From Bacteroidota bacterium (lineage in GTDB: Bacteria; Bacteroidota; Bacteroidia; Cytophagales; Cyclobacteriaceae), in contig JBCBHL010000001.1 of the NCBI GenBank assembly GCA_038525605.1, positions 1-63,724 of the forward strand: a stretch of DNA of 63,724 nucleotides, in the 5' to 3' direction. Positions 1 through 63,724 of this stretch are shown one piece after another. The stretch's first letter is position 1. Each line of letters begins with the position of its first letter. The notes beneath the pieces were generated by a model, which saw only the letters and a program-made list of their open reading frames with translations, did no database searches and was not told the origin of the DNA. Position numbers and translations under genes: made by a program.

Positions 1-1338
1 GAGGTCCTCAGCATCATGCTTCAGAAAGTTTACCTGGCTGCTAAACTTACGATCTTCATTACTAGCGGTTTCACTATCTATCAGCGGAAAGCAATGGTTT
101 TGATCATTGTGGCTAAGCCATGCGGAATAGTCGAGAATTTGCTTTAAGCCATTGGGAACCATAAAGGGAATAGGTCGATTACCCACATAAAGATAATCAG
201 CACCCAGGTCATTCATTTTCCACTTATCCAGTTCAGGTAAATAAAAATGCCCAACACTTTTCAAGTCTCTCCATTCTACAGTTTCAATATCGCTGATATC
301 TGCAATTACCCGGGGAACATTGGCTCCACCGAAGTTTTGTACTTCAACTGTTTCTCTTCTATGGTAGGAAAAAGGATCAAAATCGCTAACATCCCTTATC
401 GGAGCATTGGCAATCTCGGTATTTCTGCTGTGATAACGGTCTGTAAGCACTTTGGCAACCGGCGCTTCCACTTCAGGCGGTTCCGTCAGAGAAACCCTCA
501 CCGTATCACCAAGACCGTCTTCCAATAACGTCCCGATTCCTACAGCGGATTTAATTCGTCCATCTTCAGCCTCGCCAGCTTCTGTCACTCCCAGATGTAA
601 AGGATAAGGCTGCAATCCCTCCGCTTCAAGTCTGTTGACCAATAGCCTGTAAGCCTGCACCATCACCTGAGGATTGGAAGATTTCATACTCACCACCAGG
701 TTGTAGTATTCAAGATCTTCACAAATTCTGATAAACTCAAGAGCTGACTCTACCATTCCCAAAGGCGTATCACCATATCTGCTCATTATCCTATCGGACA
801 ACGAACCGTGATTCGTGCCGATCCGCATGGCAGTACCATGCTCTTTACAGATTTCTACCAGTGGCGAAAACTTTTCACGAATTCTTTCCAGCTCTTCCCG
901 ATAGGATTCGTCGGTATATTCTATGACTTCAAACTTCTTTTTATCTGCATAGTTCCCAGGATTTACACGAACTTTCTCAACAATCTTAGCTGCCAGCTCT
1001 GCTGCATTTGGTGTAAAATGGATATCTGCTACCAGTGGCACATTACAACCTCTCTTGCGAAGTTCATTTTTAATGTTTTCCAGATTTTTCGCTTCCTTGA
1101 TACTGGGAGCTGTGATTCTTACATATTCACATCCTGATTCAACCATTCGGAGTACCTCTTCCACAGAACCCATGGTATCCATCGTATCGACTGTTGTCAT
1201 CGATTGGACTCTGATTGGGTTATCACCTCCCATAGCTACTCCACCAATATTAACCTCCCGGGTAACTCTGCGGCTGTAAGATGTTAATGAATTACAATAA
1301 TTGATTTTATCCTTTACGGCTTTTGCTGAAATATCCAT
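1..1338 (-). CDS. ispG: 4-hydroxy-3-methylbut-2-enyl diphosphate synthase (IspG/GcpE), long Bacteroidota form. N-terminal 446 codons only; the 3' end runs off the left edge.
   Basis: My manual minus-strand translation from the ATG at 1338 gives [50 protein letters not shown]...[27 protein letters not shown]...RIGTNHGSL, which is open to position 1. This is the classic GcpE TIM-barrel signature. It is absent from the ORF track because no stop lies in the window. Confidence 0.9.
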
Positions 1339-1566
1339 TTACTAAGCTTGTCTACTCTTAAAACCAGTAGCAACAATTTTTGTTACACTAAAATAATAAA
1401 GGTTATCACAAAAGATTTATTATGCTGATTTTTGATTTACTGTATTAGTCGATTTTTATGTTTAAATCATAATTTAAATGAAACTACAAAAATCGACCGC
1501 TAAAAAATGAAAAGTCAATCAATAGAAAACCACCTGTGACATTGTCTTATGGTATTTTAAAAATCG

Positions 1567-2289
1567 TCAAATATCCCCCAGTTGAGGTCTCATTACCAGG
1601 TCTTCTACTACGGTATTTCCCTGCAATGTATAGGTTGCATAGACCAAATCAGCCACATCTTCGGGCTTCATAAAGCGCTCTTTTGGAAGATCCACTCCTT
1701 CCCAGCTTGCTGTGTAAGTTGCACCAGGTAAGATAGAAGTAACTTTAACGCCAAAATCCTTCATTTCCTCTCTCAGCGCTTTACTAAAACCATGCATGGC
1801 AAACTTAGAAATACTGTAAGAGCCACCATTGTCATAGGCTTGCAAACTGGCAATAGAACATATATTAAAAATATAGCCGTTTTTAGCTTCCTTCATTCCG
1901 GGAATAATACCTCTGGAAAGGTAGTACGCACTATATAAGTTTGTCGACATCATTAATTCCAGCATACCATCCTCTTCCTGATGAGAAGCTCCAGGTATAA
2001 AAACGCCTGCGTTGTTCACCAGAATTTCTATTTTTCTACCTGTCAATTTGATGAAATCGAGAAAATCCAAAACGTTTGATTTCTTCGACATATCCACTTT
2101 ACTTACGAAAACTCTGGCATCTTCAAATTTTTCCTGAACCTCTGCTTTGAAAGCTTTAAGATCTTCCTCGTTACGGGAACAGGTAATCACATCTATTTTG
2201 TTTGCTAAGAACTTTTCAATGATTGCACGTCCAATACCTTTGGTACCACCTGTTACAACTGCTGTTTTTCTTTGATTTTGTCCTGACAT
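1567..2289 (-). CDS. Short-chain dehydrogenase/reductase (SDR) family oxidoreductase
   Basis: 240 aa. It has the N-terminal TGGTKGIGRA Rossmann motif, NNAG, and a YSISK catalytic Y-x3-K. Confidence 0.85.
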   Translation of the reverse strand: MSGQNQRKTAVVTGGTKGIGRAIIEKFLANKIDVITCSRNEEDLKAFKAEVQEKFEDARVFVSKVDMSKKSNVLDFLDFIKLTGRKIEILVNNAGVFIPGASHQEEDGMLELMMSTNLYSAYYLSRGIIPGMKEAKNGYIFNICSIASLQAYDNGGSYSISKFAMHGFSKALREEMKDFGVKVTSILPGATYTASWEGVDLPKERFMKPEDVADLVYATYTLQGNTVVEDLVMRPQLGDI

Positions 2290-2397
2290 TTAAATAGTTT
2301 CAAATACACGTCTGAGGAAATTCGTTATCTTTCAGACTTATTATTAATTTTCCGCAAGTTAATGAAATCAAAGACCAGCTCAAATTAACTCGACTAA

Positions 2398-3129
2398 ATG
2401 AAAAGTATAGGAAAGTATTTTATTTTTTTAGGCAATCTAATCATCCGGAGGGAGTCCTTTAGAACTTACATCGGATTGTTTTTTGAGGAGTGTATAAAAA
2501 TAGGGTACAATTCTGTTTTCATTGTGACGATAGTCGCAACATTTATGGGAGCGGTTACAACCATTCAGACGGCTTATAACCTCATAAGCCCGCTTATTCC
2601 TGATTATGTCATCTCACTTGTGGTAAGAGATATGACAATCCTCGAACTTGCCCCTACCATTATGGCAATTGTATTTGCCGGAAAAGTTGGTTCTAACATA
2701 GCGGGGGAATTAGGAACCATGCGAATCACCGAACAGGTTGACGCTTTGGAAGTGATGGGAATCAATGCTACTTCTTACCTGGTATTGCCTAAAGTGCTTG
2801 CCTCAATGGTTACCTACCCTATGCTGGTAGTTTTAGCAGGTTTTTTAAGCATCTACGGCGGCTATTTGACTAGTTTGCTCACCGGAATAATCACGGGTTA
2901 CGACTACATCTACGGTATCCGATTCGAATTCATTCCATTTAACGTTACCTTCGCACTCATCAAAGCATTTGTTTTTGCATTTCTGGTGGCCTCTATTTCG
3001 GCCTATAAAGGTTTTTATACCAGAGGTGGCGCGTTGGAAGTAGGTCAGGCATCAACCAGTGCTGTTACTAACAGCTGTATCGCTATTTTATGTGCAGATT
3101 ATATATTGGCTAAATTATTACTCGGATGA
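2398..3129 (+). CDS. MlaE-family ABC transporter permease
   Basis: 243 aa polytopic membrane protein with MlaE/Ttg2B-like conserved blocks (ELGTMRITEQVDALEVMGI). Its end overlaps the start of the following ATPase gene (3126-3129), which suggests translational coupling. Confidence 0.85.
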   Translation: MKSIGKYFIFLGNLIIRRESFRTYIGLFFEECIKIGYNSVFIVTIVATFMGAVTTIQTAYNLISPLIPDYVISLVVRDMTILELAPTIMAIVFAGKVGSNIAGELGTMRITEQVDALEVMGINATSYLVLPKVLASMVTYPMLVVLAGFLSIYGGYLTSLLTGIITGYDYIYGIRFEFIPFNVTFALIKAFVFAFLVASISAYKGFYTRGGALEVGQASTSAVTNSCIAILCADYILAKLLLG

Positions 3130-3884
3130 TAGAAATCAGAAACATTAAAAAGTCATTCGATGACAAGGAAATTCTAAAAGGAATAAGCGGTGAATTTCAC
3201 AAAGGCAAAACAAACCTGATCATAGGTGCCAGTGGAACAGGCAAAAGTGTCTTGCTGAAAAATATTGTCGGTCTGATAGCTCCTACGGAAGGTGAGGTGT
3301 TATATGATAACAGAAACTTCACCACCGGCGACAATCAGTTGATCACAGAGGTAAGAAGAGAAATAGGGATGCTTTTTCAGGGAAGTGCTTTGTTTGATAG
3401 TATGACCGTAGAACAGAATGTGATGTTTCCACTGAATGTGTTGACTAAAATGCCAATGGATGAAAAGCTCGAGAGAGTTAATTTTTGTCTGGAACGGGTA
3501 AGCCTGCAGAATGCCAATAAACTGATGCCCTCGGAAATTAGTGGTGGTATGATGAAAAGAGTGGGTATTGCCAGAGCTATTGTGAATAATCCAAACTATC
3601 TTTTTTGCGATGAGCCAAATTCAGGGCTGGATCCTCAAACATCGATCAGAATTGATAACCTGATAAAAGAGATTACAGACGAATATCAGATCACGACGGT
3701 AGTAGTTACACACGACATGAACAGTGTAATGGAAATTGGTGAAAACATCATGTTTCTCTACAAAGGGCATAAAATCTGGGAAGGTGATAATGAAAGTATC
3801 CTTCATGCAGATGTAGAAGAACTCAATGATTTTGTTTTCGCCAATAAAATGATGAGAAGAATCAAAAAAACGATGAAATCATGA
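3126..3884 (+). CDS. ABC transporter ATP-binding protein (MlaF-like)
   Basis: Walker A GASGTGKS, ABC signature ISGGMMKRV, Walker B LFCDEP. It is paired with the MlaE-like permease. Confidence 0.9.
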   Translation: MIEIRNIKKSFDDKEILKGISGEFHKGKTNLIIGASGTGKSVLLKNIVGLIAPTEGEVLYDNRNFTTGDNQLITEVRREIGMLFQGSALFDSMTVEQNVMFPLNVLTKMPMDEKLERVNFCLERVSLQNANKLMPSEISGGMMKRVGIARAIVNNPNYLFCDEPNSGLDPQTSIRIDNLIKEITDEYQITTVVVTHDMNSVMEIGENIMFLYKGHKIWEGDNESILHADVEELNDFVFANKMMRRIKKTMKS

Positions 3885-4477
3885 GATTGCCATGGATTTC
3901 AGTTTTCATTTTACTTGCTCTATCGATGAATGCCCATGCGCAAAAAGAGGAAGCACTTCCTTACGAAGAGATACCCTCTTATCCATCGGACTACACCTCA
4001 GGAAATGTAATTGCACGAATGATTGATGGCTTAGGTTATCGGTTCTACTGGGCTTCCGAAGGTTTAACGGCATCAGATATTGCTTATAGACCATCCGAAG
4101 ATGCCAGTAATGTTCAGGAAACGATGGTTCATATCTATGATTTATCAGTTATGATTCTTAACGCTGCGACTGGTACTCCGAATAAAAGAAGTGAGAAAAC
4201 TGAATTTAACGATCATCAGGAAATTAGGATAGCTACACTTCACAACCTCAAAAAAGCAAGTGACCTCTTTTTAAATATGGATGCTAAAGCAGTTGAAGGA
4301 CTCAACATCACATTTGCTGTTGGCGATCGAAGTACAGAAATTCCATTTTGGCATGTACTGAATGGACCGTTGGCGGATGCCATTTACCATACCGGACAGA
4401 TCGTCTCTTTCAGAAGAAGCGCCGGAAACCCAATCAACCCGAAAGTAAATGTACTTACGGGAAAAAACGGAAGCTAA
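3881..4477 (+). CDS. Secreted DinB-like family protein (putative)
   Basis: 198 aa with an N-terminal signal peptide (ALSMNAHA/QK). The C-terminal ...AIYHTGQIVSFRR resembles the H-x-GQ motif of the DinB/DUF1572 four-helix family. Motif-level evidence only. Confidence 0.4.
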   Translation: MRLPWISVFILLALSMNAHAQKEEALPYEEIPSYPSDYTSGNVIARMIDGLGYRFYWASEGLTASDIAYRPSEDASNVQETMVHIYDLSVMILNAATGTPNKRSEKTEFNDHQEIRIATLHNLKKASDLFLNMDAKAVEGLNITFAVGDRSTEIPFWHVLNGPLADAIYHTGQIVSFRRSAGNPINPKVNVLTGKNGS

Positions 4478-4622
4478 CTCTAATAGCAGTAAATCAGCTT
4501 TTACGAATTACAGATCAATTCAGATTTTTATATTTTATCAATGCTCTTTTTGGGGAGCACCTACTTTTATGAAGAAGGTTTCGAATAATAGTTTCATCTT
4601 TGCAGACTAATCAGGACGTAGT

Positions 4623-5555
4623 ATGAGCAAGCAGAGGTTACATCAAAGGAATAAACATCAGGGTCAATATGATTTCAAAGCGATGATTGCTGTTCATCCA
4701 ACACTTGCTGATCACCTGATAACCAATAAGTATGGCAATGAATCGATCGATTTCGCCAACCCAAATTCTGTCAGAGCTCTGAACGGTGCTCTATTAAAAC
4801 TATACTATGGCTTGAAGTACTGGGAAATACCCGAAAACTACCTCTGCCCTCCTATTCCGGGAAGAGCTGATTACATTCATCACATGGCGGACTTGCTGGC
4901 TGACTGCAATGGTGGGATCATACCGAAAGGAAATCGGGTCAGGTGTATGGATATCGGTACGGGATCGAGCTGCATCTATCCAATCATTGGTATTCACGAA
5001 TATGAATGGAATTTTATTGCTACGGAAACTGATTTCAAAGCACTGGAGTCGGTTGAAAATATCATCGCTAAAAACCTGAGCCTCATGGACAAAGTCGAGA
5101 TTAGGAAACAGCATCATTCCAAGAATGTACTCAAGGATGTTTTAAGCCCATCAGAAAAAATCGATTTGACCGTTTGCAATCCTCCATTTCATTCTTCTGC
5201 TGAAGAGGCAGCATCCGGTTCAAAAAGGAAAGTCAAAAACCTCAGTAAGAAAAAAACTGACAAGCCTGTTCTCAACTTTGGAGGTAAAAGTCATGAGCTA
5301 TGGTGCCCTGGTGGAGAAAAACAATTTATAAAAACGATGATTTCAGAAAGCAGAAAAGTCGCCAATGCCTGCTTCTGGTTTTCTTCTCTGGTATCAAAAG
5401 AAAGCAATTTAAATTCGATCTACGGCGCTTTAAAAAATGCCGGAGTTACTGATGTCAGGACCATCCCCATGGGACAAGGCAATAAAATCAGCAGAATAGT
5501 TGCCTGGACCTATTACAGCCCACAACAACAACAGAAATGGCGTGAAAGAGCTTGA
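4623..5555 (+). CDS. rlmF: 23S rRNA (adenine1618-N6)-methyltransferase RlmF
   Basis: 310 aa, collinear with E. coli RlmF/YbiN as I remember it: HQRNKH.., FLCPPIPGRADYIHHMADLL, CIYPIIGIHEYEW, catalytic NPPFH, LNFGG...ELWCPGGE, FWFSSLVSKESNL. Confidence 0.9.
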   Translation: MSKQRLHQRNKHQGQYDFKAMIAVHPTLADHLITNKYGNESIDFANPNSVRALNGALLKLYYGLKYWEIPENYLCPPIPGRADYIHHMADLLADCNGGIIPKGNRVRCMDIGTGSSCIYPIIGIHEYEWNFIATETDFKALESVENIIAKNLSLMDKVEIRKQHHSKNVLKDVLSPSEKIDLTVCNPPFHSSAEEAASGSKRKVKNLSKKKTDKPVLNFGGKSHELWCPGGEKQFIKTMISESRKVANACFWFSSLVSKESNLNSIYGALKNAGVTDVRTIPMGQGNKISRIVAWTYYSPQQQQKWRERA

Positions 5556-5559
5556 AAAA

Positions 5560-5596
5560 GAGTTGCGATCTGAGCTTTCAGCTCAGATCGCAACTC
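5560..5596. terminator. Bidirectional rho-independent terminator between convergent rlmF (+) and the GG-peptide triplet (-)
   Basis: Perfect 16-bp stem gagttgcgatctgagc / gctcagatcgcaactc with loop tttca. It is flanked by an A5 run upstream and a T7 run downstream. Confidence 0.8.
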
Positions 5597-5605
5597 TTTT
5601 TTTGA

Positions 5606-5719
5606 TTAATCTTTCTTTCTTGCAAATGCGGCACCCTCTTTTGCTTTGAAAGTGATTTTACCTCCTGTCAAAGCTTTCATTTCCATTTTAGTTATTTCGG
5701 AAATTTTGATCTTCTTCAT
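5606..5719 (-). CDS. Small GG-leader peptide precursor 3 (37 aa): MKKIKISEITKMEMKALTGG / KITFKAKEGAAFARKKD
   Basis: My manual translation; too short for the ORF track. The leader matches the Bacteroidota bacteriocin-type / GG natural-product precursor pattern (..EMKxLxGG). It is the third of three tandem paralogs. Confidence 0.5.
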   Translation of the reverse strand: MKKIKISEITKMEMKALTGGKITFKAKEGAAFARKKD

Positions 5720-5723
5720 AGTT

Positions 5724-5840
5724 TCAATCTTTTTTCGATTTCAGTGTCACGTTACTATAAGTCATCATTCCTGGTCTTTTAGTTTTACCCCCTACCAGCA
5801 TCTTCATTTTCTCTTTCGAAAGTTTATTGATTTTGTCCAT
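5724..5840 (-). CDS. Small GG-leader peptide precursor 2 (38 aa): MDKINKLSKEKMKMLVGG / KTKRPGMMTYSNVTLKSKKD
   Basis: My manual translation. It has the same leader architecture (LSKEKMKMLVGG) and starts 4 nt upstream-adjacent to the next paralog. Confidence 0.5.
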   Translation of the reverse strand: MDKINKLSKEKMKMLVGGKTKRPGMMTYSNVTLKSKKD

Positions 5841-5876
5841 GATCAGTGTATTGGAATTTATTTAATAAGAATGTCG

Positions 5877-5999
5877 TCAGCTTTTCTTGTAGGTCGTTCT
5901 TCCGGGCTTCTTTCTTACGATGGTATCGTTTCCTTGCTTACCACCTGTGAGACTTTTCATTTCTCTTACGGAGAGATCTTTACACTTTAGTATTTTCAT
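5877..5999 (-). CDS. Small GG-leader peptide precursor 1 (40 aa): MKILKCKDLSVREMKSLTGG / KQGNDTIVRKKPGRTTYKKS
   Basis: My manual translation with an ATG start, leader LSVREMKSLTGG, and a short, very basic core. Confidence 0.5.
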   Translation of the reverse strand: MKILKCKDLSVREMKSLTGGKQGNDTIVRKKPGRTTYKKS

Positions 6000-6108
6000 A
6001 ATTTGATGATTTAGTTCAATTCAATATACTTAATTAATTCCATTTTCTTTTTAACGATACATCGATAAAATTATACACCGAAAATCTATGAACTACAATT
6101 TACAATAA

Positions 6109-7365
6109 TCAATCAATGGATACACTTGTAAGGACCTCCCCCTTAGATAGCTGAGAGTAATAGCTAATGCCCAACTCATTGGAATTCAACCAATGCATTG
6201 GATTTCCTCTGTGATCAAAATCATAAAACTCATCGCCAGTAACCTGCGAAAAGCTGCCGGTATCCATTCTATAAACCCAAATTTCATCTTCACCACTTGC
6301 ATCAGAAATAAATGCAACCTTATTTCCATCCGGAGAAATTCTGGGCCTTGTTGCTTCAATTGAGAGGTCAAATAATCGTTTGGAGGAATTTTCGACTAGA
6401 CTATACTGATAGATAGTTCTTCGTTCCCCACTTTTTCGCGAATCCATATAGAACGTTTGCTCGTCATCGGATAAATTTAACTCCCAGCAGCTGGCCAGTC
6501 CAATGGCTTCCAGGTCTACTATCATCTTTCTTTCTTTGGTTGCCAAATCCATTTCCCAGATATTAAAGTAATAAGACTCTTGCGCCCCCTCACTTGATAG
6601 AAAATATACTTTCCTATCCTGATCTGCTAATATCATATTGGATACACTCCTGCTTTCCGGGCTATCTATTAATACCGTTTCCTCACCTGTATCTGCGTCA
6701 TGAAGGATGATTTGATCAGTATATATTGTGTAATCAATTGTTTCTGTGGTGCTGTAAATGGCTTTATTAGAGTACTTTGACCAATTATCCAGGTAAGACC
6801 TCTCTGCTAAAACACTTAGTTCCCTGGAATCAACATTGTACAAAAACAATCTTTCTGTTTCAAAAGAATCGTCGCCAAACGCTCTATAACTTAAATAAGT
6901 TTTGTCTTTTGAAAAGCGAAAAAACTCACCATATTTATCCAGCCCGGGAATGATTGCAGCAGGCCATTTTTCTTCTTTTGGGGATGTCAGTAATGTCCAG
7001 GACTCCTTACTTTCCTGCCCTACCCTGATGCTACGTATTTTAAAATAATACAATTGATTATTCTTCAGATCGCCTACTTCCACGTTGAAAACAGTGCTAT
7101 CAACCTGATCGTACAGCTCAAAATCTGTTCCGTTTTCCGACATATAAATTTCAACAAAATCAGGAGCTACCGGGATCCCGCCAGGTACGTAAGAGGTTAA
7201 AGGTCTTGGATCTGTAAGGGCAAGTGTAACTATTTCATTTCCCCTTTTAGCACTAAAATATGGTAGGTAAAAATTCTTTTCTTCTCTTTCTACTTCTAAT
7301 CCATCATCTTCTACGCATGAATACAATAAAGTAGCAATCAAAAACAAGTAGATAAATTTCTTCAT
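6109..7365 (-). CDS. Lipoprotein with a TolB-like (PD40/WD40-like) beta-propeller region
   Basis: 418 aa. It has a lipobox signal MKKFIYLFLIATLLYSC and a PD40-type repeat signature near the C-terminus (RISPDGNKVAFISDASGEDEIWVYRMDTG). The N-terminal part looks FN3-like. Confidence 0.65.
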   Translation of the reverse strand: MKKFIYLFLIATLLYSCVEDDGLEVEREEKNFYLPYFSAKRGNEIVTLALTDPRPLTSYVPGGIPVAPDFVEIYMSENGTDFELYDQVDSTVFNVEVGDLKNNQLYYFKIRSIRVGQESKESWTLLTSPKEEKWPAAIIPGLDKYGEFFRFSKDKTYLSYRAFGDDSFETERLFLYNVDSRELSVLAERSYLDNWSKYSNKAIYSTTETIDYTIYTDQIILHDADTGEETVLIDSPESRSVSNMILADQDRKVYFLSSEGAQESYYFNIWEMDLATKERKMIVDLEAIGLASCWELNLSDDEQTFYMDSRKSGERRTIYQYSLVENSSKRLFDLSIEATRPRISPDGNKVAFISDASGEDEIWVYRMDTGSFSQVTGDEFYDFDHRGNPMHWLNSNELGISYYSQLSKGEVLTSVSID

Positions 7366-7844
7366 AAGAGTAATTTTAAGTTTAACTCAGACAAACTCAG
7401 TTGTTATGTTATCAACAGGGTCGCCAGTGATTTATTTTAATATTGAATTACAACAGCAATAATCAAGCCGGAACTAAGAATAGTAGTTAATAAAGTAGAA
7501 TTTTAATAAAATGCTAACTATTCTTTCAAGGAAGCAAAATTTACTTTCATAAGATCAACTACTTTTAATCAACAGAGTAACATGGGACTGACTCCATTAG
7601 ACAATCAATTAATAATGATTATTGGTTAACTGTGTCTATCAAGTTAAGGAAGCCTAATATACCATATTGATACCATCAGTGTCTGAAGACCTCTCAATAA
7701 TTGATGATTCCTTAGGCGAGATAACTGATAGAGCTATCAACTGGATTTCCAATTCTATGACAGATAACATCGTCACGCGACTGAGAATTCTAAAAATACG
7801 AAGGCAGAGAAATTAACGCAATAGATTAACAGAAATGATCATGA

Positions 7845-10800
7845 CTACTGTTTACTGAGCGGCCATTCAATATAGAAAGTAGTCCCCTCTTCTGAGGAAT
7901 CGAACCAGATAGATCCTCCGGCGTGCTCAATTCCTCTTTTGGCTATTGCCAGACCGATCCCACTGCCCTTAATCTTCGTCGTAAAATTGGGAATAAAAAT
8001 CTTGTTATGAAACTCCTCAGGAATACCAGCTCCATTATCAGAAATCGATAATTTCACCTTTTTATCACTGTGCTTTAACTCTACAGAAACCTCTGGTTCC
8101 CTTTCCTCAGGAACAGACTGCAAAGCATTGATCAGCAAGTTATTAAAAATCCTACCGGTCAGCTTACTGTCTCCAACCACCACGAGTTCATCTGCACTAA
8201 AATTATCAGTAATATTTCCATGTTCATTTTCAAACAGGCGTACTGATTCCTTCAGCACCCCTACGATGTTAAAAGGCTGACTCTCCGGAATGGGCATTTT
8301 GGCAAATGTAGAAAACGACGTAGCAATATCGCTCAAGGTATCCACCTGTAACAACAGGTTATTGATAGACCGATGTAGGCGATCATCGGAATCGATCACT
8401 CTTTGCATTTGTTGCAAAGTCAGCTTCATGGGTGTCAGTGGATTTTTAATCTCATGGGCAACCTGTTGTGCTATTGTTTTCCATGCGGCCTCCTTCTCAC
8501 TCCTGGCCAGTGCTTTCTTGCTCTCCTCAAACTTTCTGAGCATCTGATTATATTCATCAACCAGAATCCCTATCTCATCCTTAGATTCGTACTCAAGTGG
8601 CTGATTGAGGTCGGAAAAGCTCGTTTTCTTGATCTTCTGTGTCAACAGCTTCAATGGATCGGTAAGAATTTTTACAGCGAAATAGGCAACAACGAGCGAG
8701 ACAATAAATATGAGAATGAAAATATTAATCAAACTTGTAAAAACCTCAATCTGCTGTCTTTTGAGATGATTTTTAGACTCAAAAAACGGCATTCCCATCA
8801 AACCAATCAATTCATTCGTTTTAGTATCTTTGATAGACAAATAAGAAGTTTTATACTCTAAATTCCCGATGGATTCATTCAATACTACTCGCTCTTTATT
8901 GTTGTAGATGATTTCCATCAAAGCTATTGGATTAATCTGATGCGACAGAATCTCCAAATCATAAATGTGAGGCTGACTGAAAACCACCAAATTCCCCTTC
9001 ATGTCGTAGATATATACTTCATTTTGGACAATTTCCGAGATGTTGGAAAGCCTTAAACTAACGGCATTTTCATTCATTCGGCCATCGAAAAACTGCTCCA
9101 ATAAATCGTTAATATTTTCCTCAATTCTACTGGCTCTTTTCTGGTAGCTTTTGTTGATTTCAGCTTTGTAAGAGCTATTGAGAGAATTGAGAATTGCAAC
9201 ACTTACGATGAAGAGCGGAATAAAAAATGAAGCTCCCAGATATAGCTGAATCTTGGTGGAGAAATAAAACTGTCCCCTGCCTGATGAGAAAAAATATCGA
9301 TAGACAAATATAATCAGCGTAATTCCCATTATATGCATTAAAAACAGGAATGAGAAATTTGATAATATATTCGTGAATTTATAATTAGGAGAGGTAATAA
9401 CTATCTTCTTACCCGACTTAGTATCCACACCAAAGTGATGATAATCTCCAACTTCTATGCCTGAGCCAAATATTTTTCGGTCGTCAAAATACTTGGTATC
9501 AAAATTTCTCTCAAAATTGAAATTTCCTACTTTCATGAGTACCTTGTCATTTTCATAGTAGGCATAATCAAATTTAGTAGAACTCGCTCCTGAGTATTTA
9601 TTTTCAACAAGTAATTCAGAATATACGGACCTGGAAACATACCGTTTCAGCGTCAGTTCTATCACAATAGTACCCAAAAGTCTGCTAAATCTATTGATCG
9701 GAATCGCCACAAAATAGCGGTCCTGTACTCCTGTCTTCTTTACATAGTAAATATTGGGATAATCAGTTTTACCACTGTCACCAATCTTAGCTTCGAGAAA
9801 GTCCTCAAAATTCATTTCAAACTCATTTTGTGAGAAGGGTTCTCCGAGCGCATTAAACAAGTGCACTTTGCCGTGATACCTGTCAAAATAATCCACCAGG
9901 TAATGCTTATTGATCGTTTCGGCGATTTTTCCTTTTGCCAGCTGATCGCTGTACATTCTGGTTGCTAAGAAATCATTTTTCTTTATTCTTTCTATGGTTT
10001 GAGAAAGCAGGTATTCTCCCATGATATCCCTTTCAATCAACAGGTTATTAGCAAACTTCCTTTTTTCTGTTTCTTCGTCAAACTCAAACTGTTTGTAGAT
10101 GGCGAAGCTGCCCAATACTGAAGTGATTATTGCCGCTAGGAAGAAATACAAGAACGTCAGATATCGTACCTTACCCAAATAGCGAATGGCTTTGAAATTG
10201 GCTGAAAACAACCAAAATCCTCCTAACAACAACACAAAAACCCAAAAGTGTTTTGTATTATAATAGTTGTAAGCTGTCAGTGAGATACCCACTGAAACTA
10301 CCAAAGCCCACCCTGAGAGTTGATATAGCCTTTTGAGTAACTTCAGGCTGAAGTACTGAATGAAGAAAAAAATCAACCCTGCAATGATGAATACAATGAG
10401 CGCTGTAATTCTTAGTTCATCAAAAGAGATACTGGATACGATATCCAGCTCTATTTGAGAGTTACTTAAAATGTTTCTGGTAATGTAATAGATATACCTA
10501 AAGGAAATCAATGACAAAAAAGTCATAATTGAGCATACTGCCACCCATAAAATCACAGATTTACTGATGAGAAACTTTTTCAGTAATAGCGAAAACCTTA
10601 GGCCGTACTGCACATACAAAATAATAATAAGACCAGTCAACAAGTTGAGAAACAAATCGCCCATTGAAGGGTTGAGAAATCCGTCTGTGAAATTAACCGG
10701 GTTAAAAATACCAATATTGAGAACTTTGAATGGAAATTCTCGGGCAATCATGACATATCTCATCCCTCCCAATCCGAAGACCAGCAGAAGTAAACCAAGG

Positions 10801-11546
10801 AAAAAATAGCCATTTCCGGCCATTCTTACAGCGTAAAGTATGATCAGTAAGGCTATGATAGAAATTCCAACGCTGTACAATAAAACGGTTATCCAATTAA
10901 TATAGGCAGGCACCCATTCTTTGGATTCAGTACCAATAATTGAAAACAGATACGCACCCTTATAGTTTACCTGATTTTCCTTTTTAGAATGGTAAAGTTC
11001 AAAATTTTGTCCTGGGAAAACATCTTCATTGAAGCCAGAATTGAGGTATTGATTTTCAAAAGGAAACTGTTGATACAACTGTAGAACTGCGAAGACTTCT
11101 CTGTTCTCAGCAATTTCTCTTCTCTTAATGATATATTTATTGCCGTTGTAAGTAAAATAATTAAACTGATCGCTTTTCGGTAGTTTGTGATAAGGGACAA
11201 TCGTTTTAAAATCTGTCCAATACTTCAGTTCCTGCTTTTCATAGTAAAACAAGTTAAACCGTTCGTTGAATCTGGAATCCTGACCTATCGTCCTGAAATC
11301 GTAAGATTCAGCACCATATTCTTCAATTCTTTTTTCCATCGACTGAAGAATAGGATTTATCTGATCTTCCACTACCTGAGCTACAAAACAAGGGTTATTT
11401 TTAATGCTCAATCCATAGCGATTGACAACAAAGGCCAGGATCAGAAAGGCAATTAATGAAATCCACAAATAACCGAATGGCTTTCTGAAAATTTCATCTT
11501 TAACTACTACAATCGATCTTGAAAATAGGCTTTTTTTACCCTGCAT
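7845..11546 (-). CDS. Large multi-pass membrane sensor histidine kinase (HAMP-HisKA-HATPase_c)
   Basis: 1233 aa with many predicted TM helices in the N-terminal two-thirds. H-box QQVAHEIKNPLTPM, N-box LINALQS, G-boxes DNGAGIP and GSGIGLAIAK. No response regulator gene is adjacent. Confidence 0.85.
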   Translation of the reverse strand: MQGKKSLFSRSIVVVKDEIFRKPFGYLWISLIAFLILAFVVNRYGLSIKNNPCFVAQVVEDQINPILQSMEKRIEEYGAESYDFRTIGQDSRFNERFNLFYYEKQELKYWTDFKTIVPYHKLPKSDQFNYFTYNGNKYIIKRREIAENREVFAVLQLYQQFPFENQYLNSGFNEDVFPGQNFELYHSKKENQVNYKGAYLFSIIGTESKEWVPAYINWITVLLYSVGISIIALLIILYAVRMAGNGYFFLGLLLLVFGLGGMRYVMIAREFPFKVLNIGIFNPVNFTDGFLNPSMGDLFLNLLTGLIIILYVQYGLRFSLLLKKFLISKSVILWVAVCSIMTFLSLISFRYIYYITRNILSNSQIELDIVSSISFDELRITALIVFIIAGLIFFFIQYFSLKLLKRLYQLSGWALVVSVGISLTAYNYYNTKHFWVFVLLLGGFWLFSANFKAIRYLGKVRYLTFLYFFLAAIITSVLGSFAIYKQFEFDEETEKRKFANNLLIERDIMGEYLLSQTIERIKKNDFLATRMYSDQLAKGKIAETINKHYLVDYFDRYHGKVHLFNALGEPFSQNEFEMNFEDFLEAKIGDSGKTDYPNIYYVKKTGVQDRYFVAIPINRFSRLLGTIVIELTLKRYVSRSVYSELLVENKYSGASSTKFDYAYYENDKVLMKVGNFNFERNFDTKYFDDRKIFGSGIEVGDYHHFGVDTKSGKKIVITSPNYKFTNILSNFSFLFLMHIMGITLIIFVYRYFFSSGRGQFYFSTKIQLYLGASFFIPLFIVSVAILNSLNSSYKAEINKSYQKRASRIEENINDLLEQFFDGRMNENAVSLRLSNISEIVQNEVYIYDMKGNLVVFSQPHIYDLEILSHQINPIALMEIIYNNKERVVLNESIGNLEYKTSYLSIKDTKTNELIGLMGMPFFESKNHLKRQQIEVFTSLINIFILIFIVSLVVAYFAVKILTDPLKLLTQKIKKTSFSDLNQPLEYESKDEIGILVDEYNQMLRKFEESKKALARSEKEAAWKTIAQQVAHEIKNPLTPMKLTLQQMQRVIDSDDRLHRSINNLLLQVDTLSDIATSFSTFAKMPIPESQPFNIVGVLKESVRLFENEHGNITDNFSADELVVVGDSKLTGRIFNNLLINALQSVPEEREPEVSVELKHSDKKVKLSISDNGAGIPEEFHNKIFIPNFTTKIKGSGIGLAIAKRGIEHAGGSIWFDSSEEGTTFYIEWPLSKQ

Positions 11547-11688
11547 TATTCATTTTTCTAAGTGCCTTGACAGCATCAGTACCATAGAATAAATAAAGAT
11601 AGGTGAATATCAGAAAAGATTCAGCGATAACCTAAATTCAATACACTTATAGTTGCTGTCAAATTTATACAGCAAGTATCGAACCAGT

Positions 11689-12084
11689 TTATCTGGATTG
11701 CGGGACACTATATCGCGAATCGTATTTTATACCACCAAATACATGTAAAAATATGATTCTTGAGTATCGGAATACGATAGGGTATAAAAGAATAGAGGTA
11801 ATTGCTACACTGGTGATATACACCCAAATATCCGGATCCGAGAATAGAAAATATAAAACGAAGGTGTTGACCAACAAAATGGCAACTGAAAATGCATAGC
11901 TGACAAACATAGCGCCAAAATAAAATCCCGGTTCTATTTCAAACTGTAGTCCACAGGATTCGCACTGTCTTGGCATGCTGGAAATCTTATTAATCACAAA
12001 GGTACCGTGAGTAAACATATCTCCCTGTCTGCAACGGGGACACTTACCTTTTAAGCCTGCTGATAATGCTGAAATCTTTGTCAT
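11689..12084 (-). CDS. DUF983-like membrane protein (Zn-ribbon CPRC...CESC plus 2 TM), commonly found at cox loci
   Basis: 131 aa with CPRCRQG...CESCG cysteine pairs followed by two hydrophobic helices. It lies at the distal end of the oxidase cluster. Confidence 0.55.
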   Translation of the reverse strand: MTKISALSAGLKGKCPRCRQGDMFTHGTFVINKISSMPRQCESCGLQFEIEPGFYFGAMFVSYAFSVAILLVNTFVLYFLFSDPDIWVYITSVAITSILLYPIVFRYSRIIFLHVFGGIKYDSRYSVPQSR

Positions 12085-12349
12085 TCAATTTGCTGTTCTT
12101 ATACCAAAAATAGCCAATAATAGCCACCAATATATAAGGTGTGAAAAATAGATATAATATTCCTGTGTTCAAATATGCAGCCACTGTTGTTTCACCATGA
12201 CTTACATTGTTAACAATTGTTGTTCTACACATAGCACATTGACCGTAACTGACTACTGTCGCGGCAATGAGCATTAGCATGGTCATCAAAATCTTTTTGA
12301 ACATATTACTGTAACGTTTAAGACACTTATAAAATTCAATTTTTATCAA
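12044..12349 (-). CDS. Hypothetical small membrane protein
   Basis: 101 aa with two hydrophobic segments and a CAMC motif. It overlaps the next ORF by 41 nt, so one of the two start or stop assignments is uncertain. Confidence 0.35.
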   Translation of the reverse strand: MIKIEFYKCLKRYSNMFKKILMTMLMLIAATVVSYGQCAMCRTTIVNNVSHGETTVAAYLNTGILYLFFTPYILVAIIGYFWYKNSKLNDKDFSIISRLKR

Positions 12350-12921
12350 TAATACGGACTAATTAATACGTATGTCAAAACACCAGTCACTGAAACGTAA
12401 AGCCATATCGGAAATGTAAATTTCACCAGTTTCTTGTGTTTCTCGATTTTATCAGTCAATGCAAAGTAAAATGCCATCAGTACGAAAGGCACTACAATAA
12501 TTGATAATAATATATGGGATAATAAAATGAAATAGTAAAAATACCTGATTCCACCTGCAGCCAAACTTTCCGCATCACTCAGAACTCCGTCACCATTTAA
12601 ATCTCCAAATTTTGTACTTGGCACGGTTAGATGATAAAGAATATAGGATACCAGGAACACTGCACCAAGAAAAAAGGCTGACATCATTAGTTTCTTGTGC
12701 AATTCTATGTTTCCTTTTTTCACTGCAACCAAAGCAGATATCAGCAAAAGCGATGTTGCAGAATTAATCAAAGCGTTAAAAGCAGGAAGATTTTTCACCC
12801 AATCTCCAAGGAAATTCTCCTTCTGTGGAAGGAATATCAATACAGCTACCGCCAACGGAATGACAACCGATACGATTGCAATTATTCTTACCGAACTTTT
12901 ATGATTAGTAGCAAGATTCAT
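12346..12921 (-). CDS. DUF420-like membrane protein (cytochrome oxidase-associated)
   Basis: 191 aa, about 4-5 TM helices, in the cox cluster context with start/stop overlaps to both neighbours. The family assignment is from memory of typical Bacteroidota cox loci. Confidence 0.55.
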   Translation of the reverse strand: MNLATNHKSSVRIIAIVSVVIPLAVAVLIFLPQKENFLGDWVKNLPAFNALINSATSLLLISALVAVKKGNIELHKKLMMSAFFLGAVFLVSYILYHLTVPSTKFGDLNGDGVLSDAESLAAGGIRYFYYFILLSHILLSIIVVPFVLMAFYFALTDKIEKHKKLVKFTFPIWLYVSVTGVLTYVLISPYY

Positions 12922-13433
12922 TATTCGTATTTATTTAATATATCCAGTTCAATTATTAATCGGTCTACTTCACCTCTGTCGATTTCATAGCTTCCCCTGA
13001 GTTGCTTGTTTTTATCAAACAACAGGAAATAATTCACATTGTCATTCAATTCAAGGCAACTTAAAGACATTGTATTTTCATAGTTGAAGGCACTGATATT
13101 TTTAAATTTCCAATCAACGGTTACTTTTTCATCACTGAGGATCGAATACCTAAAACCGTTTACATCTTTATACCGTTGTGCCACACGCTTTAATTGATCT
13201 ATTTCAATACTGCAGCCTACTTTTTCGCAGGTTGTATTCTTCAGGAACAACAAATTGATATCATCAGTCAGTACATTGACCAATGTCGAGTCGCACAGTG
13301 CAACTGCTTCGGTATTTTTCAGCAAAGGAATTTCAAACTTATTCTCTCCGAAAAATTTCAAAAAGAGAAAAGTCGCTACCGGAAGCAAAAACAACAAAGA
13401 CAATGTGGCTACTTTATACTTACTATTCATCAC
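12921..13433 (-). CDS. SCO-like / thioredoxin-fold protein (putative copper-delivery or assembly factor)
   Basis: 170 aa with an N-terminal anchor. FLKNTTCEKVGC sits where SCO proteins carry CxxxC, and the context is a cox cluster. This is a weak assignment. Confidence 0.35.
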   Translation of the reverse strand: MMNSKYKVATLSLLFLLPVATFLFLKFFGENKFEIPLLKNTEAVALCDSTLVNVLTDDINLLFLKNTTCEKVGCSIEIDQLKRVAQRYKDVNGFRYSILSDEKVTVDWKFKNISAFNYENTMSLSCLELNDNVNYFLLFDKNKQLRGSYEIDRGEVDRLIIELDILNKYE

Positions 13434-13502
13434 AGTTCATAAAAAAAATCATGCCCGTTAATCAGACATGATTTATTAATATTTTGTTCTATCCAAATGT
13501 TT

Positions 13503-13838
13503 TTAAAACAATTGATCATATATCGCTGAACCCTGGTATAGGAAAATAAACAACATAAAGACAATGAATATAACCGGTAAAAGTATTGACCAGATCAAAG
13601 ACTTTCTTTCATGACTTAGGTGCATAAATTCACCTACAATGTAGAAAGCTTTTACAATTGTCAACGCAATGTAAATATATACTTTCACTGGTTGAGCCAG
13701 GATAGAAGTAGGAATTGCCAGTGCAATTATAAACTCTACAGCTGTTACTGCTGCTAATATCAGCATCACCTTCCAGATTTTCCAGATTTTTGCCTTATCA
13801 GCTGGAATTGGGGTTACTTGTGAAGTTTCTTGTTCCAT
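13503..13838 (-). CDS. Cytochrome c oxidase subunit IV (bacterial small subunit)
   Basis: 111 aa with three TM helices, immediately after the subunit III genes. Confidence 0.65.
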   Translation of the reverse strand: MEQETSQVTPIPADKAKIWKIWKVMLILAAVTAVEFIIALAIPTSILAQPVKVYIYIALTIVKAFYIVGEFMHLSHERKSLIWSILLPVIFIVFMLFIFLYQGSAIYDQLF

Positions 13839-13859
13839 AATTAAAAATGCTTTTATTAA

Positions 13860-14645
13860 TTAAACCAAATAAAAGAAGGTAAAAACAAATACCCAAACAA
13901 GGTCGACAAAGTGCCAGTAGAGACCAACTTTCTCAACCATTTCATAATGTCCTCTTCTTTCCAGAATTCCGACGGTCGTTTGATAGAATATAATAAAGTT
14001 CAGTACAACACCACTAAATACGTGGAATCCGTGAAAACCAGTTATAAAGAAGAATAATGCCGCGAAATTCGGAGGCCCGTATTGATTCATTGAAAGATTT
14101 GCACCAAAAAATACTGATCCATCAAAAAGCTTAACACCAGTATATTGGAAACCATTAGGGTTAACACCTTGTACACCCTCTATAAAGTGTGACCACTCCC
14201 ATGCCTGACAGCTTAGGAAAGTGATACCACCTAATAAGGTCCAAAGCATCCATTTTTCTACAGCTTTTCGGTCCATTCTATGACCCGCTTCCACTGCCAG
14301 TACCATTGTTACACTACTGAAAATCAGAATAAAAGTCATGATCCCCACAAACACCAGTGGTGCATGGTCTACGCCAATTGCGTGACTGCCAGGAAATGCA
14401 TTGAAAACAAAATCTGGTAAAGGCCAGTAATCCTGTGAATATACAAAATCACCTATGTCTCCATCAAATGCAGGAAATTTAAATCTGATTAAACCATACG
14501 TTATCAATAGTGCAGAAAACGTAAAAGCATCTGACAACAAGAAAAACCACATCATCAGCTTACCGTAGCTAGCCTTCATAGGTTCGGCTCCACCGCCCCA
14601 TGTATTGGTATTTTTGTCATCAACAACTACTGCAGTACTTGCCAT
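13860..14645 (-). CDS. ctaE: Cytochrome c oxidase subunit III
   Basis: 261 aa polytopic protein with heme-copper oxidase subunit III-type C-terminal blocks (FFFITGFHGFHVFSGV, YWHFVDLVWVFVF). Confidence 0.85.
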   Translation of the reverse strand: MASTAVVVDDKNTNTWGGGAEPMKASYGKLMMWFFLLSDAFTFSALLITYGLIRFKFPAFDGDIGDFVYSQDYWPLPDFVFNAFPGSHAIGVDHAPLVFVGIMTFILIFSSVTMVLAVEAGHRMDRKAVEKWMLWTLLGGITFLSCQAWEWSHFIEGVQGVNPNGFQYTGVKLFDGSVFFGANLSMNQYGPPNFAALFFFITGFHGFHVFSGVVLNFIIFYQTTVGILERRGHYEMVEKVGLYWHFVDLVWVFVFTFFYLV

Positions 14646-14666
14646 AGAAATTAAAAGGTTAAAATT

Positions 14667-15257
14667 CTAATTATTAAGTTCCAAAAATAAGTATAAATAC
14701 AACCAAAGTCCACCCAAAAAATGCCAATAAGTTGTCAGCATCTCCATTTTTGTCATACTTTTTGAATGTACTTTGTATCTAAATGAAGCTATCAGCATGA
14801 CAATCAGGAAGATAACTCCGGTTAATAAATGAAAAATATGTAGTCCTGCGAATACATAAATAAATGAAGAAGCTGCATGACTGCCTGTAAAGTACATATT
14901 TTGATTTACCTGCAAATCAACAGCTGCCAGGTATTGCGCATATATAAATGCAGCAGACAACATTGATGTAACCACCAATGCCAACCTATTTTGTAACAGA
15001 TTATTCCACTTTGCAGCCAAATATGCCCAATGCATGCTTACACTACTCACCAGAATAATTACTGATGAATAGATGAACATATCAGGAAACATGATGATGG
15101 GCCAGTTACCATCAGATTGTTTTACAATATAGGCACTTGAAAGTGCTATAAAAATCATCACAACAGACACTATGATTAACCACATCATAAATTTGCGAGG
15201 ATCCATTGCCCTCACATTTCTTGCTATCGGTTCGTTGATTGACATGTCTTTTATCAT
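14667..15257 (-). CDS. Cytochrome c oxidase subunit III family protein (second, shorter paralog)
   Basis: 196 aa with GLHIFHLLTGV and TYWHFLGGLWLYLY blocks typical of the subunit III family. Confidence 0.75.
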   Translation of the reverse strand: MIKDMSINEPIARNVRAMDPRKFMMWLIIVSVVMIFIALSSAYIVKQSDGNWPIIMFPDMFIYSSVIILVSSVSMHWAYLAAKWNNLLQNRLALVVTSMLSAAFIYAQYLAAVDLQVNQNMYFTGSHAASSFIYVFAGLHIFHLLTGVIFLIVMLIASFRYKVHSKSMTKMEMLTTYWHFLGGLWLYLYLFLELNN

Positions 15258-15261
15258 CTTC

Positions 15262-16149
15262 TTATAATTTATCTAATAAAAAGGCTATCTGAACGATCGG
15301 TAAGTACAGAAAAGAACCAAACATGATTCTCAATGCTGATTTTCTTGAGTTATCTTTCATCAACATAAATGTTTGTGAAAGGAACAAGACGCCGCAAATC
15401 GTAACCACCACTGCACTATTGATTCCTGTAATGCCCAGATAGGCAGGGAACAACCCTAACGGTAAGAGAAACAAAGTGTACGTCATAATGTTAATAGCAG
15501 TATTCAAATCTTTTTTACCACCTCCTGGCAACAATTTAAATCCTGCTTTCTTATAATCTTCATCGGAAACCCAGGCGATTGCCCAAAAGTGTGGAAACTG
15601 CCAAACAAACTGTATTCCGAATATGATAAAGGCTTCCAATGAAAAACCACCGGAAACTGCAACCCATCCAATCAAAGGTGGTAAAGCACCCGGAATTGCA
15701 CCAACAAATACCGCAATTGGCCCAACCCTTTTTAACGGTGTATAAACGTAGCTATATAAAATTGTAGAAATCAACGTTAAAAGGACCGTCAATGGATTAG
15801 TAAAGATGTACAGTAACGCCACCCCTACAATTAAACAAGCTAAAGTAAAGATGTTCGCTTCAGCTGCGTTGATTCTATTGGTAGGCATGGGTCTGCCTGC
15901 CGTTCTCTTCATAACCTTATCAAACTCTACTTCTTTTATCTGATTGATGGTCACTGATGCTCCTGAAATCAGAAACCCTCCAATACAAAATACTATAAAT
16001 GACAACCAGTCAATTGACCCGGTTGCACCAAGCATGTAACCAAAACCTGAGGAAAATGTAACCAAAAAAGACAAACGAGGTTTCATTAACTCGTAATAAG
16101 CCTTCAGTTTTTCAACTACAGAAATGTTTACAACAGAACTATTATTCAT
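15262..16149 (-). CDS. ctaB: Protoheme IX farnesyltransferase (heme O synthase)
   Basis: 295 aa UbiA-family prenyltransferase with blocks NQIKEVEFDKVMKRTAGRP and YSYVYTPLKR. It overlaps the ctaA stop. Confidence 0.9.
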   Translation of the reverse strand: MNNSSVVNISVVEKLKAYYELMKPRLSFLVTFSSGFGYMLGATGSIDWLSFIVFCIGGFLISGASVTINQIKEVEFDKVMKRTAGRPMPTNRINAAEANIFTLACLIVGVALLYIFTNPLTVLLTLISTILYSYVYTPLKRVGPIAVFVGAIPGALPPLIGWVAVSGGFSLEAFIIFGIQFVWQFPHFWAIAWVSDEDYKKAGFKLLPGGGKKDLNTAINIMTYTLFLLPLGLFPAYLGITGINSAVVVTICGVLFLSQTFMLMKDNSRKSALRIMFGSFLYLPIVQIAFLLDKL

Positions 16150-17210
16150 GATGTTAAAATCCGTTTAGACGAACTCAATAATTTTAAATTCAAATACGCA
16201 TAAAACTGCACCCCAAAAATAAGGGTAGCAACCAGTAAATGCAAAGGTTGGAGAAATCCGGGGATAGCAAAATAAGCCATCAACGCACCAGACAATACCT
16301 CCAAAATGATCAATACAACTAATGTTTTAAACATTAGGTTTAAACTGTTGTCAAAGTCTTTATACTTCTTCAACAGATACACCATCCAGATGTGCAGACC
16401 TAATATCAGTAAAGAGTAAGTCCTGTGAATGTAGAAAGACAATCCCAGTTCATCAACCCACAAGGATCTGTCGGCAATTTCTTTAGCAATCAAATCAATT
16501 GACTCCCTTACCTGAGTTCCAAGAAATATCTGTACTACAAACAAGAGCATTCCTGTTAACATTAGGTTTGATAGTAACAGACTTCCATTGCCAGATGAGT
16601 TTGTTGAATTTCCAGCCTGATCTCTGTTAATGTAAACCATGTAGATAAGCACGCAAACCAACAGCAACGCCAATCCCATGTGTACGCTGATTGTTCCTGG
16701 TAAAAGGTTAGTCGAAACTACAATAGAACCGAACCATCCCTGAAAAGCTACTAATATGAAAGCAAATAGCGACCAGTAAAACATTTTTCTATCACTGTTC
16801 CATAAGAACAGCGAAGCGACCAACACAGCGAAAATCAACAGGCCTATCACAACACCTATCAACCTATTGACATATTCAATCCATGTTTTGGTAGCATTGA
16901 AAGGTTCTTCTTCGAAAATAGAAGGATCGTTAGAAATCTCATTTGCCAGAGAAGTAAACCCAAAGCCATTTATCATCTTCGCGATTTTGCCGTTCTTCTC
17001 AATTCTCTTCTGCAGGTAATAAGCCTGATAGTCATCCGGTAGCTGATCTTCTGATGTAGGCGGTACTATAGAACCAAAACATTTTGGCCAGTCCGGGCAA
17101 CCCATACCAGAACCCGTACTACGAACAATGCCGCCTACCAGTATTAAAAAGTAGACGGCAATGATCGTATATATATTTAGTTTTCTAAAAGCTCTTTTAG
17201 TGACTTTCAT
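16146..17210 (-). CDS. ctaA: COX15/CtaA family heme A synthase
   Basis: 354 aa, about 8 TM helices, with a CPDWPKC motif in the first loop and conserved His in TM helices (VHMGLA, HRTYS). Confidence 0.8.
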   Translation of the reverse strand: MKVTKRAFRKLNIYTIIAVYFLILVGGIVRSTGSGMGCPDWPKCFGSIVPPTSEDQLPDDYQAYYLQKRIEKNGKIAKMINGFGFTSLANEISNDPSIFEEEPFNATKTWIEYVNRLIGVVIGLLIFAVLVASLFLWNSDRKMFYWSLFAFILVAFQGWFGSIVVSTNLLPGTISVHMGLALLLVCVLIYMVYINRDQAGNSTNSSGNGSLLLSNLMLTGMLLFVVQIFLGTQVRESIDLIAKEIADRSLWVDELGLSFYIHRTYSLLILGLHIWMVYLLKKYKDFDNSLNLMFKTLVVLIILEVLSGALMAYFAIPGFLQPLHLLVATLIFGVQFYAYLNLKLLSSSKRILTS

Positions 17211-19071
17211 CCGCTTTGGTAGGCTCAGAAACTACCTCCGATTTCGCTAACTCCTGCTCATGAGGAAGATTCGATTCAGGTGTCTGAGACAATGGAACAG
17301 TCTGTGGAATGAAATCAGACTCTGATCCTGGCTTACTATAGTCGTATGGCCATCTATACACAGCTGGAATCGCGCCAGGCCAGTTACCATGACCAGGATT
17401 GACTGGTGTTGTCCACTCCAATGTAGTGGAGTTCCAAGGATTCTGAGGAGCTCTTCTTCCTCTGAAAATACTATTGAAGAAGTTGTAAAGGAATAGGAAC
17501 TGCGCTCCGAAAGTAAGAATCGCTGCAACACTCACGAAGGTATTTAAATCACCGAAGGTACTGAATGCATCATAACTTGTAAATGCGTAATATCTTCTCG
17601 GGAATCCGGCAATACCGATGTAATGCAATGGGAAGAATACGAGGTAAACTCCCACAAATGTTAACCAGAAGTGGATGTATCCCATTCTTTCATCCAGCAT
17701 CCTTCCGAACATTTTAGGGAACCAGTGATATACACCAGCTAACAGTCCGAAGAATGATGCACTACCCATCACCAGGTGGAAATGCGCTACTACGAAATAC
17801 GTATCGTGAAGATTAATATCCAACGCAGAGTTACCAAGGAATATTCCTGTTAAACCTCCGGAAATAAAGAAGGATACTAAACCTATTGAAAACAACATAG
17901 CAGGGGTAAATACAATATTCCCACGCCAGAGTGTTGTTATGTAATTAAATGCTTTAACTGCAGAAGGTACAGCAATGATCAATGTCAGGAACATAAATAC
18001 AGACCCAAGGAATGGATTAAGTCCTGAAACGAACATGTGATGCGCCCATACAATGAACGATAAGAAGGCAATTGCCAGCATCGAACCAATCATCGCTCTG
18101 TAACCGAAGATTGGCTTTCTTGAATTGGTAGCAATGATCTCTGATGTAATACCTAATGCAGGTAATAATACAATATATACTTCCGGATGTCCTAAGAACC
18201 AAAATAAATGCTGATACAGGATCGGACTTCCTCCGATGTTTGGTAACGCTTCACCTCCAATAAATATTTCTGATAAGTAGAAACTTGTACCGAAAGATCT
18301 GTCAAATACTAAAAGTAATGCCGCAGCAACCAATACAGGGAACGATAACAAGCCAATTACAGCTGTAATAAAGAATGCCCATATTGTTAGCGGCAATCGA
18401 CTGAAAGACATACCTTTTGTCCTCATGTTGATTACAGTACTAATGTAATTTACACCTCCTAGTAATGTTGATGCGATGAAGAAAACCATCGAAACCAACC
18501 ACATGGTCATGCCGGCACCTGATCCTGAAATCGCTTCTTTGAATACACTTAACGGCGGATAAACTGTCCATCCACCAGCGGCCGGACCTGTTTCCAAAAA
18601 CAAAGAAATAAACATGATGACACTGGATAAAAAGAAAAACCAGTATGACAACATATTCATAAAGCCTGATGCCATATCACGGGCACCAATCTGCAACGGA
18701 ATCAAAAAGTTACTGAACGTACCACTTAATCCTGCTGTTAATACGAAAAAGACCATGATAGTACCGTGCATCGTTACCAGTGCAAGATAAAATTCAGGAT
18801 CTAAAACACCTTCTGCATCGATCCACTGACCAAGTATAGGTTTTAGGAATGTAAGATCGATACCCGGAAAACCTAGTTGCAGTCTAAAGATTATTGAAAG
18901 TCCGCCACCAATAACAGCCCATAAAATCCCTGTAATCAGGAATTGCTTGGCAATCATCTTGTGATCGGTAGAGAATATATATTTTTCAATAAAACCTTGT
19001 TCGTGATGATCATCATGATGATCATCGTGTGATGCAGTATTCTCTTCTAATTGTATATCAGTAATTGACAT
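17197..19071 (-). CDS. ctaD: Cytochrome c oxidase subunit I (caa3/aa3 type)
   Basis: 624 aa with canonical blocks FWFLGHPEVYI, WAHHMF and VVAHFHLVM. The N-terminus is His/Asp-rich (HDDHHDDHHE). Confidence 0.95.
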   Translation of the reverse strand: MSITDIQLEENTASHDDHHDDHHEQGFIEKYIFSTDHKMIAKQFLITGILWAVIGGGLSIIFRLQLGFPGIDLTFLKPILGQWIDAEGVLDPEFYLALVTMHGTIMVFFVLTAGLSGTFSNFLIPLQIGARDMASGFMNMLSYWFFFLSSVIMFISLFLETGPAAGGWTVYPPLSVFKEAISGSGAGMTMWLVSMVFFIASTLLGGVNYISTVINMRTKGMSFSRLPLTIWAFFITAVIGLLSFPVLVAAALLLVFDRSFGTSFYLSEIFIGGEALPNIGGSPILYQHLFWFLGHPEVYIVLLPALGITSEIIATNSRKPIFGYRAMIGSMLAIAFLSFIVWAHHMFVSGLNPFLGSVFMFLTLIIAVPSAVKAFNYITTLWRGNIVFTPAMLFSIGLVSFFISGGLTGIFLGNSALDINLHDTYFVVAHFHLVMGSASFFGLLAGVYHWFPKMFGRMLDERMGYIHFWLTFVGVYLVFFPLHYIGIAGFPRRYYAFTSYDAFSTFGDLNTFVSVAAILTFGAQFLFLYNFFNSIFRGRRAPQNPWNSTTLEWTTPVNPGHGNWPGAIPAVYRWPYDYSKPGSESDFIPQTVPLSQTPESNLPHEQELAKSEVVSEPTKADESH

Positions 19072-19083
19072 AGTTAACTCTTT

Positions 19084-20166
19084 TTAAAATGAGGAGGATG
19101 AATTTCCAACACTTTGATTATTATCAATGTTTTCAAGTTCGGCAGAAATAATAGCTACTTCTTTAAGATTTTCCGGAACCTGCGACAAATAGTCAGGATT
19201 CAACTTTAACCAGGCCTCCTGGTCTTTGTACCAATCCTTAAATTCGTCCAGTTCGTCTACCACAATAGTAGCTTTCATACCAAAGTGAGATCTTCCACAA
19301 ATTTTGTTACAAACCAACTCGAAATTGAAATCAGGATTTCCTGTTTCAATTCTCATATCAGCAGTTGATTTGGTTGGTTCAAACCAAAATTTAGTCGGTA
19401 GACCTGGTACAGCATTCATCTGCGCTCTGAATTGAGGCATATAAACACTGTGTATTACATCTCTTGCTCTAATTTTTAATAAAACCGGCTTCCCTTTAGG
19501 TATATGCAACTGATTCGAAATAAAATCATCATGTGATGCTCTGTCTTTTAAATCAATTCCTAAGTCGTTTCCAGTCTTATCGATCTTCCTATAGTCATAA
19601 TCACCTAGCTTACCGTCTTTTCCGGGATATCTGAAAGACCAACCATACTGATACCCAAAAACTTCGATTTCATATGCTTCTTCCGGAGCAGGACCGGTGA
19701 TATCAGTCCAGATTTTCCATCCAGTCAATACAAGGAAAGCTAATACAACTGCCGGTACAGCAGTCCAGATCAACTCTAATTTGTTATTGTGAGGATAAAA
19801 TGAAGCACACCTATCTTTATCATGCTGATATTTGTATGAGAAACCAAATAACAGGATGTGCGTAACTATGAATACAAAACAAGTTACTCCCATGGTCACC
19901 CAAAACCAAAAATCAGTTTCAACACCATGCTTGGAAGCAATTGGCTGAACAAACGAATCATCTAACCCACCAAATGAATAATAAAAAAAGCCACCTAAAC
20001 CTGCTATTAAAAACAGAATAAATAAAGTAGCATGCGTTTTATTAGAACTTGGTACGTTATTAGAGGATTCTCCTTTTGCAATACTTATTAAGGTAGTCAC
20101 TCTAAAGATTGTATAAACAATCGCTATGATTAAAACTACCGCTACAATTATTACTAAATTAAACAT
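19084..20166 (-). CDS. ctaC: Cytochrome c oxidase subunit II (CuA)
   Basis: 360 aa with an N-terminal TM hairpin and CuA ligand pattern DVIHSVYMPQF ... CNKICGRSHFGM (H...CxxxCxxxH..M). Confidence 0.9.
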   Translation of the reverse strand: MFNLVIIVAVVLIIAIVYTIFRVTTLISIAKGESSNNVPSSNKTHATLFILFLIAGLGGFFYYSFGGLDDSFVQPIASKHGVETDFWFWVTMGVTCFVFIVTHILLFGFSYKYQHDKDRCASFYPHNNKLELIWTAVPAVVLAFLVLTGWKIWTDITGPAPEEAYEIEVFGYQYGWSFRYPGKDGKLGDYDYRKIDKTGNDLGIDLKDRASHDDFISNQLHIPKGKPVLLKIRARDVIHSVYMPQFRAQMNAVPGLPTKFWFEPTKSTADMRIETGNPDFNFELVCNKICGRSHFGMKATIVVDELDEFKDWYKDQEAWLKLNPDYLSQVPENLKEVAIISAELENIDNNQSVGNSSSSF

Positions 20167-20188
20167 AAGCTATACGCAGATTTCCTTT

Positions 20189-21529
20189 TTAAATATGATG
20201 ATTTAAACTTTCCTGAAGCATCGGATGGTTTTTCGCCACCAAAGGCTTCTTCGCTAAATTACTTAACACAACATACAAGAACGATCCGGCATAAATTGCA
20301 AGCAATCCAATTTCAAGCAATCCAAATCCTCCGTTTTCCTGTAATGTACCTGGAGTAATCATTAAGTAAAAATCTAACCAGTGACCGAAAATGATAATCG
20401 GGCAAACTACCTTCAAAATTCTTCCATGTCTCTTCGAATCTCTCGTCATTAACAATAAGAAAGGTAAGAAGAAGTTTAAAATCAAATTAATGAAGAAAAC
20501 TGGTGCATAATGATCGTTTTTCCATCTCTCAACGAAATATATGGTCTCTTCCGGAATACCTGCATAATAGATCAGTAGGAACTGAGAAAACCAGATATAT
20601 GTCCAGAAAATACTAAAAGCAAAAACAAACTTTCCTAAGTCGTGTACGTGATTGGCATTCACCACCTTCAAATATCCCTTATCCTTGAGCAATACTACTA
20701 TAAAGGTAATTAGCGCAAGTCCTGATACCCACCAGCTGGCAAATACGTACCAACCAAACATTGTTGAGAACCAGTGCGTGTCAATGGACATTACCCAATC
20801 CCATGCTGCCATTGAACTGGATACTGCAAAGAATACAAGGAATATAGCGGACCACTTTCTCATGCTCTTCCACAAGTCAACGCCTCCTATCTCATCTTCT
20901 TTGTAGGCAAAAACAGCTAATTTTTTAAACAACCAGTACCACACACCAAAGAACACTAAAAATCTACCAATGTAAAATCCTTGATTTAGATACCAGGACT
21001 TCCCGGCAATTATCTTGTCATAATTAGCACTTTCCGGATCATACAATGAACTATCTAACCAGTGGAAAAGTGAATGTGAGCTATATGAAGCGCCAAAAAC
21101 CACTGCTATTGATAATGCAGCAAAAGGTAACCAGTTACCGAAAGCCAAAGGCACTCTTAAAACTCCAGCGGACCAACCGGCCTGAGAAGCATATTGAATC
21201 GCAAAAAAGAAAATTCCTATCAGTGCTAAACCAACAAAAAAGATACTATTAATCCATAAATTAGAAAATAATCTCTTCTGCCAGACCGGAGCACCATGAT
21301 GATGACCATCTTCTCCCCCACCAGCAGCAACTGTTTTCATTTCAACATCAGATTGATTTACGGTCTCAATCTTAACTTGTCCGGCATCTGCATGGCCATG
21401 ATCGTCTCCGTGACCACCACCAGACATAGTAATTAACAATCCACCAATTGTAAGTACTATTCCAATTACAATAGTGATCAATAAAGCCTTTTTCGTACCG
21501 GAAGTAAATTCGTATTTTTCTTCAATCAT
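20189..21529 (-). CDS. actF: Alternative Complex III subunit ActF (quinol:cytochrome c oxidoreductase membrane subunit)
   Basis: 446 aa polytopic NrfD-like membrane protein at the ActF position after ActE. It has a His-rich loop (GGGHGDDHGHADAG). Confidence 0.75.
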   Translation of the reverse strand: MIEEKYEFTSGTKKALLITIVIGIVLTIGGLLITMSGGGHGDDHGHADAGQVKIETVNQSDVEMKTVAAGGGEDGHHHGAPVWQKRLFSNLWINSIFFVGLALIGIFFFAIQYASQAGWSAGVLRVPLAFGNWLPFAALSIAVVFGASYSSHSLFHWLDSSLYDPESANYDKIIAGKSWYLNQGFYIGRFLVFFGVWYWLFKKLAVFAYKEDEIGGVDLWKSMRKWSAIFLVFFAVSSSMAAWDWVMSIDTHWFSTMFGWYVFASWWVSGLALITFIVVLLKDKGYLKVVNANHVHDLGKFVFAFSIFWTYIWFSQFLLIYYAGIPEETIYFVERWKNDHYAPVFFINLILNFFLPFLLLMTRDSKRHGRILKVVCPIIIFGHWLDFYLMITPGTLQENGGFGLLEIGLLAIYAGSFLYVVLSNLAKKPLVAKNHPMLQESLNHHI

Positions 21530-21545
21530 CTCTTTAAAAAATCAA

Positions 21546-22181
21546 TTACTGCTTTTGCAATTTTTGAACATACTTTACAATCTTCCACCTGTCCTCTACA
21601 CTAATTTGAGAAGCATGTGCACCCATACGGCCTTTACCATGTGTAATTACATGAAAAATATGACCCTCTGGTTTGTCTTTCAATGCATCTGAGGCATAAT
21701 TAGGAACACCGAGGTAAACCTTACCTACAAGGCCGTCTCCAGCACCCTTTTCACCATGACAGTGCTCACAAAATCTGTCGTATAATACTTTTCCTTCTTT
21801 CAGAACAGCTTCAGAATCCTTTATTGGACTAGGCACTAAAGCAGCAGCTTCCAAATCATCCTTTTCAAGTCTGTAAGGAACATACTTAGCTCTTCGAACA
21901 GTACCGGCAACAGGCTCTCTCATAGTCATCCTGTTGGCATTGTATGGATTCGAATTGTAGAATTCACCCTGGTTATCTTCAGGATTTGAATCTAACCATT
22001 CTCCCTGAGTCTTGTCAGTAATCTGAGTAAGAGGCTCATAAGGTATTGAATGATACATTTGTGGTGCGTATTCAACACCAGTATAATCATCCTTAGCTGC
22101 ACAGGAGCTTAACAAAGCTATAATGCTAAGAACTAGTATCGATTTGATTACGTTAGTATGGTTCATCTTCAATAAATCCAC
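21546..22181 (-). CDS. actE: Alternative Complex III monoheme cytochrome c subunit ActE (lipoprotein)
   Basis: 211 aa with a lipobox (LLSSC) and a single CEHCHG heme-binding motif. Confidence 0.8.
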   Translation of the reverse strand: MDLLKMNHTNVIKSILVLSIIALLSSCAAKDDYTGVEYAPQMYHSIPYEPLTQITDKTQGEWLDSNPEDNQGEFYNSNPYNANRMTMREPVAGTVRRAKYVPYRLEKDDLEAAALVPSPIKDSEAVLKEGKVLYDRFCEHCHGEKGAGDGLVGKVYLGVPNYASDALKDKPEGHIFHVITHGKGRMGAHASQISVEDRWKIVKYVQKLQKQ

Positions 22182-22723
22182 TATTCAAAATCTTTATTAT
22201 TCACCTCAGCAGCACCAGAACCGGAAATAATTCCTTTAATCTGATCTTCTGATAAATTATTTTTTGCCAAATCAACAGCCATTACGTGCTTGTCATCTGT
22301 TACTCTGATATCAAACAACCTAGGTTTTGCCCACGGTTTCAGTCCACTGATTACCAGGAATGTACCTACCATACCGAATGAGGCAAGCAGTACTGTCAAC
22401 TCAAAAGTAACAGGGATAAAATCAGGAATTGCCACGTGATCCTTTCCACCAATGATCATTGGCCAGTCAACTCCAAGCATACCAATCTGCATTGTAAGAG
22501 CAAGGGAAGTTCCTAACAAACCGAACATAAACGCTACAATTGACAGTCTTGATCTTTTATAACCCAGCACATCTTCGATTCCATGCACAGGAAACGGAGA
22601 GTATACCTCATGGATTTTGACTCCTTCCTCACGCACATGCTTGATGGCCTTCAACAGCACATCTTCATCATCATAAATGCCTAGAACAAAATTCTTATCG
22701 CCTTCCATATTCTTAATTTTCAA
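22181..22723 (-). CDS. actD: Alternative Complex III subunit ActD (DUF3341)
   Basis: 180 aa with two central TM helices. It is overlapped by the actC end and abuts the actE start, the canonical ACIII order. Confidence 0.75.
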
Positions 22724-24119
22724 CTTTTTCAGTTGTTTCTACCTGAGATTCTTTTGATGCTAATTTTTCACCAGTAGCTTTCACAATACTCTTCACTTCT
22801 GCCATGTTGATCACAGGGAAGAACTTAGCGAATAAAAAGAATAAAGTAAAAAACAAACCAAATGTGAACAGGTAAGTACCTACATCATACATAGTGGGCT
22901 CGAACATTGCCCAGCTCGAAGGCAGGTAATCTCTGTGTAATGAGGTTACAATGATCACAAATCTTTCGAACCACATTCCAATATTCACAATGATTGAAAT
23001 AATGAATGTAGAAGCAATATTTGTTCTGATCTTCTTGAACCAGAATAACTGAGGAGAAATCACATTACATGTCATCATTGACCAGTAAGCCCAACTGTAC
23101 GGCCCAAAAGCTCTGTTAATAAATGCATATTGTTCAGCCTCTACTCCGGAATAAGAAGCGATGAAAAATTCAGTAATATATGCAATACCCACTATCGACC
23201 CAGTCACAATGATTACAATGTTCATCATTTCAAGGTGTTGCAGGGTAATATAGTCTTCTAATTTATAAACCTTCCTTGTTACGATCAACAAGGTAAGTAC
23301 CATAGCAAATCCTGAGAAGATAGCACCAGCTACAAAGTATGGAGGAAATATTGTTGTATGCCATCCTGGAATCACAGAGGTTGCAAAGTCAAAAGATACA
23401 ATGGTATGTACAGAAAGTACCAGTGGCGTTGCAAGTCCTGCAAGTACCAACGAAACTGTTTCATATCTTGACCATGTTTTAGCAGCTCCGTCCCAACCAA
23501 AACTCAATGCGCCATAGATAGCCGCTGATATTTTGTTAGTTGCTCTGTCTCTAATTGTTGCAAAATCGGGAATCAGACCGATATACCAGAAAACAAGGGA
23601 TACCGAGAAATAAGTTGAAATTGCAAAAACGTCCCAAAGAAGCGGAGAATTGAAGTTCACCCATAAAGAACCGTATGTATTTGGCAATGGTAAAGCCCAG
23701 AAAGCCCCTAACCAAGGCCGTCCCATGTGCAATACAGGGAACATAGCGGCACAAATTACGGCAAATATCGTCATCGCTTCAGAAGCTCTGTTGATAGACA
23801 TTCTCCATCTCTGTCTGAATAGCAACAATACAGCGGAAATAAGTGTTCCGGCATGACCGATACCTACCCACCATACGAAGTTGGTGATATCCCAAGCCCA
23901 TCCAATGGTATTGTTATTACCCCAAACTCCAATACCTTCCCACAGTAAGCCACCTACATAGTAACCTCCGACGGCTAGCATACCAAGAGAAATTGCCATG
24001 ACAAGTAGCCAAAGAGGTGCTGGCTTTTGTTCTACTCTTTTTGCGATATCATCTGTGACATCATGAACCGATTTACCACCGGTTATTAAGGGTTCGCGAA
24101 CTGCTGATTCTACAACCAT
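22713..24119 (-). CDS. actC: Alternative Complex III quinol-interacting subunit ActC (NrfD/PsrC family)
   Basis: 468 aa, about 10 TM helices, with NrfD-type blocks ([27 protein letters not shown]). Confidence 0.85.
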
Positions 24120-24132
24120 AAGCTATTTATAA

Positions 24133-27100
24133 TTAAGCGTGAGCTTCTTTATTAGATTCCTCGTCTTTATTTCTGATTTTAGTCATGTACCAAACGTTTG
24201 GCATAACTCTTAATTCTTCCAATGCATGGAATGCTCTTGGCTCCTGTGCCTCAACCATTTTTTCCTCTCTCTTAATTTTAAGAAGTTTGGAAATTTTGCT
24301 TTGAGGATCATTCATATCACCGAATACCAATGCATCCGTAGGACATGAACTTGCACAAGCTGATACAATCTCACCATCAACTGGTCTTCTGTTTTCTTTC
24401 TTCGCCTGAAGTTTTCCGGCCTGTACTCTTTGAACACAGAAAGAACATTTCTCCATAACACCTCTGGCTCTAACAGTTACGTCAGGGTTTAAAACCATTT
24501 TACCAAGGTTGTTATTCATAGCAGTATTCTTATCAAACTGCTTATTATCATGGAACTTGAACCAGTTAAATCTTCTAACCTTATAAGGACAGTTGTTTGC
24601 ACAATATCTTGTACCGATACATCTGTTATAAGTCATTTGATTCAAGCCTTCTGAACTATGCGTAGTAGCAGCAACAGGACATACAGTCTCGCAAGGAGCA
24701 TTGTTACACTGCTGACACATCATTGGCTGGAACACAACTTCCGGGTTGGCAGCTGCCTGTTCTTTGATGTCTAATGCATCGAAGAAACCAGTTTCCTCAT
24801 CAATTCTTTCATCATCGAAGGAATAATACCTATCAATTCTTAACCAGGCCATTGATCGACCGTTGATGATCTGATCTTTACCTACAACTGGAATGTTGTT
24901 TTCTACCTGACAAGCAATTGTACATGAACCGCAACCTGTACACGAATTCAAATCGATTGCCATTCCCCAATGGTGATTGTTGTAAGAGTGACCACTCCAC
25001 AATGTCACAGCATTAGGTGATTGTTTGTTACCAGAAGCATCGGTAATTTTGATTTGATGTCTTCCAGCATATTCATCCTGTTGGTAATTTTTCAGGATGC
25101 TTTCCTGCACCACAAAAGTTCTTCCTGCATATGTTTCAGCAGTCTGAGTTTGTGCTACTTTATATTCTTCATCTGTCAATGCTACAGTTACATCAGCAAC
25201 ATTTAGATGATTTGCTCCATTTACATATTTAATGAATGGATATGCATTTACACCTACACCGTCACCAACCTTACCTGCTTTGGTTCTACCGTAACCAAGT
25301 GAAAGTCCGATTGTACCTTCCGCCTGACCTGGCTGAACTATTACCGGAACTTTAACAGTCGTACCACCAACAGTGAGGTTGGCTAACCTGGATTTCATAT
25401 ATCCAAGTTTAATCCCGTTGGTATCTGCCCATTCAGCAGACACAGTAATATAATTATCCCAACAAGCCTTTGTGATAGGATCTGACATTTCATGTAACCA
25501 AGGGTTATTACCCTGGAAACCAGTACCTAAAGTACCTGATTCATAAATTGCCAATTCAATCCCACTGCTTTTTGCTTTAGATACGATAACACCGGAAACA
25601 TCGTAATTAAATACCGCTGTTTCTTCAGGTACAGCATAATCTACTAACACGCCTTTGTATAAACAGTCATCGAAGAACGACTGGAAATTAGCAAAATCAG
25701 CCACATTGCTGTGAGTTGACCATCTGTTTCTCAGATAATCGTAGTAAGATGAAGTTTCGCTACCTGACCACACAAGGAATGATTCCTGAGCTTGTCTTGT
25801 ATCGAAAATATTGCTGATGGTTGGCTGAGAAAAGCTGTAAGTTCCTGATATTGGTTCGAAATCATTCCATGACTCGAGATAATGATGATCAGGAGCGTTG
25901 TACTTCACTAATGAAGATGTTTCGTCAGCTCTGTCCGTAGTTGAAACAGTTGCAGGAAGACCAGCAATCGCAGAAGCAATTTCAGCGCCTCTTGCATGAT
26001 CATAAACAGGATTACAATTGAAGAATATCACAGCCCCAGCTGATTTATTTATCATATTGTCAACCAATCTATTCATTTGAGCATCGTTACCTTTTCTAAG
26101 ATTAACACTCTTATTAATATCTAATGTGTTACCATAATTACCCAATAAAGAGTTAATGGCATTTACAAGAATTTGTACATTTTGATCATTTGATCCGGCT
26201 ACTACAATCGACTCTCCTCTGCTTTTCAGAAGATCATTTGCCGCCTTTGTCAAATTGGTTTTATCCGCAATACTACCGGCACTCACCTGAGCCCCACCAG
26301 TCTTTGCAGCAACCATATTGTATAAGTTAGCTACATAAGAAGCTTCTTCTGAAGGTCTGATTCTGGTTCTGTAGTCAGCGTTTGCACCAGTCAAGGAAAG
26401 ATTTGATTCGAATGCATAAAGCCTTGACATAGTTTTCTTTCCGCCTCCCAACTTTCTGGTTTGTGCAAACTGCTTGTTATTGGCAGCATGAGAGTAATGC
26501 GCACCGAGGAAATCAGCGCCAATACTTACAATAGTCTTTGCTTTAGAATAGTCGTATGATGGTAAAGCTCTCTTGCCGAAAGTCGCTTCGTTGGCAGAAA
26601 GTACTCCGTGTGAAGAATTAGGATCATACATCACATGCTCAAACGAAGTAAATCTATTCTTCAATTCATCGATAGCTGCCTGCGTAGATGGACTAAAAAC
26701 AGAATAACTTACTAAAGTTACTTTTCCAGCCGAAGAAAGTGCTGAAGAAACCTGACCGTCAAGGTCTGACCAGCTGGCTTCCTTTTGATCAATCTGAGGT
26801 CCTTTTAGTCTTTGCTGATCATATAAAGATAAAACTGAAGCCTCTGACTGTGCTGTAGTAGCACCGCCATTGAATTCAGCATAGGAATTACCTTCTACTT
26901 TTATAGGTCTACCCTCTCTGGTCTTTACAACCAGAGCATTGTAATCATTACCTGTCAGATAGGAAGTGGCATAATAGTTAGGAATAGCCGGATCAACATC
27001 TACTGGCTTCTTCACATAAGGTATTGCCTTTCTGATTGGTGCCTCACAAGCAACCAAAGAAGCTGCTGCGATACCAAAACCCATCATTTTGAGAAAATCT

Positions 27101-27231
27101 CGTCTGTTGGGAGCTTCTTCTTCACTTATTGGAAGCGCATCAGGAAACTCCTTGTCAGCATTTTTCACGAACTCAACGTCATTGGTCAATTGCTCTAGGC
27201 CTTTCCAGTATACTTTATTCGTTTTTTTCAT
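24133..27231 (-). CDS. actB: Alternative Complex III subunit ActB (fused molybdopterin-oxidoreductase-like and 4Fe-4S ferredoxin domains, TAT signal)
   Basis: 1032 aa with twin-arginine motif NRRDFLKMMGFG. The C-terminal Fe-S cluster motifs are CTGCGSCTIACQ, CQQCNNAPCETVCP, CIGTRYCANNCP and CSFCVQR. Confidence 0.9.
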   Translation of the reverse strand: MKKTNKVYWKGLEQLTNDVEFVKNADKEFPDALPISEEEAPNRRDFLKMMGFGIAAASLVACEAPIRKAIPYVKKPVDVDPAIPNYYATSYLTGNDYNALVVKTREGRPIKVEGNSYAEFNGGATTAQSEASVLSLYDQQRLKGPQIDQKEASWSDLDGQVSSALSSAGKVTLVSYSVFSPSTQAAIDELKNRFTSFEHVMYDPNSSHGVLSANEATFGKRALPSYDYSKAKTIVSIGADFLGAHYSHAANNKQFAQTRKLGGGKKTMSRLYAFESNLSLTGANADYRTRIRPSEEASYVANLYNMVAAKTGGAQVSAGSIADKTNLTKAANDLLKSRGESIVVAGSNDQNVQILVNAINSLLGNYGNTLDINKSVNLRKGNDAQMNRLVDNMINKSAGAVIFFNCNPVYDHARGAEIASAIAGLPATVSTTDRADETSSLVKYNAPDHHYLESWNDFEPISGTYSFSQPTISNIFDTRQAQESFLVWSGSETSSYYDYLRNRWSTHSNVADFANFQSFFDDCLYKGVLVDYAVPEETAVFNYDVSGVIVSKAKSSGIELAIYESGTLGTGFQGNNPWLHEMSDPITKACWDNYITVSAEWADTNGIKLGYMKSRLANLTVGGTTVKVPVIVQPGQAEGTIGLSLGYGRTKAGKVGDGVGVNAYPFIKYVNGANHLNVADVTVALTDEEYKVAQTQTAETYAGRTFVVQESILKNYQQDEYAGRHQIKITDASGNKQSPNAVTLWSGHSYNNHHWGMAIDLNSCTGCGSCTIACQVENNIPVVGKDQIINGRSMAWLRIDRYYSFDDERIDEETGFFDALDIKEQAAANPEVVFQPMMCQQCNNAPCETVCPVAATTHSSEGLNQMTYNRCIGTRYCANNCPYKVRRFNWFKFHDNKQFDKNTAMNNNLGKMVLNPDVTVRARGVMEKCSFCVQRVQAGKLQAKKENRRPVDGEIVSACASSCPTDALVFGDMNDPQSKISKLLKIKREEKMVEAQEPRAFHALEELRVMPNVWYMTKIRNKDEESNKEAHA

Positions 27232-27257
27232 TATGATATTCTAAAGTAAATTCTTGA

Positions 27258-28568
27258 TTAATAATGACATTTTGAACATTCCAAACCGCCGATATCTTCT
27301 ACCTTCATCGGTGTTTTGCCATTGTTATCTTCATGGAGTTCGACCAGTTTATTGTAATATCCATTGCCTTTTGTATTGACATTGGTCTCTCTGTGACAAT
27401 TAATACACCATCCCATCGTGAGAGGTGAATACTGATACACTACTTCCATTTCTTTTATTTCACCATGACAAGTTTCGCATTCCAGGCCACCGACTTGCAC
27501 GTGCTGTGAGTGATTGAAATATGCTAAATCTGGCAAATTATGTACTCTGACCCACTCTATCGGTTTGGTATTATTACCATACTCGAGCGTTTCAGGATTG
27601 TAATCAATAGCTGCGTATATTTTCTGAATTTCAGAAGATTCAGTTTTGATCGCTGAATGGCAATTCATACAGATGTTTGCCGAAGGGATGTTTGCTGACT
27701 TAGCTTTTCGAACACCTGTGTGACAATATTGACAATCAATCTCATATTGCCCTGCATGTATTTTGTGAGAGAAAGCGATTGGTTGCTTTGGCTGATAGTT
27801 CTGCTGTACACCAACAGTAAACAAACCATCAATACCTGCTTTCATACCTAGTGCCACTATAATAAACACAAGTAAACCAACAACTCCGTTACTTTTAAAG
27901 AACTTACCTAAATCAAACCTTTGATTGACCACTTCTGCATCGGCATCCTCCAAATCTTCCTTATCTTTTAATACTTTGGTAAGGATATTAACCATCAGAC
28001 CAAGAACTACCAGAATCAACAATAAAACGATCACTAAGATGACCATTACCGTTGTCACATAGGTAGAATCTACACCTGCATTATTGGCGACAGCTCCGCC
28101 TTCAGTTGTAACCACTTTATCCTCTTGAGGAGGACCTTTGATTGTTTCGTCCTGAATATAAGCTAGCAAAGCGTCAATATCATCATTCTTGAAACTTGAG
28201 AATGAAGTCATCTGAGTTTTGTTGTACTCATTGTAGAGATTTACTGCGTATTCATCTCCGCTACTAATTACCTTAGTGGAATTCTTAATGAATGCGTAGA
28301 TCCATTCCCTACTAGGAACACGTTCCCACACATTTGCAAGCGCAGGACCGATAACTTTTTTATGTACCTGATGACATGAAGTACAATTCGCCTTAAATAA
28401 TTTTTCTCCATTAGCAATGACTGCCGGATCGGTAGAAATACCGTTATCGTCTGCCGCAGTGTCTTGCGCCTGTAATGAATGAAATACAGAAAATAGAGAG
28501 AATATTAAGAGAAAAGCCAGGTAATTTCTTTTGACTTTCGACATTATAGAAGTTTTCTTTTTGTTCAT
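27258..28568 (-). CDS. actA: Alternative Complex III multiheme cytochrome c subunit ActA with an extra N-terminal monoheme domain
   Basis: 436 aa with a signal peptide. CxxCH motifs: CTSCH (N-terminal domain), then a TM segment, then CQYCH, CMNCH, CETCH, CINCH and CSKCH. Confidence 0.85.
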   Translation of the reverse strand: MNKKKTSIMSKVKRNYLAFLLIFSLFSVFHSLQAQDTAADDNGISTDPAVIANGEKLFKANCTSCHQVHKKVIGPALANVWERVPSREWIYAFIKNSTKVISSGDEYAVNLYNEYNKTQMTSFSSFKNDDIDALLAYIQDETIKGPPQEDKVVTTEGGAVANNAGVDSTYVTTVMVILVIVLLLILVVLGLMVNILTKVLKDKEDLEDADAEVVNQRFDLGKFFKSNGVVGLLVFIIVALGMKAGIDGLFTVGVQQNYQPKQPIAFSHKIHAGQYEIDCQYCHTGVRKAKSANIPSANICMNCHSAIKTESSEIQKIYAAIDYNPETLEYGNNTKPIEWVRVHNLPDLAYFNHSQHVQVGGLECETCHGEIKEMEVVYQYSPLTMGWCINCHRETNVNTKGNGYYNKLVELHEDNNGKTPMKVEDIGGLECSKCHY

Positions 28569-28912
28569 TATCTACTCTTACCGATTCAGATGCCACAAAT
28601 GTAATATCGGGTTGGTGTATTTCAAAGTCTTATTTTAGCATAATCAACAGCCTGTTTTAATTTGATGTTTACCATTTTATAAATTAAAATTACTAAAAAA
28701 ATAACTTACTAATAATCAGTGGCTTATAAGTGTTATTATTCGATTTTGAACACTCAGGGCGCTTATTTAGAATTATTTTAAATTACATGGTGAGTCAACT
28801 ATCTTAAAACAATTCACGTCTCCTTAATCCAGCTTTTCTAAAAGAACAAATCTTCTTTGCTTTTTTTATGAATAATTAATCAGATCGACCGGATTGCTAT
28901 CTATTTTTTCAT

Positions 28913-30748
28913 TTACTTCAATAATCTATTGAACACGTCATGAAGATCGGGACGGATATTTAATTGATAAATCTTGCGGTTATTACGGGTGGGATACACT
29001 CTGTTTGATAAGAAAATGAATAAGAGCTCATTCTCCGGATCAGCCCAAACAAAGGTTCCTGTATAACCTGAATGTCCATAGCTTCTGTAGCTTGCTAAAG
29101 GCGAAACACTGCTCTTCACAGGATCATATTCAATCAAAGGTTTGTCAAAACCGAGCCCTCTCCTATTCCCCTCTTCGCAGTACTGGCAACTAGTAAATTT
29201 ATCGATCGTCTGTTTGCTTAGATACCTCGTTCCTCCGTAAGAACCTTCGTTCAAAAGCATTTGCCATACTTTGGCCAAATCATTAGCAGTTGCAAACAAA
29301 CCGGCATTGCCGGATATGCCTCTCATCATAGCTGCGCCTTCATCGTGTACCACCCCATGCAATGGTTTCATTCTGAAAAAAGTGTCTACTTCCGTTGGTA
29401 CTATCCTATCCAAAGGATATTGTACTCCGGCATTAAAACCTATCGTTTCGGCTCCAAGTCCTCCATAAAATTCATCCTTCAAAAAAGATTCAAAGGGCTT
29501 ACCGCTAAGGTTTTCGACAATTTCCGGATAGAGGTAAAAAGACAGTCCCGAATACACATAACCCGGGCTTTGATTTGGTGGCGACTTCCTGATCATTTTG
29601 TAAATAGTCTTTTTATAATCTTTGTGCAGAAATAATGAATCATTCAATTGATGAGTGTATTTTTCATCTTGTTTAGTAGACAAGGTATTTTTTTTGTACC
29701 TCCCGTTCTTGCGTTTTGTGGTAATCCAGTAGGGAATCCACGACTTTAGTCCAGCATTGTGTGCCAGAATGCTACGAAAGGTCAGTTGCTTCTTTTCTTT
29801 ATAAGTAAAATCCGGCCAGTAAGTATAGGCCGGAGCATCTAAATCGAACTTTCCACTATCGTGTAGCTTCATGAGTGCCAGCGTTGCTCCCGTAACTTTC
29901 GTCACTGATGCCAGGTCATAAATATCATCTTTTTGCAAAGCTCGGATCGAATCATATGTGTGGTATCCAAAGGCTTTGTGATAAAACACCTTACCGCTTT
30001 TAACAGCCATCACCTGAACGCCAGGGAATGCCTGAGCTCTAAGCCCTTTTTCCAGTATTTCATATACCTTCTTGTGCAAGGTATCGCTGTCAATCCCAAG
30101 TTCCTCAGGAATAGTATACTTTAGTCTGCTTCTTTCCGTCAACTCGCCCGTCCCGTTGGCATAACGATCCCCAATTGCTTCTTTCAGCGCTCCTTTCGCG
30201 GCAATACCACCAAATAGCAACTGTGCTGTATAGTCCTGCGTTAGCATTTCAGCATCCTGAGACCTCACAACAACCTGAGCCTGGTCTACCCATTGTTGAG
30301 TGGCTATCGAAGAATTGCCCTGCAAGCTTACATATATTATAGTGTAATCATCAAACAGTGACTTCAATCGTTCCATTATCTTTTCTTCTACCGTTGAATC
30401 TGTCTGTATTAAAATCAACGTGCTGACGGAATCGATGGGAAGACTGCCATTATTTAAAGCAGCATTGGAAGCGTTTTCAATGAAATCCGGCTGTCGGTAA
30501 CTCTTACATCGTTCCACAAAAGCATCCGCTGATTTGCTGCCAATGTTCAAAACGCCATAAGACAATTTATCAAGTTGTTTGAATGGTAAAATATCATTTT
30601 CATTTTTTAGCAGTACAATTTCCTGCTCTTTTTGCAATCTCGATAGCAATTCTATGTTATTTTGAGAAAACAATAAATTTGAGAAGATCAAACAAAAAAA
30701 TCCGGCGATCAACCATTTCATATACATAGTACTGCTAATTTTACCCAT
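28913..30748 (-). CDS. Serine hydrolase (class C beta-lactamase/PBP-like domain) with an N-terminal extension
   Basis: 611 aa with a signal peptide, an S-x-x-K active-site motif (LASVTKV), and a C-terminal HSGYTG block typical of this family. The true start may be one of the nearby Met codons (MYMKW). Confidence 0.8.
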   Translation of the reverse strand: MGKISSTMYMKWLIAGFFCLIFSNLLFSQNNIELLSRLQKEQEIVLLKNENDILPFKQLDKLSYGVLNIGSKSADAFVERCKSYRQPDFIENASNAALNNGSLPIDSVSTLILIQTDSTVEEKIMERLKSLFDDYTIIYVSLQGNSSIATQQWVDQAQVVVRSQDAEMLTQDYTAQLLFGGIAAKGALKEAIGDRYANGTGELTERSRLKYTIPEELGIDSDTLHKKVYEILEKGLRAQAFPGVQVMAVKSGKVFYHKAFGYHTYDSIRALQKDDIYDLASVTKVTGATLALMKLHDSGKFDLDAPAYTYWPDFTYKEKKQLTFRSILAHNAGLKSWIPYWITTKRKNGRYKKNTLSTKQDEKYTHQLNDSLFLHKDYKKTIYKMIRKSPPNQSPGYVYSGLSFYLYPEIVENLSGKPFESFLKDEFYGGLGAETIGFNAGVQYPLDRIVPTEVDTFFRMKPLHGVVHDEGAAMMRGISGNAGLFATANDLAKVWQMLLNEGSYGGTRYLSKQTIDKFTSCQYCEEGNRRGLGFDKPLIEYDPVKSSVSPLASYRSYGHSGYTGTFVWADPENELLFIFLSNRVYPTRNNRKIYQLNIRPDLHDVFNRLLK

Positions 30749-30831
30749 TGATATTTATTCAAATATAAGCCCTGAATTGTAAATATCAGTTCAGAGTTGA
30801 AGAGTAAAGTTTTTTGAAAAGATTCATCGCA

Positions 30832-32733
30832 ATGGATGTAAAAGAAACCGACCATTATTTCATCATAGATTTTGACAGTACTTTCACGAAGGTCGAAGCA
30901 TTGGATATTTTGTGTGAAATTTCTTTAAAAGATAGTATTCACAGAGATGCTACCCTCAAAAGAATTCAGGAAGTAACTGATCTTGGGATGCTGGGTGAAT
31001 TGTCTTTCAGGGAGTCGTTGGAAGAACGAATCAAATTACTGCAGGCTAAGCGGGAACATTTACCGGCACTTATTGAAAGACTTAGAAACATGGTTTCAGA
31101 GTCTTTTCAGAGAAATAAGCAGTTCATTGCAGAGTACAGCGATAACATCATTATTGTATCAAATGGTTTCAAAGACTTTATTATTCCAATTGTAATTGAA
31201 TATGGTATCCATCCTGAGAATGTTTATGCCAATGATTTTATTTATGACGAAAACGAATTCATAGTTGATTTTAATAAGAACAACTTGCTGTCTTCTAACA
31301 ACGGAAAACCAAAATTGATTGAGTCTCTGAACTTAGATGGTGATATATTTGTCATTGGCGATGGCTACAATGATTATGAAATCAAGGCTGCCGGACTTGC
31401 CAAGGAGTTTTATGCATTTACTGAAAATATCAAAAGAGAAAAAGTAGTTGAGATGGCTGATCACATTGCTCCGTCCCTTGATGAAATATTATTTAAAAAA
31501 GACATGAAAAGAGCTCTTTCTTATCCTAAACACAGAATTAAAGTTTTATTACTGGAAAATATCCATGATCAGGGTGTTCAAAAACTGAAAGATGAAGGGT
31601 ATACGGTAGAAGTATATCCGGCTGGCCTGGATGAAGCTGAGCTGATAGAAAAAATAAAAGATGTATCCATCATTGGGATACGATCCAAAACACAGATCAC
31701 TAAAAAAGTGATTGAAAATGCCAAAAGACTACTGGCAGTAGGTGCCTTTTGTATCGGAACCAATCAAATAGACCTGACTGAGTGTCAAAAGAAAGGGATT
31801 GCTGTTTTTAATGCGCCATACAGCAACACCAGGTCTGTTGTAGAGCTTGCCCTGGCAGAAATCATCTTGTTGATGAGAAACCTTCATGATAAAATGTCTG
31901 CCATGCATGCCGGAAAGTGGAATAAATCGGCAAAGGGTAGTTTCGAAATTCGTGGTAAGAAATTGGGAATCATCGGTTATGGTAACATCGGTGCGCAGCT
32001 ATCTGTGGTGGCTGAAGCACTGGGAATGGATGTTTACTACTACGACCTGGAGGAAAGGTTAGTTCTGGGAAATGCTACTAAGTGTTCTTCTCTTGATGAG
32101 TTGCTTACAATTTCTGATGCCATCACTTTGCACGTTGATGGCAGGCCTGAGAATAAAAATATGATCAGTTCAGCCCAGTTTACTAAAATGAAAGATGGAG
32201 TAGTTTTCGTAAACCTGAGCAGAGGTCATGTAGTAGATATTGCTGCATTAAAAGATGCCGTAAAGTCGGGGAAAGTACGTGGAACCGCTGTGGACGTGTT
32301 CCCCCAGGAACCTTTGAGCAACAATGATGAGTTTGTCTCTGATCTGAGAGGTTTACCGAATGCAATATTGACACCACACATCGGTGGAAGTACTTCTGAA
32401 GCGCAGGTAAATATCGCTGACTTTGTTCCCAGTAAAATCATGGAATACATCAATACCGGTTCTACTTCTAATAGTGTGAATTTCCCTAATCTGGTATTAC
32501 CAGCGTTTAACAATGCGCATCGTTTTATTCACATTCATTTAAATGAGCCTGGTGTTTTGGCAGAAATCAACAATACCTTGGCAAAGCATAAACTCAATAT
32601 TGTAGGCCAGTATCTAAAAACCAATGAAACGATTGGTTATGTCATTACTGATATTGATACCAACTATCCAGAGGAAGTGATTAATGACCTGAAGCAGATA
32701 GAGGGTACCATCAGATTCAGGGTATTGTACTGA
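30832..32733 (+). CDS. serA: Fusion protein: HAD-superfamily (SerB-like) phosphatase domain, D-3-phosphoglycerate dehydrogenase, and C-terminal ACT domain
   Basis: HAD motifs: DFDSTF (DxDxT), VSNG, GKPK, GDGYNDY. Then the 2-hydroxyacid dehydrogenase NAD motif GIIGYGNIG and catalytic ..LSRG...D.. / TPHIGGST, then an ACT-like tail. I place the start at ATG 30832 rather than the TTG at 30814 used by the track. Confidence 0.85.
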   Translation: MDVKETDHYFIIDFDSTFTKVEALDILCEISLKDSIHRDATLKRIQEVTDLGMLGELSFRESLEERIKLLQAKREHLPALIERLRNMVSESFQRNKQFIAEYSDNIIIVSNGFKDFIIPIVIEYGIHPENVYANDFIYDENEFIVDFNKNNLLSSNNGKPKLIESLNLDGDIFVIGDGYNDYEIKAAGLAKEFYAFTENIKREKVVEMADHIAPSLDEILFKKDMKRALSYPKHRIKVLLLENIHDQGVQKLKDEGYTVEVYPAGLDEAELIEKIKDVSIIGIRSKTQITKKVIENAKRLLAVGAFCIGTNQIDLTECQKKGIAVFNAPYSNTRSVVELALAEIILLMRNLHDKMSAMHAGKWNKSAKGSFEIRGKKLGIIGYGNIGAQLSVVAEALGMDVYYYDLEERLVLGNATKCSSLDELLTISDAITLHVDGRPENKNMISSAQFTKMKDGVVFVNLSRGHVVDIAALKDAVKSGKVRGTAVDVFPQEPLSNNDEFVSDLRGLPNAILTPHIGGSTSEAQVNIADFVPSKIMEYINTGSTSNSVNFPNLVLPAFNNAHRFIHIHLNEPGVLAEINNTLAKHKLNIVGQYLKTNETIGYVITDIDTNYPEEVINDLKQIEGTIRFRVLY

Positions 32734-32754
32734 TCAGTTTAAGAAATGAAATAA

Positions 32755-32789
32755 AAAAAGCTTCAGAGTTTAATGTTCTGAAGCTTTTT
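32755..32789. terminator. Bidirectional rho-independent terminator between convergent serA (+) and the GG-peptide gene (-)
   Basis: 13-bp stem aaaaagcttcaga / tctgaagcttttt with a 9-nt loop. The A and T runs are built into the stem flanks. Confidence 0.7.
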
Positions 32790-32806
32790 ACTTTTATAAT
32801 GCTACA

Positions 32807-32998
32807 TTAAGCACATGGTGAATTGACTGGCAGTTCGCATAGTCCACCTGCCGGAAATGGAATAGGATACCAGTTACCTCCACAATTGATACATTCGCTT
32901 TCTGTTCTGGGCCATGAGCCCCAGCCTCCATTGATCTGTTTTTGCTCTTTCTTAGTGACAGCCTTAGCGTCCTGAAGATTCTTGATGTTTTTTAACAT
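32807..32998 (-). CDS. Cys-rich GG-leader peptide precursor (63 aa): leader MLKNIKNLQDAKAVTKKEQKQINGG / core WGSWPRTESECINCGGNWYPIPFPAGGLCELPVNSPCA
   Basis: ORF track. The leader ends in the double-Gly typical of Bacteroidota GG-type natural product or bacteriocin precursors. The 38-aa core has 4 Cys and many Trp, Pro and Gly. Confidence 0.6.
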   Translation of the reverse strand: MLKNIKNLQDAKAVTKKEQKQINGGWGSWPRTESECINCGGNWYPIPFPAGGLCELPVNSPCA

Positions 32999-33168
32999 GA
33001 TAATTGTTTTTTAGTGTAATTAATTAATCATTTGACATAAAAACGTCCCAGCTATTGTTTTGTTGTAGCATCAAAGTAATTAGCTGCATCCACTTTCAGC
33101 TCTTGTACTATTTGTTTTTCACGGATTGATGTCATTGTTTCTGACAGTTTACAGTTTGACAGACTATT

Positions 33169-34524
33169 TCAAGACAGAAATGAAAAGCAACCTGGCATAC
33201 AATCATTTGCGGAATCATTTTCCAAATCATAATCAACCATCGGTATCACATAAGCCCATTTGATTCTTTCTGGTAAAATCCCACCAGCAACAGATATTTC
33301 CGCTTCACTTTTAAATGCCACTTTTCCTTCTTTTTGTTTAATTCCAGCTTGCTTATTCAACTCATTGTTTAGCGTTACCTGATCAAAAACGATATCCTCG
33401 TCAGTCAGTTCAATCATCATCAAAAGGAAGTATTGCTGGAATGCTTTATTGTCATTTTTCGTAGCTGACATACCATATATGTAATCACCAGCTGTTGTTG
33501 AAACAAAGTTGCTACTTTTATAATCACTTGTCTGATGCTTCTTTAGTTCCATAATTGTAGGTGCACCTCCGAGCTCCTCTTCAGGTGTCACCACATTCGC
33601 ATATTTGTTTCTTAATCCTACAATTGCTTTTTTAGCCTTGCTTTTGCTTTTCTGAGTCTTTTCTTCTCTAAGGCTTCCAGATAAAATGCCATTGTTAACC
33701 ATCATTCTACATTGTTGCAGGCTTAATCTGCTTTGTGATCTATGTACCAGATACCTCTCATTTTGATCTTTGTAATCATTTTTCTGAAGCTTCTTAATTT
33801 CCATTCCCTTTTCGTATAGCTCATCTTTTCCATAGTTTGAAAGTTCTTCCTTTGCTGACTTCTCAATCTGTTCGATCTTCTCGGCATAGGTCTGCATTTT
33901 AATTGGAGTATCTTTTATAGAACCATGTCTCTGAATGATCTGGTTCTTTGATATTGAATCATTGGTAAAACCTGAGACTCTTTGTATGGTACTGCCCTGT
34001 GAATTACTAGTTGATTCCTGAAGTTCTACAGTATTGAAATCATTTGCCATCCTATCAACTATCACTTCCCTTGTTGTATCAATTGAATAGCCGTTAATGT
34101 TCCTATCTCCTTTTGGTGTACCATTAATCGAGTTATCGATGGCATGGGCCACTTCATGCCTGATGTTGTAGTCACTATCCATGCCGGGCCCGAAATGAAT
34201 TTGATTCCCTTGAATTAATGCCTCTGCGTGTAGTTTGGCAGGAAAGGACGAATTATGTATTGATTTCAGCTGTGATGTATCTACACCATATTTGGCCCCC
34301 ATAGCATCTGCGATGTTTTCAAATTTTCGGGAACGGTTTGCGAAAGCAGGCGCGACCCGGGTCTCCTTTTGGCTGCTTTCACGGATCGAGTCACCGATTT
34401 TACGTTGTATTACAGTCTGTGGTCGATTGTCCCGGATAGATATAGAATGTATTTTATTCGAAGCACAATCAGATTCCTTTTGAAATCTACTTCCAATCGT
34501 GTTTATGTGACTTTTTGCTTTCAT
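33169..34524 (-). CDS. eCIS-core/DUF4157-like (variant HEVAH subtype) N-terminal domain protein. The C-terminal module has possible R-S-ExE ADP-ribosyltransferase motifs.
   Basis: 451 aa. The N-terminal block YGVDTSQLKSIHNSSFPAKLHAEALIQGNQIHFGPG...IRHEVAHAIDN is shared with the 49754-51877 protein. The C-terminal part has VHRS, FVSTT and SEAEISV in the order expected for R / STS / ExE. Confidence 0.7.
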   Translation of the reverse strand: MKAKSHINTIGSRFQKESDCASNKIHSISIRDNRPQTVIQRKIGDSIRESSQKETRVAPAFANRSRKFENIADAMGAKYGVDTSQLKSIHNSSFPAKLHAEALIQGNQIHFGPGMDSDYNIRHEVAHAIDNSINGTPKGDRNINGYSIDTTREVIVDRMANDFNTVELQESTSNSQGSTIQRVSGFTNDSISKNQIIQRHGSIKDTPIKMQTYAEKIEQIEKSAKEELSNYGKDELYEKGMEIKKLQKNDYKDQNERYLVHRSQSRLSLQQCRMMVNNGILSGSLREEKTQKSKSKAKKAIVGLRNKYANVVTPEEELGGAPTIMELKKHQTSDYKSSNFVSTTAGDYIYGMSATKNDNKAFQQYFLLMMIELTDEDIVFDQVTLNNELNKQAGIKQKEGKVAFKSEAEISVAGGILPERIKWAYVIPMVDYDLENDSANDCMPGCFSFLS

Positions 34525-34530
34525 GAATTG

Positions 34531-36192
34531 TTACTTTTTTTCATATGATTCATCGTGATATCTGGCAGTTACCCAACGAGGAACAGTTCCTTTTCTAATC
34601 GTATTGATATCTACATTTTCCAGATACTGTTCAGCCATCGAGTCACCGGGCCATTCTGAGGTTCCGGCGATCTTTAAAATCTGATCTTTTGTAAATGGTT
34701 CAAGAACAGTATAGCCAATTGGTAGCTCGTCCGGATAGTCATACAATTTGCCCCTGGTTTTTGCAACATGCATGATTTCATGATAGCTGTGATCCCTGTT
34801 TACCAATAGCTGACCCAGTGCAGCTAACCTGAGCAAAAGCCTTTCGCGATCAGAAAATTTAAAAATATCGGCCAACTGAAAGTACCAGTCGGTAGAGCCT
34901 GATAAACCAGCCCGCATGATTGCCAGTCTCTCTTCCCGGTAATCAGCCCAGGTTTTGGCTTCACCTATCTCATTCTCACCCTTTTTTTCCTGACTGCTGT
35001 CATAAACCAGTCCTTTGTCTGGTAATTCGTACCACTCCTCCCCTGGTATGTACTTCGGTTCTTTTCCTTTAGCAAGCCTTTCTTCCCTGCTACTCAACGG
35101 TGCTCTTTTACTGTCAAGTTCTTTCTTTGTAATGGCCTTTTTTTCAGATTCTAATCTGCTTCTTTTCTGCTCCAGAACTGAACCTCTTCGCGGGAGGTAT
35201 TTGTTTAATAAATCAAATTTTGAGTATTTAGCAGCTACTTTATCGTTGTTGTTGATCGCCTGCTTTCTGGAAAAGGCTGTGGAATTGATCGCTCTGTAAA
35301 CCAGGTACATTTTCTCTCTTAGATTACCACTGTAATACACTTCTTTGACGTCTTTAGCGCAAACAGCTCCTGCCTCGGAAGGATCAGGCCTTGTTTTAAA
35401 AGATTCGAATGCTTCATGCCATCCAAGAAATTTGATAATCCTTCCTACAATTAAATCTGCACCTCTTATTGCCAGACGATGAGTAAATAATCCGGCACCT
35501 AGCTTTTCTTCAAAATCTTTTGCCTGCTTCCAGTATTCATCCTGATCCCTTGCAATACTTGTTTTAGCAATTTGCGGGTTCTTTTCCCAAAGCTTTTTAT
35601 AATCCCCAGTCTTTCTTTGGATCAGTAGTTGGTTAGTACTATTTCCCTGATGAACTATGGCAGGCTCCTCATAAACCTGATTGTTGGAGTTGATCAGGTT
35701 CATTGCCTTCTCCCCCGTCACATCGGCTTCTCTTTCCAATCCAGTATCATCGTTGATCTGTACTCCTTTTTGAAACTGCAAAGTCGGTTTCACCCTTCCC
35801 TGCTTCTGTTGCACTACGTGCCATGCCTCATGAGGCAAATGTTTTTCCTGTCCCGGTCCCAGGTGAATATCTGTTCCCTGTGCGTAGGCAAGCACATTGA
35901 GTTGAATTGGTTTTGAGGAGTTGTAGTGCACTTTCACATCATCCATAGAGTAACCGGAAAGTCCTTCAATCCCTGCCTTGAGGCCGTTTGGCAGTCCTGA
36001 GTGAGAATCCCCGCTTTGCCGATTAAAGACTTGTGATCTGTGCTCATTCCTTTCCTTTGTATCCTTCAGCTGAAGCTGATAAACAGGCAATGTGCGATTG
36101 TCCTGTATATAGGAACCCCCTTGTGTGCCGTCGGACTTTTGGTGGTTTAACAGGTTACTTTTATTCTCTAATTTTTGGAGATGCGTTTTCAT
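34531..36192 (-). CDS. DUF4157 / eCIS-core domain protein with a unique C-terminal module carrying a second HExxH (HEIMH)
   Basis: 553 aa. N-terminal block GLSGYSMDDVKVHYNSSKP..AYAQGTDIHLGPGQEKHLPHEAWHVVQQKQGRVKPT. C-terminal part ...NRDHSYHEIMHVAKTRG. There is a 6-nt gap to the downstream gene. Confidence 0.8.
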   Translation of the reverse strand: MKTHLQKLENKSNLLNHQKSDGTQGGSYIQDNRTLPVYQLQLKDTKERNEHRSQVFNRQSGDSHSGLPNGLKAGIEGLSGYSMDDVKVHYNSSKPIQLNVLAYAQGTDIHLGPGQEKHLPHEAWHVVQQKQGRVKPTLQFQKGVQINDDTGLEREADVTGEKAMNLINSNNQVYEEPAIVHQGNSTNQLLIQRKTGDYKKLWEKNPQIAKTSIARDQDEYWKQAKDFEEKLGAGLFTHRLAIRGADLIVGRIIKFLGWHEAFESFKTRPDPSEAGAVCAKDVKEVYYSGNLREKMYLVYRAINSTAFSRKQAINNNDKVAAKYSKFDLLNKYLPRRGSVLEQKRSRLESEKKAITKKELDSKRAPLSSREERLAKGKEPKYIPGEEWYELPDKGLVYDSSQEKKGENEIGEAKTWADYREERLAIMRAGLSGSTDWYFQLADIFKFSDRERLLLRLAALGQLLVNRDHSYHEIMHVAKTRGKLYDYPDELPIGYTVLEPFTKDQILKIAGTSEWPGDSMAEQYLENVDINTIRKGTVPRWVTARYHDESYEKK

Positions 36193-36602
36193 TAATAATC
36201 TTGTCTCATCATTAGAATGTGAATGATGCTAATCTGATGTTTATTGCTTCGTAAGTAAAGCATTTGATAAAGAAAATGTTATCAATTTACCGCCAACTCC
36301 TTGTAACTTTCGGACCTGCCTAATGCGGTACATAAAGCTAAGGACTAATTAATAAATGCATCGGTAGAATTCCGGTTCCAACCGAATAAATGGTTCTATA
36401 CCAGAAATACCTAATACCTTTTTAGGTTACTATGTTTTTGACCTTGCCATTAAATTTTGAATTGTTTGGAAGTCTGTCAAAGAAACCGAAATTGTCTCTG
36501 AATATGATAACAGTGATACGCTGATTATTTTACCGTGCTCCCGGTTTGGAGTTCAGGTAAACCTATAAGACTCAACTTTTCGTTAGTAGAAAAAAAGTCT
36601 GT

Positions 36603-38756
36603 TTACACTACTTTTTCAGGCTCCTCATGAAGTTCCTTTTTCGCCACCTCTTTTATGATATTGAACCAATTGAATTCCTCTCTTATAAATGCTTTCGATC
36701 TTCGAAATACCTCAATTGCCAGCTTAAAATCATAGTTTTTCGGCACTACATTAAATATAGTCGAGTTCAGGGATAATGGCAGATAAAGAGCAGTGAGTCT
36801 GTCCGAATAGTAAACTTTCTTCATTTCTTTTTCAGGCAAGGGGTTTTCAGTCACTTCATAATATCTCTGTGGATTGGAAACGCTGTGAAGAGAGCCTTTT
36901 TGTCCCTTATTCCGCTCATTTTTCCTAAAATACCATAACATACCATCATAGAAGCAAAGCCCGTGATTTACAAAAAGCTCTGACCATTGGATTCTGTTGA
37001 TGGTTCCCTTACTTGTTTTAGTTTGTGTGGAAGCTAAATCTTCTATATGCCCGCCTTCATACCAGGTTTGAAAAGCTGCCAAATCATAGAATTGGAAATG
37101 ATATCTGGGTGCCATGATAGAGGCAGATAACCCATCTACGGCCATAGATTCCGCATAAAGTCCTTCCCCACCTGATATGATTACTCCATTCTTCATCTGA
37201 CTCATCGCGTACTGCATAAACTCGTTCCGAAAAGTTCCGGCAACTACGAAAAATTTGAGATTGCCCTTCTTCATCGTTATCAGAGTCATGTTATCATATT
37301 GCACTCCGTGCAATACCTGGTAACCTTTCAGGTTTTTGAATGGCAGTTTTTTACCAGGTAAAAACAAGACCTTACTTCCATCTCCTTTTTCAGAAAATAA
37401 ATCGAGGGAGTTTTGAATAACATTTATCCCTTTTTCATCGTGGAATGTTTTAAAGCTGACCATCCAGGCATCATCTAAATCTGATTTTAATTCTTGTTCC
37501 AAATCGTATAGCAGGTCTGTTTCATGAACATTTAACAACGTGTGATCACTTACAAGATCGGGAATGGCAAAACCAATGCCTTCTCCATTTAGACCGGTAC
37601 TCAAGCAATCGTTCAACGCTACTTTAAAATTCATTTCTGTGATCTTCAGCACTTTTTCTGATGGTGGTTCTGCGGTCATTACGGGAAATTGAATTTCCCA
37701 ATCTTTACCTGAAAGACCCAATTGATTTCTGGCTTCTATACCATATTGCTCTTCTTGTTTTTTCTCCGTTCGTGTTGAAGGACGACCGTGTACGATTTTC
37801 CATCTGATATTTTCTGTATCTGCCTGCAAAAGGTTTATGACACTAGTTTTTCGCTGTTCATAGCTGTCAAATGCTTTTATTCCTTCAGGATTTGAAGCAA
37901 AACTATTTTCGTTTGGGTGATCTTTGTGAGGTTTGGCATACTTTTCACTTTCTTCGTCATTTTTAAAACCCCCTATATTGACATGGTTTTTTACAAATGC
38001 GTTGAGTGTTACTCTTCTGATGCCCAGGTCACTTTTCACCCGATCTACTGCTTCATATAAATGTCTGATTTGTCCTGCATCTCCCAGACCATCAGCCAAT
38101 ACTATAGTCATCAGGTTTAGTTGGTCTTCAGAAGAGTCTCGCAACCGAATAAAGAAATCCTCTACTTTTTTCTCATTCTTATTTTTCTTCTTCTTTAACT
38201 GCATAACTGCTAATCCCGTAACCGAAGGAGTAGACATACTGCTATTCGATTTTTGAGAATACTGCAGCGCCTTCTCTCCCATCACATCGGCTTCTCTTTC
38301 CAATCGAGTGTCATCATTGATCTGCAATCCTTTTCGAAACTGCAAGGTCGGTTTTACCCTTCCCTGCTTTTGTTGTACCACATGCCATGCCTCATGAGGC
38401 AGGTACTTTTCCTGTCCTGGTCCCAGGTGTATGTTTGTTCCCTGTGCGTAGGCTAGCGCATTGAGTTGCGTTGGTTTTGAGGAGTTGTAATGCACTTTCA
38501 CATCATTCATAGCGTAACCGGAAAGTCCTTCAATGCCCGATTTGAGCTGGTCAGGTAACCCGGTATTAGATCGATTCGTCCGCAGATCAGATAAAGGCTC
38601 ACCTTTTTCTCTCCTTTGAATTACCGCAGCTGCTGCACGGTTCTTTGCTGTTGCGAAGCGATTATCTTCTATTGTCCGGGCAACACCGGTTTTTTCAGGT
38701 TTTGTATCAATTGACCTATGTTGTTTATTTTTCGATTCTCCGTATGGTACTTTCAT
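36603..38756 (-). CDS. DUF4157 / eCIS-core domain protein with a unique C-terminal module of about 540 aa and unknown function
   Basis: 717 aa with the same N-terminal block (HEAWHVVQQKQGRVKPT). The C-terminal region matches no other paralog in the window. Confidence 0.8.
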   Translation of the reverse strand: MKVPYGESKNKQHRSIDTKPEKTGVARTIEDNRFATAKNRAAAAVIQRREKGEPLSDLRTNRSNTGLPDQLKSGIEGLSGYAMNDVKVHYNSSKPTQLNALAYAQGTNIHLGPGQEKYLPHEAWHVVQQKQGRVKPTLQFRKGLQINDDTRLEREADVMGEKALQYSQKSNSSMSTPSVTGLAVMQLKKKKNKNEKKVEDFFIRLRDSSEDQLNLMTIVLADGLGDAGQIRHLYEAVDRVKSDLGIRRVTLNAFVKNHVNIGGFKNDEESEKYAKPHKDHPNENSFASNPEGIKAFDSYEQRKTSVINLLQADTENIRWKIVHGRPSTRTEKKQEEQYGIEARNQLGLSGKDWEIQFPVMTAEPPSEKVLKITEMNFKVALNDCLSTGLNGEGIGFAIPDLVSDHTLLNVHETDLLYDLEQELKSDLDDAWMVSFKTFHDEKGINVIQNSLDLFSEKGDGSKVLFLPGKKLPFKNLKGYQVLHGVQYDNMTLITMKKGNLKFFVVAGTFRNEFMQYAMSQMKNGVIISGGEGLYAESMAVDGLSASIMAPRYHFQFYDLAAFQTWYEGGHIEDLASTQTKTSKGTINRIQWSELFVNHGLCFYDGMLWYFRKNERNKGQKGSLHSVSNPQRYYEVTENPLPEKEMKKVYYSDRLTALYLPLSLNSTIFNVVPKNYDFKLAIEVFRRSKAFIREEFNWFNIIKEVAKKELHEEPEKVV

Positions 38757-39074
38757 TTCCAGAAATAATCAGTTTAAGTATTGCACCAGTATCATCTGGT
38801 ATTTATCCTCGATAATCAAATAATTTGTAATCACTTTGATTGCTGATATTAGCGTTTTAAGCCTAAGCATCGACCCAATCAAAACACCAACCTGCTGACT
38901 TTTTGTCTATCAAAATACTGACAGTGTTCATGCAATAATTGATTACACATAAATAAACTCCTGGTGCGAGAAATAGACTCTAGAAAACTGCCTTAAGCAA
39001 GGGGCCTTTCAATTTACTTGTATGTACACTCTACATTAATTTCATTGGTTATTCTCTCAATTGGTCTGAAGATT

Positions 39075-41063
39075 TTATGAATTCATGTAAATTCTCTCAA
39101 AGCTATAATCGCCCGATCCACTTTCGCTATCAATATCACTATCATTTGTTTTGCTGATCAGGCAGTTACTCAGTTGCGCAACAATATCATCTATATCCAG
39201 GCTATTTGCTTTGGCATCCTGGATAACCTTTCGTACATATTCATCTGCTTTGTATAAAGAAAAAGTGTTAATTTGAGCAATGATACTTTCTTGATCTGCT
39301 GGTCTTAAATCTCCAAACCTTAAGACGGTTTGATCTTCCGGAATTGGGTCTTCCGGTTCATCTTCTTCCAGCCTCCATTCTGCAAGTTCTTGGGGACTTA
39401 GATTGGGCCTTACATAATCCTCCGGTTGTGCTTCTATCCTTGAATCACCAAATTCGGGACCTATCCCAACAGACCACGGTATCAGTATTTGAACGCCTCC
39501 AAAGGCCAATTGCATACTTTTAATAAACTCCGGATTGTCCAATTCACCTAACTTTTTAATGATTGCTTCCACTTGAGTACCTCTTTTGGTAATATCCTCT
39601 TCCTCCAGATCATAGAAATATAGCGATCTCCAAATCCTCATGGTTATGTATTGAATCAGCTCCTCCATCATTTCCTGAGGTTTATTTCTTAGGTTGCTGT
39701 ATTGACGAAGGCTCACTGGCTGTGTTTTATCATTCGGCACATTTAAACCTATGAACACACCCGGCACATCGCTTCCGGCAGCTAACAGGTCATCACCTTC
39801 AATCACTACTCCGGGCTGCCTCAGCACCCAACGTAGGTCGCGACTCACCCTCATCCCTTCAGAATCTTTCCCTCCGGCGAATTTAGACCACCATTTCCCC
39901 CTACCTTGCTTGTGTTCAAGAAAACCAAATACATAGCCCGTATTTCTAAAATGATTCTTGTCTTGTTCAATAATGTTCGCTTCGACAACTGCATCAGCAG
40001 ACTTAGCCTTGGCTTGCCTTTCCCTATACTCGGCGCTTTGCAACTCACCTACTTCCTGAATTTCTTCCCTGCTTGTTGCTTTTCCATACCAGGTGACCAT
40101 CAAGTCCGGTATCATAGCAAGCAATCGTGTTCGAATGGGCGTTATTAACTGGTTGATGGCCTGTACTTCACGATCCGTGTTTTTACTATCAAATTTCGTT
40201 TGTACTTCATTTCTCATTTGAGGTTGTTCTGTTTCTTCAACACTCCCCAACAATCCTCCACCACTCAAATATTCGAATGCGTTTTCAGATCTTTCCCATC
40301 CTCCCGCAACTTCATTTATATGTATATGATTTCCCTTACTGCTACCATAATAATCCCAAACATCTTCAATGTACTTTTGAAAGGCAGTATTATCTCTATA
40401 ATCCGGAAGCAAATTATTCATTCTCGTCCTGAAATACTTCCTTTTCCTTATCCGTGATTTTCGCCTATTTGGTGCGTTTGTATAGATTCTACCCTGAATT
40501 ACCTCATTGCCGGTATTGTAAACCGAAGAATTAAGTTGGCGTTGCTCGCTACCGACAGATAATCTGTCCATAGCCGCCTTATTTCCCATCACATCAGCTT
40601 CTCTTTCCAGACTCGCATCATCATTGAAATTAACTCCTTTTTTGAATTGAAGTGTAGGTTTTACTCTGCCCTGCTTTTGTTGTACCACGTGCCATGCCTC
40701 GTGAGGCAGGTGCTTTTCTTGTCCGGGACCCAAGTGGATGTTTGTTCCCTGTGCGTAAGCATGAGCTTGAAGCTGTGCCGGCTTTGACGAATTGTAATGG
40801 ACCTTTACATCGTCCATCGAAAAACCGGAAAGGTTTTCAATACCTGTTTTGAGCTGATCAGGTAGACCAGCATTAGATCGATTCGTCCGCAGATCAGCTA
40901 AAGGCGCACTTTTCTCTTGTCTTTGAATCACCGCTGCTATTTCACGGTTTTTTGCTGTTGTAGGGCGATTATCTTCTATTGTCCCAGCATTTCCGGGTTT
41001 TTCAGGTGCTATGTCAAGTGACCTGTGATTTTTATCTTTCGACTCTCTGTAGGGTAATTTCAT
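39075..41063 (-). CDS. DUF4157 / eCIS-core domain protein, C-terminal family D (shared with 54335-56179)
   Basis: 662 aa. N-terminal block HEAWHVVQQKQGRVKPT. C-terminal blocks GYVFGFLEH, RWVLRQPG, VPGVFIGL and VQILIPWS match YVFGWLEH, RWILNQPG, VPGFIVGV and VQILFPWS of the 614-aa paralog. Confidence 0.8.
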   Translation of the reverse strand: MKLPYRESKDKNHRSLDIAPEKPGNAGTIEDNRPTTAKNREIAAVIQRQEKSAPLADLRTNRSNAGLPDQLKTGIENLSGFSMDDVKVHYNSSKPAQLQAHAYAQGTNIHLGPGQEKHLPHEAWHVVQQKQGRVKPTLQFKKGVNFNDDASLEREADVMGNKAAMDRLSVGSEQRQLNSSVYNTGNEVIQGRIYTNAPNRRKSRIRKRKYFRTRMNNLLPDYRDNTAFQKYIEDVWDYYGSSKGNHIHINEVAGGWERSENAFEYLSGGGLLGSVEETEQPQMRNEVQTKFDSKNTDREVQAINQLITPIRTRLLAMIPDLMVTWYGKATSREEIQEVGELQSAEYRERQAKAKSADAVVEANIIEQDKNHFRNTGYVFGFLEHKQGRGKWWSKFAGGKDSEGMRVSRDLRWVLRQPGVVIEGDDLLAAGSDVPGVFIGLNVPNDKTQPVSLRQYSNLRNKPQEMMEELIQYITMRIWRSLYFYDLEEEDITKRGTQVEAIIKKLGELDNPEFIKSMQLAFGGVQILIPWSVGIGPEFGDSRIEAQPEDYVRPNLSPQELAEWRLEEDEPEDPIPEDQTVLRFGDLRPADQESIIAQINTFSLYKADEYVRKVIQDAKANSLDIDDIVAQLSNCLISKTNDSDIDSESGSGDYSFERIYMNS

Positions 41064-41274
41064 TTGTCGTAATAATCAGTTTAAGCATTTCACCAGTATC
41101 ATCTGGTAATTATCATTAATCAAGATTCCAGTTGGTATTTAGGTAAAGACTATCTGTTATCTAAACAACTCCAAACGAGAGATTTAAAATCTAAGTCTCT
41201 GACTTCAGCATGGAGCTTTTTAGTTAATTCATTGTCACGCGGCTAAATAGAAAAACCGTTTAATCCATATTATT

Positions 41275-42648
41275 CTATCTTCGATAGATCGTCAGTCTTA
41301 TCGGATCTTTCGGCCTCAAACTCATCTCCGGAACGAATTCCAGTTCATAATTGGATTCATCCCGGAAGTAGAATTTATTATGAACTTTGATTAACGCAAT
41401 CATCATTTCCGACATGGCAAATTGTTCGCCAATGCACAGACTAGGTCCACCACCAAATGGCATGTAGGCATATTTTGGTGTTTTTTTGAATGCTTCTTTC
41501 TCAAACCTCTCCGGCTGGAACGCTTCCGGGTTTTCCCAATATTTTTCCATTCTGTGAAGCACAAAAACCGGGATCGCCACATTGATACCTGCTGGTACAT
41601 GATAGCCATTGATCGTATCGTCATTGATTGCCTGTCTCTGATAAAAAAATGCAGGAGGACAGAGCCTTAGAGTCTCCTTCACCACCTGCCGGACATATTC
41701 TGCTTCTCTGATTTCTTCTGGCGCTCCTGTAAGGGAATGTTGATCAATGTACTGATCTACTTTCTGGTAAACTTCCTGATTGGCAGAAAGATTATACATC
41801 ATGTAGGCCATCGCATGTGCGGTCGTTTCATGACCTGCCAGCATAATTGTAATGAGCTCATCTCTCACCTGGGTTTCCGACATTTTTTCTCCTGTCTCTT
41901 CATCCTCTATTGCCAGTAACATGTCCAGCATGTCATTTTGATGCGGAATTTCACCAGACTTTTTCCGTTCAATCAGCTTCTCAATTACCTTAAAAAGCTC
42001 TCTGGTCTTCTCTTTTTCTTTTTTATTCGCAGGTGTTGGAATCCAATCAGCGTATACAATTGGATTTTTGAACCTGTTCATAATTCGGTTGAGCACATAA
42101 CCTAACTTATCGGCGATGTCTGGCAGATCTTTTTCTATTTCTGTTTTGAAGAGTGCTTTGGCCACAATACGCAAAGCCAGGTGATTGAACTCTTGTGTTA
42201 AGTTCACTTCGTCACCATCTTTATATTTTTTATCCCATTCCGAAACCATATCATCAACGCATTGGCCAATGCCGGTCATCATTTGAAAAATATTATCTTT
42301 ATAGAAAACAGGCTGGATTAATCTTCTCTGTTTTTTCCAAAAATCTCCCTGGCTGGTTAAAAGACCATTGCCAAATAACGGTTTTAACTTAACAGTGAAC
42401 TCTCCTTTTTGATAGTTTTTCTGATTATTGATAAAAATATGCTTGATTGCCTCTGTGTCGTAAAGTACAATCATCCTTCCAGCTTCCACTGGCGCTGAAA
42501 GATAGGCTATATCACCACATTCCTTTTGAACATCTTTCAGATAGGACAGCATATCTCCCATCATTCCTTTTGAGTGTCCCATCAGCCAGTGCTTCTCTCT
42601 GGGCATTGGTGGTTTTTTAGCCACATTAGTATAATCTGTATTCTCCAT
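41275..42648 (-). CDS. Cytochrome P450
   Basis: 457 aa. I-helix AGHETT, K-helix ETLRL, heme-thiolate loop FGGGPSLCIGEQFA. It has no DUF4157 domain. Confidence 0.9.
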   Translation of the reverse strand: MENTDYTNVAKKPPMPREKHWLMGHSKGMMGDMLSYLKDVQKECGDIAYLSAPVEAGRMIVLYDTEAIKHIFINNQKNYQKGEFTVKLKPLFGNGLLTSQGDFWKKQRRLIQPVFYKDNIFQMMTGIGQCVDDMVSEWDKKYKDGDEVNLTQEFNHLALRIVAKALFKTEIEKDLPDIADKLGYVLNRIMNRFKNPIVYADWIPTPANKKEKEKTRELFKVIEKLIERKKSGEIPHQNDMLDMLLAIEDEETGEKMSETQVRDELITIMLAGHETTAHAMAYMMYNLSANQEVYQKVDQYIDQHSLTGAPEEIREAEYVRQVVKETLRLCPPAFFYQRQAINDDTINGYHVPAGINVAIPVFVLHRMEKYWENPEAFQPERFEKEAFKKTPKYAYMPFGGGPSLCIGEQFAMSEMMIALIKVHNKFYFRDESNYELEFVPEMSLRPKDPIRLTIYRR

Positions 42649-42904
42649 GGTGTTTGCGTTTTAGTTAATAATACTTTCTCTATAAAGTTAATTGTTTACT
42701 AATTCAATTCAGCCTCTATATAAATTCTCGCTGACTAGTCCTTTGACCTGTCTGATTTGTGCTTTCAGCCTTGTAATCTTATTTCAAAAAATATATCGCT
42801 GATAAATGCCTTCATGTTTCCACCTTATTTGCCAACCTAACTATTTACTGGATTTTGATCCACCCGTTGATTGTTCATCTAGCAGCTTACTACATTTTAT
42901 CCAG

Positions 42905-44875
42905 CTACTCCGGTAGAAATTCGTGCCACTTTTTAATCCATTCTTTTTGAGGTACCAGTTCATCCTGAATATCTCTTAACTCATAAACTCCTGCGTACAT
43001 AGCTGGAGTCTCATTAGAATTGATCTGTAACAGGTTCTGCTGATCCAAAGTGTTTATGTCCCGAATCTGGTAAGGATCTTTATTATCAGAAATTGCCGTC
43101 AGTTTCAATTCAAGTTCCTCTAGGATCTCTTCCCTTTTGTATAGCTTGCGGCTCAAAAATTTCATCGTATCAGTAATTGCCTGATAGAAATTATCTCTAA
43201 AACTTTTCTCTTCCCACCAATCTTTGTTTGCCCAGTCACTTAATTCTATTTGCTTACCAATTGGGGTTTTTGACAAAATCGGAAACCAGTTTTTCATTGT
43301 TGACTTTCGTCGAAAATGGTCTCTGCCTATGACTGCTGATCCGATTGTATACAGGTAGTAAAAGGCTATATTCTTCAAATAGTCTTTATCGGCTTCATCT
43401 AATTTTTTCTCAGAATACATTCCCATCATTCCTGTAACGCCATCAAGAAAGGTATCAGAAGTAATTGCTTTATGTAATGATGAATAGTAATTTCGTGAAT
43501 CAAGAGAAATCTGATCCATGTTCCCATCATGCACCGCTATTAAATCATTGAGTTTAGCTCCTATGTTTACCTGGATATTACCCAGCAATTCTTTATTCTC
43601 AAAGATTCTTTTTTCCGAATCTTCTGGTATGTAGTATCCAAAACCTTCCACCTCGATGTACCTATCTGCTGATTGAAGCACCTGGCTCACTATACTATTC
43701 AACCAGGTAGTCGCATGATCAATAATAACCGTAGCATCTTCTCTGCTTTTTACAGGTACCGTTACTATCTCTACAGCTGCATTTGTAAATAAATTACCGT
43801 CAATTTTTTCATCGATAAGTAACGGGGTGTGATCAACTTTTGCTTCCCAGCCTTGTTCAGTCTTTTCTTTGTCAAACACAGATGTGTTGTATCCTGGATC
43901 ATAACCAGCCGACAAATTACGATCCAGTCCTTTAAATATCGTGTTAAAAACCAGGTCGGAGAATTTCTGAGCATTAGCTTCCGTGCCCTCTTCATAGCCC
44001 TCTATTTCCGGACTATTTTCAATAAAATCTTGACTCAAAGACTTTCCTGCAACCCTATAATCCAAAATACCTTGAAAATTAGTTGCTATGAAGAATATAT
44101 GTCCACTGAGAGATGCTGAACTGTTTACAGGTTCCATCAATTCATCCTGATACTCTTCAATATCATTTGTATCTACTTCCTTTTGATAGAACAGTCTAAT
44201 CGCCTGTAGTTTCCGCCTATCTTCGCTATCATTATCCTTAATTGCCTCCAGACGCCCTGGTTTCAGAACGGGAAGAGATGTTTCTATCTCGATTCCTACC
44301 ATCGCATCATCACTTTTCCGAATGCGCTGAAAAACAGGTGTACTGATCGGTTTTAGAGACAATTGCCTTGTACTGTGAACCGCAGACTGGCTAAATTTAT
44401 GTGCCTTCTCTCCCATCAAATCGGCCTCTCTTTCCAGGCTTACATCGTCGTTGATATTTACTCCTCTTTTGAATTGAAAAGTAGGCCTCACCTTCCCCTG
44501 CTTCTGTTGTACGACATGCCAGGCTTCATGAGGCAGGTGTTTTTCCTGTCCGGGAGCCAGGTGGATGTCAGTACCTTGTGCGTAGGCATGGGCCTGAAGT
44601 TGCGCAGGTTTAGACGAATTATAATGGACGTTCACGTCATCCATTGAGTAGCCTGAGAGACTTTCAATACCTGATTTAAGTTGATATGGCAGACCATCAG
44701 TCTTTTTGCGAGGCAAAGGAATCTCAGCTGACTGGTGATTAATCGTCTCCCTGAGCTTTCTCTGGTGTACAGAAAGCGGGCGATTATCTGCAATAGCCAC
44801 AGTACCATAAGAAGACGCTGCTGCTTGTCTTGCAGCCCATTTTTGATCTTTGATTTCGGTTTTTACTGATTTCAT
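42905..44875 (-). CDS. DUF4157 / eCIS-core domain protein, C-terminal family C (GS/amidoligase-like motif order)
   Basis: 656 aa. N-terminal block HEAWHVVQQKQGKVRPT. C-terminal blocks VGIEIETS, AVEIVTVPV, GNIQVNIGA, WFPILSKT and GVYELRD are shared with the 47125 and 52101 genes. Confidence 0.8.
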   Translation of the reverse strand: MKSVKTEIKDQKWAARQAAASSYGTVAIADNRPLSVHQRKLRETINHQSAEIPLPRKKTDGLPYQLKSGIESLSGYSMDDVNVHYNSSKPAQLQAHAYAQGTDIHLAPGQEKHLPHEAWHVVQQKQGKVRPTFQFKRGVNINDDVSLEREADLMGEKAHKFSQSAVHSTRQLSLKPISTPVFQRIRKSDDAMVGIEIETSLPVLKPGRLEAIKDNDSEDRRKLQAIRLFYQKEVDTNDIEEYQDELMEPVNSSASLSGHIFFIATNFQGILDYRVAGKSLSQDFIENSPEIEGYEEGTEANAQKFSDLVFNTIFKGLDRNLSAGYDPGYNTSVFDKEKTEQGWEAKVDHTPLLIDEKIDGNLFTNAAVEIVTVPVKSREDATVIIDHATTWLNSIVSQVLQSADRYIEVEGFGYYIPEDSEKRIFENKELLGNIQVNIGAKLNDLIAVHDGNMDQISLDSRNYYSSLHKAITSDTFLDGVTGMMGMYSEKKLDEADKDYLKNIAFYYLYTIGSAVIGRDHFRRKSTMKNWFPILSKTPIGKQIELSDWANKDWWEEKSFRDNFYQAITDTMKFLSRKLYKREEILEELELKLTAISDNKDPYQIRDINTLDQQNLLQINSNETPAMYAGVYELRDIQDELVPQKEWIKKWHEFLPE

Positions 44876-44975
44876 CGTGTCGATCTGTTCTCAAATACAA
44901 AGTGTACCGAAATTGCGTTCCTTAGCCATCGGTGAACTGTACAAACAGACTGATTGCATGTTGCACCTTTCTCCT

Positions 44976-45063
44976 GCGCACAATTAAAAGATTATCCGGG
45001 AAGATGACTATAACAAATCCGACATTGTCTATGAATTACCGGACAACGGTTTTAGTGATCAAA
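44976..45063 (-). repeat. Conserved upstream-leader block, copy 1 (upstream of the 42905-44875 gene)
   Basis: gcgcacaattaaaagattatccgggaagatgactataacaaatccgacattgtctatgaattaccggac... recurs with few changes at 46676-46742 and 48958-49045. Confidence 0.7.
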
Positions 45064-45117
45064 TAAGAAGGAATGGACTATTTAATACTTACAGCAAATC
45101 TTAATGACAGAATGCTT

Positions 45118-46491
45118 TCATTTACTTTCTATATATCTTTTGAATAAATATGCATAAGTATCCGCATTAGCCACACTGTATTTAATGTCGAACTCATTAT
45201 CTTTTGCAGTAGTAGGACCAGTTGAGTAAAAATTGTCGTGGGTACCGGCAAAGTAGTGTGTTAGTTCATGCATAAAAGTATCTCTAACAGCTCCTTTGGT
45301 CTTTTTTTCATTACCTGATAAAATATTCATATTAAGATAAAGCCTGTCTCCATTTATTTGTTTTAATTCATCAGAGTCTTGAAGAAATTTAAAACTTGAT
45401 ATATTCTCGCCTTTAATAAATGGATCTTTTTTGATGGTAACCTTATCTATATTTTTAACCCCTTTGACTTTTTTGTTCTTTCTTTTAAAAGCTTCTTCAC
45501 TATGTTTTGAATAGCCGACCTTTTTAGAGTGTTCTTCTAATTCAATCTGTTTCACTAGCCCTAACACATCCCTTCCTATAGCACTGGAAATCTCAACAGT
45601 AATTGGACTTCCTTCCAGTCCTGTTTTCACCCTGGAAAATGTTTGTATAATATACGGTAGATATCTTTTAGTAAGCGTGAAATTATTGATCGGTAGACCA
45701 AATGATTCTTGCAATATGATAAAAACCGGACTTTTTCTATTTCTACTGTATTCTTTTACCTGCATTCCATTGACCCGATTCAAGTCTATCAGAATCTTTG
45801 TTAAATTAGTCCTGATCTCCTCATATGCATCTTTGATGAGCCTTATGAAATCTTTATATTTTTTATTGCGAAACCTTGCATTTGACTTTATAATGAGGTT
45901 TTCATCTTCGTAAATATCCTTTCTTTGGATCGTTGATGAATGTACCTTTTCCGATACCAAACCTGGATTTCCGCTATTTTCAACCTGTTCATGATGAGAT
46001 TTCAAAGCCTTCTCTCCCATCACATCGGCCTCTCTTTCCAGAATTACGTCGTCGTTGATATTTACTCCTCTTTTAAATTGAAAAGTGGGTCTTACTCTAC
46101 CCTGCTTTTGCTGCACGACATGCCAGGCTTCATGCGGCAGGTGTCTTTCCTGTCCGGGAGCCAGGTGGATATCAGTGCCTTGCGCATAGGCATGCGCCCT
46201 TAACTGTGCAGGTTTAGAAGAGTTGTAGTGAACTTTTACATCGTCCATTGAGTAACCGGAAAGATTCTCAATCCCTGTTTTCAATTGGATAGGAAGACCG
46301 TCACTTCTTTTACTAAACTGAGGGTCAGGTTTTAGTGGGTGATTCATCGTTTCATGGAGCTTTCGCTGATAAACTGCACCGGGGCGATTGTCTGCTATGG
46401 TTGCTGCTCCATGTAAATGCTCTTCCACTTGTTGTCGCGGTTCTTTGCTAGTGGCAGATAAGTCGTATATCGTTTTGTTCATTTTGATCAA
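45118..46491 (-). CDS. DUF4157 / eCIS-core domain protein with a C-terminal HExxH (HELTH) metallopeptidase-like module
   Basis: 457 aa. N-terminal block HEAWHVVQQKQGRVRPT. C-terminal part ...VRDTFMHELTHYFAGTHDNFY. Confidence 0.8.
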   Translation of the reverse strand: MIKMNKTIYDLSATSKEPRQQVEEHLHGAATIADNRPGAVYQRKLHETMNHPLKPDPQFSKRSDGLPIQLKTGIENLSGYSMDDVKVHYNSSKPAQLRAHAYAQGTDIHLAPGQERHLPHEAWHVVQQKQGRVRPTFQFKRGVNINDDVILEREADVMGEKALKSHHEQVENSGNPGLVSEKVHSSTIQRKDIYEDENLIIKSNARFRNKKYKDFIRLIKDAYEEIRTNLTKILIDLNRVNGMQVKEYSRNRKSPVFIILQESFGLPINNFTLTKRYLPYIIQTFSRVKTGLEGSPITVEISSAIGRDVLGLVKQIELEEHSKKVGYSKHSEEAFKRKNKKVKGVKNIDKVTIKKDPFIKGENISSFKFLQDSDELKQINGDRLYLNMNILSGNEKKTKGAVRDTFMHELTHYFAGTHDNFYSTGPTTAKDNEFDIKYSVANADTYAYLFKRYIESK

Positions 46492-46675
46492 TAATCAATG
46501 AATTAGAAATTAGAATTGTCACTGTTGTTGATAAAAACCAGAAAGTGCAAGTCATTCGAAAACTAAAAACTAACCCGAATGCTGGTTCTTCAACAACCTG
46601 AATAGCAACGCCTGGCCATTATCAAATTATGACCTGATGCCTCGCTCTTTTCACATCGTCAAGTAAATAAGGTCT

Positions 46676-46742
46676 CTGCGATCTTACTATCAGAAACCCG
46701 ACATTCTCTGTGAATTACCGGACGGTGGTTTTAATAATCAAA
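46676..46742 (-). repeat. Conserved upstream-leader block, copy 2 (upstream of the 45118-46491 gene)
   Basis: ...cttactatcagaaacccgacattctctgtgaattaccggacggtggttttaataatcaaa. Homology with the 48958-49170 region continues to about 46890 (gttgattgatgcttgtctg, ttttgaagaactgct, agtttaaccaa.cttcattat). Confidence 0.65.
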
Positions 46743-47124
46743 GTATTGTTGATTGATGCTTGTCTGCATACAACACACCTGAACCAATCAACAGGTTTTG
46801 AAGAACTGCTCTGATACCCGAGCGTACCTGTTAAGATTAATTTCAGATTGCTTATGAAAAGTTTAACCAAACTTCATTATTTGACTTGTAACCTCCTATC
46901 GGTAGAAATACCAACAAAGACAATGAGGTAAAAACACCAATATCTGCAAAGATTACTTACAATCTCTTGTTGGTGACAACAGCAACAAGGGCAAACGATG
47001 AAACAGCAACAAGGGCAAAGACTAAAAGCCGGAATTTAGCCAGTCAACTTTTTCAGTTGTTACTTGTAGTCTCCAGGTAATGAAATATATTCGCAAATGG
47101 TCAGAAGGCCTTTAAATGATACAC

Positions 47125-48840
47125 CTACAATAAGAATTTCTTCCATGTATCTATCCAATACTTTTGCCTGAAGGTGGAATCCTGCGTATCCCGGATTTCA
47201 TAAACGCCTGCATATGATCCATCATCAAGCTGCAATAGGTTCGGGTCGTTTAGACTATTAATCTTTTCCTTCACATCCGGAAATGGCTCTTCATTTTTCT
47301 TCAATTGATTAACAGCATAGTCGACATATTCCAGATAATCCTTATTTTTTACTACTTCGGAAGGCAGATTAGCCATAATTGCATCCCCCAACCACCACCT
47401 GATCTGAAGGTCATTATCGGCCCAATATTGCTTTTTTGCCCACGGGCTTAATGTGATTTGTTGATTGATATCCGTCTTGCTTAAGATTGGGAAATAATTT
47501 TTGATTTGTTGTTTATTCGGATCATTAACCCCATAATAATAAGCTGCTGCTGAATAGAGGTAATAAAATGAAATATTTCTTAGGTAGTAAGCATCCCATT
47601 CATCTACTAATACCTTCTTCATCAGGTGATTCAACACTGCAAACCAAAAAGTATCATTCCAGAACTGCTGCATAGCTTCTGCATGTTTTTTCTGAGTGTC
47701 ATTTTCATTTGAAATCGTGTCCAGGTTAGCCGAATGCATTGATATCAGATCTCCTAAGTTTGCACCGACGTTGACCTGAATATTTCCCCAAAGTTCATCT
47801 TTGAATAAAATATAATCCTTAACTGTTGGTGGGATATCAAAAGTGTATTTCCCTACTGTATATGGACCCTTTTTGCAATTTTCGACAATATCATTAAGCC
47901 AGGTATTCACACTGACTAATATCTTTTCGGCCTCTTCGATAGAGTTTACTGGTACTGTAACAATTTCAATCGCTGAATCCGAATACAACTTACCTGCCTT
48001 ATATAGTCTTCTATTAACAGGTGGGTGATCTACTTCAGCTTTCCACATGCCAGCTACCTCATGGATGAGCTGTTGATAGCCAGGATCGTACTGAAAACGA
48101 AGTTCTGCATCTGCTTTTTCATAAGCTTCTGATTTTTCCTCACTGGCATTCTCCTCATCATAATCACTAATGATTTGCTGATAATGCTCAATACCCAGCA
48201 TTTTCGTGATCTTAGCGTTTTTGTAAGCGTTAAAAACTGGTAGAGTCGTCTCAATCTCTAGACCTACTTTAGCATTGGCACTCTTCCTGACGCGTTGTAT
48301 AACCTGCTTATCGGCAATTTTGCTGCTCTTTGCACCGTTAGCTGCTGAATGACCTGAAAATTGGTTTGCCTTATCGCCCATCACATCGGCCTCTCTTTCC
48401 AGACTTAGATCGTCGTTGATATGTATTCCTCTTTTAAATTGAAAAGATGGTTTCACCCTTCCCTGCTTTTGCTGCACAACATGCCACGCTTCATGAGGCA
48501 GGTGTTTTTCCTGACCTGGACCCAGATGAATATCAGTGCCTTGTGCATAGGCTAAAGCATTGAGTTGGGCCGGCCTGTTAGAATTGTAATGAACTTTCAC
48601 ATCATCCATGGAGTAACCGGAAAGATTCTCAATACCTGATTTAAGTTGGATTGGCAGGCCGTTGGCTCTTTCGCCTCCGGGAGAATTTGCCGCTGTGTGG
48701 TGATTCATCGTCTCTCGGAGCTTTCGCTGATAAACAGTGAGGAGACGATAGTCTGCAATAGCCACAGCACCATGAGAAGAACCTGCTGCTTGTCCCGCAG
48801 GCTCTTTTTCTTCTTTAATTTCGGTTTTTGCTGATTTCAT
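47125..48840 (-). CDS. DUF4157 / eCIS-core domain protein, C-terminal family C
   Basis: 571 aa. N-terminal block HEAWHVVQQKQGRVKPS. C-terminal blocks VGLEIETT, AIEIVTVPV, GNIQVNVGA, YFPILSKT and GVYEIRD. Confidence 0.8.
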   Translation of the reverse strand: MKSAKTEIKEEKEPAGQAAGSSHGAVAIADYRLLTVYQRKLRETMNHHTAANSPGGERANGLPIQLKSGIENLSGYSMDDVKVHYNSNRPAQLNALAYAQGTDIHLGPGQEKHLPHEAWHVVQQKQGRVKPSFQFKRGIHINDDLSLEREADVMGDKANQFSGHSAANGAKSSKIADKQVIQRVRKSANAKVGLEIETTLPVFNAYKNAKITKMLGIEHYQQIISDYDEENASEEKSEAYEKADAELRFQYDPGYQQLIHEVAGMWKAEVDHPPVNRRLYKAGKLYSDSAIEIVTVPVNSIEEAEKILVSVNTWLNDIVENCKKGPYTVGKYTFDIPPTVKDYILFKDELWGNIQVNVGANLGDLISMHSANLDTISNENDTQKKHAEAMQQFWNDTFWFAVLNHLMKKVLVDEWDAYYLRNISFYYLYSAAAYYYGVNDPNKQQIKNYFPILSKTDINQQITLSPWAKKQYWADNDLQIRWWLGDAIMANLPSEVVKNKDYLEYVDYAVNQLKKNEEPFPDVKEKINSLNDPNLLQLDDGSYAGVYEIRDTQDSTFRQKYWIDTWKKFLL

Positions 48841-48957
48841 TATGTTGATCTATTCTCCAATACAAAGTGTACTGAAATTGCGTTCATTAGTCGTCGGCGG
48901 ATTGTGCAAAAAGACGCATTCAACCAAAAACAGATCAAATATTGCATCTTTCACCCG

Positions 48958-49045
48958 GCGCGCAATTAAATAACTATCCGGGAAGATAACTATCACAAAA
49001 CCGACATTGTCTGCGAATTGCCTAACTGCGATCTTAATAATCAAA
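48958..49045 (-). repeat. Conserved upstream-leader block, copy 3 (upstream of the 47125-48840 gene)
   Basis: gcgcgcaattaaataactatccgggaagataactatcacaaaaccgacattgtctgcgaattgcctaac... Confidence 0.7.
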
Positions 49046-49219
49046 ATGTTGTTGATTGATGCTTGTCTGGATACAGCTTATCTGGACCAATTAACAAGTT
49101 TTGAAGAACTGCTTTGATACCTAAAGTACCTATAAAAAGTTTAACCAGGCTTCATTATGTGACCTGAATTCTCCTGTTGATGAAAATACCAACAAGGGCA
49201 AGGATTAAAAAGAGAAGTC

Positions 49220-49722
49220 GGATAATGCTTACTTTTCCATTTCTGCAAATTGACCTTTCTACTTCACAAACGCATTTCTCCTTTGTGCAGATTGACTTTT
49301 CCACTTGACAAACGTATTTCTCCTTTGAGCAGCTGCATTTTTTAACTCGGTAAATGGACTTTTCTACTTGACAAACGTACTTTTCCTTTTGACAGACGCA
49401 TTTCTTCTTTGCACAGAAGCATTTTTCAACTCGACAAATGGACTTTTCCTTTTTGCAAATTGACTTTTCCTTTTGACAAATGCATTTCTCCACTTAACAA
49501 ACACACTTCTCCATTTGACAAATACATTTCTTCACTTGACAAACGGACTTTTCCTTTTGACAAAAGCACTTCTTCTTCGTGCAGATGCATTTTTCCACTC
49601 GGCAAATGGACTATTCTATTTGACAAACGTACTTTCCTTTTTGCAAATTGACTTCTCCGCTTGACAAACGCATTTCTCCTTTGTGCAGAAGCATTTTTCC
49701 AATCGGTAAATGGACTTTTTGA
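49220..49722. repeat. Degenerate 21-bp tandem repeat array, about 24 units, approximate + strand consensus cTTGACAAAcGcATTTCTCCt
   Basis: Read directly from the sequence. Units such as cttgacaaacgtatttctcct, tttgacaaatgcatttctcca, ttgtgcagaagcatttttcca and ctcggtaaatggacttttcta follow head to tail with no spacers. One unit is 20 nt. Several reading frames on both strands are open. Confidence 0.85.
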
Positions 49723-49753
49723 GGCATTCGGAAAAAAGCTGACTGTTTTAAAG

Positions 49754-51877
49754 TCAATTAACGGCTTTCAAAATTTTTCCAACATTTCCTTCCCGGACTT
49801 CAGCGACATGCAGGCGCATATCAGGCCATAATGCTGGCAATTGCACATTCGCCTGATCAAGGTATGTGGCTTGTCTGGCTCCTACCAATGTGTCATCATG
49901 GTCATACAAGTGATTTGTTGTCGGTTTGCGATTAGCTACTCTATTTTTTCCATTGTTCAGTACATCGATCAAATTTAAAATCAACGTGTCGATATCCCGG
50001 ACTAATCGTTTGTGCTTATCCTGCTTACCGTCCATTTCAATTTCATTAAACAATTGTGTATCTCCACTGATCTTCGTAAGACCTTCTTTCAGTGAACTGA
50101 TTAGTGCTTTGAGTTCAACTTTGTTTAGCACTAATGCCATACTGGCTACATGATCTTTGATCCACAAGACACCCGGATTTTTCACCTTGGAGATGAATTC
50201 GGCATGCATTTTTACTGTTGCTTTGAGAATCGTAAATGCGAAAGAACTTGATTTTGTCTTTGAATCTTTAATTGCCTGATACAGTTTGAGCTGAGCCTGC
50301 TTTAGATTACTCAGATCATCTATGATCAGAGAATTTGCCAGTTTCCTGATAACTTGCTGATGTACGGATATCAGCTTTGGACTATGGTAATTTAGTCTAA
50401 TCAATTTCGCCAGCAACTCTTCAGTTTCGACAAATCGTTTGGTAATTACAGCATGAGAGAGGTTACTTTTCATTTGGTCAAATAGTGCAATTGTTTCCAT
50501 GTCAGCAGCGAAATTAATCTGAGACAACACCCCATTTTCAAGATGGTCATTGTTTTTACCTTTGTTACCTAACCCCTTTGAAAATCCAGCTATTTTCTTA
50601 CTTTCTCCTATCCTGATTTCTGAGAGTGAATCTTTATCTATGATCAGCTGATCAGCGCTGATGAATCCTCTCACTTTATCAATATTCGTATTATGAGAAA
50701 GATGCTCAGATTTGATTTCTACAGGGTTCAATGTAAAGTTCAGTCCAAAATTTGTCTTAAATCCTCCGATTAAACCCAGGATGGTATGATCTGTTGGTTT
50801 TTCGATCAATGAATGAAGGGCTTTTTGAAACAACACATCTATTTCGTTAGCTGTTTCCCAATAGGGCAATGGTCTGCCCTTGCTAGCTGGAAGCAAAAAA
50901 GGAGGTGTCACTAGTTCCAGGGCATTCATCGCGTCCGTTTCCAGCGTAAACGGCAGTTTAGTCAGAGGCATTTTCTCCATGCTTTCGGATATTTCCAGGT
51001 GAGAAACCCCATTTAATGGACTATTGATCATGTCTGCAAACTCATGTTCATAGCCTGCAGTAGTCAACAAGAATTCAAAATCCTTTTGGTTACTTCTGAC
51101 CAGCTTCTGAAATACGATTTGATGCCCGATGAAATCACAGATTTTACCTTTAGAGCTACGAAAAAGTCCGAAATACTCCGGAAGCACTTTTTCCATTCTC
51201 CCAGACAGTTCTTCGAGGTTGCCGAAAGATTTACCTACCTGATCATAGGCCGGGTAAATATGGGTTGAAAAAAGCTTTTGATTTTCACCCGTCAGATCAA
51301 GGTGCTTACTGATTTCTGTTTCATTGAGCTCTTCTTTATCAACTTTTACTTTTCTCTGAACAACGGATGATTGTCCGTAAAAGCCATTGACTTGTAAAGG
51401 TTTTATACTATTTGCAGGAAGCTGCGGACTGCCTGAGTTATTTACCATATTGCCCACCACTTTTTCACGTGTAGTATCAACCAAATATCCATTGACAAAT
51501 TTGTCCCCTGCCGGAGTGCCGTTCATCCTGTTATCGATGGCATGTGCTACTTCATGACGGATGTTATGTGGTGAATCCTGCCCCGGACCGAAGTGAATCC
51601 GATTCCCCTGAATAGTGGCTTCTGCATGGAGCCTGGAAGGAAGAGAGGAATTGTGAGTCGCCTTCAAGCCGGATGTATCCACACCATATTGCAATCCCAT
51701 CTTTGCTACGATTCGGTCGAATTTTGAAGTACCGTTCATTCTATCCAGAAGCTTTCTCTGGATGGTACTATTTGGACGATGATCATTTATTTGAGCTAAT
51801 TGATCGTTATGCGATTCAGTTCTTTCGCGGGCATATTTTTTTTCTTCTTGCTCAGTCTTGTAACATTTTGCTTTCAT
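49754..51877 (-). CDS. eCIS-core/DUF4157-like (variant HEVAH subtype) protein with a large C-terminal module distantly resembling family C
   Basis: 707 aa. N-terminal block YGVDTSGLKATHNSSLPSRLHAEATIQGNRIHFGPG...IRHEVAHAIDN. C-terminal motifs AGYEHEFA, ALELVTPPF, SQINFAAD and LHVAEVRE. Confidence 0.75.
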   Translation of the reverse strand: MKAKCYKTEQEEKKYARERTESHNDQLAQINDHRPNSTIQRKLLDRMNGTSKFDRIVAKMGLQYGVDTSGLKATHNSSLPSRLHAEATIQGNRIHFGPGQDSPHNIRHEVAHAIDNRMNGTPAGDKFVNGYLVDTTREKVVGNMVNNSGSPQLPANSIKPLQVNGFYGQSSVVQRKVKVDKEELNETEISKHLDLTGENQKLFSTHIYPAYDQVGKSFGNLEELSGRMEKVLPEYFGLFRSSKGKICDFIGHQIVFQKLVRSNQKDFEFLLTTAGYEHEFADMINSPLNGVSHLEISESMEKMPLTKLPFTLETDAMNALELVTPPFLLPASKGRPLPYWETANEIDVLFQKALHSLIEKPTDHTILGLIGGFKTNFGLNFTLNPVEIKSEHLSHNTNIDKVRGFISADQLIIDKDSLSEIRIGESKKIAGFSKGLGNKGKNNDHLENGVLSQINFAADMETIALFDQMKSNLSHAVITKRFVETEELLAKLIRLNYHSPKLISVHQQVIRKLANSLIIDDLSNLKQAQLKLYQAIKDSKTKSSSFAFTILKATVKMHAEFISKVKNPGVLWIKDHVASMALVLNKVELKALISSLKEGLTKISGDTQLFNEIEMDGKQDKHKRLVRDIDTLILNLIDVLNNGKNRVANRKPTTNHLYDHDDTLVGARQATYLDQANVQLPALWPDMRLHVAEVREGNVGKILKAVN

Positions 51878-52100
51878 AGTTTAACTCCCCTTTCATATAA
51901 CATCAGGTGATTCGAATTGCTCTGAATTTTCGATCCGGCATCACTTCTTCTTTTCTTCAGACTGAGGGAGTTTGATATAAAGTCATACACGGTGCTTAAT
52001 TCGGGTACTTTTCAAGTTTATTTTGATACTTAGTTCCTTCAGCGTATCTCCCCATTTGTTCTTTCAATTGTTCCATTGAATGAATGACATAAATGTTTGT

Positions 52101-54203
52101 TTAGTCCTTGTTTAATGAATTCAAAATCTCATTCATAGTATTTTTATGCTTTTCGCCAGCTTTTAGTATGCCGACAGTATTGAATTTTTTTACGTTTTTT
52201 TTATCAGGGTAATCTAATAAATAGCTATGCCACAAACCCAACCATTCTGTCTGTTTATAAGTGTTGTTTTGCAGATACCTGATCTCAAATACGCCGGCAT
52301 GCTTATCATTTTCTATTGCCAGATGCTCTGGATTGGTAATATTGTTATTAAAATCATACTGTTTGTCAGCGGCTAACCCTTGTAATATCTGTATTAAAGA
52401 TCTTATCTGTTTGAGCAATGATTTGTGTTTTCCGGAACTACTGATTGCCAGGAAAATTGCTTCTGTAAACCTGGTCCTAAATGCCTTTTGATGGTCATCT
52501 AGTTTGTCTTTGATACCCCATATCTTCTCTCGGTTTTTCCAGGCACTTAGATTTGTTTGTATTTCCACCGGCGTTTTGAGTAAGATTGGGAATTTGTTTT
52601 TCGGGCTGGACTCATCAGTCATCTTTCTTAAATCTGCCGCCAGTTGATAGATGTGTTGAAACATGATGTTTCTAAGAAATGGTTCGTCTTCCGGGTTGAT
52701 AGTAAAATCATCATACTTTTTTAGCCGTTTTCTTTCTTTATAATTGGTCTGATTTGAAAATTTTTGCTTTTTCTTAGCCATCAAAGGGTTTGTCCATCGA
52801 AAAGCATTGAATTCAGCCTTTACTGATTTCCAGAATTCATCACTTCCAAAATCGGCCAAAATATCAGTTAGGAATTTTTTGTCATCAGGATCTTTTACGT
52901 CTTCAAGATTTGTATGAAACACGTCTATAACATCCTCTAAGGTGGCACCAATGTTCACTTGTATATTGCCTTTTAGCTGACCACCTTTCAAATAGTTTTC
53001 AGCAATTTTATCATGTTCAGGAATCTCATAAGTAAATGCCCCCACTTCAAATGATTTAGTTGAATAAACAGGTTTTAACCATTGCTCTATATCATCCATT
53101 ATATCATCTGCCTGCTGTTTACTTTTAACAGGATCTGTCACAATTTCAACCCCCATATTGGATGCTAAGTGACCATTTCGATAGCCTTCCACAGTCATAG
53201 GTACTTTTTCACTTACTGCCTGCCAACCTTTACCCTGGTGTAGTAGTTTTCCAATTGGAACATCAAATACTCCAAGGAATGCACTTTGTATTCTTCCAAT
53301 ACACTGTTTTAAAGGAATATCAGCAGCTTTACCATCAAGATGATTAATAATAGAGGGTCCAACTTGGGAATTGGTTAAATTAAGAACTGCCATTAATGCT
53401 TTAACTTTTTTACTCTCTTCTTGGTTTATTTCACCTTGTTCACTGTTATCCAACCCATTTAACAGACTGATTAAATGCATGGCATTTTTATGCTTGTCTA
53501 ATACATGGATTTCTTTTTCTTCGTATTTCTTTCCTTTGTAGGTAACACGTTCGCTTTTTGACCTTCTTACCGGTAAACTAGTTTCAATTTCCAGACCTAC
53601 CCTAGCACCTACAGTCTTTTTGATTCTTTGGCATTGTATGACTTTAGATAGAGCAGCAATCTGATGATTATTTCTTGTATCCTTATTTTGGATGTTATCT
53701 GATTTTGATACCTGGCCTTTCCTTTGAATTGCCTTATCTCCCATCAAATCAGCTTCCCTCTCCAAACCAGCATCATCGTTGATTTTCAAATTACTTCGCA
53801 GTTGTAAGGTAGGCTTTACCCTCCCTTGCTTTTGCTGCACTACATGCCAGGCTTCATGCGGTAAATGTTTTTCCTGACCAGGTGCCAGGTGGATATTAGT
53901 ACCATGTGCAAAGGCATGGGCATTTAGTTGTGCAGGTTTATGTGAATTGTAGTGCACTTTCACATCGTCCATTGCATAACCGGAAAGATTTTCGATTCCG
54001 AACTTCAGTTGAGCAGGTAATCCGTCATTTCTTTTACTTAACCGAGGATAAGATATTCGTTGGTGATTCATCGTTTCATGGAGCTTTCGCTGATAAACTG
54101 CACCCATGCGATTATCAGCAATAGTTGCGGTTCCTTGTAAAGGCTCTGCCAAATACTTTGCCGGCCCTTTCCGATCTTTGATTTTGATTTTTGATGATTT
54201 CAT
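52101..54203 (-). CDS. DUF4157 / eCIS-core domain protein, C-terminal family C
   Basis: 700 aa. N-terminal block HEAWHVVQQKQGRVKPT. C-terminal blocks VGLEIETS, GVEIVTDPV, GNIQVNIGA, KFPILLKT and GVFEIRY. Confidence 0.8.
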   Translation of the reverse strand: MKSSKIKIKDRKGPAKYLAEPLQGTATIADNRMGAVYQRKLHETMNHQRISYPRLSKRNDGLPAQLKFGIENLSGYAMDDVKVHYNSHKPAQLNAHAFAHGTNIHLAPGQEKHLPHEAWHVVQQKQGRVKPTLQLRSNLKINDDAGLEREADLMGDKAIQRKGQVSKSDNIQNKDTRNNHQIAALSKVIQCQRIKKTVGARVGLEIETSLPVRRSKSERVTYKGKKYEEKEIHVLDKHKNAMHLISLLNGLDNSEQGEINQEESKKVKALMAVLNLTNSQVGPSIINHLDGKAADIPLKQCIGRIQSAFLGVFDVPIGKLLHQGKGWQAVSEKVPMTVEGYRNGHLASNMGVEIVTDPVKSKQQADDIMDDIEQWLKPVYSTKSFEVGAFTYEIPEHDKIAENYLKGGQLKGNIQVNIGATLEDVIDVFHTNLEDVKDPDDKKFLTDILADFGSDEFWKSVKAEFNAFRWTNPLMAKKKQKFSNQTNYKERKRLKKYDDFTINPEDEPFLRNIMFQHIYQLAADLRKMTDESSPKNKFPILLKTPVEIQTNLSAWKNREKIWGIKDKLDDHQKAFRTRFTEAIFLAISSSGKHKSLLKQIRSLIQILQGLAADKQYDFNNNITNPEHLAIENDKHAGVFEIRYLQNNTYKQTEWLGLWHSYLLDYPDKKNVKKFNTVGILKAGEKHKNTMNEILNSLNKD

Positions 54204-54334
54204 TATGTTGATCTATTCTCCAATAACTGATGTATCAAAGTTGTCTTGATAAATCCGCAAACTACAATATCAGGCTACTATCAAAAAAAGTAATACTTAA
54301 TAAGATGCATATCACTTTCTTTATTTTTCAAATG

Positions 54335-56179
54335 CTACGAAACCTTGTTTGGCGTTTTTTTTTTTTGTATTTTGAAATCATTGGAATCAAGTGGGGCAAC
54401 CATTCCCTCTGGTAATGTATTTTTTATTCTTCCCTTTCTGTCCATTCTATTTCGGAAATCATGAAAGTCTTCCAAATAGGCAGGCTGCCTTTCCGGACCG
54501 ATTTTATGACTCAAACTCCAGGGAAATAAAATTTGTACTTTTACGGAATAAATCCTTTGCAGCAAATTGATATATTGCGCATCATTTTGAATTTGCTTAA
54601 TCGCGTCGTATTGGGTCACCATCCTTTCAGTTGGATCTTCATCGTTGTTTTGTGCATCGTGAATAAAATCCCTGAACAATTTCATCTTGATATGTTGGGC
54701 TAAATCCAGCATCATAGCTTCTGCACGATCTCCCGGCTGCTCTCTCTCCCCGATTGTTTCAAATTCTTTTAATTTAGTTTCTTCATCTGATTCATGCACA
54801 CCTACTATAAACCCAGGTACCTCGGAAGAATTATCCCTTCCCTGAACGTATTCATTTGCCATCATCAAAGATCCGGGTTGATTTAGAATCCATCTAAGCG
54901 GACGACTATATCTCATACCACCTGACATGGCTAAATTACGAATTTCGGATGCAGCAAATCTGGTAGGTCTTGGAATCATTGTATTATGTTCCAGCCAGCC
55001 AAATACATAGGCGTAATTGCCAGTGACAATATCTGTGTCAATCACATTTCCAACTGTTTCGGTATTCGTATCAAATGCCGCTGAATCTTCATACAATACT
55101 TCATCTTGCTGATTCTCACCTGTCTCCGGCACATTTGTTTCTCTATTCTTTTGCAGATCTAGCCTCTTTCGCAAGCTGTCAATTGCTCCTGCTTTGTCGA
55201 TAATTGATTTATCAACTTTATTAAAATAAAAACTGAACAATAGTTGATCCAGCATATTTATAAATCTTGTACTGATATCTTGATATATCTCATCAAGAAA
55301 CTGCAGCTCATCATTATCTTTATTATTTTCATATTCCTGCATTAGTTCTAATCTTTTATTTTTATCATTTAAGATGATCCCACTTTTAAAGACGAAGAAT
55401 GCTTTTTCTGCATTTTCCTCTGTTTCCTCGATCATCCCGATAATTCTATTAATCGTGGTATAATTCCAGACACCTCCATATCTTTTCCAGACCTCCTCCA
55501 ATAACTCATTGATCCAGGGCGTTTCTACATCGTCCCGCCTTTCAGAGACTAATTCCTTCACTCTCTCTTTAGAACGAACATAGGCAAAGGGACCATTGCC
55601 ATTTTTTATCCTTAGCTGGTGAACTGACCGTCCTGAAAAGGAAACAGCATTGAACCGTTCTGCTGCTGGCGATCCTCCGTATGATAGAGCTTTTGCCCCC
55701 ATCACGTCTGCCTCTCTCTCCAAACCAGCATCATCATTGACCGCTATCTTTCCCTGAAACTGCATAGTGGGTTTCACCCTCCCCTGCTTTTGCTGTACCA
55801 CATGCCAGGCTTCATGCGGCAGATGTTTTTCCTGCCCGGGCCCCAGGTGGATGTCTGTTCCTTGTGCATATGCAAGAGCATCTAGTTGTGCTGGTTTTGC
55901 AGAATTGTAATGCACATTTACATCATCCATTGCATAACCGGAAAGGTTCTCGATTCCGGATTTAAGTTGGTCTGGTAATCCGGTTGCGTTAGCCTTTCGC
56001 TGCAATGGTAAATTGCCATTACCCGAAGAATCCTCAATGGCATTTTTTAACTGGCGTTGAAGAACGCATTTCGGTTTGTAATCTACATATCCGGCTCTCG
56101 CCTTGCCACCTGGTTCATTCGATACTCGCAGGATTGTTTTGGTTTGTTGTTCATAGGCTTGATTAACTATCTCTTTCAT
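54335..56179 (-). CDS. DUF4157 / eCIS-core domain protein, C-terminal family D (shared with 39075-41063)
   Basis: 614 aa. N-terminal block HEAWHVVQQKQGRVKPT followed by MQFQGKIAVNDDAGLEREADVMG. The C-terminal family D blocks are listed under 39075-41063. Confidence 0.8.
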   Translation of the reverse strand: MKEIVNQAYEQQTKTILRVSNEPGGKARAGYVDYKPKCVLQRQLKNAIEDSSGNGNLPLQRKANATGLPDQLKSGIENLSGYAMDDVNVHYNSAKPAQLDALAYAQGTDIHLGPGQEKHLPHEAWHVVQQKQGRVKPTMQFQGKIAVNDDAGLEREADVMGAKALSYGGSPAAERFNAVSFSGRSVHQLRIKNGNGPFAYVRSKERVKELVSERRDDVETPWINELLEEVWKRYGGVWNYTTINRIIGMIEETEENAEKAFFVFKSGIILNDKNKRLELMQEYENNKDNDELQFLDEIYQDISTRFINMLDQLLFSFYFNKVDKSIIDKAGAIDSLRKRLDLQKNRETNVPETGENQQDEVLYEDSAAFDTNTETVGNVIDTDIVTGNYAYVFGWLEHNTMIPRPTRFAASEIRNLAMSGGMRYSRPLRWILNQPGSLMMANEYVQGRDNSSEVPGFIVGVHESDEETKLKEFETIGEREQPGDRAEAMMLDLAQHIKMKLFRDFIHDAQNNDEDPTERMVTQYDAIKQIQNDAQYINLLQRIYSVKVQILFPWSLSHKIGPERQPAYLEDFHDFRNRMDRKGRIKNTLPEGMVAPLDSNDFKIQKKKTPNKVS

Positions 56180-56279
56180 ATTTATTTAAAATAATGTAAG
56201 CGGTATTTTCTATTTTAAACTACACTATTACTTAGAATTGATTACAACTTATAAAGCTTGTAAGATCAGTTTTTGATTG

Positions 56280-58253
56280 TCAGGCTAATGCATTTCGTCC
56301 TCTCAGAAACGTAATGGCCGCTGTATCCAGCGCTAACACTCTGGCACCACTCATTAAAGATGCTTGTCTAAAGTCAGCATTTGTCAAAATCGCTCCTGTG
56401 AAATGTCGCGTATTTAGCTTCGGCCTGGCCCTTCTCAATCTTGCCCTTGGTTCTTCGCCTACAGCGGCAGGTCGGACAGTATGAAACATAGCATTGTTAA
56501 AAGTCACATTAGTCAAATCTGCATTTTGAAAATTTACACGATATAGCTCCGCATTATCAAATATTCCTCTTATCAGTTGTGAGCTTGAAAAATTCACATT
56601 AATTATCCTACAATTGCTAAAATTCGCTCTCGTCAGGTTATCGTTAACAAATGGACCTATGGCATCTATCTGAAGACCCCGAAAATCTGAGTTTATGAAA
56701 GAAATTCCTCCCAAAACTGAATTATCTAGTAAACCTTGTGTGATAACTTGCCATGACAGATTGGCACCAGTAAGAACGGTATTACGATATATCACATTGT
56801 TCATTATGGCACCTCTTAGGTCAGCTCCAGACAGATCAGCATTATCCAGGTCGGCTCCTCTAAGGTTAGCCCACCGAAGGTCGGCCCCAGACAGATTAGC
56901 ATTACTCAGATTGGCTGTTGTGAGAGTAGTACGCCGAAGGTCAGCTCCAGTCAGATCAGCACGATGCAGGTTGGCTCCTGTAAGGTTAGTCCCTCTTAGA
57001 TCAGCCCCAGACAGAACAGCTCTACGTAGATTGGCTCCTGTAAGGTCATTGCCTTGTAAGTGAGCATTTTGTAGATTAGCATGTGCAAAATTCACATTCG
57101 GCATTTGAAAAAATGACATATTCAGACCTGGTAAACTAGCATGTGGAAATATATCGAGCATACCTGCGTGATTGGGGAACAGAAGTGTTTGATGTCTAAA
57201 CCGGGTTCCGTTTAACCAGATATTATTTAATGATAAGTTTGGGCGGTTTTGAACATTCATATTATTTCCTCTCCCAAACCAAAGTATAAATGCTAAAGAA
57301 TCCGTATCGAATCTTGCGTTATCAAAATTAGTCTGCAAATTAAATAAAACCTGGTCATCAAACTCGGAGTCAGAAAATGTTACAAACGATAAATCTGTGC
57401 TTCGAAAATCACATTGATTTAAATCGCAACTATAAAATTCACTAGTACGAATGTTCAAATTAGCAAAGTTTCTATTGTTGAATGTACATCTATGATAGGT
57501 AATGCCTTGTAGTAATGCTGGCTGAACTGCCTGCATGTTAACCCCACTCAAATCGTGACCAGAAAACCTATCTACCGGAACTGCAAGAGTAAGGGCTGCT
57601 ACGAATTGTTGTGTATTTGGATTTGCGACCCCTGTATAGTTAGTGTAAAGTTGAATCACCTCATCATCTGTTTTTTGATATCTCTGCAAAGGCATTGAAT
57701 CATTTTTGAAATCTTCGATGATCATTTGATTAATAGCACTATCAACTACAATATTTGAATTGGCAGCTCTTTTTCCCATCACGTCTGCTTCTTTCTCCAA
57801 ACCAGCATCTTCATTGACAGCTATCTTTCCCTGGAACTGCATAGTGGGTTTCACCCTCCCCTGCTTTTGCTGTACCACATGCCAGGCTTCATGTGGCAAG
57901 TGCTTTTCTTGTCCGGGTCCCAGGTGAATATTTGTTCCTTGTGCATAGGCAAGGGCATTGAGTTGTGCTGGTCTCGTTGAGTTATAATGTACTTTTACAT
58001 CATCCATTGCATAACCGGAAAGATTTTCGATTCCGGACTTCAATTGATCAGGCAGTCCGGTTCGATTAGGTTTTCGCTGTATAGAGGAATTAGTATTGGC
58101 TTTTGACTCCTCAATGTCATTTTTTAGCCGGCGCTGGTAAACAGTGGACGGGCGGTCGTCTGTAATTGTGATTGATTCCTGACTGCCAGCAACTTCTTGT
58201 TGGGTCTTCCTTTGAGCTATTTGATCATTTGAATATTCAAGTGATTCTTTCAT
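56280..58253 (-). CDS. DUF4157 / eCIS-core domain protein with a C-terminal pentapeptide-repeat domain
   Basis: 657 aa. The N-terminal block is nearly identical to that of 58301-60022. The C-terminal half has a long run of A(D/N)LxX pentapeptides (NLTGANLHRADLTGADLRRTTLTTANLSNANLSGADLRWANLRGADLDNADLSGADLRGA). Confidence 0.85.
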   Translation of the reverse strand: MKESLEYSNDQIAQRKTQQEVAGSQESITITDDRPSTVYQRRLKNDIEESKANTNSSIQRKPNRTGLPDQLKSGIENLSGYAMDDVKVHYNSTRPAQLNALAYAQGTNIHLGPGQEKHLPHEAWHVVQQKQGRVKPTMQFQGKIAVNEDAGLEKEADVMGKRAANSNIVVDSAINQMIIEDFKNDSMPLQRYQKTDDEVIQLYTNYTGVANPNTQQFVAALTLAVPVDRFSGHDLSGVNMQAVQPALLQGITYHRCTFNNRNFANLNIRTSEFYSCDLNQCDFRSTDLSFVTFSDSEFDDQVLFNLQTNFDNARFDTDSLAFILWFGRGNNMNVQNRPNLSLNNIWLNGTRFRHQTLLFPNHAGMLDIFPHASLPGLNMSFFQMPNVNFAHANLQNAHLQGNDLTGANLRRAVLSGADLRGTNLTGANLHRADLTGADLRRTTLTTANLSNANLSGADLRWANLRGADLDNADLSGADLRGAIMNNVIYRNTVLTGANLSWQVITQGLLDNSVLGGISFINSDFRGLQIDAIGPFVNDNLTRANFSNCRIINVNFSSSQLIRGIFDNAELYRVNFQNADLTNVTFNNAMFHTVRPAAVGEEPRARLRRARPKLNTRHFTGAILTNADFRQASLMSGARVLALDTAAITFLRGRNALA

Positions 58254-58300
58254 TGTACACCTTATTTTAATGGTTAGTACTCCTATTTCTAAGTCGCTGA

Positions 58301-60022
58301 CTAATCCTCAACGTTGATAGTCCTCACCAGATCGAAGACTGCTAAAGCGAAAGGTTTTAATTTTGAAGGAGGCACATCATTCCTGAGTTTGCGCAGTTCA
58401 ATAATAGCTCCTGCTCTGTTTTGTTCTGTTTCGGAATCTCCTATATCTGAGGTGTTAGTCATTCCAAACTCCCCTGTTCTGTTAGTTTGACCGTAACCGT
58501 CCAAAGCAGTAGGCCAAATGCTCTGCAAATCTTGTCCATTACTCAATAAGTTCAGTAAGTTTCTAATAGTCATTTGATTTCTGTTAAGGCCATCAGGAAC
58601 TTTCGGAACAATTAATTGATTTTTAATCGCTGGAGGTATTCCGTTGATTACCGCTATTTCACCAGGGTTGAGGGAGTTATAAAACGGGAGTAACCCCATT
58701 CTAAAAAGGAATGGCATATAATATTTAATAACAGAACTATCCTCCGGGTTTATTGCTCCACTTCCACTAGCTTCTGCCATACCGTAGAGTATTGCCATAA
58801 AACTTATCGTCTTTTCTGATGCATTTACCCTCTGACCAAACTCTTTTGCCTTTTTTAATCCATTAGCCCAGGCGCTCCTAAATGGTTTTTGATCTTCCTT
58901 TTGACTCCAGCCGATGGTATTTGTATACTTTGTCAGTGGCTTATCTAGTAGTTTACCCAAATATGTTTTGTAATAAGCCCTCGTACCTAATCTCTTATAA
59001 GTTCTGCCTTTACCCTTTCTGAATGGGGCTTTGGTTAATCGATCGATTAAATAATGGATCTTTTCAAACTTAACACCTACAGTTGCCTGTGGGTGAAAAT
59101 GAACTGAACCATTTACATCGAAAAATAGAGTGGTAGTTGGAAACGTAACCCCTCCACTTATATAACTAGGCAACCAGGCTAGTGACCCTGGGTGCAAATT
59201 GGTCACTTGTTGCTCATGTCTGATGCCCTTCGTAAACGTTTCGACTTCAGTCATAATCTCTTCGAGTCGTCTACGCCCAGGGTCAGTCTCATCAACTGCT
59301 ACTGTAATGATTTCCAACTCATCAAATGAATTCCCATAATCTCCTTCTATCTTAAAGCCATCGGCCCGAGCTAGCTCGTTCTCTTCGGTAGTACCCATCC
59401 CAGCATCGTAATGGTTTGAGTTAAATGTCACGCTATCATAAGCCTGGAACTCAAACCCAATTTTCCGTTGAATGGGTCCATTAGCGGTATTACTTTCTTT
59501 AAGCTGTGCAGGATTATCAGTCTTAAGCCGCATTGCCTTATCACCCATTACATCTGCCTCTTTTTCTAATCCAGCATCGTCATTGATCTTGACTCCTCTT
59601 TTGAATTGAAAAGTTGGCCTTACCCTTCCCTGCTTTTGTTGTACTACGTGCCAGGCTTCATGTGGGAGGTGCTGTTCCTGTCCGGGTCCGAGGTGGATAT
59701 TTGTTCCTTGTGCATAGGCAAGGGCATTGAATTGTGCTGGCCTGGCTGAGTTATAATGAACATTTACATCATCCATTGCATAACCGGAAAGGTTTTCGAT
59801 TCCGGACTTCAGTTGGTCAGGCAGTCCGGTTTGATTAGGTTTTCGTTGTATAGAGGAATTAGTATTGGCTTTAGACTCCTCAATGTCATTTTTTAGCCGG
59901 CGCTGATAAACAGTGGATGGGCGGTCGTCTGTAATTGTGATTGATTCCTGACTGCCAGCAACTTCTTGCTGGGTCTTCCTTTGCGCTTTTGGGTCATTTG
60001 AATATTCAAGTGATGCTTTCAT
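58301..60022 (-). CDS. DUF4157 / eCIS-core domain protein with a C-terminal module showing GS/amidoligase-like motifs (divergent relative of family C)
   Basis: 573 aa. N-terminal block HEAWHVVQQKQGRVRPT. C-terminal motifs IGFEFQAY, ELEIITVAV, SVHFHPQATVG, YMPFLFRMG and AIIELRK. Confidence 0.8.
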   Translation of the reverse strand: MKASLEYSNDPKAQRKTQQEVAGSQESITITDDRPSTVYQRRLKNDIEESKANTNSSIQRKPNQTGLPDQLKSGIENLSGYAMDDVNVHYNSARPAQFNALAYAQGTNIHLGPGQEQHLPHEAWHVVQQKQGRVRPTFQFKRGVKINDDAGLEKEADVMGDKAMRLKTDNPAQLKESNTANGPIQRKIGFEFQAYDSVTFNSNHYDAGMGTTEENELARADGFKIEGDYGNSFDELEIITVAVDETDPGRRRLEEIMTEVETFTKGIRHEQQVTNLHPGSLAWLPSYISGGVTFPTTTLFFDVNGSVHFHPQATVGVKFEKIHYLIDRLTKAPFRKGKGRTYKRLGTRAYYKTYLGKLLDKPLTKYTNTIGWSQKEDQKPFRSAWANGLKKAKEFGQRVNASEKTISFMAILYGMAEASGSGAINPEDSSVIKYYMPFLFRMGLLPFYNSLNPGEIAVINGIPPAIKNQLIVPKVPDGLNRNQMTIRNLLNLLSNGQDLQSIWPTALDGYGQTNRTGEFGMTNTSDIGDSETEQNRAGAIIELRKLRNDVPPSKLKPFALAVFDLVRTINVED

Positions 60023-60034
60023 TCCTGAATGAAT

Positions 60035-61135
60035 TTACGATTTCTGCAAATTCACTGTAGAGGTCAAAGAATACAGTTCCTCGTCCAGCAGGCCATCTAA
60101 AAAAACGTTGAGTCCATTGGCTATGGCAGCTGTCACCGTATGGTCACCAGCACTCAACAGCTTCTGAATATTCTCCGGATCGGCATTAGACATGTCCGAA
60201 TCGTAATCTCTCGCACTAGTAGGGACATCTATCCTTTTGTAATTAATTTGTCCTTCTTCCCTTACTGATTTAAAAATCGCATCCATCTGATAGGTCGTCG
60301 TATCCACACCGCCATCCATCATGATGTCGGGGATATATTGCGCCCATTTCAGCAAACTCCATCGACCACTTATTTTAGTCCTTTTCAATGAAAATTGACC
60401 TCCACCAGTACCGATAGAAAGCATATACATATCCTCCGCCCTTGGTTCCTTAATATTTCTGTCTTTAAAATGGTGATTCCTCGCCTCTGCATAAGCGCAT
60501 AATGCAGGACTATTGGCAAACACACCCCCATCAATGTTGCGCATCTCTCTTTCTTCAGCATCCGCAATATTCGCTTTATTCCTGATAAAAGCAGAAGGAA
60601 AATATGTGGGAGCAGCAGAGGTAGATCTGAGAACATCTTTCAAAAGAAACTTTCTTTTACGCCGATCATCTGTGCTGTTGAAGAAAAAAGCAGAGCGACT
60701 GTTAATGTCGTATGTGGGTATAAGGCATGGCTTGAGCAATTCATGCATGTATGTATTCCCAAACTTTATTTCAAGCAGCTGCTCCAGATGCTTTGGACTA
60801 AAAGCAGTTCCATTGAGCAATCCCCATAATCGCCTGAACTCGGGGATTTTTGACTTGTTGAAAATATCATAGCCTTCTTCTACAAATAGATCTAAAGCTT
60901 CAGAAGCACTAAATTTTGCTTTTTGAGGCTGTTTCTCATCGGGCATTAGATACAATGCAGCCAGAATTCCACCAATACTGGTCCCTGTAATGAAATCAAA
61001 GTGATTCGCGATAGTAGTTCCCGGAGCTTTCTTCTGTAAATATTGTTCCGCATATTTGACGACTGTTGCCGGTATGATCCCTCTTATCCCTCCTCCATCA
61101 AGAGACAGGATTCTAATCTTCTTTTTATCTTTCAT
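60035..61135 (-). CDS. Patatin-like phospholipase
   Basis: 366 aa with oxyanion-hole motif DGGGIRG, nucleophile elbow GTSIGG (GxSxG) and catalytic Asp motif DGGVFANSP. It has no DUF4157 domain. Gaps to the neighbouring genes are 12 nt and 7 nt. Confidence 0.9.
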   Translation of the reverse strand: MKDKKKIRILSLDGGGIRGIIPATVVKYAEQYLQKKAPGTTIANHFDFITGTSIGGILAALYLMPDEKQPQKAKFSASEALDLFVEEGYDIFNKSKIPEFRRLWGLLNGTAFSPKHLEQLLEIKFGNTYMHELLKPCLIPTYDINSRSAFFFNSTDDRRKRKFLLKDVLRSTSAAPTYFPSAFIRNKANIADAEEREMRNIDGGVFANSPALCAYAEARNHHFKDRNIKEPRAEDMYMLSIGTGGGQFSLKRTKISGRWSLLKWAQYIPDIMMDGGVDTTTYQMDAIFKSVREEGQINYKRIDVPTSARDYDSDMSNADPENIQKLLSAGDHTVTAAIANGLNVFLDGLLDEELYSLTSTVNLQKS

Positions 61136-61142
61136 GAGTATA

Positions 61143-62528
61143 TTAGTTTAATAGTATGCCTTCTTTTTGTAGCTCTCTTCTAATAGCAGTTTCCAGATTC
61201 TGAAGTGTAATTGTTGTTTTTCCTTGCGTAATGGCATTCAAAGTACACTTCCTCACCACATTCATCATCAGACCACCTGATATTTCAAACTTTTCTGCGA
61301 GTTTCCACAGATCAACTTTGTCATCTAGTGGCATTTTGGAAGAGAATGACTGACTCCAAAGCTTATGTCGCTCCTCTACTCCAGGCATTCTAAACTCAAC
61401 CATCGACTGAAACCTTCGCGAAAACGCCTCGTCGATGTTATCCATGAGGTTGGTTGCCAATAAAACTACACCATCAAAATCTTCAATCCTTTGCAACAGA
61501 TATCCGATTTCCTGATTACCATAGCGATCGTTTGCACTACTGACCTGTGTCCTTTTTCCAAATAGTGAATCAGCTTCATCAAAAAATAATATCCATCCAT
61601 GTTTCTGTGCCTGGTCAAAGACTTTAGCCAGGTTCTTTTCGGTTTCGCCGATGTATTTGGAAACGACCATACTGATATCAACCCGGTAGACTGATTTATG
61701 AGTCACCTTGCCCAATAATGCCGCAGACATGGTTTTACCTGTTCCCGGAGGGCCATAGAAAAGACTTTTATAACCCGGTTTCAGTCTGCGTCCCAGCCCG
61801 AAATCATCCATAATTACCTGCTCGTGCTGTACCCAGTCTTTTATTTCCTGCAAGCTTCTGGCAGTAGATTTAGAAACTACCAGGTCGTCCCATTCCAAAC
61901 CGGACTGTATCCGCTGAGCGGGAAAGTCAGCACTGAATACAGCCTGATAGGTCTTTCCGATGAGCAATTGCTCGGAATACTCTCTTGAAACCATCCATAC
62001 CCCACTATTGAGTGGCATTCCGGACCTCTGCCCAAATCGATCGATGATCCCCAGACTGATCAGTTTGAAGTCACCTGCAAATGCTTTCTGATACCTCAGT
62101 CTTTTTGACAGATCGCCTCCTGCCACCAGAAAAAGTGCAGTATCTACAGTGGCAATAAGTCCATTGTGTCCTTCCAGTAACACACCGCCAAACTCACTAA
62201 ATCTGCGGTCGTAATCTTTGTTTTTACTCAAAAGAATGTCAAGTGCCTCCGGTTTTACATGCGGAATAATTGCCAGGCAGAGCAATAGCCTTTCATCAAA
62301 ACCCAAGGCGTTTTTGCTAACAAAATCAGCATAGGGATCTTCTTTGTCCTTTAACCCAGGAGGTGGAAGTTCATAGATAGACTGGTAAGGTGTTTCATGA
62401 TTGAAATAGAGTGCGAGCCTGATGTGTAAAACTTCCTGAAACCATGCTAGCTCATGACCAATTGCAGTGGCCTTTTCATTGCTATCTGCTAAAATTCTAT
62501 CGCTATTTGTCTCTGTTTGACCGATCAT
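61143..62528 (-). CDS. AAA+ ATPase, Afp15/Pvc15-like (contractile injection system-associated)
   Basis: 461 aa. An N-terminal domain of about 230 aa (ELAWFQEVLHIRLALYF) is followed by one AAA+ module with Walker A GPPGTGKT and Walker B ILFFDEAD. The CIS link rests on its context next to DUF4157 genes and the tape-measure-like gene. Confidence 0.75.
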   Translation of the reverse strand: MIGQTETNSDRILADSNEKATAIGHELAWFQEVLHIRLALYFNHETPYQSIYELPPPGLKDKEDPYADFVSKNALGFDERLLLCLAIIPHVKPEALDILLSKNKDYDRRFSEFGGVLLEGHNGLIATVDTALFLVAGGDLSKRLRYQKAFAGDFKLISLGIIDRFGQRSGMPLNSGVWMVSREYSEQLLIGKTYQAVFSADFPAQRIQSGLEWDDLVVSKSTARSLQEIKDWVQHEQVIMDDFGLGRRLKPGYKSLFYGPPGTGKTMSAALLGKVTHKSVYRVDISMVVSKYIGETEKNLAKVFDQAQKHGWILFFDEADSLFGKRTQVSSANDRYGNQEIGYLLQRIEDFDGVVLLATNLMDNIDEAFSRRFQSMVEFRMPGVEERHKLWSQSFSSKMPLDDKVDLWKLAEKFEISGGLMMNVVRKCTLNAITQGKTTITLQNLETAIRRELQKEGILLN

Positions 62529-62546
62529 TTCTCCTTAAATTTCATA

Positions 62547-63724
62547 TTACCATTCTACTACTAAAACCCTATCCATCCAGGGTAAACTAACCGTATGATA
62601 GCCCCAGGGCAGTTTCTGCAGCAGAATATCATACGTTTCTCTCTGCACCTGCAACAACCAGTGATTGTCCCGAATTCTCAGTGAGGCTGGTCTTTCAAGA
62701 TAGGAGGTGACAAATCCTTTCACAGACATGTTTTTCCATTGTGGCACCTGTCTGATAATAGCCTTAAGCAGGCCATCGACTATCTCCTTGTCAGAATCTG
62801 AGATATCGGTGATCCGGACTGCCTCTTCCATAGGAATCCCACATAAGACCTTTGCCAGCGGTAGCTGTCCCTCAAAAATTTCCGTTTCTTCCTGCCCACA
62901 AATAAACTGAAGCATGCAGGCTGCTTTTTGCCTTGCCGGGATGTCTTTAAACACCTGGTCTTCTACCAGCCCGAGATTCTCAAAAAACCTAGCCAGAAAA
63001 GGCCATAACAAGACGAGTCCTGCATTAGACACTGAAATGAAATCCGTATCATTAAAGTCAGACAAACCTGCCTGTATTGAGCTGCTTTTGAAGGCCTGCG
63101 CTTTGTGAATTTCCCAATCTATCTGATGGACATATTCTGCCAGCGGAATTAATTTAGTCTTCACTAATTCCTCAATCCGTTTTTTTGCCTGCTGATCAGC
63201 ATCGCCCTGACTGCTCTGACCGTTTCCTCTGATTCCAGTCAATAAAACTGCATTTTCAGCATTTGACTGTAACTCCTGCAACAGGTTTTCGAGTTTTTGT
63301 AATGATGCCGATGAAACTCCCTTGAAAGCAGATCCTGAGATTTTATTGGCTAGATGCTGAAAGAAATGCTGCCATAGCTCAATCTCCTTGTTCAATGACA
63401 AATAATACCTGATCAGACTCTTTATGCTCTTCACTGACTTCAGCACAGTACTTTCCCGTTTTACCGAATCAACTCCCAGCAAATCGAGTGTTGATGTGCT
63501 GTAAATGCTTTTCATTTGCAAAAAGGATCGCGGTGGCTGCTGAGCCATCGGTAACTGATTGAAGATATTAAATATCAGCGCTTTTACAATTTCTCTATGC
63601 GATGGTACCTTCGCTAGCTTCGGCCCTGAAAACTGTATTTGCTTTTTGACTTGTTCTATGAGTTTCTGAACATCTACTAAGGATATTCCTGCGATCAGAT
63701 AGATACTTTTGATGAGCTGTTCTT
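62547..63724 (-). CDS. Hypothetical protein, probably a contractile injection system tape-measure-like (Afp14-position) protein. The 5' end lies outside the window.
   Basis: The track ORF starts at 63548, but my translation of 63549-63724 in the same frame (EQLIKSIYLIAGISLVDVQKLIEQVKKQIQFSGPKLAKVPSHREIVKALIFNIFNQLP-MAQ...) has no stop, so the gene is truncated by the window edge. The blocks NAGLVLLWPFLARFFENLGL and LPWGYHTVSLPWMDRVLVVEW match my memory of proteins found just upstream of the eCIS ATPase. The assignment is unverified. Confidence 0.45.
   Translation of the reverse strand, partial: EQLIKSIYLIAGISLVDVQKLIEQVKKQIQFSGPKLAKVPSHREIVKALIFNIFNQLPMAQQPPRSFLQMKSIYSTSTLDLLGVDSVKRESTVLKSVKSIKSLIRYYLSLNKEIELWQHFFQHLANKISGSAFKGVSSASLQKLENLLQELQSNAENAVLLTGIRGNGQSSQGDADQQAKKRIEELVKTKLIPLAEYVHQIDWEIHKAQAFKSSSIQAGLSDFNDTDFISVSNAGLVLLWPFLARFFENLGLVEDQVFKDIPARQKAACMLQFICGQEETEIFEGQLPLAKVLCGIPMEEAVRITDISDSDKEIVDGLLKAIIRQVPQWKNMSVKGFVTSYLERPASLRIRDNHWLLQVQRETYDILLQKLPWGYHTVSLPWMDRVLVVEW

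Follow-up and report, generated by a model that had tools for sequence, protein, structure and literature searches.

The genes between positions 63724 and 33169, on a Bacteroidota chromosome, very probably make up the effector (cargo) end of a contractile injection system (CIS) of the phage-tail-like type. Within this part of the 63,724-nt window (the whole stretch of DNA analyzed), every long open reading frame (ORF) lies on the minus strand. Reading from 63724 down to 33169, a partial tape-measure gene is followed by an AAA+ ATPase, a patatin, and then twelve genes bearing a shared module together with one cytochrome P450. This strand and gene order, given in a preliminary description of the DNA, was borne out by ORF and Pfam results. 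The island ends with cargo 12 (g33169; 33169..34524), past which come housekeeping genes: serA-like, alternative complex III, and cytochrome oxidase.

The tape-measure gene (62547..63724) matched PF19268 CIS_TMP at 222.9 bits over profile positions 193-463; tape-measure proteins of Aquimarina and Flavobacterium give 230-260 bits. Its frame is open to base 63724, and its N-terminal part is missing because the window end cuts the gene. The adjacent AAA+ ATPase (61143..62528; PF00004, 97.9 bits) falls in the classic Cdc48/VAT-like clade, with VAT and Cdc48 as its nearest solved relatives. It was recognized by generic AAA models only, the libraries used containing no eCIS-specific model. Homologs in Aquimarina and Flavobacterium loci (556-678 bits) lie between the tape-measure and DUF4157 genes, and the protein corresponds by position to Alg15, Afp15, and Pvc15. 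By analogy with Alg15, the proposed cargo loader of AlgoCIS in the literature, it is a predicted cargo loader or unfoldase.

The closest relatives found were flavobacterial, mostly Aquimarina. The order tape-measure, ATPase, DUF4157 recurred in Aquimarina and Flavobacterium loci and was identical in Mucilaginibacter-type loci (L083-L085). In locus L003, a Baseplate_J gene and a Gp10_C/collar fibre-like gene lay upstream of the tape-measure gene. The CIS_TMP score, the adjoining ATPase, and the matching order in relatives with Baseplate_J and fibre-like genes upstream uphold the earlier proposal of a CIS cargo end. No sheath, tube, spike, or baseplate genes were visible within the window. The source contig extends just ~13.8 kb further, so the structural block may be incomplete even there.

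An N-terminal module of ~165 aa is common to all twelve cargo genes. The shared block had been equated with PF13699 eCIS_core (DUF4157; threshold 22 bits), and this profile matched every copy, ten of them at 33-41 bits. The two copies described as a divergent HEVAH version, g33169 and g49754, were indeed distinct and scored slightly below threshold (19.9 and 19.5 bits, respectively). Comparison with the other ten by hhalign (97.9 %, E 3.9e-13) indicates that both are homologous to the canonical modules. An HMM made from the module matched exactly twelve ORFs in the 63.7 kb window and none besides, including g33169 at 43.7 bits.

Each cargo protein begins with a hydrophilic N-terminus of ~60 aa, continues through the DUF4157/eCIS_core (~100 aa), and ends in a C-terminal domain that varies among the proteins (280-555 aa). 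Hydrophilicity is highest in the N-termini. Within the first ~60 aa, all twelve carry a DNRPxxxxQRK motif, which was also present in 72 of 128 DUF4157 ORFs from 79 related loci. An AlphaFold2 model of the module gave pLDDT values of 41-56 for residues 1-60 and of 88-95 for residues 61-130; low values indicate disorder only indirectly. The core of all twelve proteins contains an invariant HExxH and a downstream Glu, which the model places on helix 145-159. Foldseek with the DUF4157 model returned no significant match among solved structures, so the label "metallopeptidase" reflects the motif only.

Beyond this module, the C-terminal domains comprise ~8 unrelated classes. Searches against Pfam, NCBIfam, and PDB sequences yielded a Pfam match for the pentapeptide-repeat domain only (155 bits), that of cargo 2 (g56280; 56280..58253; eCIS_core 34.5 bits). 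The repeats had been noted before, and the empty searches agree with the earlier statement that most of these modules are undescribed. Three to five "C-type" members had been proposed, of which BLAST recovered three: cargo 4 (g52101; 52101..54203; eCIS_core 34.5 bits), cargo 6 (g47125; 47125..48840; 34.9 bits), and cargo 8 (g42905; 42905..44875; 36.9 bits). The g52101 domain (alignments A2 and A5) matched those of g42905 (E 2e-34) and g47125 (E 7e-38), and the latter two were 36 % identical over 345 aa (E 1e-53). For the g47125 domain, the AlphaFold2 model reached pLDDT 89.2 and pTM 0.85; an ortholog of this gene (P0002) lies on an ENA contig with 78 % DNA identity. The domain of cargo 1 (g58301; 58301..60022; eCIS_core 34.1 bits) is probably a remote fourth relative, as its motifs are co-linear with the C-type profile (hhalign 79.7 %, E 1.5e-5). 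It represents a wider Bacteroidota DUF4157-linked family, with 40 homolog clusters consisting mostly of DUF4157 proteins. A fifth member, cargo 5 (g49754; 49754..51877), was unsupported by comparison; it has its own C-terminal domain, with homologs in DUF4157 proteins of three related loci (L049, L004, and L015).

The proposed "D-type" pair, cargo 3 (g54335; 54335..56179; eCIS_core 36.1 bits) and cargo 9 (g39075; 39075..41063; 37.2 bits), was confirmed by BLAST (25 % identity over 374 aa, E 1e-25). Against 5.8 billion proteins, the D-type profile found one match beyond g39075, a partial ENA sequence. Two cargo proteins contain a second HExxH. Cargo 7 (g45118; 45118..46491; eCIS_core 41 bits) bears HELTH in a short C-terminal domain with a weak WLM match (E 0.005) and no relative in the PDB, and is a possible zincin protease candidate. 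Cargo 11 (g34531; 34531..36192; 35.7 bits) bears HEIMH in a domain related to that of an Aureivirga marina DUF4157 protein (E 3.7e-11), with no match in the PDB. Orphan domains terminate cargo 12 and cargo 10 (g36603; 36603..38756; 33.1 bits), the latter spanning 552 aa and lacking any match in Pfam, NCBIfam, or the PDB.

The three-part architecture of these proteins is that of Cgo1 and Cgo2, the cargo of the Algoriphagus AlgoCIS. Cgo1 and Cgo2 fill the tube lumen, and their loading needs the N-terminal domain, while DUF4157 is dispensable. Mutation of the Cgo1 HExxH left toxicity unchanged. By analogy, the disordered N-terminus would be the loading signal and the tape-measure protein would set tube length. 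Sheath contraction would then expel the cargo into a target cell, inside which the C-terminal domain would act. On this model the twelve proteins are candidate toxins with a predicted loading N-terminus. The DUF4157 core probably serves as an accessory module, whether to process the toxin, refold it, or hold it inactive, rather than as the loading signal.

Comparison of the paralogs revealed how the array grew. Synonymous differences across the 97 codons of the core had a median of 0.73, which is saturated, against 0.11 for non-synonymous differences; strong purifying selection acts on the module in each of the ten canonical copies. Between neighboring paralogs there is an abrupt loss of identity near +400 or +480 nt, and the regions upstream of the cargo genes were duplicated together with the genes. 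Growth proceeded by old whole-module duplications and by the joining of unrelated C-terminal domains at a fixed junction ~480-490 nt from the start of the gene. The 5' modules continue to undergo gene conversion with one another. The 5' module of g56280 combines those of its two neighbors in a mosaic: the first 400 nt of the gene share 88-98 % identity with g58301, and nucleotides 224-474 share 80-98 % with g54335.

The array had been called unusually large, and the comparison agrees. Related loci hold 1-5 DUF4157 genes versus 12 here, more than twice any comparable array found, and the richest genome named in the survey of Danov 2024 has ~9. The twelve-gene array is extreme in number but of a kind already known. 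DUF4157 is a signature of eCIS-associated toxins (Danov 2024; Geller 2021), and N-terminal DUF4157 ("PVC-metallopeptidase") fused to polymorphic C-terminal toxins beside eCIS was described by Geller 2021, Xu 2022, and Danov 2024, as well as by Zhang 2012, as represented in a citing paper. The association is an established idea, not new with this array.

Eukaryote-directed or otherwise non-self-intoxicating cargo had been favored because of a lack of evident immunity genes, on the grounds that no ORF of at least 60 aa lay between the toxin genes. Strictly, this is untrue: the 913-bp gap at 48841-49753 contains minus-strand ORFs of 112, 66, and 64 aa. These do not look like immunity genes. Overlapping or bordering them is a degenerate 21-bp tandem array of ~18 copies (49240..49680), located by Tandem Repeats Finder and a repeat search. 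Neither this tandem array nor its flanks occur in the related loci, and, as far as can be told, it lies outside the cargo system. The step from missing immunity genes to a eukaryotic target is weak and does not hold up, because most eCIS toxins shown experimentally to be antibacterial are likewise without immunity genes (Geller et al. 2021).

The same cargo architecture could serve a cell-anchored machine firing on contact (a T6SS of subtype iv, like those of Amoebophilus or Aureispira) in place of a released particle. Window content does not separate release from anchoring, and the literature considers DUF4157 proteins of Aureispira, a member of the Bacteroidota with T6SSiv, candidate effectors; Bacteroidota BIS/T6SSiv-like clusters also bear DUF4157 cargo candidates. 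We nonetheless regard anchoring as unlikely. AlgoCIS, which alone among systems with precisely this cargo architecture has been studied by experiment, is extracellular, and in the closest loci Gp10_C/collar fibre-like and Peptidase_S74 fibre genes adjoin the tape-measure gene. Free particles need such fibre genes for target binding.

Two further readings fare worse. The conserved 5' modules with unrelated 3' ends, the recent conversion between modules, and the co-duplicated upstream regions would suit an interbacterial polymorphic-toxin reservoir, in which expression is confined to one or a few genes and the others are silent spare cassettes that recombine into the expressed locus, like rhs or cdiA orphans. 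However, all twelve are complete ORFs with their own start codon and full N-terminal module, whereas true orphan cassettes of that type, to our knowledge, lack the 5' delivery part. The purifying selection on the ten canonical modules despite saturated synonymous divergence, and the failure to find immunity-sized ORFs after the genes, make such a reservoir very improbable. Even less credible, and already disfavored from sequence, is that the twelve are secreted or surface metallopeptidases (e.g. T9SS substrates) placed beside injection genes by chance. The ubiquitous HExxH would fit, but the N-termini show no Sec-like hydrophobic run (at most 5 residues in the first 45 aa), and Pfam and NCBIfam found no T9SS C-terminal sorting domain. 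Moreover, the module is statistically eCIS-specific (Geller 2021) and its linkage to tape-measure and ATPase genes recurs across many genomes.

Two genes of the putative CIS cargo end stand apart from the twelve. The patatin-like phospholipase (60035..61135; PF01734, 93.6 bits) is CapV-like, scoring 178.5 bits over full length against NF041079 CBASS_lipase (cutoff 200 bits). It has neither a loading N-terminus nor a DUF4157 domain, and is separated by 7 nt from the ATPase and 12 nt from the first cargo gene. A homolog occurred in one of 79 related loci (L037, that of A. marina). The cytochrome P450 within the array (41275..42648; PF00067, 280 bits), which carries no loading module and has 7wzl, CYP97, CYP3A, and BM3 as its nearest solved relatives, is probably a passenger or has an accessory role.

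From position 33169 to the end of the window, every substantial ORF lies on the minus strand. The run opens with a tape-measure gene (62547-63724, minus strand; PF19268 CIS_TMP, 222.9 bits against a cutoff of 27.8, profile positions 193-463), which is cut by the window end with its frame open to base 63724. The gene for an AAA+ ATPase (61143-62528, minus strand; PF00004, 97.9 bits) starts 18 nt past the end of the tape-measure gene. A patatin phospholipase gene (60035-61135, minus strand) follows 7 nt past the ATPase and ends 12 nt before the first cargo gene. All 12 cargo genes, named here by their lower coordinate (g58301 down to g33169), fall within one 27-kb run, with a cytochrome P450 gene among them (41275-42648, minus strand; 280 bits). 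The gene array of the preliminary description is confirmed with one small correction, the presence of repeat-associated ORFs in a 913-bp gap.

The rest of the window, below 33169, is ordinary chromosome with housekeeping genes, among them a histidine kinase and a beta-lactamase-fold protein. A complete operon for alternative complex III and caa3 cytochrome oxidase, with CtaA and CtaB, occupies 11689-28568 on the minus strand, a pairing typical of Bacteroidota. A gene fusing HAD-phosphatase, D-2-hydroxyacid dehydrogenase and ACT domains (SerB-SerA-like) lies at 30814-32733 on the plus strand. These housekeeping genes mark the chromosomal border of the island, at which GC content shows no shift.

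The closest homologs of the ATPase and the tape-measure protein are found in Aquimarina and Flavobacterium sp. J27, where the tape-measure gene is likewise followed by the ATPase gene and then by DUF4157 genes. ATPase homologs in these relatives score 556-678 bits and occupy the same position adjoining the tape-measure gene. The nearest contractile injection system (CIS) loci are flavobacterial, mostly from Aquimarina. In the syntenic relative Aquimarina sp. SS2-1 (locus L003), a Baseplate_J gene, a Gp10_C/collar fibre-like gene and a gene for an 824-aa protein lie upstream of the tape-measure gene. Identification of the region as the cargo end of a CIS is supported, with the structural genes predicted from synteny in these relatives. 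Database entries for the window's proteins place them on a contig of 77,570 bp, of which ~13.8 kb falls outside the window. Scanning genome and metagenome collections with the tape-measure protein returned no match, and a metagenome scan with the ATPase returned only a relative at 45 % identity.

The cargo proteins share an N-terminal module, a hydrophilic stretch of about 60 residues followed by the eCIS_core domain PF13699 (formerly DUF4157 or 'PVC-metallopeptidase'; gathering threshold 22 bits). PF13699 matched all 12 proteins, ten of them at 33.1-41 bits; g33169 (19.9 bits) and g49754 (19.5 bits), which carry HEVAH in place of the HEAWH of the other ten, fell under the threshold. Aligned by hhalign with a profile of the ten canonical N-termini, these two variants gave 97.9 % probability (E 3.9e-13), and the alignment spanned the HExxH core as well as the far N-terminal motif. 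A module HMM, run over the ORFs of the window, recovered these twelve and no others, with 43.7 and 29.7 bits for g33169 and g49754, respectively. The earlier assignment of the shared block to PF13699 is borne out, directly for ten proteins and through hhalign and the module HMM for the two variants.

The first ~60 residues are the most hydrophilic segment of each protein and, in most, also the segment richest in disorder-promoting residues. In an AlphaFold2 model of g47125 residues 1-184, built from a 13-sequence alignment, residues 1-60 have pLDDT values of 41-56; disorder is thus judged by proxy, from pLDDT and residue composition. Within this stretch, all 12 proteins carry the consensus motif DNRPxxxxQRK; so do 72 of the 128 DUF4157 ORFs found across the 79 loci of greatest similarity in other genomes. 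Residues 61-130 of the model form a compact alpha/beta core (pLDDT 88-95) with the HExxH helix at its end; beyond a loop of low confidence, a helix at 145-159 bears an invariant Glu. H116, E117, H120 and the downstream E148 are invariant across 13 diverse sequences, including a distant DUF4157 protein. Such an arrangement is characteristic of a minimal HExxH-plus-Glu zincin, with peptidase activity putative. Searching solved structures in the PDB with the core model (Foldseek) gave no significant match (best E 0.9-2, YbeY among them), and a PDB sequence search with the N-terminal module gave none.

A different identity for the cargo, as Sec-exported surface proteins or substrates of the type IX secretion system (T9SS), would call for export signals. 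No signal-peptide-like hydrophobic run occurs in the first 45 residues, where the longest is at most 5 residues, and neither Pfam nor NCBIfam detects a Por_Secre_tail or other T9SS sorting domain. The lack of an N-terminal signal and of a C-terminal sorting domain rules against this identity. How the predicted particle would act is a separate matter: the sequence features of the window fit a released extracellular CIS (eCIS) and membrane-anchored firing alike, and T6SSiv, too, has DUF4157 proteins among its candidate effectors.

The canonical copies of the module are 55-85 % identical to g58301, taken as reference, over ~170 aa. At the DNA level they form a ten-member repeat family, 73-85 % identical across 300 nt. 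Synonymous sites in a 97-codon core have reached saturation, with a median proportion of differences of 0.73, against only 0.11 for non-synonymous ones. The copies are therefore old and each under strong purifying selection, and the array is not a recent amplification.

Superimposed on this divergence are patches of much higher identity between particular paralogs. The DNA of g56280 and g58301 is 88-98 % identical from the start codon to about +400 nt, with unrelated sequence both upstream and downstream. Similar patches link g56280 to g54335 (80-98 % over +224 to +474) and g34531 to g36603 (86-94 % over +230 to +480). These patterns show that paralogs exchange the N-terminal module, as would be expected if a common delivery adaptor were coupled to exchangeable effectors. 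Paralogs cease to resemble one another, in DNA and protein alike, ~480-490 nt from the start of each gene, immediately beyond the LEREADVMGxKA helix.

Some sharing extends upstream of the genes. The upstream regions of g42905 and g47125 are alike over more than 150 nt, and g52101 shares approximately the last 40 nt before the start codon. A common 5' leader, 78-86 % identical from -62, precedes g36603 and g39075. A conserved palindrome, ACCAGATGATACTGGT, is found at 38785-38800 and 41092-41107, ~30-45 nt upstream of the start codons of these two genes, and could be a regulatory hairpin or a binding site. A sigma-70 promoter scan, in a tool whose coverage does not extend to Bacteroidota promoters, gave fewer promoter-like sites than shuffled sequence. 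A terminator scan found no minus-strand terminators between island genes, and an inverted-repeat search found chance-level pairs only, with no sign of an invertible switch.

Beyond the module, all-against-all BLAST of the C-terminal domains revealed only two families, C-type (g42905, g47125 and g52101) and D-type (g39075 and g54335), the remainder being unrelated. The C-terminal domain of g56280 consists of pentapeptide repeats, and g45118 and g34531 each contain a second HExxH motif, with a weak WLM match in g45118. Other C-terminal domains had no match in Pfam, NCBIfam or PDB sequences; PDB sequence searches were negative for C-type, D-type and four orphan domains. A D-type profile found one match besides g39075 among 5.8 billion proteins, a partial ENA sequence. 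Taken together, the array is predicted to encode effector domains of about eight unrelated kinds, all but one of them unannotated. The D-type pair, pentapeptide repeats, HExxH modules and orphans of the preliminary description were all recovered by BLAST, Pfam or motif position.

The same description had put the C-type family at three to five members. Three were verified by BLAST. A fourth, g58301, is a probable remote relative: with thin profiles its match to C-type was not significant and a shuffle test was borderline (3/500), and the link reached an hhalign probability of 79.7 % (E 1.5e-5, four motifs co-linear) only once a family profile had been built. Its C-terminal domain is part of a broader family that spans 40 clusters, most of them DUF4157 proteins from Bacteroidota. 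The proposed fifth member, g49754, was rejected for want of a significant relation, with hhalign E values of 0.54 and 0.23 and an HMM score no better than that of shuffled sequences.

C-type is a rare family: a search of 1.84 billion representative proteins gave 14 representative clusters, and most proteins retrieved from these clusters bear the same N-terminal module. An AlphaFold2 model of the C-terminal domain of g47125 (47128-48309) was confident (pLDDT 89.2, pTM 0.85). Foldseek against the PDB gave no significant match, the top entry being the carboxylate-amine ligase YbdK (E 0.2, TM 0.17-0.19). The only significant structural neighbor came from a viral structure library, an uncharacterised Terrestrivirus protein (A0A3G4ZRS2; E 2.7e-5, TM 0.39-0.45); a phage 'COOH.NH2 ligase type 2' appeared lower in the same list as a weak match. 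Invariant residues of the family fall in G-x-E-I-E, E-x-V-T, Q-x-(N)-x-G (the N conserved in at least 90 % of sequences rather than all), KN-x-x-P-x-L-x-KT and G-V-x-E-x-R, and several lie on predicted beta strands. YbdK and the actin cross-linking domain (ACD), of the glutamine-synthetase/glutamate-cysteine-ligase (GS/GCL) fold, likewise place invariant Glu-x-Glu, Glu, Gln/Asn, Lys and Glu-x-Arg residues on beta strands; C-type, however, matches neither significantly and forms a rare sequence family of its own. ACD itself (PF16671) was detected in one C-type homolog only, at 12.7 bits against a 27-bit cutoff. Because the invariant residues, their strand placement, the YbdK top match and the weak ACD and phage-ligase matches all point the same way, a glutamine-synthetase-like ligase is a reasonable but unproven guess for the modeled domain.

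What the cargo might target was considered from two directions. In the preliminary description, the lack of immunity genes was taken to favor eukaryote-directed cargo. A cognate immunity gene right downstream of each toxin, the hallmark of classical polymorphic toxins, is indeed absent, and several gaps between cargo genes measure only 6-131 nt. The claim that no ORF of 60 aa or more lies between the toxin genes holds on either strand for all gaps except 48841-49753, which contains repeat-associated ORFs. The argument drawn from it is weak: most experimentally antibacterial eCIS toxins also have no recognisable immunity genes (Geller et al. 2021, PMC8213781), so their absence carries little information about the target. 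Weak hints toward eukaryotic targets come instead from the giant-virus relative of C-type and from the pentapeptide-repeat effector. A more specific proposal, which we think improbable, is that C-type (three paralogs, or four with the g58301-type domain) is an unrecognised family of ATP-dependent carboxylate-amine ligase toxins with a GS/ACD-like fold, which would covalently modify or cross-link a eukaryotic (protist) target. The protist target is suggested because of the Terrestrivirus relative, whose hosts we take to be amoebae. Set alongside it is a second reading in which the CapV-like patatin, co-transcribed with the ATPase, would be a built-in lysis factor that releases particles. EAT13, an ACD toxin with DUF4157 genes on its flanks, is a validated eCIS-associated toxin (EAT) (PMC8213781).

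The exceptional 913-bp gap (48841-49753) contains a degenerate 21-bp tandem array at 49240-49680 (~18 copies, 65 % matching). Overlapping it is a 112-aa minus-strand ORF (49155-49493) with xEKxxCx heptads and a C-terminal hydrophobic helix. It was rejected as an immunity or membrane protein: an in-frame stop breaks the repeat-coding frame just upstream of the start, all frames are open across the repeats, and neither the array nor its flanks have a counterpart in the 79 related loci. Within the window, partial copies of the array-flanking sequence occur at 46686-46934 and 44878-45063, upstream of two other cargo genes.

The patatin has no loading module, its catalytic domain beginning at residue 8. 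Over its full length it scores 178.5 bits with NF041079, the CBASS CapV lipase model, under the 200-bit equivalog cutoff. The gene is flanked by those for the AAA+ ATPase and a DUF4157 cargo protein, and a CD-NTase cyclase gene is missing from its surroundings. Membership in a CBASS operon was rejected on this score and the missing cyclase, leaving a CapV-like resemblance only. A patatin homolog adjoins a DUF4157 gene in only one related locus, that of Aureivirga marina (L037). The putative role of the protein could be that of a trans-acting effector or of a producer-lysis factor. The P450 gene is complete, of an ordinary P450 class (closest solved relatives 7wzl, CYP97, CYP3A and BM3), and has intergenic flanks of 256 nt upstream and 211 nt downstream. 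Its product has no loading module, and it has no visible link to the injection system.

The best-studied counterpart of the locus is AlgoCIS, the CIS of Algoriphagus. Both are Bacteroidota CIS clusters with a tape-measure gene and an AAA+ ATPase, and the AlgoCIS cargos Cgo1 and Cgo2 are built like the window cargo, with DUF4157 in the center between a disordered N-terminus and a C-terminal domain that is unrelated (PMC8894135; preprint 10.64898/2026.05.27.728243). The second HExxH motif in the C-terminal domain of g45118 parallels that predicted for Cgo1. The comparison is one of architecture. Cgo1 and Cgo2 were shown on purified particles to fill the tube lumen; their disordered N-terminus is needed for loading, DUF4157 is dispensable, and Alg15 is proposed to be the AAA+ unfolder or loader. 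Loading into particles is predicted for our locus. The locus fits the AlgoCIS model point by point while differing in scale, with twelve cargo genes against two. It also differs in layout: downstream of the ATPase, its cargo genes form a single long run on the same strand, broken by the patatin and P450 genes.

Afp (Serratia) and PVC (Photorhabdus) show the same succession of tape measure, ATPase and payload genes. In these systems (afp14 tape-measure-like, afp15 ATPase, afp17/18 or pvc payloads), payloads are loaded via an N-terminal signal with help from the ATPase. Their payloads lack the DUF4157 domain present in the window cargo, and, unlike Afp and PVC, our locus belongs to the Bacteroidota and has no terminator/cap gene between the ATPase and payload genes.

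Under the name 'PVC-metallopeptidase', DUF4157 was recognised, as cited in later work, at the N-terminus of polymorphic toxins (Zhang et al. 2012, via PMC8213781); it subsequently proved to be a core domain of high eCIS specificity, fused or adjacent to toxins (PMC8213781). Of the eCIS toxins predicted in 1,249 surveyed genomes, 51.5 % carried it (Danov et al. 2024, PMC11297309), and 983 of 1,130 DUF4157 eCIS toxins had no other annotated domain (PMC11297309). The window cargo resembles EATs in its N-terminal DUF4157 and variable C-terminal toxin domain, in the position of the genes at the 3' end of the CIS operon, and in that most members lack both another annotated domain and an immunity gene. 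Copy number sets it apart: 12 DUF4157 genes, against ~9 in Moorena producens, the richest genome named in the survey (18 predicted EATs; PMC11297309), and 1-5 in related loci.

Species-representative genomes encode this subfamily of DUF4157 at over 600 sites. The best 79 loci span ~20 kb apiece and contain 1-4 DUF4157 genes, and 1-5 was the range over all related loci examined. Five are found in Mucilaginibacter-type loci, where a tape-measure gene, an ATPase gene and one DUF4157 gene are accompanied by a convergent block of four. This layout, with the four-gene block headed by a TPR protein, recurs in a Bacteroidota MAG, Mucilaginibacter angelicae and a JGI metagenome contig (L083-L085), each with at least three genes bearing g58301-type C-terminal domains. 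A 4608-bp metagenomic ENA contig from a close relative (k147_4550866; L082) has three consecutive DUF4157 genes, among them a C-type ortholog with 78 % DNA identity to g47125. Because this contig also carries three DUF4157 genes in a row, dense cargo arrays may be a property of this lineage.

The locus belongs to a known kind, of which it is a very large and diverse representative, and it extends the picture of eCIS without changing it. It is of value as a model of how cargo is selected and for the new effector domains that it supplies. Of systems of this type, AlgoCIS alone has been studied in detail, and it loads two cargos; twelve that share one loading module would make a natural test case. 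They raise the questions of how one tube and one ATPase choose among many cargos, whether individual particles carry different cargos, and what role the conserved DNRPxxxxQRK motif has when the rest of the loading sequence is disordered. For the engineering of delivery particles, the fixed module-effector junction and the evidence of natural module swapping suggest a site at which heterologous payloads could be fused.

Just past the last cargo gene, a 63-aa minus-strand ORF (32807-32998) begins with MLKNIKNLQDAKAVTKKEQKQINGG and continues into a 38-aa core with four Cys; from its sequence, it looks like a Bacteroidota GG-leader bacteriocin or RiPP precursor. A strong bidirectional hairpin (32755-32789) adjoins this ORF.

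Follow-up and report, generated by a model that had tools for sequence, protein, structure and literature searches.

In the window, the whole 63,724-nt stretch of Bacteroidota DNA that was analysed, two PF13699 cargo-type genes are separated by a tract of degenerate 21-bp tandem repeats. We put the probability at roughly 0.5 that this tract is a non-coding minisatellite of a kind typical for its genome, and that the cysteine-heptad open reading frame (ORF) running across it is a by-product. The array is real, but it is old and decayed, with units only 60-75% alike. Since 21-nt arrays form a genome-wide intergenic class, a plain non-coding repeat is the leading reading. Two observations argue against it, namely codon-like variation among the units and a hydrophobic tail in phase with the cysteine frame. 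Two more set the array apart from the rest of the class, as it is present in a single copy in the genome and is not predicted to be curved.

Position and make-up of the array

The tandem array in the intergenic gap is genuine. TRF placed it at 49240-49679 with periods of 21, 42, 63 and 84; the top score (356) belongs to period 84 (4.2 copies, 73% matches), and matches from unit to unit at period 21 amount to 65%. Base identity reaches 0.60 at lags that are multiples of 21, compared with 0.13-0.36 at the remaining lags. Counted along the minus strand, beginning at 49720 and ending at 49239, the units follow the consensus GAAAAGTGCATTTGTCAAATG, which is translated to EKCICQM, and four sub-types return in an irregular 84-nt higher order. 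The conserved columns make up a core, AAAGT ... TTTG ... A, that is found in nearly all units, and the longest exact repeat within the array is 26 nt, its two copies being 398 nt apart. The array has the strand of the flanking genes, begins 33 nt past the stop of the upstream gene and ends about 400 nt ahead of the next PF13699 cargo gene. An independent Logan assembly of run SRR22824309, from reads that are possibly the same, is 100% identical across the whole spacer, indicating that the frameshift and the stops listed in Table 1 are not the errors of one assembler.

An earlier note on this DNA had described about 24 degenerate 21-bp repeats, with four recurring sub-types, in a 913-nt gap (48841-49753) between two minus-strand genes. 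These coordinates are borne out and all four sub-types were found, and TRF together with the unit register refines the count to 23 full units plus a 9-nt partial one. The same note held that the tract is not a CRISPR array, and we agree, as the units are contiguous and no unique spacers lie between them.

Table 1. Features of the spacer and its surroundings (window coordinates)
Feature	Position	Strand	Remarks
Upstream neighbour, 707 aa	49754-51877	-	weak eCIS_core match, PF13699 (19.5 bits versus a 22-bit cut-off)
21-nt array, 23 full head-to-tail units (unit 5 of 20 nt)	49239-49720	-	from TRF, unit table and lag identities
20-nt unit (unit 5)	49617-49636	-	one A lost, GAAAAG to GAAAG (49636-49632); Cys frame shifted
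In-frame TAG, Cys frame	49611-49613	-	AAG in other units
In-frame TAA, Cys frame	49494-49496	-	CAA in other units; GTG (49493-49491) directly after
Longest open piece of the Cys frame, GTG-started ORF of 112 aa	49155-49493	-	12 heptads and hydrophobic tail IIRLLFLILALVGIFINRRIQVT
Partial last unit, 9 nt, GGAAAAGTA	49230-49238	-	array merges with conserved leader block here
Leader block common to the spacer upstream of the 45118-46491 paralogue	48989-49211	-	73% identity to 46686-46934
Downstream neighbour, 571 aa, PF13699 (eCIS_core) cargo-type protein	47125-48840	-	
Paralogous spacer, no array	46492-47124	-	single-copy unit-like stretches GACCATTTGCGAAT and GAAAAAGTTGAC; 24-nt duplication of TTTGCCCTTGTTGCTGTT

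The eCIS_core domain PF13699 (formerly DUF4157) occurs in both neighbours and in most genes between 33169 and 60022. Residues 47-157 of the upstream product are 59% identical to a paralogue encoded at 34009-34341. Structural genes of an extracellular contractile injection system (eCIS) lie on the same strand of contig C1 at 61143-77570, just past the window, and include those for tube, spike tip, hub, baseplate J, tape measure and AAA ATPase. For the tape measure protein (PF19268) there are two overlapping ORFs, 398 and 230 aa long (C1 62547-63743 and 63595-64287), instead of one; a frameshift, a sequencing error or programmed slippage could be the cause of this split at 62547-63724 of the window and beyond. 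The block adjoining the cargo island (window 13860-28568) consists of alternative complex III, a caa3 cytochrome oxidase and CtaA rather than injection-system genes, and a beta-lactamase-family gene (28913-30748) sits between this block and the first cargo gene. The genome comprises 7.65 Mb in 672 contigs with a G+C content of 39.4%; it carries 119 T9SS C-terminal sorting domains, and neither psbA nor rbcL was found in it. It is thus a Bacteroidota genome, and a cyanobacterial origin, first suggested by pentapeptide repeats, was rejected. Five genomes of the same genus lack both the spacer and the toxin island. No initiator gene or origin feature was found near the array, whose flanks are PF13699 cargo-type genes.

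The onset of the array falls exactly at the end of the leader-block homology, and the leader block takes in the 3' half of the hydrophobic 'tail' together with its TAA. Because the tail lies within a block that is shared with an array-free paralogous spacer, it is part of a leader that was duplicated with the toxin cassettes. The homologous frame in the paralogous spacer reads ...LIVFVGISTDRRLQVK-stop and is Cys-rich, again without a start. A decayed copy of the tail had been reported there earlier; the homology between 48989-49211 and 46686-46934 upholds the copy, but the frames quoted for it are not the homologous one. The unit-like words of the paralogous spacer would agree either with an array that grew in situ from a local seed or with one that was lost from the paralogous spacer. 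The paralogous spacer also carries a 24-nt tandem duplication at 46957-47020 (TTTGCCCTTGTTGCTGTTTCATCG / TTTGCCCTTGTTGCTGTTGTCACC), whose sequence is related to TTGCCCTTGTTGGTATTT, a word of the tail near 49176-49193.

An interrupted cysteine-heptad frame

Read on the minus strand, the units give (E/K)-K-(C/S/Y)-(I/V/F)-C-x-x, and the frame runs into IIRLLFLILALVGIFINRRIQVT-stop. The heptad (E/K)K-x-x-C-x-x, followed by a hydrophobic tail and a stop, had been pointed out in the earlier note and is confirmed on the sequence. This reading exists, but it is not an intact gene, as it lacks a start and contains a 1-nt deletion and two in-frame stops. Upstream of unit 1, no ATG, GTG or TTG occurs as far back as the TAA that follows the upstream gene. 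The GTG directly after a TAA and the single 20-nt unit had both been noticed correctly, whereas the second in-frame stop, the TAG at 49613-49611, had been missed. The three minus frames contain 2, 3 and 4 stops, and the cysteine frame is thus not uniquely open; since the remaining two contain no more than 3 and 4, the scarcity of stops belongs to the unit itself rather than to any single frame. Gene prediction for the Logan contig took a different frame with an ORF of 54 aa, and the 112-aa frame was not chosen. The frame of the upstream gene is in phase with the cysteine frame of units 1-4, but a TGA and a TAA close it. Nor is the array a C-terminal extension that the upstream toxin has lost, because the few homologs of this toxin are shorter, not longer.

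Searches for relatives of the 112-aa ORF gave no match in Pfam, NCBIfam, PADLOC or PDB sequences and none in a word-based search of 5.8 billion protein clusters. HMMER against 1.84 billion representatives returned 42 matches; the 12 that were examined are all unrelated low-complexity heptad ORFs without the tail, and one of these 12 lies on a further 21-nt array, carried by a Bacteroidota metagenome contig (JGI). A six-frame search of 40 related genomes found no homolog of the Cys-heptad ORF, metagenome contigs contained none either, and the leader 21-mer had two chance matches in metagenomes without further homology. No Cys-rich small ORF adjoins the PF13699 genes at 78 other loci. The earlier note had named an intact, ATG-initiated homolog elsewhere as a sign that the present copy is simply a pseudogene; none turned up among the proteins, the 40 related genomes or the metagenome contigs.

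The manner in which the units vary is the main point in favour of a coding past. The Nei-Gojobori pN/pS ratio is 0.33 in the cysteine frame, the lowest of the six frames and below 99.3-99.5% of column permutations (p 0.005-0.007). It is low in both halves of the array and reaches 0.34 for the units within the 112-aa ORF. In the first five codons, the variable columns are the third positions 3, 6, 9, 12 and 15 (diversity 0.40-0.51), and the changes there are mostly synonymous (GAA/GAG, AAA/AAG, TGC/TGT, ATT/ATC and GTT/GTC). As a calibration, 14 further arrays of the genome were put through the test; these gave 84 frame tests with a smallest p of 0.018, indicating that the test behaves. With the present array included there are 90 frame tests, among which one p near 0.005 is not remarkable. 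Mismatches counted by codon phase were not significant (p = 0.66), and a lag-based pN/pS estimate of 0.42 is within the range of minima from stop-filled arrays. The variation is suggestive of units that may once have diversified under coding constraint, a signal that loses weight through multiple testing and the lack of significance in the phase test.

This codon-like variation makes a relic of a tail-anchored heptad gene a serious rival, although we consider it somewhat unlikely. The tract would then be what is left of a small gene between the toxin cassettes, encoding a Lys/Glu/Cys-rich heptad domain followed by a membrane anchor at the C-terminus; the start would since have been lost, and a frameshift and two nonsense mutations gained. 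The low pN/pS lies precisely in the EKxxCxx frame, and in both halves, as the relic would have it, but it is this one p value among 90 that has to be set beside a phase test of p = 0.66. Retention of the cysteine at heptad position 5 (20/23 units), with third-position changes that mostly leave the protein unaltered, speaks for the relic, whereas no homolog was found anywhere searched and the 78 other PF13699 loci have no counterpart. The tail IIRLLFLILALVGIFINRR stands in phase and is followed by a stop, but T-rich leader DNA easily reads as hydrophobic. Similarly, the homologous frame of the paralogous spacer is Cys-rich too and ends in ...VGISTDRRLQVK-stop, but there is no start codon in either spacer. 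About 3-5 stops would be expected from neutral decay of such a stop-poor unit (a rough estimate) and two are seen, so that the stop count is no sign of selection. Also in favour of the relic, the array occurs once in the genome and is not predicted to be curved, in which it differs from most other 21-nt arrays. The decaying gene for a Cys-rich tail-anchored protein that the earlier note proposed is therefore left with codon-like variation (p ~0.006) on its side, and with the missing start, three lesions and the absence of a homolog against it.

Arrays of 21-nt period in this and other genomes

TRF on the whole genome found 259 arrays. Class counts were made on arrays of at least 100 nt, and an array was taken to be outside long open frames if it had no open frame of at least 200 aa. 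Among the 33 outside arrays, the period is 21 in 15, 42 in two, 20 in one and 37-41 in ten, compared with a period of 21 in 0/27 arrays inside long ORFs. The other 21-nt arrays differ in unit sequence, contain stops in most frames and have unrelated neighbours in varied intergenic contexts. The present array shares with the class its 21-nt units, its higher-order periods (42-105 nt in the class), stops in every frame and a position outside long ORFs, and the same period pattern is seen in the arrays C4, C65, C123, C12, C145 and others. By blastn, the spacer has no second copy in the genome, all matches being on contig C1; it differs in this respect from several other 21-nt arrays, which are dispersed multi-copy families (A-E) with conserved ends.

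Several repeat families were seen alongside. One dispersed family with the unit GGAGTCTTTGCGCCATTATAT is found at C145:2619-2814, C12:256-450, C420:5364-5540, C411:5876-6004 and C138:15447-15589 (L102-L106); its copies have the conserved ends ATAAAAGAAACCCGGAGGTTGCTT ... GGAGTTGTAGTAGTAAAATATGTAAAATTTATAATGGTGC and otherwise unrelated flanks, and two of them lie directly after FtsX-type permease genes. Further array families are C4/C65, C21/C12:44072, C211/C48/C58 (42 nt) and C102/C500. A second intergenic class has a period of about 37-41 nt, with an A7 or T7 run in many consensus units. It includes C421:2259-2732, C434:2867-3302, C357:2962-3276, C220:5209-5497, C152:3161-3397, C313:6865-7101, C406:1777-1969, C78:18635-18824 and C32:28784-29112, and an array of this period in Flavobacterium sp. 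J27 (L017:6719-7059) lies about 1.5 kb downstream of a PF13699 match. Finally, a short motif with the palindrome-like word GAATTCATAATTATGAATTC, scored by TRF as a 14-nt repeat, is dispersed over many contigs (C19:12345-12376, C273:10052-10083, C70:4164-4192, C144:14109-14136, C107:5625-5651, C46:7304-7330 and C26:26752-26786).

Similar 21-nt arrays are present in two genomes of the same genus, in Maribellus sp. CM-23 and in a JGI Bacteroidota contig. The Maribellus array (L063:4402-4899) starts 55 nt after a PF13699 gene, has a 105-nt higher order and contains an intact, ATG-started ORF of 165 aa made of SSNERCx heptads, with two further copies in that genome. Its units, with a pN/pS of 1.23, suggest that the SSNERCx ORF is likely spurious. 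This ratio and the other copies lead us to read the position beside a toxin gene as coincidence. A specific tie of 21-nt arrays to PF13699 genes was rejected, since the Maribellus locus is the only case among 78 foreign loci and about 0.25 cases would be expected at the array density of the present genome (a rough estimate). Two same-genus genomes, from sister species, share two pairs of orthologous arrays (L002/L007 and L003/L006) of a family with the unit CTGCATAAACCGCTCGATGCA and at least 7 copies across both genomes. The partners are equal in length and 87.5-88.5% identical, with flanks at 88-98%. The equal lengths in both pairs indicate that arrays of the class evolve by point substitution without gain or loss of units. 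In the literature, we found nothing specific on 21-bp arrays in Bacteroidetes.

The non-coding minisatellite reading suggests a simple history for the present tract. A short seed would have lain just past the stop codon of a toxin-cargo gene, where the conserved leader of the following cassette has its distal edge, and the array would have arisen from it by local tandem amplification. Point substitution would then have let the units drift to their present likeness. The Cys-rich heptad 'protein' would be a by-product of a unit with few stop codons in any frame, and the hydrophobic 'tail' would be T-rich leader DNA, which also stands beside the array-free paralogue. The array probably rides along in a long co-directional transcript, or as a spacer, of the eCIS cargo island, any cis effect presumably being tolerated or at most modest.

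Possible functions, known repeats and significance

A phase-variable tract was among the proposals of the earlier note, as was a slippage-prone gene. Neither agrees with the state of the units, which match by only 65% at period 21 and are too degenerate to slip, nor with the constant copy number of the orthologous arrays of the class. As the longest exact repeat is 26 nt at a spacing of 398 nt, slipped-strand phase variation is implausible, and the array appears fossil-like rather than a plausible phase-variation switch. The note's third proposal, a structural DNA or RNA element, also finds no backing. The array had no Rfam match at E up to 1, RNA folding was insignificant on either strand (z-scores -1.67 and +0.91), no inverted repeat, hairpin or inverted partner array was found, and the predicted end-to-end/contour ratio of 0.79, from a rough wedge model, shows no curvature in excess of the background (mean 0.81).

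A cis-acting element is an improbable alternative. The phased 21-bp units would offer a protein binding sites along one side of the helix, or act as RNA, and would insulate, attenuate or tune expression between two eCIS cargo cassettes. A period of two helical turns fits such binding, and period 21 is preferred among the intergenic arrays of the genome whatever their sequence, but the present array is predicted to be no more curved than background. Core columns conserved in nearly all units would suit recognition of this kind; on the other side, neither RNA structure nor Rfam gave a signal, and a scan covering only promoters of the sigma-70 type, together with intrinsic terminators, found none in the array. 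TAnnTTTG-like words in three units were, by eye, not joined by a properly spaced -33 element. The placement between a stop codon and a conserved leader is in favour of the element, whereas the paralogous cassettes do without an array. Likewise, members of the class are retained between species without change of copy number, but at 87.5-88.5% they are no better conserved than their flanks.

Curvature is more pronounced elsewhere in the genome. Nine of 13 other 21- or 42-nt arrays (C4, C65, C123, C413, C102, C58, C145, C12:256 and C420) are predicted to be strongly curved, with ratios of 0.12-0.61 against a background of 0.81-0.92. An array was called curved when its ratio was below that of at least 99.7% of 300 background segments; the dinucleotide wedge parameters are approximate, and these calls are indicative only. 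Strong curvature of these arrays would fit a period of two helical turns.

It is highly improbable that the 112-aa ORF is a live Cys-rich tail-anchored membrane protein with the upstream units as its untranslated leader: an open frame that begins with GTG, closes with a plausible membrane segment and contains units with a pN/pS of 0.34 is in its favour, but this GTG is the seventh codon of an ordinary unit, right behind a nonsense mutation, gene calling passed over the frame, it has no homologs or family, and the equal 'constraint' in the upstream half indicates that the signal predates the truncation.

Comparison with known repeats places a non-coding minisatellite closest to the bacterial intergenic minisatellites, or VNTR (MLVA) loci, which likewise consist of head-to-tail units of 10-100 bp without spacers between genes. 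However, the units of VNTR loci are nearly identical and their number varies from strain to strain, in contrast to the 60-75% likeness seen here and to the orthologues of the class, which keep their copy number between species. Iterons of plasmid and phage replication origins are direct repeats of 17-22 bp. The present array resembles them in unit length, in direct-repeat order and in sites that would be phased on one helical face, but it lies in a chromosomal eCIS island and its 23 degenerate copies are far above typical iteron sets. The Bdr proteins of Borrelia consist of tandem peptide repeats and are anchored in the membrane at the C-terminus. Only the coding reading would resemble them, as a short protein with charged peptide repeats in variable number and a hydrophobic tail anchor; there is no sequence similarity, and the repeat here has 7 residues, is Cys-rich, lies in a broken frame and has no homologs. 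TAACTGA heptanucleotide repeats are found in Beggiatoaceae, Cyanobacteria and five Bacteroidetes (PMC4679880). These and the cyanobacterial STRR are intergenic, sometimes begin directly after a stop and have a period of which 21 is a multiple, but the present array has neither a 7-nt sub-period nor an inverted partner array. Identity is at background at lag 7 (0.28) and lag 14 (0.26), and a heptanucleotide repeat was rejected on this ground.

Taken alone, the result is of little weight. It clears the annotation of an eCIS toxin island of a 'Cys-rich tail-anchored protein' that has no support, and it also argues against a phase-variation switch. Long intergenic arrays in this genome, and apparently in other Bacteroidota too, strongly favour 21 nt, with a second group at about 41 nt. 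Gene callers sometimes make spurious heptad-repeat proteins of such arrays, examples of which are present in public protein collections. It is a long shot that the 21-nt arrays represent an undescribed class of Bacteroidota repeat elements, sequence-diverse, with a period of exactly two helical turns, often in dispersed copies whose ends are conserved, retained between species and having a cis function based on helical phasing. If so, phased arrays might, for example, bind a nucleoid or regulatory protein or insulate transcription units, and the present one would separate two toxin-cargo cassettes.
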